Both the position numbers and the translations under genes were made by a program. This document shows, piece after piece, positions 1 through 64,000 of a stretch of DNA of 64,000 bases. The notes beneath the pieces are model-generated. The model worked only from the letters and a program-made list of their open reading frames with translations, had not been told where the DNA came from and made no database searches. Origin of the DNA: Candidatus Bathyarchaeota archaeon (GTDB taxonomy: Archaea; Thermoproteota; Bathyarchaeia; Bathyarchaeales; DTEX01). Within the stretch, counting starts at the first letter, position 1, and every line of letters begins with the position of its first letter. Where the stretch lies: assembly GCA_963714275.1 (NCBI GenBank), contig CAVQNT010000002.1, positions 320,001 to 384,000 on the forward strand, read 5' to 3'.

Positions 1-474
1 GGCGAACTCGATCTCTGCGTCTCGGGTCATCTTCCACTCTCGAACGGGCGCTATCACGGATATTTCTGGGGCGAGAGCTTTCGCTGTGACCTCTATTCGA
101 ACTTGGTCGTTTCCTTTCCCCGTGCAGCCATGTGCGATGGCGTCAGCGCCCTCTTTTTCTGCGATTTTAACCAGTTTCTCAGCGATCAACGGTCGTGAAA
201 GAGCGGTGCTTACTGGATACTTCTCCTCATACAAAGCGTTGGCTTTGATGGCTGGAAAAACGTATTTTTCAACGAATTCTTGTTTTGTGTCCAAAGAATA
301 ATGGTTTATGACGCCAAGTTTCTTCGCTTTTTCTTCGATTGCGTCCAAGTCCTCTTTTTGTCCCACATCTAACGTGACCGTAACGACATCTGCTTCGTAT
401 TTTTCTTGAAGCCATTTCAGAAGAACCGATGTGTCCAAGCCACCCGAATAAGCTAAAACTATTTTTCTACGCAT
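1..474 (-). CDS. argG: argininosuccinate synthase (N-terminal part, runs off window start)
   Basis: Manual translation: [16 protein letters not shown]...SRPLIA...[13 protein letters not shown]. Confidence 0.97.
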
Positions 475-566
475 TTTTTCGTCTCCAGTTTTTATGATGA
501 AACTACGAAATTCTTATATATACTTTTTGGTCAATATATGTCAAAAATTATATGAGATGACCGAAA

Positions 567-1237
567 ATGGTCGAAAACTCGCTTTCAAGAGTAATCCAGC
601 ACTTAATAGAACAGGACCCGTCCATAGAAGACGCTCTAGAAAGGGGTTATGCCAACTTCAGCGGCATATCTCGAACGCTCAAGCCTAAAGCCGAGGGGCT
701 CTTGGGAAAAAAAGTTACAATAGAAGGAATGATAACAGCTGTAAAAAGAACGCAGGTAAAATATGTCCCTAGACAAGACTTCCAAAAAATCATCGCTGAA
801 AGCATCATAAGCCTAAGAACAGACGTAGCCAAGATGTCGCTTGAAAAAACCAGAAAAAACCTTGAAAAAGCAAGGTTAGCCTCAGCGGACTACCCGGAAG
901 CCTTCTTCCAAGTCCTCGAAGGCACAACAACACTGACACTAATCACTGACCAGCGAATCATTGAGGAAGTCCAAGCTGTCTTCAAGGACGAAGAAAAGCT
1001 GGAAGAAAAACAGAACCTTGCAGCCATAACTGTACAGAGCCCGCATGGCATCGTTGGCACTCCGGGATGCATTGTGGCTTTCTATAATCCGATCGCGAGA
1101 AGTCAGATAAACATCGAGGAAACTGTTACTGCTTCACTGAAACAGCGATCGTTCTAAGAATGGAAGATGCTGCTAGGGCTTTCAGCATCCTCACAGACCT
1201 TATCTCAAGCGCAAGGAAAACAGTAGCCAAAAAATAA
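567..1237 (+). CDS. ACT-domain regulatory protein, divergent from argG; 1-nt frameshift at ~1128
   Basis: ORF 567-1157; restoring GTTAGCTGC gives EETVSCFTETAIVL...KK* ending at 1237. Confidence 0.75.
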
Positions 1238-1262
1238 TTTTTGATTTCTTTTCATTTTTGGT

Positions 1263-2087
1263 CTATATGAATTGCTCTAGAAACTGTTTCGCCTTCTGGA
1301 ACCCAGCCTCCGCGGTGAAGAAGGGGTCTTCGTGTTCTATGCTAAGGACGTAATCATATCCCGTCTCTTTTAACGCCGTCAGATAGGCAGTCCAGTTGAC
1401 GCGTCCCCAACCTGGTATCCTGTATCTCCACCAGCCTTCGCCTAGGACTCCTACTTGCCTAAGCTTATATTCCAGGATTTCGGTGTCCTTTGCGTGAGTG
1501 TGGTGTATTCTGTCTCGGAACCTGTGAACAGCCTCAACGTAGTCGATTTGCTGCCACAACAGGTGGGATGGGTCAAAATTTAGACCCAAAGTCTTGTCAG
1601 GAACCGCGTCTAAGGCAGCCTGAAAATGGTCCAGACCCTGCAGGTTTGTGGCGAACCAGTTTTCCATCGCGATCTTTACGCCCTGTTCTTTTGCCCTGTC
1701 AACCAGCGGATTAAAGACTTTGGGAAAGTCTTCTTTTAAAGTTTGGATTTTGTCTTTGCCTGCAGCTGGTCCTCCTGCTAACGTGCAGGCAACTTTCACG
1801 TCTAGGGCTGCACAGGCATCTATGACCTTCTTTAGAAATCGTTGTTCATCGGGATTTTCGAGGATTCTTATGCTGTAGAAGGCAAGGCTCGTAATTTCCA
1901 AGTTTTTACTAGACAATAGGTTTTTAATTTTTCCTGCGCCGCCGCTTAAGATGCGGTCTACATCAACCTGTTTTGAACCTGGTGAAACGCTTACTTCCAA
2001 ACCCTTAAAACCGTTTGCTGATGCCCAACCTACAAGTTTTTCGAAACTCCAGTTTCCTAAAGGAGCCGTTAATAACCCTACAAACAC
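1263..2087 (-). CDS. sugar phosphate isomerase/epimerase (xylose isomerase-like TIM barrel)
   Basis: MEN, NFDPSH, HAKD, SIEHED metal-binding motifs. Confidence 0.9.
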   Translation of the reverse strand: MFVGLLTAPLGNWSFEKLVGWASANGFKGLEVSVSPGSKQVDVDRILSGGAGKIKNLLSSKNLEITSLAFYSIRILENPDEQRFLKKVIDACAALDVKVACTLAGGPAAGKDKIQTLKEDFPKVFNPLVDRAKEQGVKIAMENWFATNLQGLDHFQAALDAVPDKTLGLNFDPSHLLWQQIDYVEAVHRFRDRIHHTHAKDTEILEYKLRQVGVLGEGWWRYRIPGWGRVNWTAYLTALKETGYDYVLSIEHEDPFFTAEAGFQKAKQFLEQFI

Positions 2088-2369
2088 AGTTCAACACCTC
2101 TACCTAACATGATTGATGTGCATTAAATAAATTTCGAACCCAATACAAAAAATGTATGTAAAGTAACAATATGTTTTTGGTTAATTATGGTTGTAATACG
2201 AGTCTAATGTCATAGAATATTGTTTCTGCGTTGTTTTTTCATAGAAGGGAGTTTGGCGGAGAGTTCAGTAATCTTAAGTAAGCGTTCAGTACAGACGTTT
2301 GGATAACATAGCTTTGAGCCCTCCTACTGATAGATAGCTAGCCTATGACTCATTGTTTCAGTTTGCTCG

Positions 2370-3914
2370 TTATATTTCAATTTTCAAGGCTTCTTGTTCA
2401 ATCTGTTTTGAAAGAATCCTGAAAACGATAGCGGAATAGATTAGAACGGGGACCGCAGAAACAAGTTTCGTTACAATGTCAAAACCTAGAAAAAGACTGA
2501 GTATTGCGTAGATGTATGTTGGGGTGATGAGAAGACCCGATAAAAACATTGCAGCATAATTAATCATTAAGGCAGGAGTTGCTCTTCGTTTCCTTGAAAG
2601 GAAACTCATCATCGTATACAGGTTTGCTGAGGACCCTATGATGGAGGCTGATGCGATCAACACTATGGGCACAATAGGGTCAGCGTGGTTGATGAAGGTG
2701 AGTAGGACAGTTGTTACAGCGGGAACAGCGAAGGCTAAAAGAGTGAAATCGTAGAGTATGGCTTTGGCGACAACTCCGAAACTCAGCCCCGACGTTATGG
2801 GCATCCAAAGGTTGTCCAGTTCAACCATTCTCCAATTGCTTGTTAACATGGCTGGAACTATGAACGAGTAGAAGGCTAGGAGGAATATCCACATGGGAAA
2901 AGTGGTTTCGTTGGGTCTGCTCGCAATATTTATTACCATCAAAACCGCGTAGAACATAAAAACCATGAAGAGACTGCCATCGCGCACTATTCTGACGAAC
3001 TCTTTTTTCATTAGAAAACTTTGAAGCGACTTCGAATCGAGGTTTAAGCTTGTCTGGAACCCAAACCGCGAAAAAAACTGTATGTTCTTTCCAGTTTTGA
3101 TTGTTTGAACCCTCATTGAAGTGTCAAACGGTGAAACGAAAGGAACAGGCTTCGCGAGCTGATAAAGGTTCAGGTTGGAGTAAAAAAGGAAAAACAAGGA
3201 GGAAACGAGAAAATAAGACAGTATACCCAAAACAGTTCCAACATTGGAGATTCTTCCATACAGAGAGTTGAGTATTATTTCCGCCAAAAATGTCGAAGGG
3301 TATGGGAGTTCGCTGTATTTTAGGGGAAAAGGAATCACTAGACTGACGGCAGGAAGCATCAACGATGCCAGAATAATTGTCAGAACGATTCGGACTAGGG
3401 CGTCTTGGCGGTAAGATTCCAGAATAGACAGAGATGTCTTCGTGAAGTAAACGAAAAACAAGAAGAGAACAAAACCTGTAACGATTAATATTGTTGATAG
3501 AACAGACAGCTGAAGAGAAACTATGGTAATGCAAAGACAGACGCCCAGTGGCAGCAAAAATACTGAGAGGGCTGTTAAGTCAGCTAGAAGGCTGACGATG
3601 AGATATGTTCTCGGAGTTATAGGAGACGTGAACAACAGGGTCTGTTCATATTCGTAGGCAACATATCCTCTGTAGGCGGAGAGCAGCAACAAGGCAACGA
3701 CGCTGCTAAGTAATGCGGCAAGGGGATTGAGGAAAGCTGTGATGTCAACTCCGCCTTTCACGACATTGATGACACTCAAAGACACGCCTATGCCCGACGG
3801 CAGCATACCCAAGACATAGACTACAATAAGAAGCAAGCTAGCCCGAGAAGACTTGAGGGCGCCTAAAAAAACCTTGACCTTAAACATGTAAAGGTCGCGT
3901 ACAACGCTCATCAC
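2370..3914 (-). CDS. ABC exporter permease
   Basis: Many TM helices; overlaps the ABC ATPase gene. Confidence 0.8.
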   Translation of the reverse strand: MMSVVRDLYMFKVKVFLGALKSSRASLLLIVVYVLGMLPSGIGVSLSVINVVKGGVDITAFLNPLAALLSSVVALLLLSAYRGYVAYEYEQTLLFTSPITPRTYLIVSLLADLTALSVFLLPLGVCLCITIVSLQLSVLSTILIVTGFVLFLFFVYFTKTSLSILESYRQDALVRIVLTIILASLMLPAVSLVIPFPLKYSELPYPSTFLAEIILNSLYGRISNVGTVLGILSYFLVSSLFFLFYSNLNLYQLAKPVPFVSPFDTSMRVQTIKTGKNIQFFSRFGFQTSLNLDSKSLQSFLMKKEFVRIVRDGSLFMVFMFYAVLMVINIASRPNETTFPMWIFLLAFYSFIVPAMLTSNWRMVELDNLWMPITSGLSFGVVAKAILYDFTLLAFAVPAVTTVLLTFINHADPIVPIVLIASASIIGSSANLYTMMSFLSRKRRATPALMINYAAMFLSGLLITPTYIYAILSLFLGFDIVTKLVSAVPVLIYSAIVFRILSKQIEQEALKIEI

Positions 3915-4732
3915 TTAGTTCTCCTGAACGCGCCGAAGATGCCATGTCTCACCTTTTTTGTTTGTTCTTCCGATTTTTCACTTGACGATGCTGTTCCCGT
4001 TTCTTCGGTGAGTTTCAAGAAAACCTCCTCTAACGTCGCGTTTTCTTCGGTTTCTGAGAGGCTTCGCAGTTGACTTAGGTCTCCGGTTGCCACGTTTCTG
4101 CCTTTGTGAATGATGGCGACGCGGTTGCACATTCTCTCGGCTGTGTCAAGCATGTGGGTTGAAAGAAAAATCGTTTTGTTCTCTTTTATTCTTGCGTTGA
4201 ACAGTTCTTTTATTGTGTGCTGTCCAGTGGGATCTATACCTATCAACGGCTCATCCAGTATGAGAAGGTCCGGGTCATGTATAAGCGCGGATGCCATAGC
4301 TGCCTTTTGCCTCATTCCCCTTGACAACAATAGTACGAGTGATTTTCGTTTTTCTTCCAAATCGAAAATCCGCAGGTACGTGTCGATTCTTTGCCTTATC
4401 AGCTCGTTGGGTATGCTTCGAATCTTGCCCGAATAAATCAGAAGCTCCTCAACAGTCAAGTAGTCAGGCAGCGAAACGGACTCAGGCACGTACCCGATTG
4501 ACCGCTTATATTCGTACGGGCTCTGCGTTGGGTCTAAGCCGTTAACGTTGATTGCGCCCTTATCCATCTTCAAAAGACCAACAATTATTTTTATGCAGGT
4601 CGTTTTTCCTGCGCCGTTCGGTCCGACAAGCCCGAAGATTTCTCCCCTTTTTGCCTCCAAGTCTAGACCGCTCAGTGCCTGAACCTCGTCGTATGCTTTC
4701 CAGACGTCGGTTAACTGTAATATTTCTGACAT
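3911..4732 (-). CDS. ABC transporter ATP-binding protein
   Basis: GPNGAGKT, LSRGM, LILDEP, STH. Confidence 0.95.
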   Translation of the reverse strand: MSEILQLTDVWKAYDEVQALSGLDLEAKRGEIFGLVGPNGAGKTTCIKIIVGLLKMDKGAINVNGLDPTQSPYEYKRSIGYVPESVSLPDYLTVEELLIYSGKIRSIPNELIRQRIDTYLRIFDLEEKRKSLVLLLSRGMRQKAAMASALIHDPDLLILDEPLIGIDPTGQHTIKELFNARIKENKTIFLSTHMLDTAERMCNRVAIIHKGRNVATGDLSQLRSLSETEENATLEEVFLKLTEETGTASSSEKSEEQTKKVRHGIFGAFRRTK

Positions 4733-4737
4733 ATGCT

Positions 4738-5220
4738 TTACCTTTTGTACCCTATTTTTCTAAGCAGGTTTTTGCGCCACTCAACTTCTTTCTCGTCTTC
4801 GACGCCCTTCGGTTTTTGCCCGTCAATCACGCCTAAGATGCCTTTTCCCTGTTCAGACTCAGCAACAACAACTTCCAGAGGGTTCGCTGTGGCAGCATAA
4901 ATAGTGCACACTTCGGGAACCATTTTTAATGCGTTAAGAACGTTAATTGGGTATGTTCCTTTCAGGAAAATGATGAACGAGTGTCCGCAGCCTAGCCTAA
5001 GCATGTTTTTGGCTGCTGCCTTCTTCAGTTCTTCGTCTGTGCCTTCCATCCTTATGAGTCGTTCGCCGCTGCTTTCGCAGAACGCCACTCCGAACTTGAT
5101 GTTGGGCACAGAGTTGACCATGGCTTCGTAAATGTCTTCGACGGTTTTTATGAAATGGGACATCCCAAGGATGACGTTGCTGTCCTCCGGCGTCTCAATC
5201 CTGACGATACTAATTTCCAA
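4738..5220 (-). CDS. adenosine-specific kinase family (DUF355) protein
   Basis: HFIKTVED, FCESSG, GHSF, YPINVLN, ATANP, GVIDG. Confidence 0.9.
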   Translation of the reverse strand: MEISIVRIETPEDSNVILGMSHFIKTVEDIYEAMVNSVPNIKFGVAFCESSGERLIRMEGTDEELKKAAAKNMLRLGCGHSFIIFLKGTYPINVLNALKMVPEVCTIYAATANPLEVVVAESEQGKGILGVIDGQKPKGVEDEKEVEWRKNLLRKIGYKR

Positions 5221-5472
5221 CTTTCGTCACTCCTGCTGACAAAGAATGGGGTAACAAATAATTAATCCTATGAATATAACGTATTAACCTTTTTTCCTGC
5301 TGATGTTACGGTTTATGATTGTTGGCAGTACTGCCTTGTCCATGATACCATAATGAATCCTTACAGCTAGACTCGACTTTAAGCACTTATGAATCCAGCG
5401 ACAATGTGTAATTATTCAGTGTTCAAGCTGCGATTATAGGAGCTCTCAGAAGCCTGTAGAGGATATCCTTGA

Positions 5473-5730
5473 ATAAGTAAAATAGTTAACGAGACACACA
5501 GAATTGTAAGGATCATTCTTGAACATTTGTTTGTGAAGCCTTTGCGGTGGAGTGAGATTATGGAACTCACCACGAGATCTTCATTTACTTACAGCTAGGT
5601 CCAAACAGTCTTTACTTGGCTCGCTTTAAACGGCTTTATCAATAAAGGCTCAGAACATAAAGACCCATACATGATAATCAACAAAGGAAAAGCCTTCCTT
5701 GAAGTCTTAATACATGCCGAACGTGCTTGA
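5473..5730 (+). pseudogene. winged-helix protein with in-frame TAG (5596-5598), no clear start
   Basis: IVRIILEHL..KPLRWSEIMELT..YS*VQTVFTWLALNGFI..PYMIINKGKAFLEVL. Confidence 0.55.
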
Positions 5731-5954
5731 TGATAACAGCAACCTTCATTCCGTCCTTAGTTAGAGACAAATATCCACAGTCTTTCCAAACCATAGACTT
5801 TTCACCTCCAATTTTTCGTCCCAGTCGAAAAATCCAGTAAGGGACAACACCTCCATATCTTTCAGAGAATTTTGAGCCATTTTTCTGATAGAGTGCATAT
5901 TCGTTGAAGCGATAAATATATATGTGGGCTGGATGGATAATCTAACCTGTCACA

Positions 5955-6491
5955 ATGAATACTGTCAAAATAACGATTATTGTTACATTCTGCGCGCTAT
6001 CAATAGCGACAAACTATGCTTTGATAGGCGTCTCAAACGTTAAACTAATGGACTTGATTGTTTTTGTTGCGGGTTTCCTTTTTGGTACAGTCATCGGATC
6101 TTCAATCGGAATATTCTCTTGGTTGATCTATGGTGTGATAAATCCTTATGGCTTTATCCCTCAAATTTGGCTCACAACAATGATCGCAGAATCCGTGTAT
6201 GGTATAACTGGAGGTGTTCTCAGAAAAGCCCTTGGCTCAACAAACTTAGACAATCAACGATTCAGACTCAGTATTCTGTTTGCAACAATGGGTTTTCTTC
6301 CAACAGTACTGTATGACATGATTACCAACATTGTTTATGCATCTTCTTTCCAGATTCCTCTTGTTGTTGCCATTTTTGCGGGAGCCCCCTTCACGGTGTT
6401 GCATGAAGTTGCTAACGCTGCTATCTTTGGTGTTTGTTCGGTTCCATTAATTACAGTGCTTGGGAAAATTGTTAAGGTGAGTAAGATATGA
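5955..6491 (+). CDS. ECF transporter S component
   Basis: ~6 TM; NVKLMDLIVFVAGFLFG, NPYG. Confidence 0.8.
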   Translation: MNTVKITIIVTFCALSIATNYALIGVSNVKLMDLIVFVAGFLFGTVIGSSIGIFSWLIYGVINPYGFIPQIWLTTMIAESVYGITGGVLRKALGSTNLDNQRFRLSILFATMGFLPTVLYDMITNIVYASSFQIPLVVAIFAGAPFTVLHEVANAAIFGVCSVPLITVLGKIVKVSKI

Positions 6492-6943
6492 AGATTGCAG
6501 AGAACACATGGATTCTTGCAGTATTAGTTATACTCTGCTGGGCTTTAGCAGCTTCATTTATGACAGGGTACTACTATTTTCAGTACACCGACCTCTCGAC
6601 CAAAGTGAAAGAGCGTATAATCTCAACTAATCTTGGCATTAACTACGGCAATGGAACCATTCTTTGGTTCAACGAAACCAAAATCAATGCTGGTTCCACC
6701 ATGCTTGATCTCACCAAGCTTCTTGTTTCAGTAAACTATACAGAAAGTTCGTCAGGTACATCCATCAACGCAATAGAAGGAGTACCCAACTCTTATCCTG
6801 AATATTGGGTGTGGTGGAGCCATTCAAGTTATGGATGGACTTTCGGTCCCGTTGCTTGCGACAAATACGTAGTTGGAGATAACGAAACTGTGCTTTGGTA
6901 TCGGCAGGATATCACCAATTATCCTAACTTATCTCCACCTTAA
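6488..6943 (+). CDS. membrane-anchored DUF4430 (transcobalamin C-terminal-like) protein
   Basis: INAIEGV..YWVWW...GPVACDKYVVGDNETVLW. Confidence 0.75.
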   Translation: MKIAENTWILAVLVILCWALAASFMTGYYYFQYTDLSTKVKERIISTNLGINYGNGTILWFNETKINAGSTMLDLTKLLVSVNYTESSSGTSINAIEGVPNSYPEYWVWWSHSSYGWTFGPVACDKYVVGDNETVLWYRQDITNYPNLSPP

Positions 6944-7014
6944 TTAAGGATAACCGCGTGTTGCTGGATTCATAGATGAGCAAAGTTTGGAACATGTAGG
7001 TAAAAAACGTGCCT

Positions 7015-7653
7015 TTAAATTTTAGTTCTTGTTCTTAGGAGTCCAAGAGCCGCGTTTCTTGCTCCAAGTTCTGCATTTATTTTTTCATTTGCACTTCCGA
7101 TTATTATAACGTCGCCCTCCTTTAAGCTCAGTTTCGACAAAGAAGCAAGAATAGATGGATCGCTTTCTAACACATCTTCCTTCATTCCAGGCATAGTCAG
7201 TTTGTTCTCGGCGAAGATTAGAGTAGTGGCTCCCTTTGCGCCTGCCATTATGGCAGCGTCTCTTTGTTCTAAACCATATCTTATGAAATCTTTCATCCCC
7301 ATTACCCGAACTGCAACATTGAAAGCAGCAACTGTCAAAGGTGTAGATTGAATCTCCCTCGGTTCACTTATTAGAGTTCTCAGACGTGAAAGCAGTCTTC
7401 TTCCATCCGAAGATAGTGACATCCCTGAGTTTGAAACATCAATCAGTCCTTCATTCTTGAGATGTCTGACGAGTGTTCTGATCTCGCCTTCTCCCAGGCT
7501 GAGGTCTTTTGAGAGTTTCAACCGACCTACGCTTACTTGGAGACTGATCTCTTCTAAAGCCTTCATAACTTGAGCTTCAGTAAATGAAGGCGAACGTCCA
7601 GGCGCTATTTTCCCTGCAACCTTGTTGACTATTTCAAGGGGATCCATATGCAT
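7015..7653 (-). CDS. HTH protein, DUF4443/PH0730-like
   Basis: GRLKLSKDLSLGEG, GLEQRDAAIMAGAKGATT. Confidence 0.75.
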   Translation of the reverse strand: MHMDPLEIVNKVAGKIAPGRSPSFTEAQVMKALEEISLQVSVGRLKLSKDLSLGEGEIRTLVRHLKNEGLIDVSNSGMSLSSDGRRLLSRLRTLISEPREIQSTPLTVAAFNVAVRVMGMKDFIRYGLEQRDAAIMAGAKGATTLIFAENKLTMPGMKEDVLESDPSILASLSKLSLKEGDVIIIGSANEKINAELGARNAALGLLRTRTKI

Positions 7654-7951
7654 TCTCCGTGCTTATAGGCTGTCATAAGTCATTATATTACTTGATAAAA
7701 GTGTCTTTTCTTCATTTCCTAATCTGAATTCTTCCATCTTATCTCCACCCCTTTATTAAATATCATAAACATGTTACTTAAATTAGCTGGCTGAACGGTT
7801 CGGGTTGAACTTGTACTTAATACCGATTGGTTTTGAATTTGTTCTTTTCATTCTTTTTATACAAAAAAAGATAAAACAGTTAGAGGAAAGTATAAAACAA
7901 TTAAGGAAAAGTTAAGGCGATTAGAGAATGCCAACTCTTAAACTTTCGTGG

Positions 7952-8095
7952 TCAGAGTTGAACAATTCTTGGAATCCATGTCTCTCGTTCGCCACGAAGG
8001 TATTTAGCGAACAAAAGAGCTTCCTCGCAAATCAGCGTTTCAAGGGTCTGTTTGTAGCCTACCTTTATTCTCGGAGCCTCGACCTTAATATTGTA
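7952..8095 (-). pseudogene. cas1: cas1 (solo/casposase-like) 3' remnant
   Basis: YNIKVEAPRIKVGYKQTLETLICEEALLFAKYLRGERETWIPRIVQL*, homologous to the C-terminus at 34510-34642; begins at TAGCTAG (8094-8100). Confidence 0.85.
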
Positions 8096-8447
8096 GCTAG
8101 GGATTTTCTCTAGGGAGTTTTAGCTCAGGTTATTTCCGCAAAATACCTTTTATTTAAGCCTATTTTACATAGTTAAGTATGGATTATGGTTTAGTTGCCC
8201 TTGGCAGTCGGTGCAGGATTAACCTTTACTAGGAAAAATTCCGTTTAGCCCAGAAACCAACACAAACTAATGACCAAATGATTTGAGCCCACAGAACAAA
8301 CATGGCAAAATATAGTTTATCTTTTCATAATCTTTAGTGTTGTCACACAAACGGAAAACTCAGTTGTTACACAAATCAGACCAGATGAATCCATTAAGAC
8401 CAATGAACAAGCATGAAGAACATTATTGGAATGGAAAATATTGCTTG

Positions 8448-9506
8448 TTAATTGCTTGTTTCTTTGGCTTGTTGTTGTTCGCCGATGATGGTTTTGGCGT
8501 TCCTCCACTGATCATGAAGGATGTCGATTGTGCCTGGAAGCCCAGCGTGAACTGAATAGAAAATGTAGCAAAGATACGCGCATTTCGTGCATTGGTTGTA
8601 TTCTTTCCTGAGTCTGCGGAGATCAGCGTTTTTCCAGACTTTCGGCAGGACAAATATTGAAGCCACGGGTTCCCTACTGTGGCATCCCGCGACTCTCCCC
8701 AAGTGGTCAACTATGAGGAAGCCATCAAGTGCCCTGCATGTCCACGTCCGTTCGTTAGATAAAGCGAGCTGCCTCAAAGCCTTCAGAGTTTTCTTCGTGA
8801 TATAAACGCAGTCGTTCTTTTCCCTTAACTCCAGTAGCTGGTCGAAAACTTTGACAAGCGCCTCTTTGTCCCGAATCTCGTACTCGTCGTTCTTCTTTCC
8901 TATGCTGAACATCCCGTCCTTGAACGGGTAATCGTACCAGTAAAGGCAGAACCAAACAGGCGTGTCACGTTCAATGAAATATTTGGTGTAATCAACAATC
9001 TCGTAAAGGTTAAACTGAGAAATAGTAGGCGAAACCCCAACATGAATACCCTTTTCCTTCAAGGTCTCAATAGAGTTCATCGCGTTTTTATATGCGCCCG
9101 GGACTCCTTTCAAATAATCATTTTTTTGTTCGTCCAGCGAATCCAACGAAATGGCGACGAAGTCAACATTCCGTAGCGTGTCAACTTTTTTTGCTGCCAT
9201 GCTGCCGTTGTCGTAAACTGTTGTGATAAATTTTTTTGAGGCGTAATCCAAAATTTCGCCAATGTCGTCTCTCAGCAAGGGGTCGCCACCTGAAAACACG
9301 ATTTCTAAAACGCCCAGTTGACTGAGTATGTCCAAGCCCCTTTTTATTTCGTCCGTCGAAAGCTCCGTGGAATCTTGTTCAGCCCACACGCTGCATCCCC
9401 TGCAACGGTAATTGCACCTCCGAGTCACCATCCACTGTGCATGGTAGGTTTTAGGCGACTTGAAGGAACGCTTTATCAAGCCAAAGGTTTTTGACCGATG
9501 GGGCAT
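8448..9506 (-). CDS. radical SAM/SPASM-domain protein
   Basis: CNYRCRGC, SGGDP, C-terminal Cys motifs. Confidence 0.9.
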   Translation of the reverse strand: MPHRSKTFGLIKRSFKSPKTYHAQWMVTRRCNYRCRGCSVWAEQDSTELSTDEIKRGLDILSQLGVLEIVFSGGDPLLRDDIGEILDYASKKFITTVYDNGSMAAKKVDTLRNVDFVAISLDSLDEQKNDYLKGVPGAYKNAMNSIETLKEKGIHVGVSPTISQFNLYEIVDYTKYFIERDTPVWFCLYWYDYPFKDGMFSIGKKNDEYEIRDKEALVKVFDQLLELREKNDCVYITKKTLKALRQLALSNERTWTCRALDGFLIVDHLGRVAGCHSREPVASIFVLPKVWKNADLRRLRKEYNQCTKCAYLCYIFYSVHAGLPGTIDILHDQWRNAKTIIGEQQQAKETSN

Positions 9507-9572
9507 TTTTGAAGCTCCGACAGCTACGAAATACGCTTTAGAGTTCTGATAAACCTTACCATTTTTCGTCTT

Positions 9573-10283
9573 TTATCTTACGGGGACCCAAACCTTTGAC
9601 ACGGTTCTTCGGAACAGCAAGTAAGACACGTAGTCAACAGTCCACATTCCAAGAACGTTGCGAAACCCAGATTTCCGAATCCGTCTCATAGACTCATACA
9701 CGCACAGGTCAGCAATGAACCTGAAATCTCCTAGTTTCGAAACCCGCAACGCAAGGTCATGGTCCTCGATGCAGGGCAACTTCTCGTCAAACCCGCCCAC
9801 TCTCATAAAAGCGTCTTTCCTTACCGCCAAAAACTCTCCTCTGGAATGAGGCTTAATTCTCGTTAAAAATTGTAAAAGCCGATTATAGAATTTGAAGAAA
9901 GCAAATTCTGAAATTCTGGGATTCATGGGCATGATGTTGCAAGTGGCGCCCACAACTCGATGGTCCTTAAAGGTTCTCACCGTTTTCTCCACAAAATCCG
10001 AGGGAGGAGTAACGTCTGTGTCGAGAAAAATGATTATTTCGCCTTTTGATTCGTGAGCACCAAAGTTTTTTGCCTTCGCTATTCCGCGCTGGTTGACCAC
10101 GTAAACTTTGTCCGTGAACTGTTCTGCAACTTTCACAGTGTCATCTCTGCTTCCACCATCAACGATGATGGTTTCAAAGTTTGGTCCAGCCTTCGAAAGC
10201 TTGGATAGTAAGCCGCCTATGTACCGTTCTTCGTGGAAAGTCGGAATCACGACTGAAACCTTAACTGGCTGAGCTTCTCGCAT
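9573..10283 (-). CDS. glycosyltransferase family 2
   Basis: VVIPT, DGGSRD, FLDTD, GGFDE, EDHDL. Confidence 0.92.
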   Translation of the reverse strand: MREAQPVKVSVVIPTFHEERYIGGLLSKLSKAGPNFETIIVDGGSRDDTVKVAEQFTDKVYVVNQRGIAKAKNFGAHESKGEIIIFLDTDVTPPSDFVEKTVRTFKDHRVVGATCNIMPMNPRISEFAFFKFYNRLLQFLTRIKPHSRGEFLAVRKDAFMRVGGFDEKLPCIEDHDLALRVSKLGDFRFIADLCVYESMRRIRKSGFRNVLGMWTVDYVSYLLFRRTVSKVWVPVR

Positions 10284-10541
10284 GGCAAATCTACTTTTCT
10301 AAGGCGTCAGGTTTCAACAGCCTTACGTGTTTGTAGATTATGAAAGAAGTTTATCTGTTTTTTGACAGAAAACAGGCAGTGCCCCTTCACTATTTTTTGG
10401 CGTTCAGCAATAGTCAAGTAAAATTTCTTCCATGCAAGAAAAAAATCTAAAAAAAAGGGGCGAATAACTAATTTTTCACACATTTTTTATCATAAGAACA
10501 GAGGCTAAGGTGATGTGAAGCATTTAGTCTTCTATTATTTA

Positions 10542-10860
10542 TTACTCTTCCCGTCTTTCAACTACGATTTTGCATCGTGTAACCATAGCTGCAATGACGC
10601 CTAGAACTGCCATCCAAGGTACTAGCAACGCACCTATGACGCCAACCGTTACTGGGATTTCAAGCAAGGTTTCGTCCTTTTCGTTCTTGAGAATTATTTT
10701 TGTGATGTTACCTTCATGGATCAGCTCTTTCACCTTTTTGACAAGATCGTCCGAGGAAACTGTGTAGACTTCGCTGGTTGTCTTCTTGGTTGACACGCCG
10801 CAGAATGAACAATAGTTCATGCCTTCAGTCTATCTCTTTTCCACAATTTCGACAAAACAT
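10542..10860 (-). CDS. zinc-ribbon + DUF4342 protein; frameshift at ~10829
   Basis: Removing one base (AGACT to AGCT) gives MFCRNCGKEIAEGMNYCSFCG...KELIHEGNITKI..LLEIPVTVG. Confidence 0.8.
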
Positions 10861-11152
10861 ATTCATTATACTCTCCTAATGACCGTATATGCATCTTTAA
10901 AAAATGACCGATATAAACATATATATCAACCAGCATAACTACTGCCGATGATTTATAAGCTAGCTGACTAATTTTAGCAAGAAATACTAGAAAGAAGAGT
11001 TCCCACATAACGCGCGCGCACTCCTTTTCTCAGACAAGCGAATCGTTTTTCAAGTCAATGCGACATTAAATGTATACTGCTGCTTGATTTGGTCGCAATA
11101 CCTAGATTGCAATACATACCCTACAAGCGGATTTGAGAAGGCAAGAAAGCAG

Positions 11153-11899
11153 GTGGCAAAAGCGAAGCGGAAAAAAGGCTATAAACGTGGCTATCCAGTA
11201 GCGCTTCTTGTAGGTTTCGAGGATAACCACGCAGTTCTGTGGCAAGTATTCAGTCAAACAGTAAAACTGCACTTAACAGTGGAGTGAACATAAGCAAACC
11301 AGACGAGCTGTCTAAATATACGTTTCATGAATCTATCGTCAACGCGTTAAGACCGCTGCTTAAGGAGGGAGTAAGAGCCGTCGTAATCGCGGCTCCAAGA
11401 AACACCACCTACGCAGCAGATTTTCTCGACCACGTACAAAGACACCACATGTACCTAACTAAATCGAAGGTCCAGAACAAAACAGTTTTCGGTGAAATAG
11501 TTGGCTCAGCAAGTCAGCACCATACGGTGGTCGAACTGTTAAAAACCGAGGAATTTCGCAGTCTAGTCGCGGAGACAACCTTAGGAGAAGCTGATCACCT
11601 CGTCAACACGTTGGAGAAACATCTCTACAACATCGACAACGACTCGGTTGTTCTATATTCACTTAAAGAAATCGAAGATATGATCTACGGCCGGGAGAAG
11701 CCAACCGGTTCCGAGAGCTGAATATCTGATACTTACAGACAAGTATCTTACCGGTGCCGGCGACAAGAAGAGAATCCAAAGGTTACTGCAGATTTCAAAG
11801 AACAAAAAAGTAATGACGAGAATAGTCAACGCGGAAACGTCAGCAGGCAAGCGAATCAGTCAATTCGGAGGCATGGTTTTCCTAAACGTAGTCAGCTAG
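11153..11899 (+). CDS. pelota/aRF1 domain 2-3-like protein; two frameshifts (~11284, ~11715)
   Basis: Joined frames end AEYLILTDKYL...RLLQIS..TRIVNAETSAGKRISQFGGMVFL. Confidence 0.65.
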
Positions 11900-11930
11900 C
11901 TAAACATATATTTACAAAAAACCTCTTCGT

Positions 11931-12392
11931 CTAAAGCGTCATTGAAGTCTTTTTCAGCCTCACAGCGTCCACATTATGATCATAATAATCCTTCAGCCTA
12001 ACAAGAAGTTTGTAACCATGCTTAGAGTATAATCTTCTTGCAGGAACATTGTCAACACGCACTTCAAGAACAAAATTCTTGACGCCTTTTTCAGCTAAAG
12101 CAGACTCAAAAAATTCGAGAAGCTTACTGCCAATTCCCCGTTTCCTGTGAACCTGTTTTACATCTAAAGTATAAACGTGCCCCACGTTTTCTTCAGCCGA
12201 CATTTCGATAGAACCAGTAATGAAACCAATAATCTCATCGTCCACTAACGCGGCGAAAGTGACAAAATCGGGCGCCAATAAACAATAGACAAGCTGGTCT
12301 TTAGAGAAAGCCTCTTCCGTAAAACACTCAGCCTCAATCCTAAGCAGGCTGCCCAAGTCGTTAACAGTCGCCTTCCGAATTTTGAGACCCAA
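11931..12392 (-). CDS. RimI-like GNAT acetyltransferase
   Basis: HRKRGIGSKL, LEVRVDNVPARRLY. Confidence 0.88.
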   Translation of the reverse strand: MGLKIRKATVNDLGSLLRIEAECFTEEAFSKDQLVYCLLAPDFVTFAALVDDEIIGFITGSIEMSAEENVGHVYTLDVKQVHRKRGIGSKLLEFFESALAEKGVKNFVLEVRVDNVPARRLYSKHGYKLLVRLKDYYDHNVDAVRLKKTSMTL

Positions 12393-12462
12393 TTGGTGCT
12401 CCTCAAATCATCTTATTCATGTTTTCTATTAATTTGGATGTTTGTTGAGAACACAAGGTGGT

Positions 12463-12975
12463 TTACTGAAACCTGAAAACAAAAACCTTGCCATCAGCCT
12501 TTTCTTTATACAACTTAACAGTCTTCTCGACAACATTACGAGTTTGGCCTAGAAACAGAAGATGGCTGCCACAGTGTTCCGTGCAGTCCGATGACCCAAA
12601 GACCAAAAATGGAATCTGAGCGTGGAACAATTCCCCCAAGCTTTGATTGATGGCGCATTCCATCTTCCTTTTCATTAAGCCTGCTACGACAGCCATTAGA
12701 TTAACATCTTTATCCGATAAAAGATAGTCAATGTGCCATCTTCTCGGTTTTTGTTTTTTATTGTGCCTTCGGATTCGTCCACCAAGACTTGATGATCCCT
12801 TGCCAAACGCAGAACCAGTATAAGCATAACAGCCCCTTTGAAACTTTCCTGAGCCTATTCTGCCGATTGCTATTTGTTTCTGAACCTGAACGAAAATTAA
12901 GAGCGTATAATTTCCCTTAGCATCTGAAAGTGCATTCAAAACAGACGATGCGTTTTCATCCAAGTTTCTGCCCAT
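12463..12975 (-). CDS. GIY-YIG nuclease family (DUF123) protein
   Basis: YAYTGSA, RWHIDYL, FGSSDC..C.SHL. Confidence 0.88.
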   Translation of the reverse strand: MGRNLDENASSVLNALSDAKGNYTLLIFVQVQKQIAIGRIGSGKFQRGCYAYTGSAFGKGSSSLGGRIRRHNKKQKPRRWHIDYLLSDKDVNLMAVVAGLMKRKMECAINQSLGELFHAQIPFLVFGSSDCTEHCGSHLLFLGQTRNVVEKTVKLYKEKADGKVFVFRFQ

Positions 12976-13412
12976 GTTTATTATTTCCTTTAGTATTTAT
13001 TCATAGAGGCTACTGGTTTCAATAATTTTTTTCTTTATATTTATTGGTAAAGCAAGTTTAATTTTTTTTCTCACACATCCCTCTCACACCACAACTTACA
13101 GAACACACGTATACACAACACAAAAAAACAAAAAAGTGCGTCAGGTGCGGCTTTCAGTTTTCATTTCTTTTCGCTTTCTTCAAGGACATGTGGGTAGAAA
13201 CGTCTTTAAAGTGTCTTGTACAGACTCGGGTTGCGGCTTCCTCATACGCTTTCCACGTTGAAGCTCTGGTTTCATTGTACGCTTTTAATTGTTCTGGTGA
13301 CAGTTCTTGTAGTAGCCTCATTTTTCGCAGACAGCCTTATCCTCTTCATTGCAAAAACATTTCAATTCTACCTTAGTGCGATTTCAACGGATAATTAAGA
13401 AGAGAAGCGTAA

Positions 13413-13628
13413 ATGTCTAACCCTGGGAAACAGCCTAGAATCACGATCAAGAAGGATGTTCTTGGCATTAAGGTTGGTATGGCTGACTATCGTTTCCTTA
13501 TTGCCCTAATCCTTGTTCTCGGTCTTGTAATTGTTCTTATCAGGGGAGATGCGGAAAGCGGTAAAGTCCTTGTGCCCCTTGTCCTGCTTGCGGTTGAATG
13601 GCATTTCAAGGACAAACTGAAAAGGTGA
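13413..13628 (+). CDS. small 2-TM hypothetical protein
   Basis: 71-aa ORF with two hydrophobic stretches. Confidence 0.5.
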   Translation: MSNPGKQPRITIKKDVLGIKVGMADYRFLIALILVLGLVIVLIRGDAESGKVLVPLVLLAVEWHFKDKLKR

Positions 13629-13765
13629 TCATAGCTAACCGAAAAGATAGTAACTAAAAGGTTAGGGATGTTGAAATGAAGGGTAAGCCTTGGACAGGTT
13701 AGGAGGAAAAGCAACTTAGAGAATTATGTGAACAGGGGAAACCTGTTAATCTCAAAGCTACAACG

Positions 13766-14017
13766 ATGAATAAGTCTCATCAAAGTGTGCAGAAGAAAAT
13801 TGTTAGACTTAATCTAAAAGTAGTCCACGGAATTCACAGGACTACATCAACGAGATTAAGTATCCCTGATGATCTTCCAAGCGTTGAGGAAGCCCTCAAA
13901 ATTCTGTGTGCTGCGTTAACAGCTCTTCAGAAAGGAGGACTTGACCAGGCTGAGGTTTTAAGGTTGTACCTTCTCACATTAGTGCCTAATTTGGGGATCT
14001 CCATCAGCATTTTTTGA
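13766..14017 (+). pseudogene. fragment of hypothetical protein, possibly from an integrated element
   Basis: SVQKKIVRLNL...LPSVEEALKILCAAL..GLDQAEVLRL; appears truncated. Confidence 0.4.
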
Positions 14018-14147
14018 AATAATTTATCGATTGCACTTAAATTTTGGTCAAACAATTCTGATCACGCCCCAAGACATAACATTGCTGTCCGAATCTTGAA
14101 TTATGTGCTGGTTCCTAAACAGTTCCTGCAGATAGTAGACTTTTCAT

Positions 14148-14417
14148 TTATTTGATTTCGATGAGTTGCATGGCTTCGTTGAAGTAATTGAGTACGTTTC
14201 TGCCTTTCTCTGTTATTTTGTAGAAAGTGTGGCTGTCCTCTTCTTCAGATGCTATTAAATTCTGCTCCATCATCGTGTCGAGAGCATGCATAAGGGGCTT
14301 CCAGGAAAGGTTTGTACGATACATTATGCGTGTGGGTTTGTCGACGCCTTTCCTTATAACCTGTAAAATATCAAGGTAAATTTCAAGCCTTGAACGTTTT
14401 GAGCTCACTTTAAACAC
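14148..14417 (-). CDS. winged-helix transcription regulator (HTH_45-like)
   Basis: RSRLEIYLDIL, PTRIMYRTNLSW, YKITEKG. Confidence 0.88.
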   Translation of the reverse strand: MFKVSSKRSRLEIYLDILQVIRKGVDKPTRIMYRTNLSWKPLMHALDTMMEQNLIASEEEDSHTFYKITEKGRNVLNYFNEAMQLIEIK

Positions 14418-14605
14418 CTATGAGATACAAATATTGTAAATACATAAAAGACAATGTGCGTAGCTTAACCCAACACAAAAAATTATTTTTTTTCTAATAA
14501 TTTTGAATTGTATTAATTTATTAGTCCTAGAAAAGAAGCTAGCTAGCTAAAGGATATATTTAGAATTACCAGCTAAAAAGGAATGAATTGAAATAAGGGA
14601 CTGCA

Positions 14606-15823
14606 ATGAGTGATTTGAAAAAAGACAGGGACATCCTGCGGGAGCTTGGAGAGAAAATTTCCAAAATTGCAGCCATGCCTGTCAATGAGCAACGTAAGGA
14701 ATTGCATAGAAGAATAAACAACTTAGAAAAGGCCAAACCTACTATTCATATTTACGAGGTCCCTTGGCATGAGATGAATGTTAACGATGAACTCAAGTTG
14801 AAAACAAGGGATCCTTTCTGTCAGGGCATTGAGAGGGATCTGAGGCGCATCCTTTACCTATGGAGGCATATGCAGGGCGACATGGTGGTTGAGCCTGTGA
14901 TCGCCCAGCCCCTCTGCATTCATGATACAGGCTTTGGCATCACCGAGGAAGTTGATATTGCTAGAACAGATGTGAACAGCGATGTGGTATCCCGTCATTT
15001 TCATGTGCAAATCAAAGGTGAAGAAGATATTGAAAAGATCAAAATGCCCATAGTAATGTTTGATGCACAGAGAACAGAAGGGGAATACCAAATGCAGCAT
15101 GATATCTTTGACGGCATTTTACCCGTAGAAAAGCGTGGAATGCCTCTGGAAAAGAAAATTTACCCGTGGAAAAGCTCCGAAAGCGATACCTCGTTTTGGT
15201 TTACACCGTGGGATGACATTGTCCGATGGACTGGAATAAAGGAGATTCTGATAGATATGTTTCGAAGACCCGACTATGTGCACAGTATTATTGATAGGAT
15301 GGTTACTGCATGGCTTCATCGGCTGGACCAGTATGAAAGGCTTGGACTTTTGAAGGCTTCTCCCATGAATTTTTGGGGAATAGGGGCAGCCCAGATTTTT
15401 GCAGCGGTTTCTCCAGCGATGCATGAAGAGTTTGCATTAAGGCATGAAGTTCGCTGGTATGAAAGGTTCGGATACAACTTTTACGGTTGCTGTGAACCGC
15501 TCCACCATAAGGTTGATATCATCAAGAAGAACATTCCCAAGTTGCGGAAGATTTCTATGAGTCCCTGGGTAGATTTTGATAAGGCTGTTAAAAATGTCCG
15601 AGACGAGATTGTTTTCGCTTGGAAACCTAATCCTGCTGTCCTTGCTGCCTCGGTTTGGGATCCGGAGACAGTGCGAAAGGACATGGAAAAGAAGCTGGAG
15701 AAAGCCAAAAATTGTATCGTGGAGATACACATGAAAGACATTAGTACCGTAAGGTACCAGCCTCAGCGTCTCTGGGAGTGGGCGCAGATAGCTGCAGAAG
15801 TAACTGGAAAATATGTGGCATAA
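14606..15823 (+). CDS. uroporphyrinogen decarboxylase/MtaA-like TIM-barrel protein
   Basis: VSPAMHEEF, YGCCEPLH, KISMSPW, WKPNP. Confidence 0.7.
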   Translation: MSDLKKDRDILRELGEKISKIAAMPVNEQRKELHRRINNLEKAKPTIHIYEVPWHEMNVNDELKLKTRDPFCQGIERDLRRILYLWRHMQGDMVVEPVIAQPLCIHDTGFGITEEVDIARTDVNSDVVSRHFHVQIKGEEDIEKIKMPIVMFDAQRTEGEYQMQHDIFDGILPVEKRGMPLEKKIYPWKSSESDTSFWFTPWDDIVRWTGIKEILIDMFRRPDYVHSIIDRMVTAWLHRLDQYERLGLLKASPMNFWGIGAAQIFAAVSPAMHEEFALRHEVRWYERFGYNFYGCCEPLHHKVDIIKKNIPKLRKISMSPWVDFDKAVKNVRDEIVFAWKPNPAVLAASVWDPETVRKDMEKKLEKAKNCIVEIHMKDISTVRYQPQRLWEWAQIAAEVTGKYVA

Positions 15824-16018
15824 TTCCTGTATTGATGACGGTATGAACATTACTTTTTAGAGGATTATGAGTTACCTCTTTTACTATTCAGTCTTACCAA
15901 CACTCAGTTAGCTAGAAAGTATTTTTTGGGTTTAGAATTAAAATTTAGGTAGATTTCCTCCCCTCCCTCATTTTTCACAGACTGTTTAAGTAAGCTTCGT
16001 TTCCAGCTACAATCTGAA

Positions 16019-16329
16019 ATGTTATCAACCAGAGAGAACCATTCAAAGGACCTTTGGAAAGATCTTGAGGCTGGGTTGGGAAGCAAAGCCCAGTTCAGAG
16101 TACTCTGGCATCTAATCTTGAAACCGGAAGAGGCATACACAAAGTACGGTTTAGTTAAGGCAACAGGGCTCAGAACCCTGCCATAACCGAACAGCTAGAA
16201 AGACTATCTGACCTTGGTTGGGTAAAGAAACATGAATCTTCTCCAATCACGTATCAAGCCTGCCTTGAGAATGAGGTCGTCAGACTCATTTATGAGCTCT
16301 TTTGTGAATTGAAAGGCGTTAAAATCTAG
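16019..16329 (+). CDS. HTH transcription regulator; frameshift in C-run ~16177
   Basis: Manual translation: LEAGLGSKAQFRVLWHL..YTKYGLVKATGLR..QLERLSDLGWV. Confidence 0.65.
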
Positions 16330-17151
16330 TTAGTAATCATCATTGAAAAAATGAGGGCGAGATTGTTTGAGGATCTTCAGACGCATCTCTAAGAAGAATT
16401 ATCTGCATGGAAAAGCAGTCTACAAGTACGAACGGCTCTACATCACTGTTCCAAAACGGTTTCAAAACATCGTGAAACCTTTCGTTGGGCAAGACAAAGT
16501 AAAGATTGAACTGGAAAACTGAAGGATTCGTGGTTAAGGTTCAGATCTTACCATGAACAGAGACCCTTAAGAGTGTCACAAAAAGGTTAAACTCGAATAG
16601 TGCGGGTTCAAATCTCTCTCAGCCCACTTTTTAAGCATCACAAATTTCCGTGCAGAACTTTCGATCAGGCCTTCTGATAACAGTGATTATGTGTACCAAT
16701 GAGTTGGGCGCCATGTTGCATCGTCTAACTTTTAAGAAGAAATATAGGGAAGGCTTGATTAGTTTGCTGTAAGCAAAAACGGAGATGTTTGAATGAAGGC
16801 CGATTATGATATCATATTTGAGGGAAAAAGACACAATAAAGAAGAATTCGTCTATTGCCCTTGGATAGAACCACCGGAAAAGAGAATGAAATACTGTAGT
16901 GCTTTCTATAGACTATGGGTAAGAGAAAGAGACGTGAAAACGGCGAAAGGATTCAGTAAAGACATTTAGTCGCAGTTTATGGACACGGAAATTTGTTCCC
17001 TTTTTTAACAGACTTTACAAAACAAAGAAACACAAAAAAGAACCGATAACGTGGAACGACTTCAAAGAATTAACTCTGTAGCATCGACACCTAAACCCAA
17101 CCCTAGCCTAATACTCTGTTAACTCCGACTATCAGAATATAAAATGCAGTG

Positions 17152-17458
17152 TCACAACTCAAGTATGTTTTCTTTGGTGGTCTCCAGTTTACCAGAACGC
17201 GGGATGCTTAGTTGGAGTTCATTTCTGAACTCAGTAACATAGGCATCGTTGATCTTCACCTTGTCCCCAATGTTCACAGAATCAATTTTCTCTTCCCAGA
17301 GTGAAAGCTTTATGGATCCTGTCTCATCCTGAAGGGTTGCGTCAGCTCACCGAACGCGGCCCATAACGCGTATTAACTCTTCTCGGTTCGGATTTGTCAA
17401 CGATCTTTCCTTCAACCGTAATGCCGCTCATTCCCCGCTTTATTTCGTTTATCTTCAT
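17152..17458 (-). CDS. single OB-fold ssDNA-binding protein; frameshift at ~17348
   Basis: MKINEIKRGMSGITVEGKIVDKSEPRRV..ADATLQDETGSIKLSLWEE..GDKVKINDAYVTEFRNELQL. Confidence 0.85.
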
Positions 17459-17500
17459 TGGTTCATCATCAAGGTTAACCCTTTTCTGTCTAGTTACTTA

Positions 17501-17978
17501 TTAGCTTATGAGTTTCTTTGCCGCGATCTTAACGTCTTTTCTTTCGACTGTTTTTCCCGCAATTGGAATTTTCACTTTCTTGGTATTCTGCAAGAACTTC
17601 TCGGTTACAAAGAATACTTGCTCCTCGGTTCTTCCCCTTACTTCTCCTTCCATGAAATCAAGTGAGATTTTGGCACCAACACTTCAACAGTTTGATGCAT
17701 CTCAAAAAGCCGTAGCTGTCCCTTTTCTCAAAAGCCTCAGTGCTCAGATCCTTAGGCAACAACTTTTGTATTTTGTCCAGATTCCAGCCGTCTGATTTCT
17801 TCAGGACAAAATCGCAATCCCTTGTGTATCGTGAGAGTGACGTAAAAGCTCTAAGAGCATATCCACCAATCAAAACAATCTTGGGATTTTCAAATCCGTT
17901 AGTCTGCTTAGACAATTGCTCGATTATTCTTCCAATCTCTTCCTCTCTCAAGTTCATGATTTCGGAATGCTTAACCAA
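17501..17978 (-). pseudogene. AbiEii-like nucleotidyltransferase, frameshifted (~17680) and probably shortened
   Basis: VLIGGYAL...RYTRDCDF. Confidence 0.7.
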
Positions 17979-18682
17979 GCTCAACAACCTTCTCGACTGC
18001 TTCATCAATTTCTCTTTTCACAAAGTCATCTTCCAATTTTGTCTCTCTATGCGGAAATTCAACCCCGCCTAACTCGCCTAACTGATGAAAGCCATACTCT
18101 AAAGCCTGTCTTAGCTCTAACGTTTGTCTTGGAAATTCTTTTCCAGTAAGACTCTTTGTACAATCTGTCCAAATTGATTTTATCCCGGTTCTCGTACAAA
18201 GTAGCGAATGCATCGGCAAAAGCCCATTTCTGCAAACACTCGATTACATTTTCTTCGATATCCTCAACAAGCAAGTTTCCAACTTTCCGATACTTGATTT
18301 TGGATGCGTCTTTCGAGTATTCGACTTCAACATTCCAACCTTTCTTCTTGGCAAATTCTTTCAATGCTTTTCCATAGGACTTGTCTTTGACTTTCAAGAC
18401 ATAAACGTCCCTGTGAATGAAATCATTGTTCCAGAAAGACGCGGCGGTTTGAGCAGAGACCACTTTGAAGTTCTTGTCTTTTTCCAAGAAGTCCCAGATG
18501 CCTTTGACTTCTGTAGGAACCCAATACCATCCCCACTTGACCCTTTCTATTGATCCTTCTTTGGCTAATTTGTTCAAGTATTCCTTGGCGTTTGGCTCAA
18601 TGTTTTTTATGGAGTTAACTTTAATCAAACTTCCTTTGAAGGGCCTCAATTTCTCGTTAAATTTTGTCAAGTATTTAGGCAT
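17971..18682 (-). CDS. AbiEi-like antitoxin/regulator; frameshift at ~18112
   Basis: LNKLAKEGSIERVKWGWY wHTH; directly upstream of the nucleotidyltransferase. Confidence 0.65.
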
Positions 18683-18685
18683 CGT

Positions 18686-18757
18686 TGTTCACCTTTTATT
18701 ATTGTTTGGCAAACTACTTAAAATTATCTGTTCACCTTTTTAACTATTTTGGCAAAC
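18686..18757. promoter_or_regulatory. two 29-bp imperfect direct repeats in the AbiE-like promoter
   Basis: TGTTCACCTTTT-N7-TTTGGCAAAC at 18686-18714 and 18729-18757. Confidence 0.7.
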
Positions 18758-18873
18758 ACTAGCTGACTAATACAACAGGCACACTAATCTCTGGATTGTG
18801 GAAAAAAAATAGAAAGACATCCACAACTCTAATGTAGCCTCGAATACGTAACGCTTGGGCATTATATCTTTAG

Positions 18874-19197
18874 TTAGATGGTCCAGTAAGAATGAAGCTT
18901 CAAGTCTTTATTGTTCACTTCGGCTCTCACAAATTCCACGATGTCTTCGTCCCTTATGTAAAGGTTTCCTGACTTGTCAGTGTGCAACGGTATGCCTGTC
19001 TTTCTAAGGCAATTCCCAACTGCGTTATCAATAAAAACATATTGTTTTTCGACAGCTGGCAAGATAAGCCTGAGACCTGTAAGGTGTCTAGCTGATACTC
19101 CCCGTTCAATATTGTAAGCAATGCTTTTAGGAGCATGCTCTATAATTAGTCTCTTAAACTCATCCCACGACTTCACTCTAATAATTTTGCCACTCAA
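18874..19197 (-). CDS. hypothetical protein
   Basis: 107-aa ORF directly downstream of the GcvH-like gene. Confidence 0.65.
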   Translation of the reverse strand: MSGKIIRVKSWDEFKRLIIEHAPKSIAYNIERGVSARHLTGLRLILPAVEKQYVFIDNAVGNCLRKTGIPLHTDKSGNLYIRDEDIVEFVRAEVNNKDLKLHSYWTI

Positions 19198-19219
19198 GTT
19201 AATGCTCCCGTTTCATAAT

Positions 19220-19687
19220 TCATTTTTTCAGTCTTGAGCGTTCGTTTTCGATTTTTCGTCTCATTACGTTAAAATAAGATTCAGGGTCGAGAAGGTTTTC
19301 TTTGTCCCTTTCGAAGTCTTTGGTCTCAATCCTCACGAACCATCCCTTGCCATATGGATCTTGGTTTACGAGTTCCGGTTTCTGCTGAAGTTCCTCGTTT
19401 GTTTCTTTCACTACGCCTGATACTGGTGATATCAGGTCAAGCATGGTCTTAATTGCCTCGAACGAGCCGGCTTCGTCAAACTGTTCGACCACGGTGCCGG
19501 ACTCTGGTAACTCAACGAATATGATGTCTCCAGCCATGTTTTGTAAGAAGTCAGTTATGCCTACAGTCGCAAATTTCCCCTCCGGTCTCGCCCAACAGTC
19601 ATTCTCATTATAAAAACGGTCTAGAGGAACACGAAAAGTCCACTTGTCAACTCTTAATTCCAGATGGGTCTCACCCATTTCATTCAC
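19220..19687 (-). CDS. GcvH-like lipoyl-carrier protein
   Basis: VGITDFLQ..GDI.FVELP, EAIK (lipoyl Lys), SPVSG, NQDPYGKGW. Confidence 0.9.
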   Translation of the reverse strand: MNEMGETHLELRVDKWTFRVPLDRFYNENDCWARPEGKFATVGITDFLQNMAGDIIFVELPESGTVVEQFDEAGSFEAIKTMLDLISPVSGVVKETNEELQQKPELVNQDPYGKGWFVRIETKDFERDKENLLDPESYFNVMRRKIENERSRLKK

Positions 19688-20091
19688 CTATTTTCTGCAA
19701 GCAGTTTATCGATTGTTTCTGCAACTTCTTGCGCAATTATTTCAGCGAGTTTCTCTCCATTCGACCCTATGTTAGATGCGGAGTCAGGCGTTAGATTGTG
19801 CTTCTTGGCGCTGTCTGGGACGAAAGCTCTTCCTCTAATTTTTCCGCCGTTCTTAATCACCAATTTGGTTGCGCAACGTTCAGCGCAACCGTCTACAGTT
19901 ATGACTGGAAGACTCTTGATTAATTCAGAATAATGGCTGACACCAGCCAACAAGGGGGTAAGACAGATCATTTTGGCATTGTTTGGCCTAAGATTTTCCG
20001 TAACCTTGAAAACGCTTGCGCGAGCCACTGAGCCTAGGGCTTTGTCCATGCCCGCGCATGCCACCACAGCTACTTTCACACCTTCCATCAT
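19684..20091 (-). CDS. DGC-domain putative zinc-binding protein
   Basis: ACAG, ICL, VDGCAERCA. Confidence 0.85.
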   Translation of the reverse strand: MMEGVKVAVVACAGMDKALGSVARASVFKVTENLRPNNAKMICLTPLLAGVSHYSELIKSLPVITVDGCAERCATKLVIKNGGKIRGRAFVPDSAKKHNLTPDSASNIGSNGEKLAEIIAQEVAETIDKLLAENR

Positions 20092-20103
20092 GACTCCCTT
20101 CTC

Positions 20104-20523
20104 TTAGCGCTCCTTTTTCTGACCTAAGGCTTCGTCCACCTTCTTCGCTATCTCTTCAGCCACTTTCTCGGCTAACTCCATGTCCTCAGCGCTCAATTCG
20201 TCTCTTGACTTCAGATTGAGCTGAGGATACTTCTTCAGAATATCAGTGACTACGACAGTTGCGGTGGGCTTACCGCTATACTTCTTCGTCCCGATTTCAG
20301 CGCATCTCTTCTCGCAGCCATCCACCGTTATTGTGGGAAAAACGCGGGCAAAGGCCCTCTCGTCCTCGCTTCCAGCCAAGAAGAGGGGAAGACAGATCGT
20401 AACCGTCTCCCCAGGTCTCAGCTTCTCCAAAACGAGTCGTGTGGCAATTCTGGAGATTGTTCCCTCTGGAATCTCCTCGCCGCTACAGGAGATTATGCCA
20501 ACCTTGTTCATTGCCATACCCAT
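20104..20523 (-). CDS. DGC-domain putative zinc-binding protein
   Basis: SCSG, ICL, VDGCEKRCA. Confidence 0.85.
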   Translation of the reverse strand: MGMAMNKVGIISCSGEEIPEGTISRIATRLVLEKLRPGETVTICLPLFLAGSEDERAFARVFPTITVDGCEKRCAEIGTKKYSGKPTATVVVTDILKKYPQLNLKSRDELSAEDMELAEKVAEEIAKKVDEALGQKKER

Positions 20524-20942
20524 TATTCATCTTCTCCCTCTATTTTGTCGATCTCCTTTGCCACTTCGTCGGCTAGGAGGCTTGCCAGATTCTCTCCTTC
20601 AGCGTTTAACTTGATAACCCCCTCAGGTTTCAATCCCCTATGATTCCGTAGAACATCTGTGACCATTATGCTCCTTACCAGCCTGCCCTTTGAGGCTTCA
20701 ATATTCTTTTTCGAGCACTGGGCTGGGCAACCGTCTATCGAAATGCAAGGGTTCTCGCGGATCATCTTCAACGTCTCCTCATCACCTATTGTGAGCAGGG
20801 CCAGACATGTAGTCCTAGCCTGGTCTGGTCTGAGTTCCTCAATGACCTTGTATGCTGCTTTTCTGCCTACAGTCCCGAGGGACTTACCTATTCCGCTGCA
20901 AGGGATGACGAAGACATTATGTTTAGACACTTTTCTCTCCAC
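20523..20942 (-). CDS. DGC-domain putative zinc-binding protein
   Basis: PCSG, TCL, IDGCPAQCS. Confidence 0.85.
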   Translation of the reverse strand: MERKVSKHNVFVIPCSGIGKSLGTVGRKAAYKVIEELRPDQARTTCLALLTIGDEETLKMIRENPCISIDGCPAQCSKKNIEASKGRLVRSIMVTDVLRNHRGLKPEGVIKLNAEGENLASLLADEVAKEIDKIEGEDE

Positions 20943-20944
20943 CT

Positions 20945-21229
20945 TTAGTAGCCTCTCTTATCTTTGATTATCTTAAGAACATCTGGTTTGCTTGGAAAGT
21001 TCAGCGCGTCTGCAGCGCAAACTTTTCGGCAACTCCTGCAGAATACGACGCAATTGTCTGGGTTCTTTATTATGAGTTTGGGCGGGTTACCTTCAACACC
21101 GTAAACGTTGTGAGGACAGAATTTGAGGCATTGGGGTTCCCCATCGCACAGATTACACTTCTCATAGTCTATGATTGGTGACCATGGAATCTCCTTGCGT
21201 GGCACGCCCATATAGGCTTCCTCAGACAT
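20945..21229 (-). CDS. 2x[4Fe-4S] ferredoxin
   Basis: CNLC....QCLKFCP and CVVFCRSCRKVC. Confidence 0.9.
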   Translation of the reverse strand: MSEEAYMGVPRKEIPWSPIIDYEKCNLCDGEPQCLKFCPHNVYGVEGNPPKLIIKNPDNCVVFCRSCRKVCAADALNFPSKPDVLKIIKDKRGY

Positions 21230-21593
21230 TTTTCCCCGTCTCCTTCAAAGCGTTCTTCACGACGTTCAAAGCTTCCTCCAATTTCATGTTTCTCACATCA
21301 AGCGGGATTAGATCCTTGTTGATGTCTAGGCCCGCTTTCGAGAAGGCGTCTCTGAAGAGCTTCCTCTGCATCACTGGCGCACAACCGGCTACAATGTATC
21401 TGCTTCCTTTCTTGAGGAACTCATCGAGGAAGCGTTCACCGTCCTCGTCGCAGAGCATGGGGTGGATGAAGGCGTACTCCACAGGATACTCGGTTCTTAT
21501 GATGTTGATGAAGTCCCAGATATCCAGCTGAGCAAAGCCTGGACATTTGCCTGTACAGACGCAGAATATGAAACCTATTTTACTATTTTCCAT
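21222..21593 (-). CDS. stand-alone HdrA N-terminal-like Cys domain protein
   Basis: FCVC..KC, HPMLC, VAGCAP, LDVRN resemble the HdrA N-terminal Fe-S domain. Confidence 0.6.
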   Translation of the reverse strand: MENSKIGFIFCVCTGKCPGFAQLDIWDFINIIRTEYPVEYAFIHPMLCDEDGERFLDEFLKKGSRYIVAGCAPVMQRKLFRDAFSKAGLDINKDLIPLDVRNMKLEEALNVVKNALKETGKNV

Positions 21594-21673
21594 AAATTTT
21601 CCCTTACTTTTTTAGGTTTGTTATTTTCGCCCTTTTTCGGTTCAATATTATTTGATGATGGGATATTCATAGC

Positions 21674-21687
21674 AATATTTAAATATT
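21674..21687. promoter_or_regulatory. perfect palindrome in the divergent promoter, candidate ArsR operator/TATA
   Basis: AATATTTAAATATT. Confidence 0.45.
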
Positions 21688-21709
21688 CTTATTAACTCAC
21701 TCATTAGAC

Positions 21710-22033
21710 ATGTATCCTAAGAAAAGTGGTTCAAACAGGTTTAAGGCGAGAATTTTTAACGCTCTTTCGGATGCGGTTAGACTTGACATAATCGAGTTTT
21801 TGCGTGAAGGAGAAAAATGCGTATGTGAGATAGTTCCGCACATTGGATTGATTCAGCCTGTGATTTCACGGCATTTAAAAATCCTAAAGGAATGTGGCAT
21901 TGTAAGAGACAGGAAAGCAGGGAATAGGCGACTTTATTCAATAACAGATCCTAGAGTACTTAAGATTGTGGACTCGGTGACTCCAGAATTTACTGAATCC
22001 ATTTCAAGATATTTGATTGAATTAATAGCTTAA
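21710..22033 (+). CDS. arsR: ArsR/SmtB repressor
   Basis: ALSDAVRLDI, EKCVCEI, SRHLKILKECG. Confidence 0.9.
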   Translation: MYPKKSGSNRFKARIFNALSDAVRLDIIEFLREGEKCVCEIVPHIGLIQPVISRHLKILKECGIVRDRKAGNRRLYSITDPRVLKIVDSVTPEFTESISRYLIELIA

Positions 22034-22048
22034 ACGGGAGAAGGAACT

Positions 22049-23087
22049 TTGGAAAGCAAAGAAGAACATATGGAAAAAGAATCATCCCTTGGGCTCTTTG
22101 AGAAATACTTGACTGTTTGGATAGCGCTGTGCATAGTCGCAGGATTGCTTGTCGGAAGATTTCTGCCAGAATTTGGACAATTTATGGACTCTCTAAAATT
22201 TAGACAACTTTCAATTCCAATAGGCATTCTCCTATTCTTCATGATGTACCCCACGGTCGTGGGAATCCGGTTCAGCGACATAAAAAAAAGCAGCAAACAA
22301 TCCTAAACCCTTACTTGTCACTATCATTGCTAATTGGGTTATTGCTCCACCTCTGATGACGCTTTATGCAAACACTGTCTTAGCCGGCAATCCTCAGTAC
22401 ATCGCAGGGTGCATACTTCTCGGGCTATCTCCTTGCACAGCCATGGTTATGTGGTGGATGTTTCTTGCAAAAGGCGACATGGCACAGGGACTCATCAACA
22501 CAGCAGTCAACGCTTTGTTAATGCTCTTTCTGTATGCTCCACTTGCAGCCTTTTACTTGGGCGTAAGTAGTATACCTGTACCTTTGGACTTGATTGCTAT
22601 CAGTGTTTTGGTTTTCATAGCATTACCTGTAGCATCAGGCGCTATTTCAAGAAAGATAATATTAGAAAGAAAAGGAGAAGAATGGTTCAGCAGCACATAT
22701 CAACCAATTGTCGCAAAAATATCTATCATCGCCTTATTGACTACTTTAATAGTGCTTTTTTCCTTTGAAGGAGAAATAATAATTAATAATCCTCTCTTGG
22801 TCGCCTACCTTGCAGCACCAAATCTTATGCATTACGCCACCATGATCACGTGGACTTATCTTCTCGGATACTTTGCAGGCTGGAAATATGAGACAGCCAT
22901 AGATACCACGCTTATCGGGTCAAGCAGCCACTTCGAAGTCGCCATAGCCGTAGCCACAACACTTTACGGCATCGGATCAGGAGCAGCCTTAGCAACAGTC
23001 ATAGGACCATTAATGGAAGTACCCTTAATGCTTTCACTCGTAAAACTTGGCCTTCGCACCAGAAAATACTTTCCAAGAAAGAAATAG
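22049..23087 (+). CDS. acr3: Acr3 arsenite efflux transporter; frameshift in A-run ~22289
   Basis: FEKYLTVW, MMYP, PCTAMV, SSHFEVAIAVA, GPLMEVP. Confidence 0.92.
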
Positions 23088-23439
23088 TAGCTGACTCACG
23101 TTATTTTGATTGCCTGTAATAGAAGTCGTCTGAAGTGTGTTTTAGGAAAGTTTTTCTGCACTTTAGCTGAAAGGGTTAGCTGTTGATCTTGTCGTTTAGA
23201 TTTATGATGTAGAATATAAAACCCCGATTTATGATTATTTCGTGAAAATAAGTTAAATATGGTCTTTTTAACATAGTTTTCAACCCCAATCGATTGTTAA
23301 CAGTGGTGGTGGTGCATTGATTTTTAATTCCAAAACCAAACTTTCTCTTTCTGTAATTTATTTTTTCACGGTAAGCTTTTATGAACCTGCAACTAAGAGA
23401 ATTTTGGATGAATATGCGGTCTTTATACAATGAACCTGC

Positions 23440-24029
23440 GATGGTCATTCCTTTTAAACATTATAAACATGATGGCAAAGTCGTCATATACTACGGGAAG
23501 AATGAAGATCCAGTTGAAGCTGGCTTCGACATCATTCCTAACTTAAATTTTGACATCAATTTGTGCCGTGGATTTCCAGTGATGCATGCTAGAATAGAAT
23601 ATTCAGGTCTTGGATACCGGCAGTTATTTGGCTGGATTCAGATAATAACAGATGAGTATTACCAGTCAGGCGAAAAAGGAAAGGTTAAGAAATCAGTTGT
23701 TGTTGATGTTGTTCCGTCAATGCAGGGCTTTGGTTTTCCATTTGCATCTTTCGGGTACCTGCCAGAGATGTTTGATGCACCTTGCTATAACATTGGAAAT
23801 TACGTTAAGCTGAAGATGGGTTGCGGACACTTTCCTAACAACCGTTCCCGGAAGGTCTATTGAAGAGAAGATATCGTGCATAAAGGGTTTCCGTTGGGGA
23901 TGCATTGAGTATGCAAATCCTAAACAGAACCCTCCTTCAATACTGCCGTTACAAGCCATCAGCAAAGATGTTTGGAACAGCCATCTCCAACTACTTAAAA
24001 AGCAATTTAAGAAATGGAAATTTTTGTAA
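23440..24029 (+). CDS. hypothetical protein; frameshift at ~23813
   Basis: Second frame continues WVADTFLTTVP..GFRWG..WKFL*. Confidence 0.6.
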
Positions 24030-24060
24030 TATACACACGGGGACATGCAATGACATAGAT

Positions 24061-24228
24061 ACGTTGGTTTAGGGTTTGGTTTAGGGATTAGATTATAATT
24101 TTTTCTTCTTTCTTGTTACGTTATGTTCTCTTCTGTTCTGTGTGCTCTCTATACTCTACTCTCTACACTACTCTATTCTGCACAAAAAAACACAAATAAA
24201 AAACACACACAACGCAAAGCTCAGCTAG
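24061..24228 (-). repeat. copy of the strand-skewed dispersed repeat, ending in AGCTCAGCTAG
   Basis: Reverse complement of 24085-24180 resembles 30551-30635. Confidence 0.7.
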
Positions 24229-24251
24229 AATTAAAATGTTAGTAATTCAAA

Positions 24252-25262
24252 TTAACGGGTTTGTTCGTTGCCCCAAATGCCATGTGAAGGTTCAGGCTCC
24301 ACATATTTTCTTACTCTGACATTATCAAATCTAGAATAAGAGCCATAATGGTTTTGGAGAGATATTTCTCCAGAGGCAGTGTATTGGGAGTCTGTGGCAG
24401 TGGACTTTAGCACTCCATTACTGTAAATCCTAAAAGTCGATCCATAGATGACAAGTTTTACTTTTTGCCATTGGTTTGGGATACCGAATCTAGTAACAGA
24501 TGAGCCGAACGCTTGCCAATTATTATATGGAGGTTTCATCCAAGGCGACTCAGTTCCTGAACGACAATCCCACCTGCCTTTATACCCAGTGTTCAAACTA
24601 AAGGTTCCTCTAAACCCTATCTCAGGAAGTGCTTCAGTAGACGGGTAAACGTCAGCTTCTATAACGCCATTCAAGAACCCAGAATAACTTGCGTTAGAAC
24701 CAAGAACAGTGTGACCATAAGGGCTAGAGGTTACTCCTCCACCACAGACTAGATAACCTGATTCAATATAGATGTTAACACCGTTTTTGTGTTTTGTCCA
24801 TTTGCTCAAGTCTCCGCTAAAATCGTCAAAGAATATGAAGGTATTATATCCACTGCTTGTTGTAGTTGCTATGGAGTTGCCATAATAAAGATAAATTGTT
24901 TGAGCTTGTCCAGTTAAGTTGCCTGCTATCTCTACCCAAAAAGTTGCATTCTTACTAACATTCAAAGATTCCCGCCAATAATCCAATAGAATTCCGTCTA
25001 TAGTAGTGAATCGGATATCACCGAAATCGGTTCTAACCTTATTATTAATATACACGGTCTCTCCGTTGTCAGTTCCAGTACCATTTACTACAACAATCCT
25101 AATCTGGTAGTTAGTTCCCGCGTTTGTTCCAATCCCACTAATAATATGACTTTTTCGATAATTCCAATTATTATTAAACCACATTCTTACTATAGTTTGA
25201 GTGAAGTTAAGTGATTGTATTTCGTAAACAAAAGCGTATACTGCAGGTATTGAGATGCTCAA
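24252..25262 (-). CDS. secreted DUF2341-domain protein with beta-sandwich C-terminus
   Basis: WNYRKSH, DFGDIRFT, LDYWRE, FWVEI, YLYYGN, FIFFDDF. Confidence 0.8.
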   Translation of the reverse strand: MSISIPAVYAFVYEIQSLNFTQTIVRMWFNNNWNYRKSHIISGIGTNAGTNYQIRIVVVNGTGTDNGETVYINNKVRTDFGDIRFTTIDGILLDYWRESLNVSKNATFWVEIAGNLTGQAQTIYLYYGNSIATTTSSGYNTFIFFDDFSGDLSKWTKHKNGVNIYIESGYLVCGGGVTSSPYGHTVLGSNASYSGFLNGVIEADVYPSTEALPEIGFRGTFSLNTGYKGRWDCRSGTESPWMKPPYNNWQAFGSSVTRFGIPNQWQKVKLVIYGSTFRIYSNGVLKSTATDSQYTASGEISLQNHYGSYSRFDNVRVRKYVEPEPSHGIWGNEQTR

Positions 25263-25317
25263 GATAATTAATATGATCCCTGCAATTTGAAGCCCCCTTC
25301 TCGTTATCCTTTCCCCC

Positions 25318-25740
25318 TTAGTTAATAATGCCTATGATAAGGGAGAGTATGGATGCTATGCCTGCTGATACTAGGAAAGACATCATCATAGTATTATTTA
25401 TGGTTAGAGGAAAAACGGGCGTTGTAAACCCGCTTATTGGTAGGTATACAGCTAATAATAATACTGCCCATATGCCGAATGTTACCAAAAAAATGTAATA
25501 GGGGGCTTTCTGCCTTACAGCCCCAGCGGATTTTAGGGTACCTACAGTTTTTGGCATGAAGCCTTGCTCAGAGGAGATTAAGGCTTTTCTGACTTTCTCG
25601 GTACTTATGATTTGTTTAGATTCCGTGAAGAACTCTTCTGCTCTCTCCTTAACTACGGTCATCTTTTCTTCTGAGAGCAGAGCTTTTGCTGCTTCAATAG
25701 TCCTTTCAAGGTTCCTTACTGAGTCCAAGGCTTCTCCCAC
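25318..25740 (-). CDS. membrane protein with two C-terminal TM helices
   Basis: ORF between two secreted-protein genes. Confidence 0.6.
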   Translation of the reverse strand: MGEALDSVRNLERTIEAAKALLSEEKMTVVKERAEEFFTESKQIISTEKVRKALISSEQGFMPKTVGTLKSAGAVRQKAPYYIFLVTFGIWAVLLLAVYLPISGFTTPVFPLTINNTMMMSFLVSAGIASILSLIIGIIN

Positions 25741-25751
25741 CGAAACTAGGT

Positions 25752-26291
25752 CTAAGTACTTTCTGCTGTGGCTGTAATTGTCACGGTTGTTGCATGATCG
25801 GCTGAAACTGGCTTTGCAGTAGTGGTAACTTCAAAGTCGAAAGTCCAAGATCCTAGAACATCCAGATTGATTGCGCCCGAGTTTGGTGAAGTTAACGACA
25901 GAGTGGCTACGGTTTCACCTAATGTATGTGTGCTTCCTGCGGGTTTTGTGGCAATTTTTACAACAACATTAAATGTTGAGTACCATGTGCTTTGACTAGC
26001 CAAGTCACTGCTAGATAAATGCATGTAAACATTAGCTTCAGTTGTTACAATTGTAATGGCTGCACCAAGGTTCGAGCTATTCACCTTCGTATAAAGTAAT
26101 GTTTGTCCTTCTTTCAAGACACCAAAGGAAGAGCTACTTAGAGTTATGGTAGCAATTTCCTTTATCGTCTGAGTTAATGTTAGCTGCGCGGTTTCATAGA
26201 CATAGGCCGAGACCGAGGTGATGGTGATGCTCAACAGTACGAATAATATGCCGATTAGAGTTTTCCTTTTCATTTTCATAATATATTTCAC
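25752..26291 (-). CDS. secreted Thr-rich beta protein
   Basis: Signal peptide KRKTLIGILFVLLSITITSVSA. Confidence 0.7.
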   Translation of the reverse strand: MKYIMKMKRKTLIGILFVLLSITITSVSAYVYETAQLTLTQTIKEIATITLSSSSFGVLKEGQTLLYTKVNSSNLGAAITIVTTEANVYMHLSSSDLASQSTWYSTFNVVVKIATKPAGSTHTLGETVATLSLTSPNSGAINLDVLGSWTFDFEVTTTAKPVSADHATTVTITATAEST

Positions 26292-26566
26292 TCCTTTTGT
26301 TCCTGAACAAACCTTCTAATTTTAACTATTTAAACCATTTCTAACAAATATGGACAGCATTTACCTTTTATGGAAAAAAACACGTTCATTTTGCCAAATA
26401 ACGCTAGAAATGAACATATATACCTGAAAACAATATTCAGCATCAATATCACTTGTCCATAAAGGTTCCAATCCGTCCATTCCTTAGTTTACAGAAAAGG
26501 CTAATTTTGGGGTATTATTTGTTATGAATTATTAATCCATATCTAGCTCGCTACCAGAAAAATGGA

Positions 26567-26680
26567 TCAAACAAGCCTAGGAATCCGAGATTCTCTTTCA
26601 TGCCTTAGGTACTTAGCAAACAATAAAGCTCCTCGTTAATCAAGGTTTCAATGGTCTATCTTTTGCCGACTTTTATTCTT
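26567..26680 (-). pseudogene. cas1: cas1 (solo/casposase-like) 3' remnant, decayed
   Basis: RIKVGKR*TIETLINEE(fs)LLFAKYLRHERESRIPRLV*; flanked by motifs at 26543-26553 and 26681-26692. Confidence 0.8.
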
Positions 26681-26825
26681 GCTAGCTAGCTATGTGTATG
26701 ACTTTTTTCAATTCCAATAATCCTCATTAACGTAACCAAATCAGACTCTGGCTATCGTAGCTTCTGTTCCTTTTTTAGGAAAGGATATATTTTTGGCTAA
26801 TATCATAATTCTGGAAGTGTTGGAT

Positions 26826-27281
26826 ATGGTAAAGGCGCTTATTCTGTATCATTCGCAAGAATTTGGTAACACTGCTGTTATGGCGGAGGCGCTTGCTGAA
26901 GGATTAAGAACTGCTGGCTGTGAAGTCGATTTATTTAACACAAATGATAAGCGCTTCGACCTAACAGAATTCCCTAAATATGACTGCGTAGCCTTCGGCT
27001 CACCAAATTACTACAGCTACATAGCGGGTGGATTAAAGACCTTTATGGATGACCATTACATCCAAGACGTCCGCAAGGGTTTAAAAGGAATTAAGGGAAA
27101 ACCTTACGCCCTTTTCTGTTCACATGGCGGAGGCACTGAAGTAAAGTCAGTGATGGAGGATATCTTCAAACGAGTGGGCACTCAAATTGGAAAAACTGTT
27201 GGATCATATGGAAAGCCAACTCTAGAAGTCTTGAACCAATGCAGAACTTTAGGTAAGAAACTTGCAGAGTCAGTTTCTTGA
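26826..27281 (+). CDS. flavodoxin-like protein
   Basis: YHSQEFGNT, FGSPNYY, FCSHGGG. Confidence 0.9.
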   Translation: MVKALILYHSQEFGNTAVMAEALAEGLRTAGCEVDLFNTNDKRFDLTEFPKYDCVAFGSPNYYSYIAGGLKTFMDDHYIQDVRKGLKGIKGKPYALFCSHGGGTEVKSVMEDIFKRVGTQIGKTVGSYGKPTLEVLNQCRTLGKKLAESVS

Positions 27282-27335
27282 GTGAGCTAGCTAATTTGTA
27301 TCGATCAATCAACCTAGGACTTAATATATTTTTAT

Positions 27336-27417
27336 CTAGAATCGTCTGGTCGTCAGCTCTTCCTATGCTTGTGCTGACTGTTTGACCAGCTGATTTATGA
27401 TGCGAAATTTATCCCTG
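27336..27417. repeat. bulged hairpin repeat, copy 1
   Basis: CTGGTC-GTCAGC...GCTGAC-TGTTT-GACCAG; second copy at 52662-52744. Confidence 0.85.
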
Positions 27418-27490
27418 TCTAAAAGTATCGAAAGAGTTAGATGATAGGATTTCAAGAGAAATGTGAAAAGTAAATGGCGCTGGACTCGAA

Positions 27491-28228
27491 TTGTATGATT
27501 TGAATGGACTTGAATGGTTGATAGTCTCGATATGTGCGCTTATGATTGGTCTTACTAAAACAGGAATTCCTGGTTTAGGTATTTTGGTTGTTTCGTTGAT
27601 GGCAAGCGTGTTTCCAGCTCGCGTCTCAACCGGCATAGTTCTTCCCATGCTGATGTTTGCAGACGTTTTCGCTGTGGGCTACTATCGCCGTCAAGCGGTT
27701 TGGTCTCATCTCTTACGTGTTATGCCATGGACTGTTTGTGGCGTTGTTCTAGGCTACCTGTTGCTGGGAACGGTTAACGATCAGCAGTTGAAACCCTTCA
27801 TAGGAATCATTGTGTTAGTTATGCTTGGAGTAAACTGGTGGTGGGAGCGGAAAAGCGAAAAAGTGTCAATTCCAACACGGTGGTGGTTTGCTGCAGGAAT
27901 CGGTGTAATCGCTGGCGTAACCACTATGATGGCTAACGCTGCAGGCTCCTTTATGGTAATTTATCTCTTAGCCATACGTTTGCCTAAAACCGAATTCATA
28001 GGCACAGGCGCTTGGTATTATCTTGTTTTGAATTGGTTTAAGGTTCCGTTCAGCTTAAGTCTCAGGCTCATAGATAGCCAATCATTACAATTCGACCTGA
28101 TTCTTTTTCCAGCAGTCGCCATCGGCGCATTAAGTGGCATAATAATACTGAAACATGTATCAGAAAAAAGATTCACAGTAATATTAGAAATCCTGACTGC
28201 AGCCGCTGCGTTTAGCCTTCTCTTGTAA
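27491..28228 (+). CDS. TauE/SafE (TSUP) family exporter
   Basis: GLTKTGIPG, LPMLMFAD, TMMANAAG, NWFKVP. Confidence 0.88.
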   Translation: MYDLNGLEWLIVSICALMIGLTKTGIPGLGILVVSLMASVFPARVSTGIVLPMLMFADVFAVGYYRRQAVWSHLLRVMPWTVCGVVLGYLLLGTVNDQQLKPFIGIIVLVMLGVNWWWERKSEKVSIPTRWWFAAGIGVIAGVTTMMANAAGSFMVIYLLAIRLPKTEFIGTGAWYYLVLNWFKVPFSLSLRLIDSQSLQFDLILFPAVAIGALSGIIILKHVSEKRFTVILEILTAAAAFSLLL

Positions 28229-28391
28229 GACTAGAATACTCGTAATGGATGAGGGTAAAAAGAAGCAGTTATCAAAGTAAAATAGTTAGACTGCCCTATT
28301 AGAAAGTTGGCAATGAAGCTAAACTGGACTTATAGGCTAGCTAACTCGGTTGGTTTGTAGTAGCAGAATATATTGAACCATCTGCAAAAAA

Positions 28392-29889
28392 TCAAGGGAA
28401 CTTAACGACGCCCGTTGTGCCATCGCTCAGGTAGCCGTTCAGTAGTTCGATGACGTGGTCGCCGTGATGAGGAAGCTTCCAGGCCCTGTGGTACAGAAAT
28501 CTCCTAAAGTCTGGATAGTATCCGGCCTTAACGAAGAAGGCTATCCCATCGTATAAATTTCTGAACAGGGGATCCTTCTGATCGTAGTCGAACGTGGGTA
28601 GGTTGTCTAGGTTGTCCTTTTTCTCCACGTTCGGGTTGCTGCGCAGGTAGCCGCTGTAGGCGAGCTTCCTCTCCATTAAGAGCGCTGAGGCGGATCTGAC
28701 TAAGTATGATTGGACATCCCCCCATTCTTGGTGCCTAAACACGGGATGGACGCCCTGGACGTGGGCTTTCCCCTCCTGGATGGACTCGATCAGGTTCAAT
28801 GTGGCGATGCGGAAGTGTTTGCCGCCTGTATCTTGTATTTCGACCTCGGCGATGTTGTCTGGCTTGTACTTGTAGGGCTTGCCCTCCAGCTGTCCGAAGC
28901 TCTGAGGGTACAGGTGCGACTGCAGCCGTTCCTTCCTAACGACTACAATCTTTCCATCCCCCGTGAAAATCGAGGCGCATTCGTTTTCGTCGAAGAACAG
29001 GAAGCGCGCCTTGTTAGCCTGTATGTCTGTTCCCATGCAGCTGCCAGAGCCTAGCCCGAAGAACAGCATCTCAAAGCCCATGTACAGTTTGCTTGGGTCC
29101 ACGTTCGATTCGATCTGCTTGGATAGATCACCCAATCGTTGCCCCAATTCCGCATTGAGCTTATTGTACGGCATGAGATCGCCAACAAGGCCGAAGATGT
29201 TTACGAAGTCATAGCTGAAGTAGACGAAAAGATCGCAGTACCTTGTGTAGAGTTCCTTTGCCGTTAGCCTGGGTAGGCTCGCAACCTTATCGTCACTATT
29301 CGAGTCGCTGTAGTTCGGCCAGGAAATCGTTAGGTCCCAGAAGACATATGGAACCAGAAAGATGTCGATGCGGAAGTTCTTCACGTTCGCGTCGATGTTT
29401 ATTCCGGGGGAGGGATTGTAGGTGATTGCGTGGTCTGGGTACACCTTGTTCTCGAATTCCATTCGAGCCCTCAATCCGCCGTCGATCCAGCGGATGTCCG
29501 TGACCTTCTTCGAGTACCAGTCGTGGAAGTAGATGTCTCCCAGGTTCGGCTGAAGCTGAATGAGGCCGCTGAATCCGCCCCCTGAACCCTGGAAACCGCT
29601 GAAGTCCACGCGCACGACGAAATCTCCAGGCTCCGCAGGATCATTAACCTCCAGTACACTTGATGTTGTTATTCTTCGATGGATCATGTTTCTTGATGAC
29701 ATCCTGCATTGAAGACTTGAACAAGGCGAACATTATCAGGTTCTCGGAGCCATCTGAGAGCCTCAGGTCGATCATCTGGCCATCGAAGCGAATGGAGAGG
29801 CACTCGAAGAAATTGCGTAGAATAACGGGCACGTCCGCGTCCGTGAGCGTGACGGTCTTCACGGAATTATCATGCGCAACCTTGCTTTT
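28392..29889 (-). CDS. GC-richer hypothetical protein, one frameshift (29644-29702), apparently 5'-truncated
   Basis: 436-aa and 72-aa overlapping ORFs; the frame stays open up to AGCTAG at ~29890. Confidence 0.55.
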
Positions 29890-29944
29890 CTAGCTTTCCA
29901 CCACGCGCGTGTTTGGTGTCAGATAACTTGGTAGTGGAGCGTGA

Positions 29945-29990
29945 TTGATTGTTTGGGTTTGGAATTAAAATTTAATCTTTCTCTCTCTCA
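29945..29990 (-). repeat. ATTAAAATTTAAT-core repeat
   Basis: GTTTGGGTTTGGA-ATTAAAATTTAAT-CTTTCTCTCTCT. Confidence 0.75.
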
Positions 29991-30249
29991 AGTAATATAT
30001 ACAAACAATCAAACGAAAGCCCCGTTTGAATTCCCCGTTTACCCGTCGCCACTAATCCTCCAGAATTCATATGTCTTCGACCTGCGCGCGCGCTGTAATC
30101 TGAGAGAGAGAGAGTGCTTTTGGTTCTACCAAAAATTTTAAGATTAGTTCGACATGAAATTACAATGTCAAGGGGAATTCCAGCATATTATCTTTCTGGA
30201 TTCTTCCTAGGCAAATAAACTTTAAAGGAATAAAGGAGGTGAGTGAAAA

Positions 30250-30508
30250 ATGATCTTTGTCTCTTTGAATAAGTTCAGGGGCAAGGCAACAAAAGAAGAC
30301 ATTGAGAAGACGAACAAGATTCTTGCCAGTGAGCCTAAGGTTAAAGTTCTAGCGTTCTATTGGACTCTTGGAAGGTACGACTCAATATTGATCCTCGAGG
30401 CACCTAATGAGAAGACTGTAATGAAGATACTTGTGCAGGCTGGGGAATATGTAACAACCGAAACAATGGTTGCCGTTCCAAGAGAAGAAGCAGTAAAGAC
30501 TTTTATAA
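30250..30508 (+). CDS. GYD-domain protein
   Basis: YWTLGRYD; correcting AGACT to AGCT at 30497 gives EEAVKLL*. Confidence 0.85.
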
Positions 30509-30544
30509 ATAAATGCTTGTGGGTACTCAGCTAACTTTCCTTTT

Positions 30545-30640
30545 TTTATACAGAGAGTAGAGTAGTGTAGAGAGCACATATAACAGAACAGAAGAGAACG
30601 TAACAGAACGAGAGAGAGAAAGATTAAAATTTAATGAAAA
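30545..30640 (+). repeat. ATTAAAATTTAAT-core repeat with purine-rich arm
   Basis: Core at 30623-30635. Confidence 0.75.
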
Positions 30641-30870
30641 AATCTTTCAATGACCAATATCACTAACTACTGTATCGTTGATTAAATTCTTTTTTGTGAT
30701 TCAAAATACTTCTTTAATGGCTCTGGAAGGTCGTTCATTAATCTTGGATTAATTTCAAAAATTTATGGATATGTTCATATTCAAATTAGTTATAGTCGAT
30801 ATTGAACAAATTAAGCTCTTGAACACGCATTGCGAGCTTCGCCAGAAGCCAGTCAACATTCAATCATAAA

Positions 30871-30980
30871 ATGTGTGTGTGCATTAAATTTTAATCCCAA
30901 CCCGACCCAAACCCACGTGCTGACGCTTTCTCATATCCTCATACTGAGGGAATTAATTTACTAATCAATCAAACAAACAG
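30871..30980 (+). repeat. ATTAAATTTTAAT-core repeat with CCCAA arm
   Basis: Core at 30883-30895, then CCCAACCCGACCCAAACCC. Confidence 0.7.
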
Positions 30981-31070
30981 ACTGACAGGGGAGACGCCTC
31001 TCCTCCTCCACTAGAAAAAGAAAGTCTTTTTATCTAGTTTCATTGAAATAATGATTTGGAGTGTTTTAAT

Positions 31071-31386
31071 ATGCCTCTATTCTTGTCGATTTCAAGGCAC
31101 ATGCCAGAAAACTGTCCCGTATTCAACGCAAAAACAAGAAAGGTCTACATGAACTGGTATAGCAAGCCTAGAAGGAATATTGAAGAAACATGGAGTGAGG
31201 CTAATTTGGGGGGGAAGTGTCTATACAGAACATCTGAGCGTCTATGTATTCGAAGCCCCAAGTTTAGAAGCCTTCCAAAAAGCTACCTTTGAACCAGATT
31301 TCGACGCAATACACGAGTACGAAACAGTCGAAACCAAATTAGTGGCAAGCATGGAAGATGCCATGAAAACGCTAAGTGAGCTATAA
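31071..31386 (+). CDS. small alpha/beta hypothetical protein; frameshift at ~31167
   Basis: RHMPENCP joined to EHLSVYVFEAPSLEAF. Confidence 0.65.
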
Positions 31387-31568
31387 TCTCAAACCCAAAA
31401 AAACCCAAAATCTCTTCTTTTTTTCTTAATTCCAAATAACTGTAACTTTTTTATGTCAAATCTGATAATCTGGAATCCATGTTTTTAGTGAGCTGAGCTA
31501 GCTAACAGAGAGACGGACGGACAGACAAGAGACTATTCTAACTTATTTTTCAATAGACTAGCGCGCGC

Positions 31569-32442
31569 TTATCTCATGGGCTGCCACTGCCAACCGGCTC
31601 CTTTCTGGATTACATAGCCTAGTCCAGGGAAGGGGAAATGAAAGGCATGCACCAAGGCTTTCTCAGTTGCGGCTCTATCGAGGAGCCGGCGCCGTGTGGT
31701 TATGACTTGCTCAGGAGCCAAGTCGTACTTAATATACCAGTCTGGCTGCTCCAGATGAATTTGATGAATCACCGTGTCAGAGATACACAAGAGTTGCCTG
31801 TTGTCCGAGATAATGGAAACCGCCGTATGTCCAGGGGTGTGACCACGTGCGCCCACGGTCCAAACACCGGGTACAATTTCTGTTTCATGGTCGACAAGTT
31901 CAAGTTGATTTTGAATTGGCAGGAGGTAATCACGCGCACACTTGATGAGCAATTTTTTCTCGCTTTCACTTATGTCCAATGTCTCCAGGTTTGGCTTGGA
32001 GATCCAAAAATCCCATTCATCTTTCCACATGATGTAGCGCTAGCATAGCGTTAGGGAATGCTGGCTTGCCCTGACTGCTGATGTTTCCTCCGATGTGGTC
32101 GGGGTGAGCATGCGTGAGGATGACCGTGTCGATGTCCTCAGGTGTAATTCCTTCGGCTCGTAGGTTGGGGATCAGTTTACCAGTAGTTGGTTCCAAGTTA
32201 CCCTCACCTGTGTCAACCAGAACCCGGTGCTGACCCGTGTTAATCAGCAGGCTTGGATAAGGGCTGACATACTCTTTCCACTTCGAGATGTCGAGGTTAT
32301 GATCCATTAGCACCTTCTTTAAGTGTTCCTTGGGTGCATTAACAAAAAAAACCTGGGCAGGGTCAGAATACGCACTGTTACCGTCGTTAACAACCATACA
32401 TTTGAAAGCCCCTAATTGAAAGTGAAAGCTTTCGTTACCCAT
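31569..32442 (-). CDS. MBL-fold metallo-hydrolase, frame broken at ~32040
   Basis: THAHPDHIGG, GHTPGH, AFHFPFPG. Confidence 0.85.
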
Positions 32443-32726
32443 AGTTATTCTCCCAATCAGTTCTCTCTTCTGAATATATGTTGTTTTGAGATTTAAAACT
32501 GAAGAAGCTTCGAGACATCGCTCGCGCGATGTGTGCGTGCTGTGTCTTGCGTGTGTGTTTTTTATTTGTTTGTTTTTTTGTTGAGAGAGAGTTAGTGGGT
32601 TTGAGCTCGGGATTAAATTTTTATGAAAATGTAAAACTAGCTCTATAATCTGCATACATAGCGCGCACGCTGCCACAACACAAGCATGTGTGTTCCTTTA
32701 TATTCGACGAAGCAGCTGGAAGGCTG

Positions 32727-34011
32727 TCATATTGCTGTTGGATCTACAACCTTTCCCATGAATAATATTGTTCCTGAACGGTCATCCCTGATTACAAAAA
32801 AGAATGGTCTGTCTACAATAAAAGTTGGTTTAATAGTGGGAATTGAAGTTAAACCTATTCCTACATTTGTAGCAGCTGCTGCCACAGTTCCCTTTTCATT
32901 AACCTCAATGACAGCCTTATGATCCACATAGTCTATAAAAAGGTCAGCAGGAGCAATGCCTCTAAAATTGGCATTAAACGGATCAAAAGCAATTCCCATC
33001 CCAAGCTTGTCTAAAACATCATTCAAACGCTTTACCCCATATTCTAACTTGAACTTGGGAAACTTTGCCTCAAGGCCTTCTACAAGTTTAAATCCGTCCA
33101 TATAATTCTCCCATGATTCTTTGCTTAATGATTCAATGAAAGAATCAAAAGTGACATCCCTATTCGGCAAGAACACGTACATCGCGATCTTGTCTCTACC
33201 ATAAGGAAATCTTGCAGCCTTGAAGTCTTCCCCTTCATAATAACTAAAGTTTCCCGTTGTTGACATCATGTCCACTTTTGCTGTGCTTCCATCAGATAGG
33301 AAGAAATCAGCTTCCTTGGTTGCTGACTCATTAAAACTTGTTACCCATTCTCCCTTGAAATAAATCGCGTTAATCAAAAACATAATTAGTTCAGGATCGA
33401 TTTCATCCACCATTTTATCTATTTTCCCATTAGTTTTGTTGCTTATCCAAGCATTTATCTCGTCAGGAGTTTGAGGGTTCCCAAAATCACGAGATAAGAC
33501 CTCGCTTTCAAAGTATTCTTTGACCCTTTGTGTGAAGTCCTGCTTAACCAAAGGTTCAAAACTTATTCATTATCCAAATAGAATCGGCAATATCCAATTG
33601 TACTTGCTTATCCACATTTTCTAGACTATCTATTAAGTTCAAGTACCCTTCGTTTAACTCTTCCAAACTCATGTTTCCAAGTTGAAGAGCTCTTGCCATG
33701 GCATCTTTTGTTGTGCCTTCTGCCCCGTTATACGTCATTGACAATGCGATCGAGATACTTAAGGGTGAAATGAAGACATTCATGTTTTTGTCTTCAATAG
33801 ACAGCTCTTTGAAGATGTTGAAAGCAAACTCTGTATTCGAGGAAACAAGACTTTTATCAACCAAATTTGCCTTTTCATCGGATAAGGCATAAACATCATT
33901 GATTTGACTTTGTGGGCTCAAATATTCATTAACAATAGATCCGACAAAAAATACTACTAAAATGATAAGCGTAACTAATGCAACTTTTCTTTTCTTTAAT
34001 TGTTCTATCAC
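32727..34011 (-). CDS. serpin with N-terminal signal/anchor; frameshift ~33558
   Basis: FISPLSI, NAIYFKGEW, EKGTVAAAAT hinge, FIVDRPFFF. Confidence 0.92.
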
Positions 34012-34108
34012 ATAAAGCCCCTTAACTATACTTCTTAAAAATGTTTATTAATCTATACATTAGAACACCACAACATTACCAAAAATAAACATCAGCTAAG
34101 CTAGCTAA

Positions 34109-34642
34109 CACTATTTTAAACAAGTTTTCAGCTTGATTTCTGGAAATCTGAGACATGAATCCCGCAAGAAGTTTAAAGCTTATGATGGAAAAAACAACGC
34201 TTTCAACTTGGCACATGAAGTCTTGTCATGGAAAGTTTACAGAGCCTTAATCAAGGCTAAGCTCGAACCGTATCTAGGCTTCTTGCATTCGGTTCAATTC
34301 GGAAAACCTAGTCTCGTATGCGATTTCCAAGAATTATACAGATACCTCATAGATGATTTTTTGATTGAACGGAGAACAAGGTTTCACAAAAACGACTTCG
34401 TAGTTGTAACGGACTTTATAATGCATCTTAGAATTGGAAAGAAAATTCATTTATGCGATTATGAAACTAACGAGTTAGCCTGATGGTTTAAACGCACTTT
34501 TCGAAAGAACCGTTGAAATTCCGAGGATAAAGGTAGGCAACAGACAACCCTTGAAACCCTGATTAACGAAGAAGCCTTGTTATTCGCCAAGTATCTGAGA
34601 AATGAACGTGAAACTTGGATTCCTAGAGTGCCTTCACTCTAA
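34109..34642 (+). pseudogene. cas1: solo Cas1/casposase-like integrase, C-terminal half, 5'-truncated at the motif cluster
   Basis: HYFKQVF..NNAFNLAHEVL..LEPYLGFLH..KPSLVCDFQELYR..ETLINEEALLFAKYLRNERETWIPR; frameshifts ~34479 and ~34547. Confidence 0.9.
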
Positions 34643-34716
34643 TTTTTGTTAAAATTATGATTAAATTTTTTGAAAGATTATATATATTATTAGTCAGAAT
34701 TAATGATTGGGAATTT

Positions 34717-35763
34717 ATGATGAGTGAAAAGAAAGTTGTAAATAGAAACGTAGCCATTGCGTTAGGAATCATTTGTATCGTTTTAGCAGTCGGTTTAGTC
34801 GTAGATATAGCCAATATGCTAAAAGACAACATCATAGCAAGCAAGGATTCTACAATCAATGACCTAAATTCACAAATCACTAACAAAAACTCTCAAATAG
34901 CAGAGAAAGACAACACTATTTCTTCGTTAAACTCTCAAGTATCGAGTAAAGATTCTCAAATACAGACACTTACAAGCCAAATCATAGACCTACAGAATCA
35001 AATTACCTCACTTCAAAACGAAATTACCTCAAAACAAAACGAAATCTCTTCATTGAATACTCAGATTGCAGATCTTCAAGAATCTTTAGAAAACCTTCAG
35101 GCTAGAATATTAGAACTTGAAAGGATACTATTTACACAAGTAACCATAGACAAATTAGAGTGGAACGTTACAGGAAACAAAGTAACTGTGACCATTCGAA
35201 ACACTGGCAATCTTACAGCAACGATACAGTCGATCAGTCTAAGGGCAAATGTGGCGGGAGACCCTTTCGCAACAGAAAATATTGTTCCTCAGATAACAAT
35301 CGAAGCTGGGAAGACAGATGACGTAGTTTGGGCTCATAATTTGGGCTGGACAATTCACGATAGCACTTCCTACGTTGTTCGAGTAACACTTTCAACAGGC
35401 TTCAATTATGAGATAATCGCTTCTACACCCGAACCACAGATACAGGTAAGGATAGATTATGTACAATGGATTGTATCTCAGAATACAACTAAGATAACCG
35501 TAAGGAATACAGGAAGCCTCACTGCAACGATAGAATCAGTTGCAATAAGAAATAATCCAGGAGGAACATGGTATGTAACCACTATCCCCGCCGAAGCATC
35601 TGTTTCACCTACGTTGCCAACAACAATCGATGTCTGGTCCACAATAGATATTACTGTAATCTGGAAGAACCTGAAGCTGCAATCTAACAAATCATATGTT
35701 ATCAGAGTAACCACCGCAACAGGCTTCAACTTCGAGCTGACTTTTCAGTCGCCATCAGGTTAG
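34717..35763 (+). CDS. membrane-anchored surface protein: TM, coiled coil, two repeated beta domains
   Basis: TIRNTGNLTATIQSI..SYVVRVTLSTG and TVRNTGSLTATIESV..SYVIRVTTATG. Confidence 0.8.
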   Translation: MMSEKKVVNRNVAIALGIICIVLAVGLVVDIANMLKDNIIASKDSTINDLNSQITNKNSQIAEKDNTISSLNSQVSSKDSQIQTLTSQIIDLQNQITSLQNEITSKQNEISSLNTQIADLQESLENLQARILELERILFTQVTIDKLEWNVTGNKVTVTIRNTGNLTATIQSISLRANVAGDPFATENIVPQITIEAGKTDDVVWAHNLGWTIHDSTSYVVRVTLSTGFNYEIIASTPEPQIQVRIDYVQWIVSQNTTKITVRNTGSLTATIESVAIRNNPGGTWYVTTIPAEASVSPTLPTTIDVWSTIDITVIWKNLKLQSNKSYVIRVTTATGFNFELTFQSPSG

Positions 35764-35797
35764 CATGGATAGCTCAGCTAGAGAATCGAGCGTTTTA

Positions 35798-35970
35798 GGC
35801 TAGCTAGTTTTTTGTGTGATATATTATACTCTCTCTCATGTGTGTGAGTATATTTTTTCGTATTGTGAGGAGAGAGAGGTAGAGGAAGTAAGAGTAAGAT
35901 AGACAGAGAACATTAATAGTAGTTATAGAAGAAGAAGAAGAAAAGATTAAAATTTAATTCCTTCCTTCCT
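35798..35970 (+). repeat. ATTAAAATTTAAT-core repeat starting at GGCTAGCTAG
   Basis: Core at 35946-35958 after a purine-rich tract. Confidence 0.7.
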
Positions 35971-36062
35971 GAATTATGAACTGTTAATTCGACGAATATC
36001 TAAAAAACAATTTAGAAATTTGAAATAAAAGATGGATTTAAGATATTGTTATTTGATTCTGA

Positions 36063-36320
36063 ATGCTTAAAAATAGGTACAAAAATACAAAACACAATAT
36101 GAGTCCTTTTCGTCTAATTGTGTTAGGAATACTTTTTATCATGTGGACTGCTTTTTCATTCGGCATTTCTACAATTATGACTGATGCAAGATTTTCTGCA
36201 TGGTGGCAAATTGTAATTGCATTATGTTTCTTGTGGCTTTCCTATGTTGCCATCGGACGTCTTATTCAGGAAGCTAGTTACACTGTTAAGCCAATCTGTG
36301 ACTTGTATTTTTGCCTATAG
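36063..36320 (+). CDS. small 2-TM membrane protein
   Basis: 85-aa ORF. Confidence 0.5.
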   Translation: MLKNRYKNTKHNMSPFRLIVLGILFIMWTAFSFGISTIMTDARFSAWWQIVIALCFLWLSYVAIGRLIQEASYTVKPICDLYFCL

Positions 36321-36835
36321 TACCAGTTAGCTAGATATTCCGTTCTTCTGTTTACTTATAGCTGAAGAACACGAGAGAGAAATAAAGAACCTATCTAGCT
36401 AATATGTTTCGAGCTGTTTTAAGTAGAGTTACAAGTTCCTCTTCTGACAGATCATTTTTGTCGTTTGCTTTGTTAAGCTTTGCTCATAGCTGAGCTAAGT
36501 CCAAATGGTATCTAGCTTGTTTTTCTAGCTTTTCAGTCATTTTAATCTTTTTTTTAATATTTTTTGATTAGTAAAAGTGTTGTGAAACAAAATTACATGT
36601 TATAACTAAATAGCAGACATATTATTTGACAATGCTCAGCTAGTTGTCAAGATAGCTAGGAAGCTTACTTTCTCAACTTACAATTTTACTTCGGCAAGAC
36701 TTCCTAAAATAAGCCTTTGTCTTCGTCTTTTTGGTACGACTCTTTGATTCTCACCACTTCTTTCACGGACGTGGAATCCAAACTCTGAGTTCATAAGACT
36801 AAAATGTATATGGAATATAGATTTTTCGTATAATA

Positions 36836-37075
36836 ATGTTCGCAGCAGTTGAAGAATTAGAAGTCATGCCTGTCACTTCCAGCGAGGTTCTTCGGATTCT
36901 TGGGGCGTTGAACTCGGAGGTGCTAGAAAATATTCTGGATGAGACAAAGTTCTCGAAAAGAATCGCTTCTCTCCAAGAACAGAGGGTTATTGTTGTGGAT
37001 AAACCAGCAGGTCCTGTGGATTCTGCTACAGTAAGTGTTGAGGCTTCTATTGGGAGGGAATCTAGCAATGACTGA
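36836..37075 (+). CDS. hypothetical protein, followed by an overlapping short ORF to 37220
   Basis: ORF track only. Confidence 0.4.
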   Translation: MFAAVEELEVMPVTSSEVLRILGALNSEVLENILDETKFSKRIASLQEQRVIVVDKPAGPVDSATVSVEASIGRESSND

Positions 37076-37382
37076 GGGCGTTGACAAATTCGATTACAGG
37101 TCTTACATTAGGATGAAGGCATTCAAGATTCTGGACCGAAACGAAGGGGTGAAACTGACGAGGAAGACTCTTGGAAGTCTCGAAATTATCGGTTTCCATT
37201 TGGTTCCATCGATATACTGATGATTTGCTATAACTAGTTATTCGTAAGCTCAGCTAGCTTTGCATCAAACAGTTACTTCCAACTTACAGGAGTAATTGAG
37301 CAATCCCACTTCAGTGTTAGAAAAAATGAATGATAGTTTACTCTTTTCTTCTTCTTTAAACATGAAAGATATGGAATCCACG

Positions 37383-37533
37383 TAGCTAGCTAGCCAGAGA
37401 GAGAAAGAGAAAGATTAAATTTTAATCCCAAACCCAAACCCATACTTAATTACACCCCTATACTCCAATACTCATACTTACCAATACAAGGCTAAACAAA
37501 CAAACACAAACACACACAAAAGCTCAGCTAGCT
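37383..37533 (+). repeat. complete ~150-bp repeat unit bounded by AGCT-palindrome clusters on both sides
   Basis: TAGCTAGCTAGC-AG tract-ATTAAATTTTAAT-CCCAAACCCAAACCC-CA tract-AGCTCAGCTAGCT. Confidence 0.8.
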
Positions 37534-37643
37534 TATGGAGTTTTCGAGCGTGCTTTATTATCAATATTATCCAAGAACATCAATAATACTACAGAAAAAA
37601 TTATATATTCATTCATGTTAATAGATTTTTTTGTGAACGGGGT

Positions 37644-38331
37644 TTGAATTTGAATATCTATCCAATTGACTTTGGCTTTAATCAATGCTACATAATCCAG
37701 AGTGAAGGTACTATCATGATCGATGGTGGCTCCCCAAACAAGGCAGAAGCCTTTAAGCAAGCAATAGAAAAGATTCAGATGAACCCTCAAGATATCAAAT
37801 TAATGGTCTTGACTCATGGGCATTTTGACCACATAGGTTCTGCTAAGGAAATAAAGGAGATAACAGGCGCCAAGATCGCTATGCACCTATCGGACATAGA
37901 CTACATTGACAAATCCAAATGGACACATATGCTTCCAAAAGGAGTCGGTATCTGGGGTAGCATAAACAGCGCGTTAACGCACGTTGCCATACCTTTTATA
38001 AATTTCCCACCGTTCGAAGTCGACATAGTCATTAGAGATGAAGGGATGCCATTGACAGGTTTTGGAATCCCAGGTAAAGTGGTCTACACTCCTGGTCACA
38101 CTGCTGGATCTATCAGTGTCATATTGGACTCAGGAGACGCTTTTATAGGATGCTTAGCCCAGAACAAGACTACCATTGCGACTGAGTCCCGGACTGCCTG
38201 TTTTGGCTGACAACATCGAAAAAGTAAAGGAAAGTTGGAGATCAATATTGGATCTGGGAGTAAAAACGGTATATCCAGGACACGGAAAGCCCTTTTCCGC
38301 TGACATAATCCGAAAGGCTTTGGCTAGCTAG
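37644..38331 (+). CDS. MBL-fold metallo-hydrolase; frameshift at ~38169
   Basis: THGHFDHIG, TPGHTAGS, YPGHGKPF after correction. Confidence 0.88.
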
Positions 38332-38388
38332 CTTAGAGTGCGCGTAAGACGCAAGAGGTTTTACTAATATGAAGACTTTTATCAATCC

Positions 38389-39448
38389 GTGAACATACCT
38401 TTCGAATGTATGTTGAACGAATCTCAACTTGATAATAACATTGAATGGCTTTTAGCAAAAGGTTCATCCCCAATAGTTTATCTAACACATCTGAACCTCC
38501 TCAATCGAGAACACTGCACAATTGAGATGCAAGGACTGTGGAATCAAGTTCAGACTTCCTTGGATAGCAAGGAGATTTTTGGAAAACAGCGAGAGGACGG
38601 AAGCTGGTATGATGGTGGTTCTTGGTCGTATAAACCAACCTATATGCCCAAATCAGGTTATACGCCAGTAAGCCCAAAATACGTGACAACAGTCTGGCTT
38701 CTAGTTAAACTAGGTGAAATGGGGTACACAGTAAAAGATCCGAGGATAAGAAAAGCCTGTGAGTGGATGATGAAGTGGCAGTGGCAGAATGGGGTTCTTT
38801 CAGAGAAGAAAGAAGCTTCACAGTCACTGAGGGTTTGTCCTAATCCCTCTAATTTTCCTTGCAGGATGAGTATTCAGACTCGAAGCCTTAGCTAAAGTTG
38901 GTTTTGGTACTGATCCTAGAATGCGTAAATCTTGGGAGTTAATGCTGAGGTGGAGGCGTGAGGATAAAGGATGGGTTCATGATGGGCATCTTGATGGGAC
39001 AGCTTCACCGTACAAGATCTGGACTAGGAGTTGTCCTTATGTCTCTTATATTGCTACGAGCGCGCTCTTTTATTCTGGAGTCCCAGAGTACAAGAAGTAT
39101 GCTGAGGAGAGCCTAGACTTCATTCTGTGGCATATGGATCAGAAGGAGCCTAAGGATCTTCAGAGGTTTTTCTGGCATGGACATGAGCCATTGAAGGAGT
39201 TGTTGATGTTCAGTGAGGTTGGGTTTGATCCTGAGCAAAGGTCCATTCAGGTTCTCCTTGAGTGGCTTAAGGGAATGTATGACCCGGGTGAAGCGTGTTT
39301 TAGTTATAAAGGTAAACCCTATTCCAAGATGAATATTAAGGAGGATAATGCCACATCCCATGTAATGAAATATAGAATGTACCATCAAGCTGAGGATGAC
39401 TGGTTAACATATTACGCAACAAGGATATTCAAAAATTTCTTGAATTGA
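38389..39448 (+). CDS. prenyltransferase/squalene-cyclase-like helical-barrel protein; frameshift at ~38878
   Basis: QREDGSW, KYVTTVWLL, DPRIRKACEW; joined via LEALAKVGFGTDPR. Confidence 0.6.
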
Positions 39449-39689
39449 ACAGACTAACTACATTTATTTCCATTACTAAACTTGGCGCACGTTAAAAATC
39501 TTTTCCAAACTTTGGTATTAACGAAAGACGTTGTTTAAGGACTCTTTTTACATTGAGGTATCTATCGAAATGAACCTTGTTTACAACGAGGACTCTGTCT
39601 GTAATAAGTAATTTAAAATAACCAGCTATGTCTCAGTTTGTGGCTTGTTCCCTGCTGTCAGATATTTGAGAAGTAACTGCCAGTCCTTC

Positions 39690-39917
39690 TCAAGGGCAGA
39701 GAAGTTGTTCTTTCTTCTGTTTATCTGGTTCTACCCTAACACTAAGAGGCCCAATCCCAGCAAGAGATGGCAAGATTTGTGATAATAATTGCTCTGCACT
39801 AAGTAGCCGAACTATACCGTTTGGATTGGTTTGTGTCCAACCATTCTTCTCTTTATGGTATCTTTGAATATAGCCATGTTTAGTTGTGATGTAGATTGTG
39901 CACTCATTATTCTTCAA
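39690..39917 (-). CDS. small hypothetical protein
   Basis: 75-aa ORF. Confidence 0.5.
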   Translation of the reverse strand: MKNNECTIYITTKHGYIQRYHKEKNGWTQTNPNGIVRLLSAEQLLSQILPSLAGIGPLSVRVEPDKQKKEQLLCP

Positions 39918-40043
39918 CTGAAATCACTAATCCGCATGATATCCTTCGGTTCTGCTATAACTTTTTCTCAAAATCAAAAACTGTCATTAAATGACTTAAT
40001 TACTATGTTACACATATTTAGAATCTAGAAAGCCTTTAAGGAG

Positions 40044-40496
40044 TTGATAAGTATGGTCAGACTAAGAGATATAATGGTTTCTCCGGTTATAACAACTAAA
40101 AAGAACGCAAAGATAAGTGAAGCGGCAAGCACAATGTGCGCAAATAACTTAGGCTCACTAGTTGTTGTTGATAATAATGAAAAGCCAGTAGGCATGGTTA
40201 CAGAGCGGGATATGCTACGAAAGGTCATCATGACATCGAAAAACCCAAAACAAACCGATGTTTCCCAAATTATGTCAAGTCCTTTAGTAACAGGCGATCC
40301 AGACATGGACGTGGAGCATGCCGCCAAGTTCATGCTACAGAAAGACATCAAGAGGTTGCCGATTGTTGAAGAAGGAAAAATGATTGGTATAGTGACTTTC
40401 ACGGATATAATGAAGGCTCAACCTCAAATTATGATTGCCCTTGAAAGGAGTCTCGAAAAGTTGCCTAAACGGTTCAGGAAGTGGATGAGAAAATAG
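40044..40496 (+). CDS. tandem CBS-domain protein
   Basis: GSLVVVD..GMVTERD; KRLPIVE..GIVTFTD. Confidence 0.92.
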   Translation: MISMVRLRDIMVSPVITTKKNAKISEAASTMCANNLGSLVVVDNNEKPVGMVTERDMLRKVIMTSKNPKQTDVSQIMSSPLVTGDPDMDVEHAAKFMLQKDIKRLPIVEEGKMIGIVTFTDIMKAQPQIMIALERSLEKLPKRFRKWMRK

Positions 40497-40578
40497 GGTA
40501 GTAAGAGATCCATTGATTTCTATACAATAGGATTCTATGAATATAAAAAAATAGGGGCATTATTTCGTAAGCAAGTGT

Positions 40579-40872
40579 TTACCTGAAATCTTCTGAATCT
40601 ACTACCGTCATTGGATATGGTCCTTCAAATGGGGCTGGAACTTTTTTGAGAACTTGTCGGATTGCCTCAGCATTTGTGGCATTCCATTGGCACAGTATTT
40701 TGACGATTTTGCCCTCTTGATTCAGTTGGGCCCAACTGTTGACCCAGTAGGCATCAAGTGTTGAATTGGCTTTTGCTGCTTTACCTACAGGAGCAGCTTC
40801 TGCTATGGTTGCAGGAGCTGGTAGTGGGTGAACAACTAAAAATTTCGGCATATTTTTTTTCTCCAAAAACAT
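40579..40872 (-). CDS. small DUF4242-like protein
   Basis: MPKFLVVH..KILCQWNATNAEAI. Confidence 0.55.
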   Translation of the reverse strand: MFLEKKNMPKFLVVHPLPAPATIAEAAPVGKAAKANSTLDAYWVNSWAQLNQEGKIVKILCQWNATNAEAIRQVLKKVPAPFEGPYPMTVVDSEDFR

Positions 40873-41820
40873 ATTTTTTAAGTTACATCTATATAAGTAC
40901 TTTTACTTTGTTTGATGTTTCTCTTGTACTAAAAAGTTCCTCATATATATGTAAGATAGCAAACCGTAGTAAGTCTGTGAAGCTTGAAGACAAGGGAAAT
41001 CTTGATAGCCAACAGTGATGGACACTACTATGCCATTAACAGTTAGACAAAATCACAGACTGGATATATCTTTCTAAGATAGTGTACTTTGCTGAGGTTT
41101 TCAACATAATCCTCAAACCCGACAAGAGAAAAGAAACAAGGAATGTTAGGTTTTCTAATATTCGCTATGCTGAACTTTGATTGTACCACATAATAGTAAA
41201 GTTGTACCTTGATAGCTAGTTTTCTGGCTTAGACTTAGCACGACCCTTAATCTTCATTGCTAACTCACTATCAAGTTATAAAAAAAATCGGAAAGAGTAA
41301 AAGTGCCTAATTACCAACAATATAGTAGAGAGATTATGTCCCCCAAAAAAGGACTCTAATAATGATGAAGGTTGTAACCAGAAAAATTTTTGTGAACACC
41401 CCCTGTATTTGGCGAGAAAAATACAGAAAGCAAGAAAAGGAAGCCTTAAATGATGTATCTTTCTAAAAAATAGTGAGTGAACAAGCTATGAGGGGAGATG
41501 GAATATGAGACTTTTGGTATGACAATAGGTTTCTTGGTATCCTGCTCTGGTGTTTATTGTTTTTATTTGGCTTAGTCATTATTGCTATTGGATTTGACGT
41601 TTACAATGGCATAATCATCATAGGGGTTGTTCTCATTATCGCATTCAAACTTTTTGAAAAATACATTAAAAGATGGAGAGAGTAAAAAAAATATAATTTT
41701 CGTTCTTATTCTCAATAGAGAAATCAGAGCATAGTTTGTATATTTCTAAGTCTCTAGCCTGCTAAGTGTTTCATGTGAATTCCTACACAAGCAATAAAAC
41801 TAAAACAGAACAACTGTTGC

Positions 41821-42369
41821 ATGGTGAGAAAAATGCTTGAAGGCAAAAATGTAAATTTAAGACTCATGGAGAAAGAGGATATGTCTCTGTTTGCAGAATG
41901 GGCTAACAAGCCTGAGGTCTTTGGTGAATATAATCCTCTGCATCAGATGTCCAGAACAGAGGCAGAGAAGATGCTTGAGAATCCTCTTGAACTGAAACCA
42001 TTCTTTATAGAGAAAAAAGATGGAAGCAAAATTGGTTTTGTAGCCCATTTTAACGTCCTGCACGTTGCGGGAAAACTGTTGGAAATAGGTTATTCTCTGG
42101 TTCCAAATGAAAGAGGCAAAGGCTACTGCACAGAAGCTGTAAGGATTATGGTGGACTACCTTTTTCTATCGAGAGAAACGATGCGTATTCAAGCTAGCAC
42201 AGATACGAGAAATCTTGCTTCTCAGAAGGTTCTGGAAAAGGCAGGTTTCAAAAAGGAAGGAACGATGCGTAAATACTTTTTCATCAGAGGAGAAACGAGA
42301 GACGCCTATCTCTACAGCATTCTCAGAGAAGAATGGAAAGAACCAAAAATACTAACAAAAGCCACTTGA
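41821..42369 (+). CDS. RimJ/RimL GNAT acetyltransferase
   Basis: EIGY, RGKGYCTEA, NLASQKVLEKAGFKKEG. Confidence 0.92.
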   Translation: MVRKMLEGKNVNLRLMEKEDMSLFAEWANKPEVFGEYNPLHQMSRTEAEKMLENPLELKPFFIEKKDGSKIGFVAHFNVLHVAGKLLEIGYSLVPNERGKGYCTEAVRIMVDYLFLSRETMRIQASTDTRNLASQKVLEKAGFKKEGTMRKYFFIRGETRDAYLYSILREEWKEPKILTKAT

Positions 42370-42579
42370 AGACAGCCTGGTTTTAGCTAACTAGTAATAG
42401 ATTTTAGGAAAGGCTATAGAGATTGTATTGAAAATGTGAATTTCACATAAAGGCGATGCTGTATTTAAATGACAATATATGCAGGTAATGTTAAGACAGT
42501 ATTTGCCCCTATTAGCTAACCTAAAAAGCGGTAAGCATAACTGAAGCTTTCTTTGCATGAAAAATAGGAGACAGATGTA

Positions 42580-42864
42580 TTGGAAATATTTGAACATGAA
42601 ATATACAAGTTTCTCACGGAACGTAAAGATGCGATGAAAATATCCGAAGTATGTGAAGCTTTTGGGCAAGACCGTGAAACGAGAGATAATGTTAGAGAAA
42701 AATTGTTAATGATGGCTAGGTACGGCTTAATATTTATTGACGGAGAATACGTATCCGCCCGCAGGATTCTTGAAAAGAGAACTGAATATGACAGGAATGT
42801 CCAAGCAAAACCAGTTCCCGCAACTATGAAGGCCATAAAGCGTGCACGCTTACTAATAAGTTAA
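42580..42864 (+). CDS. winged-helix-like hypothetical protein
   Basis: MKISEVCE..KLLMMARYGLI. Confidence 0.5.
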   Translation: MEIFEHEIYKFLTERKDAMKISEVCEAFGQDRETRDNVREKLLMMARYGLIFIDGEYVSARRILEKRTEYDRNVQAKPVPATMKAIKRARLLIS

Positions 42865-42919
42865 AATAGTCCGAGAATTTGGTCGCGCTTCCTCCTTCTC
42901 ATAAGGGTGAAAGATTAGA

Positions 42920-43390
42920 TTGGAGGGCAGTTATCACGAGCTTCTCAAGAAAGTTGCTAATAACAAACTTGAGAGGGATGGATATGCCCTATACGTTGAG
43001 CCTCGTGAATCTCCTTTAGAGCAGCTTACATGGGATTATTATCGTCCAGACATTCTTGGAGTATCATCCAGTCAGTCAACTTTGAAGATTGTTATTGTAG
43101 AATGTGAGACAAATCCGTCAATGAGGCGGATGAAAGGTAAAACTTCAAAGTTAAGACGATGTTTTTCTTTACAAAAACGGTTGTGTGAAGAATATTATCT
43201 ACGCCTATTATTAGTAATTCCACCTATGAAGCTCCGAAGAGTGAACGGGTCTACTATACGCAGGTCATGGGAAATATGGACCGTAAACAAGAAAGGAGCC
43301 ATAATCTACACAATCCCTCCATTATACAAAATACCAGCTGAGCTAAACATTTCGATATACTACTGGTCAAGCACCACCCCTCACCAATGA
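42920..43390 (+). CDS. PD-(D/E)xK nuclease-fold protein
   Basis: YHELLK, RPDILG, IVECET; 3' end runs through the CAGCTGAGCTAA junction. Confidence 0.6.
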   Translation: MEGSYHELLKKVANNKLERDGYALYVEPRESPLEQLTWDYYRPDILGVSSSQSTLKIVIVECETNPSMRRMKGKTSKLRRCFSLQKRLCEEYYLRLLLVIPPMKLRRVNGSTIRRSWEIWTVNKKGAIIYTIPPLYKIPAELNISIYYWSSTTPHQ

Positions 43391-43562
43391 AGAGATTGGA
43401 TCAATGCTTAAAGAGAACCATCATGCGAGGATTTACACACACAATAAAGACGAACCATATACGCTAGTTAGCATACACGCTATTTACATGAAGCTGCTTT
43501 TTTTACAGAATTTCTTGTTCTATAGAAGAATTAAATGTTTACACTCTCAGAAACTCCAGCGT

Positions 43563-44684
43563 TTATAATAGTCTCTTTTCAGCTTCCTTAAGCATGTTGA
43601 TCACAGGTAGATGATAGGGACATTTTTTCTCGCATTCTCCGCATTCAGTGCAGCTATTCACCCTTGTCCGCAGCTTCGGATACTGGTCTCGGGTCCAGTT
43701 CTTTATGCCATAAAATGTGTAGTAAAGGTCCCATCTCAGTATTGTCGGTATCTCAACCGCGTCAGGACACGGCATACACAACCCGCATTCTCTGCAGAAC
43801 GGCTCAGGAGGATTCTGCCCAAATTTGTAAGCTTCCTTCTCGTCCAACGTAAGACCATCATAGTTCTCCGCTGCCTGAACAGCCCAGTCTACCTCCTCCT
43901 TGGACCGAAATCCAGGAATAACCGTATCTACATCATGTGCCAGCACGAACCTCAGGCAACGCTGACTCTTTCCAGTCCGTCTCTCCCGAAATGGGCAATG
44001 AACTCTGAACGGTCAGGCCAATCCAGCTCCCGGCTTTCCAAGGAATCTGGCTTGTCTCTGAGGAAACTCTAATGGACTTCCGCACCCACCCAGCGGCTTC
44101 ATAATTACCAAGCCCACATTGAGATCATTTACGAGTTTGACCAGCTCCTCAGTCGCTTTTCTCTCAAGAACGTTCAGGGGCACAAGAACTGTATCGAACT
44201 CGCCGGTTCTTACTGCCTTCGCCAGAATGTATGGGTTGTGTCCACTTATTCCTATATAGTCGATCTTGCCTTGCGATTTCGCTTCCTTGAGAGCGTTCAA
44301 TGAGCCATCTGGACCCGTAGCCTTCAGGAACTGTTCTTCGCTGTCGACGCCGTGCAGTTGAACAAGGTCTATCCGATCCGTCTGAAGATTCCTAAGACTC
44401 TGTTTTAATCCTGCTCTAGCCGCGTCTTCCCTGGTTCTCTGATGAGTCTTTGTCGCCAAGACGACCCTGTCTCTTACGTCTTTCAATGCGGCGCCTATCT
44501 TTTCTTCACTATCTCCATATGCTCTGGCTGTGTCAAAGTAGGTGATACCCCTCTCGTAGGCGTACCTCACCACCTTTTCTGCCTCAGCCCTCGACCGGGC
44601 TATGATCGGTATTCCACCGAAACCAACGACTGATACTTCCAGACCCGTTCTCCCAAGCATTCTCTTCTTCAAATCAGTCACCAC
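43563..44684 (-). CDS. aldo/keto reductase with C-terminal 4Fe-4S domain; two frameshifts (~44029, ~43966)
   Basis: FDTARAYG, ATKT, MKPLGG, CRECGLCMPCP, CTECGECEKKCP. Confidence 0.9.
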
Positions 44685-44769
44685 ACCTTTCTTCTCGGGC
44701 CAAACCTTAAAATAGGCTCCTTACGGGTCACAGTTGTTCAGGAAAGTAATAAAGATTGCAGTCTTTCGT

Positions 44770-45135
44770 TTATTTTTCCTTCATTATCGAGAACCTTTTC
44801 GCCAGCCATAGTGACTGGACTTGCGTTATAAATTTGGCTTTGCCCTTCGGAGACTCTTTTTCGACGGCTTTAATTATTTCCCTTATTTCAGAAAGTTTTT
44901 TGGCTGCCACAATGCCCTTTTCGGTAAGGAAGGTCCGTCTTTCTTGAGACACGTTACTCATAGCAACCTCATCTATTAGACCATGTTTTTGGAGAACCTT
45001 GATAACTTGATATATGGTTTCCGTGGAAGCATCCACGTTCTTTTTTATTGCTGACCTGTTTGCAGCGTAATCTTTTTGTTCATAAAGGAAACTTAATAGT
45101 TGAATTGTTTCAATTTCAAAGTCCTGTAGTGGCAT
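44770..45135 (-). CDS. winged-helix regulator
   Basis: KVLQKHGLI..FLTEKG. Confidence 0.7.
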   Translation of the reverse strand: MPLQDFEIETIQLLSFLYEQKDYAANRSAIKKNVDASTETIYQVIKVLQKHGLIDEVAMSNVSQERRTFLTEKGIVAAKKLSEIREIIKAVEKESPKGKAKFITQVQSLWLAKRFSIMKEK

Positions 45136-45380
45136 CGGCGTTCAATTTTTAGATGTAGGTTTATGTTCTATTTAAGTAGCAGTGGATGACACTAAGAAGG
45201 GGGCAAGGGTTGCCGGCAGACCTAACCGCAGGGCTAATCACACAGGAACAGCATGAGTTTGCTTGCTTCGCATTAAGTAACACGTAAGTGCCTTAATTGG
45301 ATTCTTATTCGTGCGCGATGGTTTCGTAGTAGCATTGATGAAAAGAAAAAGATATTCAAATAGGAAAATGTTATGATAAA

Positions 45381-46559
45381 TTGGTTATCTTGTTTGAAGG
45401 AAGGTCTAGGGTTCGACCAGTCGAGTGTAAAGTTTGCGGTAAAAATTCTTTGTTGATTTCAGGTTGCCTACAAGTCTGTGTAAACTGTCTACGAGAAGAA
45501 CCTAAAGCATCTTTACCCTTCTTAAAGGAAGTGCATTCGAGAATAAGGTCCCATTTCGGATTGCCAGAAGCTCCACCGAAGAGTCCTGACGGAATCCCAT
45601 GCAAAGTCTGTGCTAATGAATGCACAATGGGAAAAAGTGAAACCAGTTACTGCGGGATGAAGAGAAACGTTAACGGAAGGTTAGACTCTCTCATAAACCC
45701 AAAAACGGGAATCTTACACTATTACTTGGACAAGCAGGTGACGAACTGTTGCGCTGCTTGGTTCTGTCCTGCAGGAACCGGCGTAGGTTACCCTCAATAC
45801 GCTTACAGGCGTGGCCCCGAATATGGCTACCAGAATTTAGCAATCTTCTTCTATGGTTGCAACTTTGACTGTCTCTTCTGCCAGAACGCATCACACAAGA
45901 ATATTTCGGCTGGTCAAGCAGTAAGTGTGGAGGAGCTTGTCGCAGAGACCAAGAGAAACCGTTCTGTCTCCTGTTGGTGCTTCTTCGGAGGGTCACCTGA
46001 ACCTCAGCTTCCGTTCGCAATCAAAGCCTCTAAAACTGTACTGGAAGAAACGCCGAAAAGAGTACTAAGGATATGCTTTGAATGGAATGGATGTGGCAAT
46101 ACGAAGCTTGTCCACAGAGCTGCTGAACTTTCATTAGTCAGCGGAGGCAACATCAAGTTTGACCTCAAATGCTTCGATCCTACGATAAGCTACGCCTTAA
46201 GTGGCGTCTCAAACCAGAGAGCCTACGAGAACTTTAAGATGATTGCTCAAGAGTTCTGTTCTCAAAGACCAGGTCTTCCTCTCTTAACAGCGACTACACT
46301 GTTGGTTCCGGGTTATGTTGACAGGATCGAGGTCGAAAAAATCGCTGAGTTCATAGCGGATCTCGACCCCAAGATTCCATATAGCCTGCTTGTTTTTCAT
46401 CCAGACTTCATGTTGACTGATCTCCAAATTACACCTTTAGAACAGACAATAGAATGTTACAGAGCAGCCAAGAAACATCTTGAAAAAGTGAATGTTGGGA
46501 ACCTTCAAACGCTTGGTATACAAAGAATGGCAGATTTTAAAAAGAGAGTGAACAGCTGA
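45381..46559 (+). CDS. radical SAM protein (PflA/AmmeMemoRadiSam-like)
   Basis: GCNFDCLFCQN, GGSPEP, TLLVPGY. Confidence 0.9.
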   Translation: MVILFEGRSRVRPVECKVCGKNSLLISGCLQVCVNCLREEPKASLPFLKEVHSRIRSHFGLPEAPPKSPDGIPCKVCANECTMGKSETSYCGMKRNVNGRLDSLINPKTGILHYYLDKQVTNCCAAWFCPAGTGVGYPQYAYRRGPEYGYQNLAIFFYGCNFDCLFCQNASHKNISAGQAVSVEELVAETKRNRSVSCWCFFGGSPEPQLPFAIKASKTVLEETPKRVLRICFEWNGCGNTKLVHRAAELSLVSGGNIKFDLKCFDPTISYALSGVSNQRAYENFKMIAQEFCSQRPGLPLLTATTLLVPGYVDRIEVEKIAEFIADLDPKIPYSLLVFHPDFMLTDLQITPLEQTIECYRAAKKHLEKVNVGNLQTLGIQRMADFKKRVNS

Positions 46560-46772
46560 TAATGCCAATTATTGAAGCCTTTGTCTATCTTAACGCGCGT
46601 TGTCATCCTATGTAAACCTTTAAGAGCATCAGTTGGTGAGCGCGACAGTTTGGGTTGGGAATAAATTTTGATAAAAAAATTATGCCTGGTCTTTTTTGAT
46701 TACGTCTATACCAAGCAAATGCCTAGCCATGATCATATGCAAGTGAGGACCCATGGATAGTAGCTAGTCAGC

Positions 46773-46886
46773 TATGCGTCGTATCCGTTTTCGTTCTTTT
46801 TTCTGATGAGGGGATTAGGTGTCGTTAGGAAGCTTGGTCTTCCCGGGGTTGGTGGGAGTGATGCTCATTATGCTCAGGCTAGCTAG
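46773..46886 (+). pseudogene. internal fragment of a PHP-domain gene
   Basis: RKLGLPGVGGSDAHYAQ between two motif clusters. Confidence 0.75.
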
Positions 46887-46989
46887 CTAGAATCTCTTAG
46901 CTACGTTTAAATCAAGGAGAATCTGGCTTATTGAAATTTCTAATCCTTTTTTAAGCTAGAATACTTCCAGTGAAGGGCATTCTCCTATC

Positions 46990-47127
46990 TCACTCGGTTT
47001 GTCGTTGACGCCAAAGGTTGTATGGGCACTGTCTCCAACAACACGTGCTACCCTTCAATGAGCAAACCTTACACTCAGCGCTGTCAAAAGGTTTAATCCT
47101 TCTAATCCTCCCAGTTTTACTATCCAA
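46990..47127 (-). CDS. 45-aa Cys-rich protein (below the ORF-track cutoff)
   Basis: MDSKTGRIRRIKPFDSAECKVCSLKGSTCCWRQCPYNLWRQRQTE, directly downstream of the AAA-Lon gene. Confidence 0.55.
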   Translation of the reverse strand: MDSKTGRIRRIKPFDSAECKVCSLKGSTCCWRQCPYNLWRQRQTE

Positions 47128-47158
47128 CGATGCCCACAATAAGGAAGGTAGCCTTAAT

Positions 47159-49873
47159 TTATTCTTTTCTTGGAATTCTCCTCACTTTGAGGTTCTTCAG
47201 AAGGTCTTCTTGCGATGAAAATCCAAGCATACTCTCTACAGCTGCTTCTAGAAATGTTTGTACTGGAACAATCTTAACTTTTTTTTCCAGCAACATCTTC
47301 TCAGTGTCAAACTCTCCAAGTCTCTCATAATTGTACCTAGGTATCACAAGCTTGCGGGCGAATCTGTCAGATAGAGCTGCCTCGATTTTTCCCATCCCTC
47401 TGTAATCTAGGCCGCCGACAGGCCAGACCTCGCCTCTCGCTGTTATAGCGCCGGTCATTATTACAGTTGAGTCTACCTCCATGTTCAGGAAGGCTGAAAG
47501 CATCGCCACAGCGATCGCGATGCCTGCTGAAGGCCCAGAAACTGGAGGTCTAGTTATTCCCCAGCCAACTATTTGTTTCTCCATTCCCTTGGCTGGTGTT
47601 ACCAACTCAACATAGACATCGTACTTCCTGAACCTCCAACGCGAGATGGAGTTAATGTATATGAAAGCATCTTGGGCGCTGGCGAGGATGCTTTCTCCAG
47701 CCTCGCTTCCAATTATCTGTACTCTTCCCGATCCCTGTGGATTAACTACTACTTCGATGACTCCTACGAGACCCCCAAGTTCACCTCGTTCGCCTAAGGC
47801 TATTAGCCCGTAGCTTTTGCCGATCTCGGGGGTTTGGACTCTTATGGTGCGCTGGATCATACTTTGGGCTTCTACTTGTTCGTCGAAAGTGCTCTCTAGA
47901 GACTTCTCGAAGTGGTACAACCTAAGTGGATAATTGGATGGGTCAACTTTCCCCAGTTTTTCTGCAAGTTCAGGATCCTCTGCTTTGATCTTTAGGTTTT
48001 CAAACAGCCTCTCAAGATCGGCCTTGAATAACTCTTTTACCTTTTCAGTCTTCTCCTGCCCGTACTTCATCGCTTCTAGGAGCTTACGGCATGCCTCCAG
48101 CTCTTTAGTTCTCAGACGGTTCGCATCGTCAATTGCATCTGCGATCTTCCTAGGGCTGAGTATCTTCTTCTCAAAAACCCTGAGAACATCATCTGTAGTT
48201 GTCGCCTTCTCTAACATGTCATGATAACGCCGGAGGTGTACTTCCAGGATCTCCTTTTTTTCAGCCTTGTTTTTAGGATAGGTGAAGTCGAAGTTACGCG
48301 TAAAACGTTCTAGAAGGGCAGAATCAAGTATCTCAGCCCTATTTGTAGCTCCGATCACTACGACATTTGTTAGGGGTGTGAAGCCATCTATCTCGGTAAG
48401 GAGCTGAGAGACTACACGGTCAACAATCGGGTCCTGGGTCCCCCTTTTTGGAGCAATAGAATCTATCTCGTCGAAAAAGATGATTGCAGGAGCATTCTTA
48501 CGTGCATCCTCGAAGATGTCTCGAATAGTCTTCTCAGGGTCCCCATAATGGCCTTGAAGTATAGAGGGACCATTTATGTTGTAGAACCATACATCGTTCT
48601 CGCCGGCGATTGCCTTTGCCAACAGAGTCTTTCCAGTTCCTGGGGGCCCATAGAAAATGAAGCCCTTTGGAGGATGATATCCAGCCTTCACAGCCAAATC
48701 AGCGTCCAAAGCTAAGGATATCTCCTTGATTATCTCTTCCTTAACTCCGTGAAGACCCCCAACATCATTGTACCTTTCCCTCGGCGCGATCCGGTTTCCG
48801 GCTCTCTTCGCTGCTTCAGTCTTCTCTTGAGACGTGTAGGTTTTAAGTCTTCGAGCTGCGGCTCGGAAATCATTTATTGTGACAAGCTTCCCCAGGTTCA
48901 CTTTTTTGGTACTCTTTTTCTTGACTAAATTGACTAGTTGCTGCTGGATTGGTCGGGATTTCTCCGTCATAACGATATCGAAGGCGTTAACTATGTCTGC
49001 TGGCGTTAGGCGGGTGCTTCCAACTGCCCTAAGCGAGTCTTCAAGGACCTCCACGATCTCGACTGGGTTCAGCGTTATGTCGTATTTACGATTCTGCCTA
49101 CGCGCTATCTCTATGAGCATTAGGCGATTCGTGCCTGCGTCCAGATCAATAGTGCCTACGAGACCCCTTCTACGAAGCGTCTCTGTGATTGTTTCGTATT
49201 CGCTCGTGGCAATCAGCAAGACACACCTATAATTTCTCTTCTGCAACTGGTCAATCTTCTCTAAAAAGACGGTTTGGACCCTTTTCTCCTCCATTCCCAC
49301 TTCTGTTGTTGAAGAGAACCTGCTTCCGAAGGCTTGAAACTCATCGATTAGAATAATGCTTGGTTTTTCAAAAGCTTCTTGAAAGAAAGCCCCAAGCTGC
49401 TGTGCGCTCCTTCCATACCACATGGTGTAAACATTTTCAGGCTTTAAATAGGCATAGTGCACAAGCATGCCGTACTTTAAGCCTTCATCAAACACTGCTC
49501 TTTGACAAGCCTCAGCGAAAAAGGTCTTGCCGCTGCCAGATCCACCCTTCAAAATAAACACTTTTGATGGTGGCACGGGGCAGGTTTTCCGAATTTCAGG
49601 ATCTCTGTAGACGTGGTAATGAGCGCTAACCAAGATCCTGCTGAAATCATCTTCTCCGCCTACGACATCCTCTCTCCTAACGTTTGGGAAGTCCATCCTT
49701 TTCCGTATCTTCTTCGCACGTCTTTCCGCTTCGCTCCTCCGTTTTTCAGGAGGCTTTTGGAGAAATCTCCACAACCTGTACTGCCACGAGGAAACATAGA
49801 GTAATGGCGCGAAAGATTTTCTAATCCTGGGCTTGGAGTGCCACCACTGGTCTACAAATTCATCTTCTTCCAT
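47159..49873 (-). CDS. tandem AAA ATPase fused to Lon (S16) protease domain
   Basis: GGSGSGKT/LIDEFQ; GPPGTGKT/FFDEID/GATNR; SGPSAG, MTGAI, PVGG, GKIEAA. Confidence 0.9.
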   Translation of the reverse strand: MEEDEFVDQWWHSKPRIRKSFAPLLYVSSWQYRLWRFLQKPPEKRRSEAERRAKKIRKRMDFPNVRREDVVGGEDDFSRILVSAHYHVYRDPEIRKTCPVPPSKVFILKGGSGSGKTFFAEACQRAVFDEGLKYGMLVHYAYLKPENVYTMWYGRSAQQLGAFFQEAFEKPSIILIDEFQAFGSRFSSTTEVGMEEKRVQTVFLEKIDQLQKRNYRCVLLIATSEYETITETLRRRGLVGTIDLDAGTNRLMLIEIARRQNRKYDITLNPVEIVEVLEDSLRAVGSTRLTPADIVNAFDIVMTEKSRPIQQQLVNLVKKKSTKKVNLGKLVTINDFRAAARRLKTYTSQEKTEAAKRAGNRIAPRERYNDVGGLHGVKEEIIKEISLALDADLAVKAGYHPPKGFIFYGPPGTGKTLLAKAIAGENDVWFYNINGPSILQGHYGDPEKTIRDIFEDARKNAPAIIFFDEIDSIAPKRGTQDPIVDRVVSQLLTEIDGFTPLTNVVVIGATNRAEILDSALLERFTRNFDFTYPKNKAEKKEILEVHLRRYHDMLEKATTTDDVLRVFEKKILSPRKIADAIDDANRLRTKELEACRKLLEAMKYGQEKTEKVKELFKADLERLFENLKIKAEDPELAEKLGKVDPSNYPLRLYHFEKSLESTFDEQVEAQSMIQRTIRVQTPEIGKSYGLIALGERGELGGLVGVIEVVVNPQGSGRVQIIGSEAGESILASAQDAFIYINSISRWRFRKYDVYVELVTPAKGMEKQIVGWGITRPPVSGPSAGIAIAVAMLSAFLNMEVDSTVIMTGAITARGEVWPVGGLDYRGMGKIEAALSDRFARKLVIPRYNYERLGEFDTEKMLLEKKVKIVPVQTFLEAAVESMLGFSSQEDLLKNLKVRRIPRKE

Positions 49874-49875
49874 CG

Positions 49876-50655
49876 TTAAACGCCTGCTGGTAATGTGAAG
49901 GTTGTGAAAGTGTAAAGCTCGTATATCGCTAAGGCGCTTATGGCTATCACTACGACACAGAGGATCCAGCGTTTATTTGATACGATTTCCTTCTTGTTCT
50001 TGAAGTAGGTATCTAAGAAGAGGAAAACATTGGAATACGCTATGAGACCCGCGGCTGCTAAGAGTAATATCGAATTAAACGGCGTGGGAAGCTCGATGAA
50101 AAAAAAGTTGGAGGTTCTGCTATTAACATTTAACAAAATATTTATCGTCCAGTTTCCAGGCGGACGAGTGTAAGGACCCCTCAAATCAACAAAAGATTCA
50201 TGCGTTTTCACGTTTTTTCCATAGAAGTCAAAATAGAAGGCGAAATCTCGTACATAAACACTTATTAAATAATCCCAAGGCATGTCACTTCGAAAAGTGA
50301 TTGTTAGGTTATAAAGACCACCGGATTGGGGACGTACCCAGATAGCTGTTGTGTTTGTTTTGTAATAAGGGTCTGTGTAGCTTGTCGATATTGATAGATC
50401 AAAGGGAAGGCTTCTACTCAGGGGCGTACATACAACTGATGTATATTCCACGGGATTAACATAGACTGTAAGAGTATCCCCTTCAACAGCATCCAAATCG
50501 TAGCGATCGACATATTCCAAGTTCGCAGCACATATTACCCTAGGACAAATAAGAAACACCAACAAAAGAAGCGCGAAAAATATCGAAAGCAGTTCGATAG
50601 ATAAATGCCTTCGTAATTCTTTCGTGAACATGTTCTTTGTTCCGAGCATTTTCAA
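49876..50655 (-). CDS. membrane protein (signal/TM, extracellular beta domain, 2 TM)
   Basis: Ends 2 bp before the AAA-Lon start. Confidence 0.7.
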   Translation of the reverse strand: MKMLGTKNMFTKELRRHLSIELLSIFFALLLLVFLICPRVICAANLEYVDRYDLDAVEGDTLTVYVNPVEYTSVVCTPLSRSLPFDLSISTSYTDPYYKTNTTAIWVRPQSGGLYNLTITFRSDMPWDYLISVYVRDFAFYFDFYGKNVKTHESFVDLRGPYTRPPGNWTINILLNVNSRTSNFFFIELPTPFNSILLLAAAGLIAYSNVFLFLDTYFKNKKEIVSNKRWILCVVVIAISALAIYELYTFTTFTLPAGV

Positions 50656-50872
50656 AATACTCCTTGCATAATATACTGAGAAATCTCTTCAATAAAGATT
50701 TCTGAAGGAGAAAATAGTTATAGCACTTATATTGCCCTTTCAACCTGCGCTAATTAAGCAGATGAATCTCCGGCTCTAAAGATGATGGCATCAGTTCCAA
50801 CTTCGTTGCAAGGTAGAAATCCATTATCATGAGCCGGATATGAGAGGTTTCGGAATCTAACTTCTCAACAAT

Positions 50873-51032
50873 GCTAGCTCAGCTATTCTCTTCATATCCA
50901 TATGCTAAAGTAAGGGAGAGGAACTACATTGATCGTTATATGTAGTATAGATAGGGATAGGCAAGTATTGGGTTTGGGTTGGGCGCTTAATTTTAAGGTA
51001 GATTCAGATGAATTTGACTAGTAGCTAGCTAA
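50873..51032 (-). repeat. divergent copy of the CCCAAACCC repeat unit, bounded by motif clusters
   Basis: Minus strand CCCAACCCAAACCCAATACTT resembles 37427-37447. Confidence 0.65.
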
Positions 51033-51930
51033 AACCACGGTGCAAGCCGAGCTTCCTAGCGTAATCAACTACTTTAAGATATTCAGTTGAGGTAGGTCTT
51101 CTACTCAATTCTTCGTATTCGTAGGCTCTGCCACATGGCCTGTACTGAGCCATTATGTTTACATAGCATTCTTTTGAAAGCTCTTCTGAAATAAATTCTA
51201 AAACTTTCTCGCTTCCAGCAAGATTATTCGGTAACACGAGATGTCTAATTAATAGCCCTCTGTAGGCAATTCCCCTCTCATCAACCTTCAAATCTCCTAC
51301 TTGACGATGCATCTCTTTGACAGCCTCTTTGCAACGTTCAAAATAATCTGGTGCATTAGAGTATTTCTTCGCGGGTTCGCTTCCGCTATACTTTATGTCC
51401 GGCTTGTAGATGTCCACTATACCATCAAGCAGTCTTATTGTCTCCACGTTTTCGTATCCGCTGCAGTTCCAAAATATTGGTAGCTTCAAACCTCTTCCGG
51501 CAGCAACAGAGATTGCTTTCACAAGTTGCGGTGTAAAGTGGGTTGGTGTAACAAGATTAATATTATGACATCCCCTACTCTGTAGGTTGAGCATAATTTC
51601 GGCCGCTTCACCTATAGATGTCTCTTCGCCGTAACCTAGATGACTTATCTCGTAATTTTGACAATAGATGCATAGCAGATTGCAGTTTGTTAAGAAAATC
51701 GTGCCCGAGCCGTTTCTACCAGTAATCTCTGGCTCCTCTCCAAAATGTGGGCCATAACTTGAAATGATAAGTTCATTACCAGACCTGCAATATCCCTTCT
51801 TTCCTTCTAATCTATTTGCTCTGCATTTTCTTGGGCAGAGCTCACATGACTCAAGTATTTTGTAGAGCCTCACTATTCTTTCATCTAATTCTCCACTTTC
51901 ATACAGTTTAAGATAACTTGATGCAAACAT
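51025..51930 (-). CDS. PflX-like radical SAM protein
   Basis: CELCPRKC, HFGEEP, CNLLCIYCQN, NINLVTPTH, RHLVLP. Confidence 0.92.
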   Translation of the reverse strand: MFASSYLKLYESGELDERIVRLYKILESCELCPRKCRANRLEGKKGYCRSGNELIISSYGPHFGEEPEITGRNGSGTIFLTNCNLLCIYCQNYEISHLGYGEETSIGEAAEIMLNLQSRGCHNINLVTPTHFTPQLVKAISVAAGRGLKLPIFWNCSGYENVETIRLLDGIVDIYKPDIKYSGSEPAKKYSNAPDYFERCKEAVKEMHRQVGDLKVDERGIAYRGLLIRHLVLPNNLAGSEKVLEFISEELSKECYVNIMAQYRPCGRAYEYEELSRRPTSTEYLKVVDYARKLGLHRGFS

Positions 51931-51931
51931 A

Positions 51932-52480
51932 CTAATGATTCCTGTTTTTCTCTTTTAACTTGAACTTACACTGCGGACAGAGGTCAGGCCCTTTCAGGTC
52001 AGTGTCAAAAACGCTGTTTGAGAAGTGCATTACACAGGCGGGGTCGGGGCAGTATCCTAGTCCGAAGGTGTGGCCTGATTCATGGACGGATTCCTTGACA
52101 AGGCGACTGAAGAACAACTCTGGACTAGGAGCTTCCCCGTAGAACTCGGGTCTCAGCCTATGTGTTGAGACTACAGCGATTCCCGTGCCAGGATCAGCCT
52201 CCCCGAAGACGAAGTTAAGATTTCCAGCGTAAAGGTCCACCGACTCCACAGCCAACATCCTCTCGTCATCTCCTTTCTTGACACTGTTTCGGAGGAACTG
52301 AAGAATCAAGGTTGAGTTATATTGTCCCCTACTTCGGTTGAGGCAGCTAGAAGGAGGATGAGTGACTTGATCATCGAGAATTATTCGACTTTTTGGGAAA
52401 GCCTCTACAAGTTTATCTTCCAATTCTCGAAGAACATCTTGATCCAGCTTACCATTAGACAAGAATCTTACACGAATCAA
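51932..52480 (-). CDS. amzA: archaemetzincin (peptidase M54)
   Basis: DLY..LNFVFG, HESGHTFGLGYC, CVMHFS, CPQC. Confidence 0.88.
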   Translation of the reverse strand: MIRVRFLSNGKLDQDVLRELEDKLVEAFPKSRIILDDQVTHPPSSCLNRSRGQYNSTLILQFLRNSVKKGDDERMLAVESVDLYAGNLNFVFGEADPGTGIAVVSTHRLRPEFYGEAPSPELFFSRLVKESVHESGHTFGLGYCPDPACVMHFSNSVFDTDLKGPDLCPQCKFKLKEKNRNH

Positions 52481-52661
52481 GATTAGATCGCCTATAAATT
52501 GTGATAAGCATGCTTCCGCTTTACTTATTCAAAATGCTAGTCAGCTACATCGCAGCCCAAACGTATGCCCAAACCATGTGTCCGAGGAAAAACAATCCGA
52601 AGTCTCCTTAATTGCTTCCTCTTGTAATATATTCCAACCTAAAAACTAAATATGCTTTCAG

Positions 52662-52744
52662 CTAGGATCGTCTGGTCGTCAGCTATTCCTTTTGTAATTG
52701 CTGACTGTTTGACCAGGCGATTCTGGATTCGGTTTTTATTCCTG
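52662..52744. repeat. bulged hairpin repeat, copy 2
   Basis: Same stems as 27336-27417, different loop. Confidence 0.85.
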
Positions 52745-53478
52745 ATTAATTGCTTGTTTTAGCTGAGCTATACTGAATTCTTTAATAATTACTATAGTAG
52801 CTAGCCGGCTCTTGTTCGTAAAAATTGGTTGTTTTTTGTTGCTTTTTGTTGTTTTTTGTCACTTTTTGTGTGTGATCTGAAAAAAAGGGTTTTGTTTGAG
52901 GACGTTTAAAAAGGGTGGTTTTTATTGGCATGTCAAGTTTTTCTCGAGTTTTCCCTATGCTGCGAAGCTTGCCATTGTCGCCATCAGTATGCCAAGGGTG
53001 CCTGAAGAAATTTAAAAATGCGGTTTCAGTTTCTGCTTTCATCATTTCTTCCGATACAGTGTATAACTTTTCCGCTAAAATCAAAAACTGGCTTAGCTAA
53101 TGGAATCTTCATTCCAAAACACTCGCTTAAAGGAGATCATAGGTTCATTTCAATAAAAACTATGACATTATGTCAGCAAAGTAATGTTCCAAGGAATTAT
53201 TATTCAGTTTTTCATATCACTCAAATAAAAACGCCTATGGAAAAACCAGTTATTTTTCTATATCAGTGTTCTTTACGCTAAATCTAAACACCAACTATGT
53301 TCAACCATAAACAACAAAGCGATTATCAAACTCAAACTAATGCAAAATTGTATTGTACAACCAAAGTTCAAAAAACAGATAAAAGAACCCGGCATTTTGC
53401 ACTCGCTAGAGATGTGTACGAAGTGCGTAGGAAGGCTTAAATATCGAATTAGGACCGTTAAACGGTGGAGGCATCGAT

Positions 53479-53688
53479 ATGGGTGTAGTAATACTTTCAT
53501 CGAAATTTCAGGTTGTAATTCCCCGGGATGTCCGAGAAAAACTAAACCTCATGCCGGGACAAAAAATCGTCGTGATAGAGAAAGATGGCGTCCTCCATCT
53601 AATCCCTCAAAAACCCATGAAAGAAATGAGGGGCTTCGCAAAGAACATAAACACACAGGATGTTAGGGATGAAGAGGATCGCTTTTGA
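53479..53688 (+). CDS. vapB: AbrB/MazE-type antitoxin
   Basis: SSKFQVVIPRDVREKL. Confidence 0.9.
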   Translation: MGVVILSSKFQVVIPRDVREKLNLMPGQKIVVIEKDGVLHLIPQKPMKEMRGFAKNINTQDVRDEEDRF

Positions 53689-54062
53689 TTTTAATAGACT
53701 CCTACGGTTGGATTGAATACTTCGCTGAAGGACCACTTGCAGACAGTGACGCACCCTTCATAGAAAAATCAAACGCCGAAAACACCATAACGCCAACCAT
53801 CGTTGTCTACGAAGTCTACAGAAAAATCAAAAACACGAAAGGCGAACAGAAAGCATTAGAAGCCTACGCCCAAATATCCCGAACAAAAATCATCGAATTA
53901 AACAGCCCCTTATCCCTAGAAGCCGCAGACATCAGCCTAACAACAAACTTGGGAATGGCCGACTCAATAATCGTAGCCACAGCAAAAACCTGCAACGCCG
54001 AGATAATAACAAGCGACAAACACCTAAAAGACATAAAAGGAGTTAAATTCATAAGCAAATGA
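53685..54062 (+). CDS. vapC: PIN-domain toxin
   Basis: LIDSYGWIE, YEV, MADSII, TSD. Confidence 0.92.
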   Translation: MILIDSYGWIEYFAEGPLADSDAPFIEKSNAENTITPTIVVYEVYRKIKNTKGEQKALEAYAQISRTKIIELNSPLSLEAADISLTTNLGMADSIIVATAKTCNAEIITSDKHLKDIKGVKFISK

Positions 54063-54378
54063 GACTGCCCAACTATGCCTTCTCAACAGTTCCAAGCAGC
54101 ATCTTCACCACCATAAAGCCTCAAATCAGTAAAAACTCAGCCTGATGCACCATTATATTACGCAACCACTATCACATCCATCCCGCCTCAACTTCACTAA
54201 ACACCCGTCAGTGAGCTGAGCTAAACACTTATGGGGAAATTAGCTAAGAAATATGCTTTGCCGGGATGCCCAAGTTGTCATTTTATCTTCTCATCTCCCC
54301 GGCAGCTTGGGTTTCCCGGCACCCCTCTCCCCAAGACGGCACAGACTGCTTAAATGTTGTTTTCCTGAAGCTTAAGTC

Positions 54379-54570
54379 ATGTTTACACTTTTTCTCCATA
54401 GGAACTGCCAGAAGTGCAAGAACACAGTTACACAGCTGGTTTTTTACGAGGAAGAAAATGAAGAGCTCAGAATAATATCTTATTGGAAAAACTGTCTAGT
54501 CTGCAATGCAGATCTAACAGCACCAACAATCGAAGAGATCCAAAATAATCCTTACTTTATAAAACCCTAA
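54379..54570 (+). CDS. small zinc-finger protein
   Basis: CQKC...CLVC. Confidence 0.55.
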   Translation: MFTLFLHRNCQKCKNTVTQLVFYEEENEELRIISYWKNCLVCNADLTAPTIEEIQNNPYFIKP

Positions 54571-54969
54571 AATAGAGAGAGAAGCTCAGACATATTCGTA
54601 TTTTTATTTGGTTTTGTAGATTCATTAGTACTTAAAAAAATCCATCACACCCTGAGTCAATGAAGCCAAAGCCTATCTATTCTGGAAATATCAGGGCCAT
54701 TAAGATGGGTAGAATCGAGTAAATTCCAAGTCCTTAAGACTATATCATTTTTCTAAATGAAAATTGCATGCATGCATGCAGCAACCTAAAGTCACTTTTC
54801 CCTTTTCTGTTTTGAAGGAGATGGGTTTCAGGAACGCTGCACAGTCGTATGTTCCGGGTTCCTGTTCAACTCTAGCGCGCGCCTCTAAGTTGGCTTGCAA
54901 CAAAGGGCGTGGTCACAACCAGCGCGGCGCGAGCGTATTAATTGTTTGGTGTAGCCGCAAACTATGTCT

Positions 54970-55698
54970 TCAAAAATATAAGGTGTCATAGGCTCTTACA
55001 GCGTGTTTCGCAGCCTTGATTCTTTTTCCTTGTTTGATAAGTGATTTGGCAAGTTCGTACTCCTCTTTCGCTTCTTTCAGTTCTCTTCCACTTGAGATTT
55101 TGATGAGGTATCCTGCTAAGAGGAGTATCTCGTCCAGAAAAGTGTATTTCAGGTAGTCAAGATTTTCGTAGTGTTCAATTCTGTCCCATATATCTTTAAA
55201 TGGCTTTTTTTCTTTGGAGAGTGCTGCTATTTTTTGTCCAGATGTGTACAATATGTCCAATGCTTCCTGAAAGTTGAATCTTGAAACAGGTGTGGGATTT
55301 ATGCCTCTTATCTGTCTGTGATAGAAGAAGCTGTAGATGGACTGGACGGCTAAACATAACCCTTTGCCAGTTCCTCCAGCAATTGAGATTCCAAGTCCGT
55401 ACATTCCGTTGGCATTGGAAATCATCACAGTGTCCATGAAATCTTTGGTTAAGCCGTTGATGTCGCCATAATAGACTGGAGCGCCTATGACTAGGGCGTC
55501 GGCCTCCTCACATAATCTGTTCAGTTCTTCAGGGCACTTGGCTTCCTCTGTGTAAAATGGTATCTTGTAATCTATCAGGTATGCCTTCATAGATTCAACG
55601 CCAGCTGATTTTACTCCTTCTAAAGCTCGGGTGACCAGCTGGTCGGTCAAACGTCCTTTACGTGGGCTACCAACGATTCCAAGGATCATCTCAATCAC
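54970..55698 (-). CDS. NADPH-dependent FMN reductase/flavodoxin family protein
   Basis: GSPRKG, GAPVYYG..KDFMD. Confidence 0.85.
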   Translation of the reverse strand: MIEMILGIVGSPRKGRLTDQLVTRALEGVKSAGVESMKAYLIDYKIPFYTEEAKCPEELNRLCEEADALVIGAPVYYGDINGLTKDFMDTVMISNANGMYGLGISIAGGTGKGLCLAVQSIYSFFYHRQIRGINPTPVSRFNFQEALDILYTSGQKIAALSKEKKPFKDIWDRIEHYENLDYLKYTFLDEILLLAGYLIKISSGRELKEAKEEYELAKSLIKQGKRIKAAKHAVRAYDTLYF

Positions 55699-55996
55699 CT
55701 TTCATGTTTCAAGATCACATTGGGTATAAAGTAGAAGCCTCCTTTATGGCTTATCGGTTGAGCTTTCAGCACGTCGAGTATTCCGTTCGTGAGCATGTCT
55801 TCACCTACATGGGCTGCTACGACCTCTCCGACAAACAATGTGCGATCTCCACTTCGTGATCAGACTTGAGCCTAATAGTATAGTCAGGTTTCTTTTTGCC
55901 GCTTGGTGAAGGCAACAAGGTCTCTGGAACGATCATGTACCCTATAAGGTTGATGAGCGGCTCCTTGATGTTTCTTTTCACGAACTCTTCCGGGAG
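55695..55996 (-). pseudogene. chimeric scrap: nuclease/restriction-like N-terminal piece joined to a flavin-reductase C-terminus
   Basis: IKEPLINLIGY..ET..SGKKKPDY in one frame, then GDRTLFVGEVVAAHV in another. Confidence 0.55.
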
Positions 55997-56047
55997 TTAG
56001 CTCAGCTAAATGACATTTTTATTAATAGACCTTTTTACACATCTTTA

Positions 56048-56905
56048 TTGAAGGTGTTTGGTTTGAAAGAACTGCTTAAGGTAGCTGGAATACAAACAAA
56101 TCCTAAGATTTTGGAGAAAGAAGAAAATTTGAAAAAATGTTTAGAGTTGATGCATGTTGCATCAAAGAATGGTAGTCAACTATTGATTTTTCCTGAATGT
56201 TCATTTACGGGATACTGTTTCTCTAGCCTCGATGAAGGTTTAGATGCAGCTGAACCCATTCCAGGACCAAGCACAAACGAGATTGGTTCCTTATGCAAAG
56301 ATCTTGAAATATATACAATCGTTGGCTTACTTGAAATAGACCGTGATAAGTGTTATAACGCCTTAGCCTTTTTCGGTCCAGAAGGCATTATAGGAAAGTA
56401 CCGAAAGATTCACCTACCTTACCTAGGAATAGATCGTTACGCTACCCCAGGCGACAAGCCCTTAAAGGTCTACACTACAGAAATAGGCAAGATAGGTCTA
56501 AACATCTGCTTTGATGTAAGACTCCCTGAAAGTGCGCGTGTGATGGCTCTTATGGGTGCAGAGATTATTGTTCTACCAACTAATTGGCCTCGTGGTGCAG
56601 AGGCTATTCCCAAGTACGTAATTAACGCTAGAGCGTATGAAAACAGAGTTAACTATGTAGCGGTCAACCGTGTAGGAGTAGAAAGAGGCTTTCACTTCAT
56701 TGGAAGAAGCAAAATCGTGGACTATGCTGGTCAGACTTTGGCTAAGGCCAGCGCGGTCAATGAGGAAATCATATACGCTCAATTGAACCTTAAAGCAGCC
56801 CAAGAAAAACATGTAACAATAATCCCTGGAAAATTCGAGTTACCACTTTTTGAGGCCAGGAGACCAGAATTTTACGGTCTAATATCACAAAAAAATAGAA
56901 ATTAG
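56048..56905 (+). CDS. carbon-nitrogen hydrolase (nitrilase superfamily)
   Basis: FPE, YRKIHL, ICFD catalytic triad. Confidence 0.93.
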   Translation: MKVFGLKELLKVAGIQTNPKILEKEENLKKCLELMHVASKNGSQLLIFPECSFTGYCFSSLDEGLDAAEPIPGPSTNEIGSLCKDLEIYTIVGLLEIDRDKCYNALAFFGPEGIIGKYRKIHLPYLGIDRYATPGDKPLKVYTTEIGKIGLNICFDVRLPESARVMALMGAEIIVLPTNWPRGAEAIPKYVINARAYENRVNYVAVNRVGVERGFHFIGRSKIVDYAGQTLAKASAVNEEIIYAQLNLKAAQEKHVTIIPGKFELPLFEARRPEFYGLISQKNRN

Positions 56906-57513
56906 TGATCCTAAGTTAATAGATTGCCAGCAAGGAGCAGACCCTGATACATTGATCTGTGAAGAAGCATGGAAACTTAGATGATGTAGAACGGATCCTT
57001 ATTCCACCTAGCCACAATCTCGGCGTCTCTTAAGATTTGATCTTTCAGCGCTTCAACTTTAGTGTCGCTCTTTCTGCTCGTTTTTCCGCTTTTTCCTCTG
57101 CTTTTCTGAGTTTCCAAGGTTTTCACACAACAAACAAAAAAGTAATATTATGAAGCGATATACCTCTATATTAAACTTTCAGCAGATTCATAATAGCGCG
57201 CTTTTCGAATCTAATAGTCAGCTTTTACTAGATTTTTTGCGATTTCACTTCCGATCTGCTCGAAGTCCTTCTCTGCGTTTGCTTGGTTCTAGGAGCTTTG
57301 ATTCCTCAATCAACATTACTAGCGGAAGTAATTTGGATGGGGTATATTTTATAAAGTCTCTCGAAAGGGTTTTTATAATAAAAGCAGACTTTATAGAAGA
57401 ATAAAGCGAAAGTAATCATTAAAAGAAAGAAAAACCTAATTACTCCACAAAGCATAATTTTGTATAATCTAGTTAAGAAAAGGCGATGAGTTATATCTGA
57501 AAAGAAACCATAT

Positions 57514-59796
57514 TTGAATCCTTCTTTGGATATCGAGCAAAGACTTAAGGACCTTCTACAGAGGATGACACTTGAAGAAAAGATTGCGCAGCTAGGATCA
57601 ATGCCTTCTAAGCTTGACTACATTCCTCAGAAGGGACTTCTCGAAAACGGCAAGTTCTCAAAAGAGAAGGCTAAAAAACTCATAGGCAAAGGCATCGGGC
57701 AAATAACGCGCGTTTCAGGAGGAACACGCCAAATAACAAGCCCAAAGCAGGCAGCGACCGTTGCCAACGAGATTCAGGGATTCCTGATTGAGGAAACAAG
57801 GCTTGGGATTCCCGCAATAGTACATGAGGAATGCCTAAGCGGGTTTATGGCTCATGGCGCGACGGCTTTCCCTCAAGCAATCGGCTTATCTAGCACATGG
57901 CATCCCGAGCTGGTTCAGAAGGTTACTTCGATAATTCGAAGACAGATGAGAACAGTAGGCGCGCATCAAGGGCTTTCACCTGTTGTTGACGTTGTTAGAG
58001 ACCCAAGATGGGGAAGAAACGAAGAGACATATGGCGAAGACCCGTATCTCGTTGCCAGAATAGCAGTAGCATATGTTAAGGGGCTACAGGGAAATGATCC
58101 GAAAACCGGAGTCATAGCTACCTTGAAGCATTTTGCCGGTCACGGTTTTTCGGAAGGAGGAAGAAATCAAGCTCCTGTCCATGTTCCAACTAGAGAGTTT
58201 AGAGAAGTGTGCCTCTTTCCCTTTGAAGCTGCCATAAAGGAGGCACATGCCTATTCTGTGATGAGCAGTTATCACGATTTGGACGGTGTGCCGCTCTCGG
58301 CTTCTCGTGAGCTTTTAACTGGAATCCTTAGAGAAGAATGGGGCTTCAAAGGGTTTGTGGTCTCCGATTACGCAGCGATAAGTATGCTGCAAACCGCGCA
58401 TCATGTTGCTTTAGATGCAAAAGACGCGGCGGTTCAGGCTTTGGAGGCGGGAATTGAGATAGAACTCCCCCATACTGACTGTTACGGGAAACCTCTGCTC
58501 CAAGCGGCTAAGGAAGGAATAATCTCCGAGGCAACCATTGACGAGGCAGTGTCCAGAGTCCTTAGAGCCAAGTTCCTCCTCGGATTATTCGAAAATCCCT
58601 ATGTCGATGTTAAGCAAGTTGATGGAGCTTATGACACGGCAGAGGACCGTGCCCTTGCACTTCAGGCCGCCAGAGAATCCATTGTGCTTCTAAAAAATGG
58701 GGGCATTCTTCCGCTTAGAAAAAATGTTAATTCCTTAGTAGTCATAGGGCCAAATGCTGACAGCACGAGAAACCTCCACGGGGACTACAGTGACACCGCA
58801 CATATGCAATGCGAAAGGGATGCAGTGCCAACCGTCAGCGTCTTGGAAGGAATTAAAAAGAAAGTCTCGCCAAAAACAAAAATTTTTCACGTAAAGGGAT
58901 GCGATATCTCAGGGACATCAACAGATGGCTTCAAAGAGGCTTTAGAAGCTACGAAAAAATCAAACATTATCATCGCAGTCGTAGGAGAGAAATCTGGGCT
59001 TTCACCGTCTGATGTGTCAGGCGAGTCTAGAGACAGGGCAAATGTGGATCTTCCAGGTGTTCAGGAAGAACTAGTGAGGACTTTGCGCGGCTATGGAAAG
59101 CACATTGTTTTAGTTTTGGTCAACGGGCGTCCACTTTCTCTTCAACGGATTATTGAAGACTGCGTTGCCGTGGTTGAGGCGTGGGTGCCGGGTGAGGAAG
59201 GTGGCAACGCTGTGGCTGACGTGTTGTTTGGAGACTATAATCCGGGAGGAAAACTTCCAGTCTCGCTGCCTAAGCACATCGGCCAAATCCCGGTCAATTA
59301 TGCCAGAAAGCCACATTCCATACGAGATTATGTTTTTATGGATTCAAGACCTTTGTTCCCGTTTGGACACGGCTTAAGCTACACGCAGTTCGAATACGAT
59401 GGTTTAACGGTCACGCCGAAGAAGGTATACCCAGCCGGAAAAGTGAGAATAAGCTGCGAAGTGAAGAACACGGGCAACCGGCAAGGCGACGAGGTTATTC
59501 AGCTCTACGTAAAAGATGAGATTGCTTCTGTCACTAGACCTATAAAGGAACTGAAAGGCTTCAGGAGATTGGCACTTGAACCTGGAGAGAAGAAGACCGT
59601 AACCTTCGAGCTTTCAATGGACCAGCTTGCCTTCTACGATAGGCACATGAAATTCATCGTGGAACCGGGACTGTTTAAGGTAATGGTTGGAAGCTCCTCG
59701 GAAGACATTAGACTGGAAGGAAGCTTCGAAGTAATCGGTGAGACGAAGCTCACGCCTTCAAGCCGCACCTTTTTCAGCAACGTGACAGTTCAGTAG
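57514..59796 (+). CDS. glycoside hydrolase family 3 (beta-glucosidase/xylosidase)
   Basis: RDPRWGR, KHF, VVSDY, GHGLSYT, Fn3-like C-terminus. Confidence 0.95.
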   Translation: MNPSLDIEQRLKDLLQRMTLEEKIAQLGSMPSKLDYIPQKGLLENGKFSKEKAKKLIGKGIGQITRVSGGTRQITSPKQAATVANEIQGFLIEETRLGIPAIVHEECLSGFMAHGATAFPQAIGLSSTWHPELVQKVTSIIRRQMRTVGAHQGLSPVVDVVRDPRWGRNEETYGEDPYLVARIAVAYVKGLQGNDPKTGVIATLKHFAGHGFSEGGRNQAPVHVPTREFREVCLFPFEAAIKEAHAYSVMSSYHDLDGVPLSASRELLTGILREEWGFKGFVVSDYAAISMLQTAHHVALDAKDAAVQALEAGIEIELPHTDCYGKPLLQAAKEGIISEATIDEAVSRVLRAKFLLGLFENPYVDVKQVDGAYDTAEDRALALQAARESIVLLKNGGILPLRKNVNSLVVIGPNADSTRNLHGDYSDTAHMQCERDAVPTVSVLEGIKKKVSPKTKIFHVKGCDISGTSTDGFKEALEATKKSNIIIAVVGEKSGLSPSDVSGESRDRANVDLPGVQEELVRTLRGYGKHIVLVLVNGRPLSLQRIIEDCVAVVEAWVPGEEGGNAVADVLFGDYNPGGKLPVSLPKHIGQIPVNYARKPHSIRDYVFMDSRPLFPFGHGLSYTQFEYDGLTVTPKKVYPAGKVRISCEVKNTGNRQGDEVIQLYVKDEIASVTRPIKELKGFRRLALEPGEKKTVTFELSMDQLAFYDRHMKFIVEPGLFKVMVGSSSEDIRLEGSFEVIGETKLTPSSRTFFSNVTVQ

Positions 59797-60007
59797 CCAT
59801 CATAGAACATTGTCCAAACATGAGTCTAAAGAAAAGCAGTATCTAAGAAAGCAAATAGGTATGAGCTCACCAGAAGAAGAATACGTTTATGAAACGAACC
59901 AACAGTGAAACTCATGACGGCTGCCACTGAGGTAAAAGATGGTGTTGCTCACGATAAAGAGTTATATCATGGACGAACATAGTTAGACGACATTTTGGTG
60001 TTGAATT

Positions 60008-61311
60008 ATGTCTTCTCAGAGAATCACCATACCCTATCAGGATCAGATGCTTGAGGCGGATGTTGCCAGCCGAAACCTTTTGGCAATAATCGAGGAGAGG
60101 CCAGACCTTCCGCCCGTTGACTGACTTGGAGGCTGAGGCTAAACATGCCCTTTCTAGCCCAATCGGGTTGGAACGAATATCAAAATATGTGGGAGCCAAC
60201 TCCACAGTTGCCATCCTTGTTGACGATTACACGAGGCCGACGCCTGCTCACAGGATAGCGCCACTAGTGGTAGAGGAGCTTGAGGCTGCGGGCGTTAAAG
60301 AGAGGAACATCTTCTTCCTCTACGCGCCTGGTCAACATCCCGCAACTCGGGAGCTTGCTGTAGAAAAGGTTGGAAAAACGCTTGCAGACCGTTTTGAGAT
60401 CATTGTCCACAACCCCAAGGCCTTCGAGGATCTTTTCTTCCTCGGCTTCACCTCTACTGGGACGCCGGTCTGGGTGAATAAGGCGATTAAACGCGCTGAC
60501 TTCATTACCAACATCGGGGGCATCAAGCCCAACTTTTCGCCTGGCTGGGGAGGAGGCTGCAAGATTATTATGCCGGGTATTTCGGGTTGGGAGACCATCA
60601 ATTATACTCATACGAAGGTTATGGCAGGAGACAGGGTGAATTCAGAAGGCGTCGATGATACCCCAGTTAGGCGCGACATTGAGGAAATCGGCGACATGGC
60701 TGGGCTCAAGTTCATCCTTAACGTGGTCTGGAACAGAAGTGGTCAAATCTGTGGTGTTGTGGCTGGAGATCCCCATCAAGCTTGGTATAAGGGCTTAGAA
60801 ATCGCCAAGAAGAGTCTTTGTTTATAAACTTCCAAAACGAGCCGAGATTGCAATCATAGGCGCTGGAAAGGCAGAGTACATTTCCGAAGCCCTTTATGCA
60901 GCCACAAAAGGCTACAGCTTAACAAAGGAAAATGGTACGATTATCGTAGTGGCGCCTTGCACACGCGGTTGGAATAAGGAAGTTTCTCCCATAGAAAAAG
61001 ACTGGTATAAATCGTTCCCTTCGGAAGACTTAATGCGTTATACAGCCAGCGAGATCGCTTGGAAGACTCAGAAGCGAGAGCTCGACCCCGCCAGAAACAT
61101 GAACGGCCCTTACGGTCTCAGGTTAACAATAGAAAAGAGGCATGTTCTTATCGTTTCTCACGCAGCAGCTCCTGAAAAGCTGAAAACATACGGCGTTGAC
61201 CATGCCTTCAACCTTACTAAGGCCTTAATAAAGGCTTATGCTAAGCAAGGTTCAGAAGCATGTGTTATTATTATGCCCCAGGATTTCAGATATGTTCTCA
61301 AAGTTGACTAA
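60008..61311 (+). CDS. LarA-family nickel-pincer racemase/epimerase; two frameshifts (~60118, ~60812)
   Basis: DDYTRPTP, GQH, HNP, GFTSTGTPV, GGGCKIIMPG. Confidence 0.85.
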
Positions 61312-61344
61312 CATGTGTACAGCTATCATGCAAGGTGCTAGCTC

Positions 61345-61543
61345 AGCTTCTGTTCTTTTTTTAGGAAAGGATATATTTTTGGCTAATATCATAATTCTGG
61401 AAGTGTTGGATATGGTAAAGGCGCTTATTCTGTATCATTCGCAAGAATTTGGTAACACTGCTGTTATGGCGGAGGCGCTTGCTGAAGGATTAAGGACTGC
61501 CGGCTGTGAAGTCGATTTATTTAACACAAATGATAAGCGCTTC
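61345..61543 (+). pseudogene. truncated duplicate of the flavodoxin promoter and 5' end (26759-26957)
   Basis: 199 bp with 3 mismatches; bounded by motif clusters. Confidence 0.92.
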
Positions 61544-61737
61544 AAGCTGACTAACTGTTAGCTAGCTAAGAGTATTCCTTCTGGAAGCTCCCTAGTTCTT
61601 CACCTCTTCTTTTACTCTAAAAAAATATGGTTGTTTTTAAAAATGACGAACAATGACAGATTTAGGGAACACCTGCAAATACAGAAGTGGAAGAATAAAT
61701 GTCTAGTCAAAGGACAAAAAGGTGCGTGTAAAAAAAT

Positions 61738-62667
61738 TTGGAAAACATCAAAAGGAAAGAGATTAAAGATGTTGTTCCTGCTATTTTTCTAATTGGTAGT
61801 CTATTTGTCATTATCGACACTTTAGCTTTGTTGACTGTTGAACCATATGAAGCCTCTGGTGTTGCGGTGTTTAGTAATCCAAATGACCCAGTGGATATTG
61901 TATATTTATTTTTGACATTACTGGGGTTTACATTTGCGTTTTTGTTGATCGCTAGATTTTGGAAAAAACAGTTGATACGTGGAATTGTCTTAATGTCAAT
62001 TGGGCTAACAGTTTTCAGTACGGCCTTTACTTTGTTGGCAACTTTGTTTCCAGAAGAGTGGTCACTGTTTCTTTCAATAACGACCGTAGTACTTCTAGTT
62101 CTAATACTCATCAAGTATCCTGAATGGTATGTGGTAGACACATGCTGCATAATTGTGGGAGCTAGTGCCATCGCAATGCTTGGTATCTCATTGAGCATTT
62201 TCCTCGTGATTGTTTTGCTTATTGGATTAGCGATATATGACGCAATATCAGTCTACATAACTAAACACATGATTGACCTTGCAGACGCTCTCTTGGATCT
62301 TAGGTTACCAATAATATTCACTATACCGATAACTAGAAACTATTCGCTGATTAAAGAAACGAAGAGTCTTAAAGTAAAACTCAAGGACAATGAGAAACGG
62401 GATGCGTTTTTTATAGGGTTAGGAGACATTATAATGCCTGGTACTCTGGTCGCTTCCACTTTTCACAATATTACTAGTAACGGTCTCCCTGTAGCCTTAT
62501 CAGTAATGCTGGGAACAATTTTGGGCCTCATAGTTCTCATGAGAACAGCCATTAAAGGAAAGCCGCAAGCAGGACTGCCTTTTCTTTGCGGTGGAGCAAT
62601 ATTAGGCTATTTGTTATCGAGCTATATGTTATTCGGAACATTCACTGGTCTTTTTCTGACTAGCTAG
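61738..62667 (+). CDS. presenilin/SPP-family intramembrane aspartyl protease
   Basis: YD, GLGD, AGLP motifs. Confidence 0.92.
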   Translation: MENIKRKEIKDVVPAIFLIGSLFVIIDTLALLTVEPYEASGVAVFSNPNDPVDIVYLFLTLLGFTFAFLLIARFWKKQLIRGIVLMSIGLTVFSTAFTLLATLFPEEWSLFLSITTVVLLVLILIKYPEWYVVDTCCIIVGASAIAMLGISLSIFLVIVLLIGLAIYDAISVYITKHMIDLADALLDLRLPIIFTIPITRNYSLIKETKSLKVKLKDNEKRDAFFIGLGDIIMPGTLVASTFHNITSNGLPVALSVMLGTILGLIVLMRTAIKGKPQAGLPFLCGGAILGYLLSSYMLFGTFTGLFLTS

Positions 62668-63052
62668 TAAACGCACTAATCAATAACTTCAAAATGTTAG
62701 GTCGTTTTTGTAGATGAGCAGCGCGCGCTAACTAAGGAGAAAGAAGCCTCAGTTTAATTCATGACAGTGGTTAATTACTAGACTCTGAGAAATTTGTCGC
62801 TGGTTCTAAGTTGGCTTAATTTCTTTTTTCTTTCCAAACCAGTAGATTATCACAGCTATTACCAAAAAAATTATTGTACTTACTGGTGCGAAGGTATTTT
62901 CCCCTGGGGCAGGAAATAACATTGATATACCTAGAAAGATAGTAACAATGATTCCAACCCAATAATACCATTTCAAACAGTTATCCTCGGCGTTACCATA
63001 TTTATCTTAATATTACCTCATCGACTGTACTGGGTCCTAATGTTTCGATAGT

Positions 63053-63859
63053 CTACTGTAACCGACGGCAGAGGTCGTCCCTAATGAATGCTGAACCGCG
63101 ATATCGTAGTGTTTGAGTTACCTGACGCACAGGTAAAGTATTCAAAACCTCTAACAGCTTAACAAGCTGCTTAGGAAGGTCCGCTTTACCCGGATCACCA
63201 AAGAAGATCTCTCCTGATTCGCCTCGCCACAACTCATCAATTGTAGTATCGCTGGGGAAGATGACTGGATAGTTGGCGTCGGGAGGACCATCAAGAGAAG
63301 GGATATATTTATAGAAAAGTAAAGGTCGGTTGTTAATCATTTTACTTGCAGCGAAGCGGACAATAGCGTTCTGTTTCTTTAGCGGACCGAGATCCATGCT
63401 AATTAACAGTTGATCCCATAATGAGGCTTTACACAGTAAATGTCCGTTAGGCTGAGCTTCAGCTGTTGGAATGTCAGCATACATCTTTGGCCAGCCTACC
63501 TGTTCCCGACCTCTAATGATTGGAATAGCATCGTTCAAGAACATCACTAGAACATTCTCGCCCTCAACATGGTCCTTTTCACCATCAAAACGTGCAGCCA
63601 CTTGCACAGCAACTTCATTATACCCGCGATCTGCCATGAAGTCGACATGATTATAGTAGGCAAACTAAACGGTTACGACGGGCTTCTCAGCTAGTTGGAA
63701 ACAGTCGGGTATAAGAGGCTGGAGGGCATCAGAATCGGTTTGGTACTGAAGAAGAAGCCATTCAGCCTCGCCTAAATGGGGACGATGGTCCTCTCTTTTC
63801 TCAGCAATCGGCCCACCAATCAATGGCATCAAATAAATTTTGCTTGGATCAATCTTCAT
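63053..63859 (-). pseudogene. acetoacetate decarboxylase family protein with one in-frame TAG (63665-63667)
   Basis: VVTV*FAYYNHVDFMADRGYNE; GREQVGWPK. Confidence 0.8.
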
Positions 63860-64000
63860 GTTCTACTTCCCCTAATTTCGAATTGTATTACTACAACTAT
63901 GTAAGCCTATTCATGAAGTCCTCATATAAGCTCAGGTAGCTACCAAAAACACAGTGTGAATCATTGTTGTCTTTGTCCGCATTCAAGGCAAAAACGTACA

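What the first reader, a model, noticed from the sequence alone, without database searches (positions are those of the whole stretch)
2331..63942. Highly iterated TAGCT-N-AGCTA palindrome marks the joints of a gene patchwork
Seen: dozens of intergenic clusters. Clean copies include TAGCTGAGCTA (36487, 52760), TAGCTCAGCTA (35770, 50875, 55998) and AGCTCAGCT (24218, 37247, 37521). Tandem or degenerate forms occur at 10957, 11889, 14537, 15903, 18759, 23085, 26543, 26681, 27279, 28335, 30524, 31486, 34092, 37383, 38322, 42384, 43335, 46758, 46872, 51016, 52536, 54208, 61337, 61544 and 62656. The doubled motif is almost absent inside intact genes. It often supplies or abuts a stop codon and repeatedly sits at the breakpoint of truncated genes. 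Inference: it is a recombination or integration site, or a repair scar, of a system that splices gene-sized DNA pieces together. It is loosely comparable to cyanobacterial HIP1 or integron cassettes, but I know no description of it in archaea. Variants such as AGCTGACT and AGTCAGCT may be read errors of AGCTSAGCT.
Basis: partly seen in the sequence, partly recalled or inferred. Interest (0 to 1): 0.9.

Follow-up and report, generated by a model that had tools for sequence, protein, structure and literature searches.

The report
Stop-rich TAGC repeat marks DNA joints

Summary
The listed sites exist and far exceed chance: 13 AGCTNAGCT against 1.42 expected. The "TAGCT-N-AGCTA" form is probably a mis-rendering. 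Contigs of three other public runs lack the central letter at 36492 and 37251. Recent duplicates inside this genome disagree at these sites. Cleaner assemblies of relatives show only plain (TAGC)n, 8-16 nt.

The real feature is a (TAGC)n tract in a Bathyarchaeia genome. It is strongly over-represented (TAGCTAGCTAG 44 against 0.34), lies outside ORFs, shows no strand or gene-orientation bias, and has no conserved flanks. It is concentrated in low-coding islands. Its taxonomic spread is patchy: 20 of 251 genomes of the class.

Homology breakpoints fall on tracts about five times more often than in controls. Gene pieces are cut exactly there, while partner copies usually lack a tract. I favour a filler or scar laid down at break-repair junctions that then serves as portable microhomology (about 0.45). 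No enzyme was found. Part of the "truncated gene patchwork" comes from assembly frameshifts. My searches found no published description.

The parts
10957..10971 (.). tract site, rendered AAGCTAGCTGACTAA
11889..11903 (.). tract site, rendered TAGTCAGCTAGCTAA, directly upstream of a TATA-like AAACATATATTTA
14537..14550 (.). clean (AGCT)3 tract followed by a BRE/TATA-like AAAGGATATATTT
18759..18770 (.). tract site CTAGCTGACTAA. A 413-nt block that is 96% identical to C6:330819-331233 starts right after it.
24218..24228 (.). S-form site 25 nt from the end of a 992-nt gene copy (DUF2341 protein) that is 98.8% identical to C7:28053-29044
26681..26692 (.). clean GCTAGCTAGCTA tract
26759..26957 (+). 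source copy: promoter region and 5' part of a flavodoxin-like gene (ORF 26793-27281). It has no tract at either border of the copied stretch.
31486..31505 (.). long site, rendered TAGTGAGCTGAGCTAGCTAA
34092..34108 (.). tract site at the 5' cut end of a Cas1 gene remnant. One other run lacks 5 nt here.
34097..34630 (+). Cas1 remnant. It matches residues 164-341 of a 344-aa Cas1 of the same genome, with 4 internal stops. The N-terminal part is missing from the tract onwards.
35770..35780 (.). S-form site at which a 359-nt homology block (35413-35771) ends. A second site lies at 35798-35807.
36487..36497 (.). S-form TAGCTGAGCTA. The central G (36492) is absent from contigs of three other runs.
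36636..36643 (.). TCAGCTAG. The C at 36637 is absent in two other runs, giving GCTAGCTAG.
37245..37259 (.). rendered TAAGCTCAGCTAGCT. Two other runs lack 37247 and 37251, giving (TAGC)3 followed by T.
37383..37394 (.). clean (TAGC)3 tract
37396..37520 (.). 125-nt non-coding module lying exactly between two tracts, with a copy at C2:946194-946324. Its first ~50 nt are a very high-copy TATA-like element.
37521..37533 (.). S-form plus plain tract, directly upstream of an ATG of a metallo-beta-lactamase-fold gene
38323..38333 (.). clean tract that supplies the stop at the 3' end of the metallo-beta-lactamase-fold gene
46758..46774 (.). left border tract of a captured fragment
46774..46880 (.). 107-nt fragment, 91.6% identical to C5:166402-166508, bounded by tracts on both sides. 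The C5 copy runs on without tracts.
46878..46890 (.). right border tract GCTAGCTAGCTAG. It lies downstream of the AAA+/Lon-like two-gene module, which is the only part syntenic with relatives.
50875..50885 (.). S-form site upstream of the conserved two-gene module. A further site lies at 51016-51032.
52536..52547 (.). border tract. A 109-nt block homologous to C4:139166-139274 starts right after it.
52760..52770 (.). S-form site at which a 158-nt homology block (52602-52759) ends
54208..54224 (.). site rendered TCAGTGAGCTGAGCTAA
61337..61348 (.). left border tract of the flavodoxin fragment
61345..61543 (+). 199-nt copy (98.5%) of 26759-26957, cut inside the coding sequence and capped by tracts on both sides
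61544..61569 (.). right border: double site AAGCTGACTAACTGTTAGCTAGCTAA
62656..62670 (.). site CTGACTAGCTAGTAA at an ORF end

Best explanation
What is there (shown): a short tandem run of the tetranucleotide TAGC, 8 to about 16 nt long. It is self-complementary and carries TAG in all three frames of both strands. It is iterated several hundred times in this Bathyarchaeia genome and in a few unrelated lineages of the class. The 'TAGCT-N-AGCTA', AGTGAGCT and GCTGACTA forms in this window are most likely faulty base calls of the same tract, possibly because the tract is chemically modified (the modification is an inference). How it most likely works (inferred): the tract is laid down as filler when broken DNA ends are rejoined. 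Its self-complementarity would let any two such ends pair. Deletions, captured gene pieces and duplicated modules therefore end up bordered by it. Once present, the many identical palindromic copies act as portable microhomology and promote further shuffling. Because it stops translation in all six frames it survives only outside functional genes. It caps every truncated reading frame and sometimes becomes the working stop codon of intact genes. The enzyme responsible is unknown. Its patchy taxonomic spread suggests a horizontally moving agent.
For: Reality and enrichment:
- Searches show the excess. TAGCTAGCTAG occurs 44 times against 0.34 expected in intergenic DNA, and stop-C-stop-C-stop words 182 times against 11.5.

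Independence from this assembly:
- Contigs of 4 runs from 4 studies bridge the sites with the same flanks.
- Clean tracts occur in G002, with 18 of 20 sites, and in G138, with 60 in 78 kb.
- Orthologous tracts are shared by G138, G130 and G084 within diverged flanks.

Central-letter artefact:
- Searches show the missing letters.
- 4 of 4 sites inside internal duplicates of at least 98% identity differ between the copies.
- AGCTSAGCT is 161 in G000 against 20-36 in four relatives.

Junction link:
- 129 of 2061 self-HSP ends lie within 3 nt of a site (6.3%), against 1.3% for random intergenic positions and 1.1% for shifted ends.
- 56 of 295 inter-site segments have an HSP end at a border against 11-14 in controls, and 12 match exactly from border to border against 0-1.
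- A flavodoxin gene piece and a Cas1 remnant are cut exactly at tracts.

Scar rather than two-sided site:
- Source copies run on without a tract.
- In G138 against G130/G084, 7 of 66 block ends lie at a tract (1-4 in controls) and 0 of 7 partners has one.
- In one orthologous place G138 has 20 nt containing (TAGC)3 where G130 has about 540 nt without any tract.

Other points:
- Some source borders share TAGCT or GCT with the tract, which fits microhomology.
- There is no gene-orientation bias or intergenic-type preference.
- Patchy spread: 20 of 251 genomes hold the 12-mer, with high counts in 4 separate families. Within the genus only G000 and G002 hold many.
Against: - No agent was found. 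Ku is absent in 5 of 5 tract-rich genomes. Reverse transcriptase is absent in 10 of 10 genomes searched. The Cas1-solo, tyrosine recombinase and SSB-like families are multi-copy here, but they are widespread in tract-free genomes.
- Most breakpoints have no tract, and most tracts (42 of 60 in G138) lie more than 30 nt from any ORF end and at no detectable breakpoint.
- Some tracts are conserved at orthologous positions between species and change by point substitution. That fits a maintained signal as well as an old scar.
- Tracts overlap ORF stop codons 8 to 15 times more often than random placement, which could reflect function.
- The polarity of the 540-nt difference is not established, because no outgroup was used.
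- The cross-species count (7 of 66) is small.
- Breakpoint statistics inside G000 rest on a noisy assembly and on crude ORF calls.
Confidence: 0.45

Rival explanations
1. A maintained boundary signal. The tract is selected, or bound by a protein, as a strand-symmetric six-frame translation stop or insulator between genes and modules. Its link with breakpoints is secondary, because both lie at gene borders.
For: - It carries stops in all six frames. Stop-C-stop-C-stop words that lack AGCT are also about 8-10 times enriched, for example TAACTGACTAA 5 against 0.49. These may be mis-called tracts.
- Tracts supply or overlap the stop of ORFs of at least 100 aa in 8 of 60 (G138) and 4 of 17 (G002) cases, against 1.5-1.7% for random placement.
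- Intact genes end in it (Na/Ca exchanger, UDP-glucose dehydrogenase), and one (CTAG)3 ends both genes of a convergent pair.
- Orthologous tracts are kept in three species.
- Several sit just upstream of TATA-like boxes.
Against: - There is no orientation bias relative to flanking genes.
- Density is equal in convergent, divergent and tandem spacers, at 0.35-0.42 per kb.
- In G000, long sites overlap stops about as often as chance (15 of 199).
- 42 of 60 tracts in G138 lie far from ORF ends.
- Close relatives do without it.
- Selection for back-up stops would not yield one single sequence.
- Any ORF that runs into a tract ends there by definition, which inflates the stop overlap.
Confidence: 0.25
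2. A HIP1-like iterated palindrome, or a hyper-expanding tetranucleotide microsatellite. It would be produced by a lineage-specific mutation or repair bias (for example linked to methylation of CTAG or AGCT) and purged from genes. It would have no role in joining DNA.
For: - It is a perfect short palindrome and the top over-represented word after GCGCGCGC.
- It co-occurs with a second palindrome family, TAGC(GC)nGCTA.
- Tracts differ by single substitutions or by one unit between orthologues.
- Base-calling trouble at the tract hints at modification.
- The lineage distribution is patchy.
Against: - Only TAGC among tetranucleotide units is expanded.
- Homology blocks end within 3 nt of sites about 5 times more often than controls, and 12 segments match exactly from border to border.
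- Coding fragments are cut at tracts.
- An N6/N4 methyltransferase family is present in only 3 of 5 tract-rich genomes. Other methyltransferase families were not searched.
Confidence: 0.15
3. A two-sided site-specific recombination site, like an integron attC or a shufflon site. A dedicated recombinase would use it to exchange gene-sized cassettes.
For: - Modules between tracts are shuffled and replaced between G138 and G130.
- The islands hold multi-copy tyrosine recombinases with a transposase-type zinc finger, and Cas1 without Cas2 or arrays.
Against: - Partner copies lack the tract at the shared border (0 of 7).
- Nothing is conserved beyond about 11-15 nt.
- Cassettes show no fixed orientation.
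- The recombinase is found in 108 of 251 genomes and Cas1 in 74 of 251, with no relation to tract counts.
- Fragments are cut inside coding sequence, where no tract can have existed.
Confidence: 0.1
4. The whole feature is an artefact: a linker, chimera or assembler joint.
For: - Modules of read-like size (50-400 nt) are joined by a constant short sequence.
- Short-read contigs often end at tracts.
- The window assembly clearly carries indel errors.
Against: - The same junctions with the same flanks stand in contigs of runs from different studies and years.
- Tracts lie at orthologous places in three species whose flanks are 82-87% identical.
- Counts are high in assemblies of very different contiguity, from 1 contig (G102) to 150-220 contigs.
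Confidence: 0.03

Closest known systems
HIP1, the highly iterated palindrome GCGATCGC of cyanobacteria
   Same: A short perfect palindrome, hugely over-represented and lineage-specific, with no settled function. A link to DNA methylation is discussed for HIP1 (abstracts of PMC6604393 and PMC6105098 in the listing; the rest is recalled).
   Different: HIP1 lies in genes as well as between them (recalled). This tract blocks all six frames, is 45-56 times denser outside ORFs, is a tandem 4-nt repeat of variable length, and is tied to homology breakpoints. It occurs in archaea.
Integron gene cassettes with attC sites, also reported in archaeal genomes (recalled, not read here)
   Same: Short palindromic sequence at the borders of gene-sized modules in flexible regions. 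A stop codon often lies within the site.
   Different: attC is an imperfect inverted repeat of roughly 55-140 bp with conserved core sites and a neighbouring integrase (recalled). Here only 8-16 nt are conserved, orientation is random, partner copies lack the site, and no co-varying integrase was found.
Filler DNA, captured fragments and de novo repeat addition at repaired double-strand breaks (end joining, chromosome healing by telomerase)
   Same: Extra short sequence at deletion and insertion joints. Pieces of other loci are pasted in at breaks. There is microhomology at some borders.
   Different: Known filler is variable or templated locally. Here it is always the same self-complementary repeat. 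Ku and reverse transcriptase were not found.
REP/BIME elements, MITEs and other small dispersed repeats
   Same: Dispersed, intergenic and palindromic, in hundreds of copies.
   Different: Those are 20-400 nt with conserved arms, and often with target duplications. Here no flank is conserved.
Synthetic all-frame stop linkers ('universal translation terminators') used in cloning (recalled)
   Same: Palindromic oligonucleotides that stop translation in all six frames. (CTAG)3 is about the shortest such sequence.
   Different: Those are man-made. Here the sequence is conserved at orthologous sites across natural species and in many independent environmental samples.

Membership tests
HIP1-type highly iterated palindrome | short perfect palindrome far above expectation genome-wide | tested here: met
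   CTAGCTAG 216 against 20.9 and TAGCTAGC 243 against 25.6 (both strands). TAGCTAGCTAG 44 against 0.34 in intergenic DNA.
HIP1-type highly iterated palindrome | present within coding and non-coding DNA alike (feature recalled) | tested here: not met
   45-56 times denser outside ORFs. Of sites of at least 11 nt, only 8 of 199 lie inside ORFs.
HIP1-type highly iterated palindrome | contains a site methylated by a cognate methyltransferase | not testable with these tools
   Only indirect: systematic base-call errors at tracts. N6_N4 methyltransferase genes occur in 3 of 5 tract-rich genomes.
Integron cassette array (attC) | imperfect inverted repeat of tens of bp with conserved core sites | tested here: not met
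   Position matrix of 161 oriented sites: nothing is conserved beyond T-AGCTCAGCT-A.
Integron cassette array (attC) | integron integrase that goes with the sites | tested here: not met
   The multi-copy tyrosine recombinase scores 81.5 bits against a cut-off of 220 for the XerA/integron model. It occurs in 108 of 251 genomes regardless of tracts.
Integron cassette array (attC) | the site is present at the border in every copy of a cassette | tested here: not met
   Partner copies lack it: examples; 0 of 7.
MITE / REP element | conserved unit of at least 20 nt with inverted ends | tested here: not met
CRISPR array | regularly spaced repeats of 23-47 nt, with cas1 and cas2 | tested here: not met
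   A crude scan finds no array. Spacing of sites is irregular. Cas1 is present but no Cas2.
Tetranucleotide microsatellite | head-to-tail copies of a 4-nt unit | tested here: met
   Clean (TAGC)n of 8-16 nt in G002 and G138.
Tetranucleotide microsatellite | copy number varies between alleles or orthologues by slippage | tested here: inconclusive
   9 against 8 nt at one orthologous site. Differences inside G000 are confounded by errors.
Transposon target duplication or excision footprint | an element family whose copies are flanked by the 4-bp duplication | tested here: not met
   No high-copy element among self-matches, nor among the 18 largest protein families annotated, of 25 listed.
Ku-dependent end-joining scar | Ku encoded in the genome | tested here: not met
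   PF02735 in 0 of 5 tract-rich genomes. Their completeness is 79-91%.

The most novel reading that the evidence does not exclude
Some Bathyarchaeia possess a so far unknown, horizontally spreading DNA-joining activity. It tails or fills broken ends with a self-complementary (TAGC)n repeat. Every repaired break, captured fragment or deleted gene is thereby sealed with a built-in six-frame stop cassette. The resulting tracts then act as universal, orientation-free microhomology that drives module shuffling in flexible genome islands.
Probability: 0.2. Interest if true: 0.85.

Novelty: new variant of a known kind. Interest (0 to 1): 0.62.

Why it matters
- It would add an archaeal case to the small set of highly iterated palindromes, unusual in its six-frame stop property and its measurable tie to rearrangement joints.
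- It offers a handle on how flexible genome islands are built in an abundant, barely cultured group of sediment archaea.
- It hints at an unknown break-repair or integration activity.
- On the practical side, the tracts are a trap for long-read base calling and for short-read assembly. They create false motif variants, frameshifts and contig breaks. Motif surveys and pseudogene counts in such genomes need polishing first.

Tried and rejected
- Larger repeat unit: rejected. The flanks are not conserved, and Rfam and tRNA scans of the window found nothing.
- Back-up stop for the upstream gene: rejected. Asymmetric renderings point either way, and the three spacer types have equal density.
- Regular spacing: none.
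- Cas1-solo as the agent: rejected. It occurs in 74 of 251 genomes, many of them tract-free. Tract-rich G102 has no match, G143 only a distant 31% match and G138 only fragments.
- Tyrosine recombinase with a zinc finger as the agent: rejected (108 of 251).
- SSB-like OB-fold paralogues, which start right after a tract in G138: rejected (179 of 251).
- Ku: 0 of 5.
- Reverse transcriptase, for a telomerase-like idea: 0 of 5 tract-rich genomes and 0 of 5 tract-poor congeners.
- N6/N4 methyltransferase: 3 of 5, no pattern. C5 and Dam-type families were not searched.
- Restriction-cut fragments: not supported. Source borders show no constant site.
- Synteny with relatives around 47159-50655: only the two-gene module is shared, and the relatives are too distant to place breakpoints.
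- Expression: no RNA holder was listed for the stretch, so nothing can be said.
- Parts of 34000-39000 without contig cover in some runs were not interpreted.
- The joints in table 5 were looked at but not used as evidence, because min_likeness was 90 and a repeat is involved. These were a 48-nt skip at 36460-36507 in one X1 contig and a 1388-nt replacement ending 5 nt after the tract at 38322 in X3.
- Literature: five searches found no description of the tract. I saw only listings and abstract starts. No paper was opened and supplements were not seen. Statements about HIP1, attC, casposons, CTAG methylation in haloarchaea and cloning linkers are recalled.

Full report
**1. The observation**

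The window is C2:320001-384000 of a 2.64-Mb, 10-contig genome with 43-44% G+C. Titles of the nearest public relatives name it as Bathyarchaeia. The expectation is 1.42, and 0 of 100 shuffles reach 13. The C-centred and G-centred forms are one sequence read on opposite strands. All 25 'degenerate' positions hold related words. Plain AGCTAGCT (15 against 0.97) and CTAGCTAG (8 against 0.74) are just as enriched.

Genome-wide, the most over-represented 8-mers after GCGCGCGC are:
- CTAGCTAG
- TAGCTAGC
- AGCTAGCT
- TGAGCTAG
- AGTGAGCT
- AGCTCAGC

These words are 6 to 56 times denser outside crude ORFs. That is partly trivial, since they carry stops. Within intergenic DNA, TAGCTAGCTAG occurs 44 times against 0.34 expected, and stop-C-stop-C-stop words 182 times against 11.5.

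**2. The central letter is probably not real**

I laid contigs of four public runs from four studies on window 34000-39000.
- All covering contigs of X1, X2 and X3 lack 36492, the G of AGCTGAGCT.
- X1 and X3 lack both 37247 and 37251, which turns the site into GTAGCTAGCTAGCTTT.
- X1 and X3 lack the C of TCAGCTAG at 36637.
- X1 lacks 5 nt at 34094.
- No row was printed for the sites at 35771 and 37521, so they stay untested.
- Several of the other indels listed lie in homopolymers.

Further evidence points the same way.
- Inside G000, the 4 motif sites that lie within internal duplicates of at least 98% identity all differ between the two copies, for example TAG-TGAGCTA against TAGCTGA-CTA. Over all HSPs of at least 90% identity, 15 of 19 sites differ. 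That is less telling, because the background divergence is 4.6% per column.
- In G002, a congener assembled into about 170 contigs, 18 of 20 sites in eight loci are clean (TAGC)n and none is an S-form.
- In G138, from another family, 60 clean tracts lie in 78 kb.
- AGCTSAGCT counts are 161 in G000 but 20-36 in four relatives, close to G000's own in-ORF count of 37.

I conclude that the true unit is (TAGC)n and that this assembly renders it noisily. Base modification as the cause is my inference.

The same noise explains part of the 'truncated gene patchwork'. The metallo-beta-lactamase-fold gene at 37534-38333 is split across frames. Contigs of X1, X2 and X3 crossing 37865-38671 each show two gaps (table 8). 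Many adjacent same-family ORFs occur genome-wide.

**3. Anatomy and distribution**

- No flank is conserved, so the tract is not part of a larger element.
- Asymmetric renderings show no orientation bias relative to neighbouring genes.
- Density is equal in convergent, divergent and tandem spacers, at 0.42, 0.39 and 0.35 per kb.
- Spacing is irregular, with an excess of neighbours under 200 nt.
- About 700 sites were counted. Roughly 200 of them are 8-10-nt words inside ORFs and likely chance.
- The sites cluster in low-coding islands, of which this window is one.
- In clean assemblies the tract overlaps the stop of an ORF of at least 100 aa in 8 of 60 (G138) and 4 of 17 (G002) cases, against 1.5-1.7% for random placement.
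- Intact genes end in it, and one (CTAG)3 ends both genes of a convergent pair.
- Even so, 42 of 60 tracts lie more than 30 nt from any such stop.

**4. Taxonomic spread**

Among 31 relatives, GCTAGCTAGC is frequent only in G000 (42) and G002 (9). Among 251 genomes of the class, 20 hold TAGCTAGCTAGC. The high counts, summed over both strands, are:

| Genome | Count | Family |
|---|---|---|
| G138 | 80 | f31 |
| G102 (a single contig) | 53 | f31 |
| G084 | 37 | f31 |
| G000 | 31 | f1 |
| G143 | 22 | f27 |
| G169 | 8 | f26 |

. This patchiness, even within a genus, argues for a recently acquired or horizontally moving cause rather than an ancient signal.

**5. Link to joints**

Within G000:
- Of 2061 ends of self-matches, 129 (6.3%) lie within 3 nt of a site. 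Random intergenic positions give 1.3% and shifted ends 1.1%.
- Of 295 segments between neighbouring sites, 56 have a match ending at a border (controls 11-14), and 12 match another locus exactly from border to border (controls 0-1).

Examples in the window:
- 61345-61543 is a 98.5% copy of the promoter and first 55 codons of the flavodoxin-like gene at 26793. It is cut inside the coding sequence and capped on both sides.
- 46774-46880 is a piece of C5:166402-166508.
- A Cas1 remnant lacking residues 1-163 begins at the tract at 34092.

In nearly all examples the other copy runs on without a tract.

Between species:
- The G138 locus L054 matches G130 only as short blocks scattered over many contigs.
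- One block is replaced by an unrelated one.
- In one place G138 has 20 nt containing (TAGC)3 where G130 has about 540 nt without any tract.
- Over six G138 loci, 7 of 66 internal block ends lie at a tract (controls 1-4), and none of the 7 partners has a tract there.

Against a purely dynamic picture, several tracts sit at orthologous places in G138, G130 and G084 and differ only by point changes.

**6. Mechanism**

A two-sided recombination site is unlikely. Fragments are cut where no tract can have existed, namely inside coding sequence, and partners lack it.

The data fit best a filler laid down at repaired breaks, or insertion into an existing tract. Later reuse of the identical palindromes as microhomology would follow. 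Some source borders share TAGCT or GCT with the tract. Self-complementarity would let any two tailed ends pair; that step is inference.

I searched for an agent and found none:
- Ku: 0 of 5.
- Reverse transcriptase: 0 of 10.
- Cas1 without Cas2 or arrays: present in 74 of 251 genomes irrespective of tracts.
- The zinc-finger tyrosine recombinase: 108 of 251.
- SSB-like paralogues: 179 of 251.

A maintained boundary or stop function, and a HIP1-like mutational origin, remain serious rivals.

**7. Comparison and novelty**

The closest known thing is HIP1 of cyanobacteria. This tract differs in four ways: it is excluded from genes, it is a tandem repeat, it stops all six frames, and it is tied to breakpoints. 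It fails the defining features of attC sites, MITE/REP elements and CRISPR arrays (see the membership table).

Five full-text searches found no description. I saw only listings and abstract starts, and subscription journals are not covered. I rate it a new variant of a known kind. It is real and unusual, with the mechanism open.

Noticed in passing
window 34097-34630; also G000 C4:100201-101235, C7:144190-145224, C2:934178-935189, C9:5281-5751, C6:417572-417982, C10:15392-15712: Multi-copy Cas1 without Cas2 and without detectable CRISPR arrays. There are two full-length genes (344 aa, 57% identical) and five remnants, mostly C-terminal pieces. Neighbouring genes have no Pfam match. Homologues, often also as C-terminal fragments, occur in 74 of 251 Bathyarchaeia genomes. 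This may be a casposon-like or otherwise solo Cas1 family.
   Followed up: partly
window 37396-37446, inverted copy near 35900-35945: A ~50-nt purine-rich element with a TATA-like core (…AAAGATTAAATTTTAATCCCAAACCC…). Summed contig depth reaches 127-694 in four metagenomes, against 1-30 around it. Many different flanks are seen. It is likely a very common promoter-like element of these archaea or of their mobile DNA.
   Followed up: partly
genome-wide; G138 loci L054, L057, L058: A second over-represented palindrome family built on GC repeats. GCGCGCGC occurs 140 times against 7.7 expected and TAGCGCGC 64 against 11.9 (both-strand counts). It often abuts TAGC tracts, for example TAGCTAGCgcGCTAGCTA.
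   Followed up: partly
window 47159-50655 (minus strand): A two-gene module: a 904-aa protein with two AAA+ domains and a Lon-protease C-terminal domain, plus a 259-aa partner. It is the only part of this region syntenic with relatives (70-82% identity). It is flanked by tracts on both sides. It may be a defence-type module.
   Followed up: partly
G000 C2:430413-431672 and about six further loci: A multi-copy 419-aa tyrosine recombinase with an N-terminal IS1/IS1595-type zinc-binding domain. It is found in 108 of 251 genomes of the class, often in several copies. It may be a tyrosine-recombinase mobile element.
   Followed up: partly
whole genome G000: The assembly appears to carry many single-base indels, in homopolymers and at tracts. 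Crude ORF coverage is only 76%, and many adjacent same-family ORFs look like split genes. Gene and pseudogene counts from this record should be treated with care.
   Followed up: partly
G000 C2:80457-89565 and C2:962456-971573: A 9.1-kb inverted duplicate at 98.1% identity within one contig, in the tract-rich islands.
   Followed up: no
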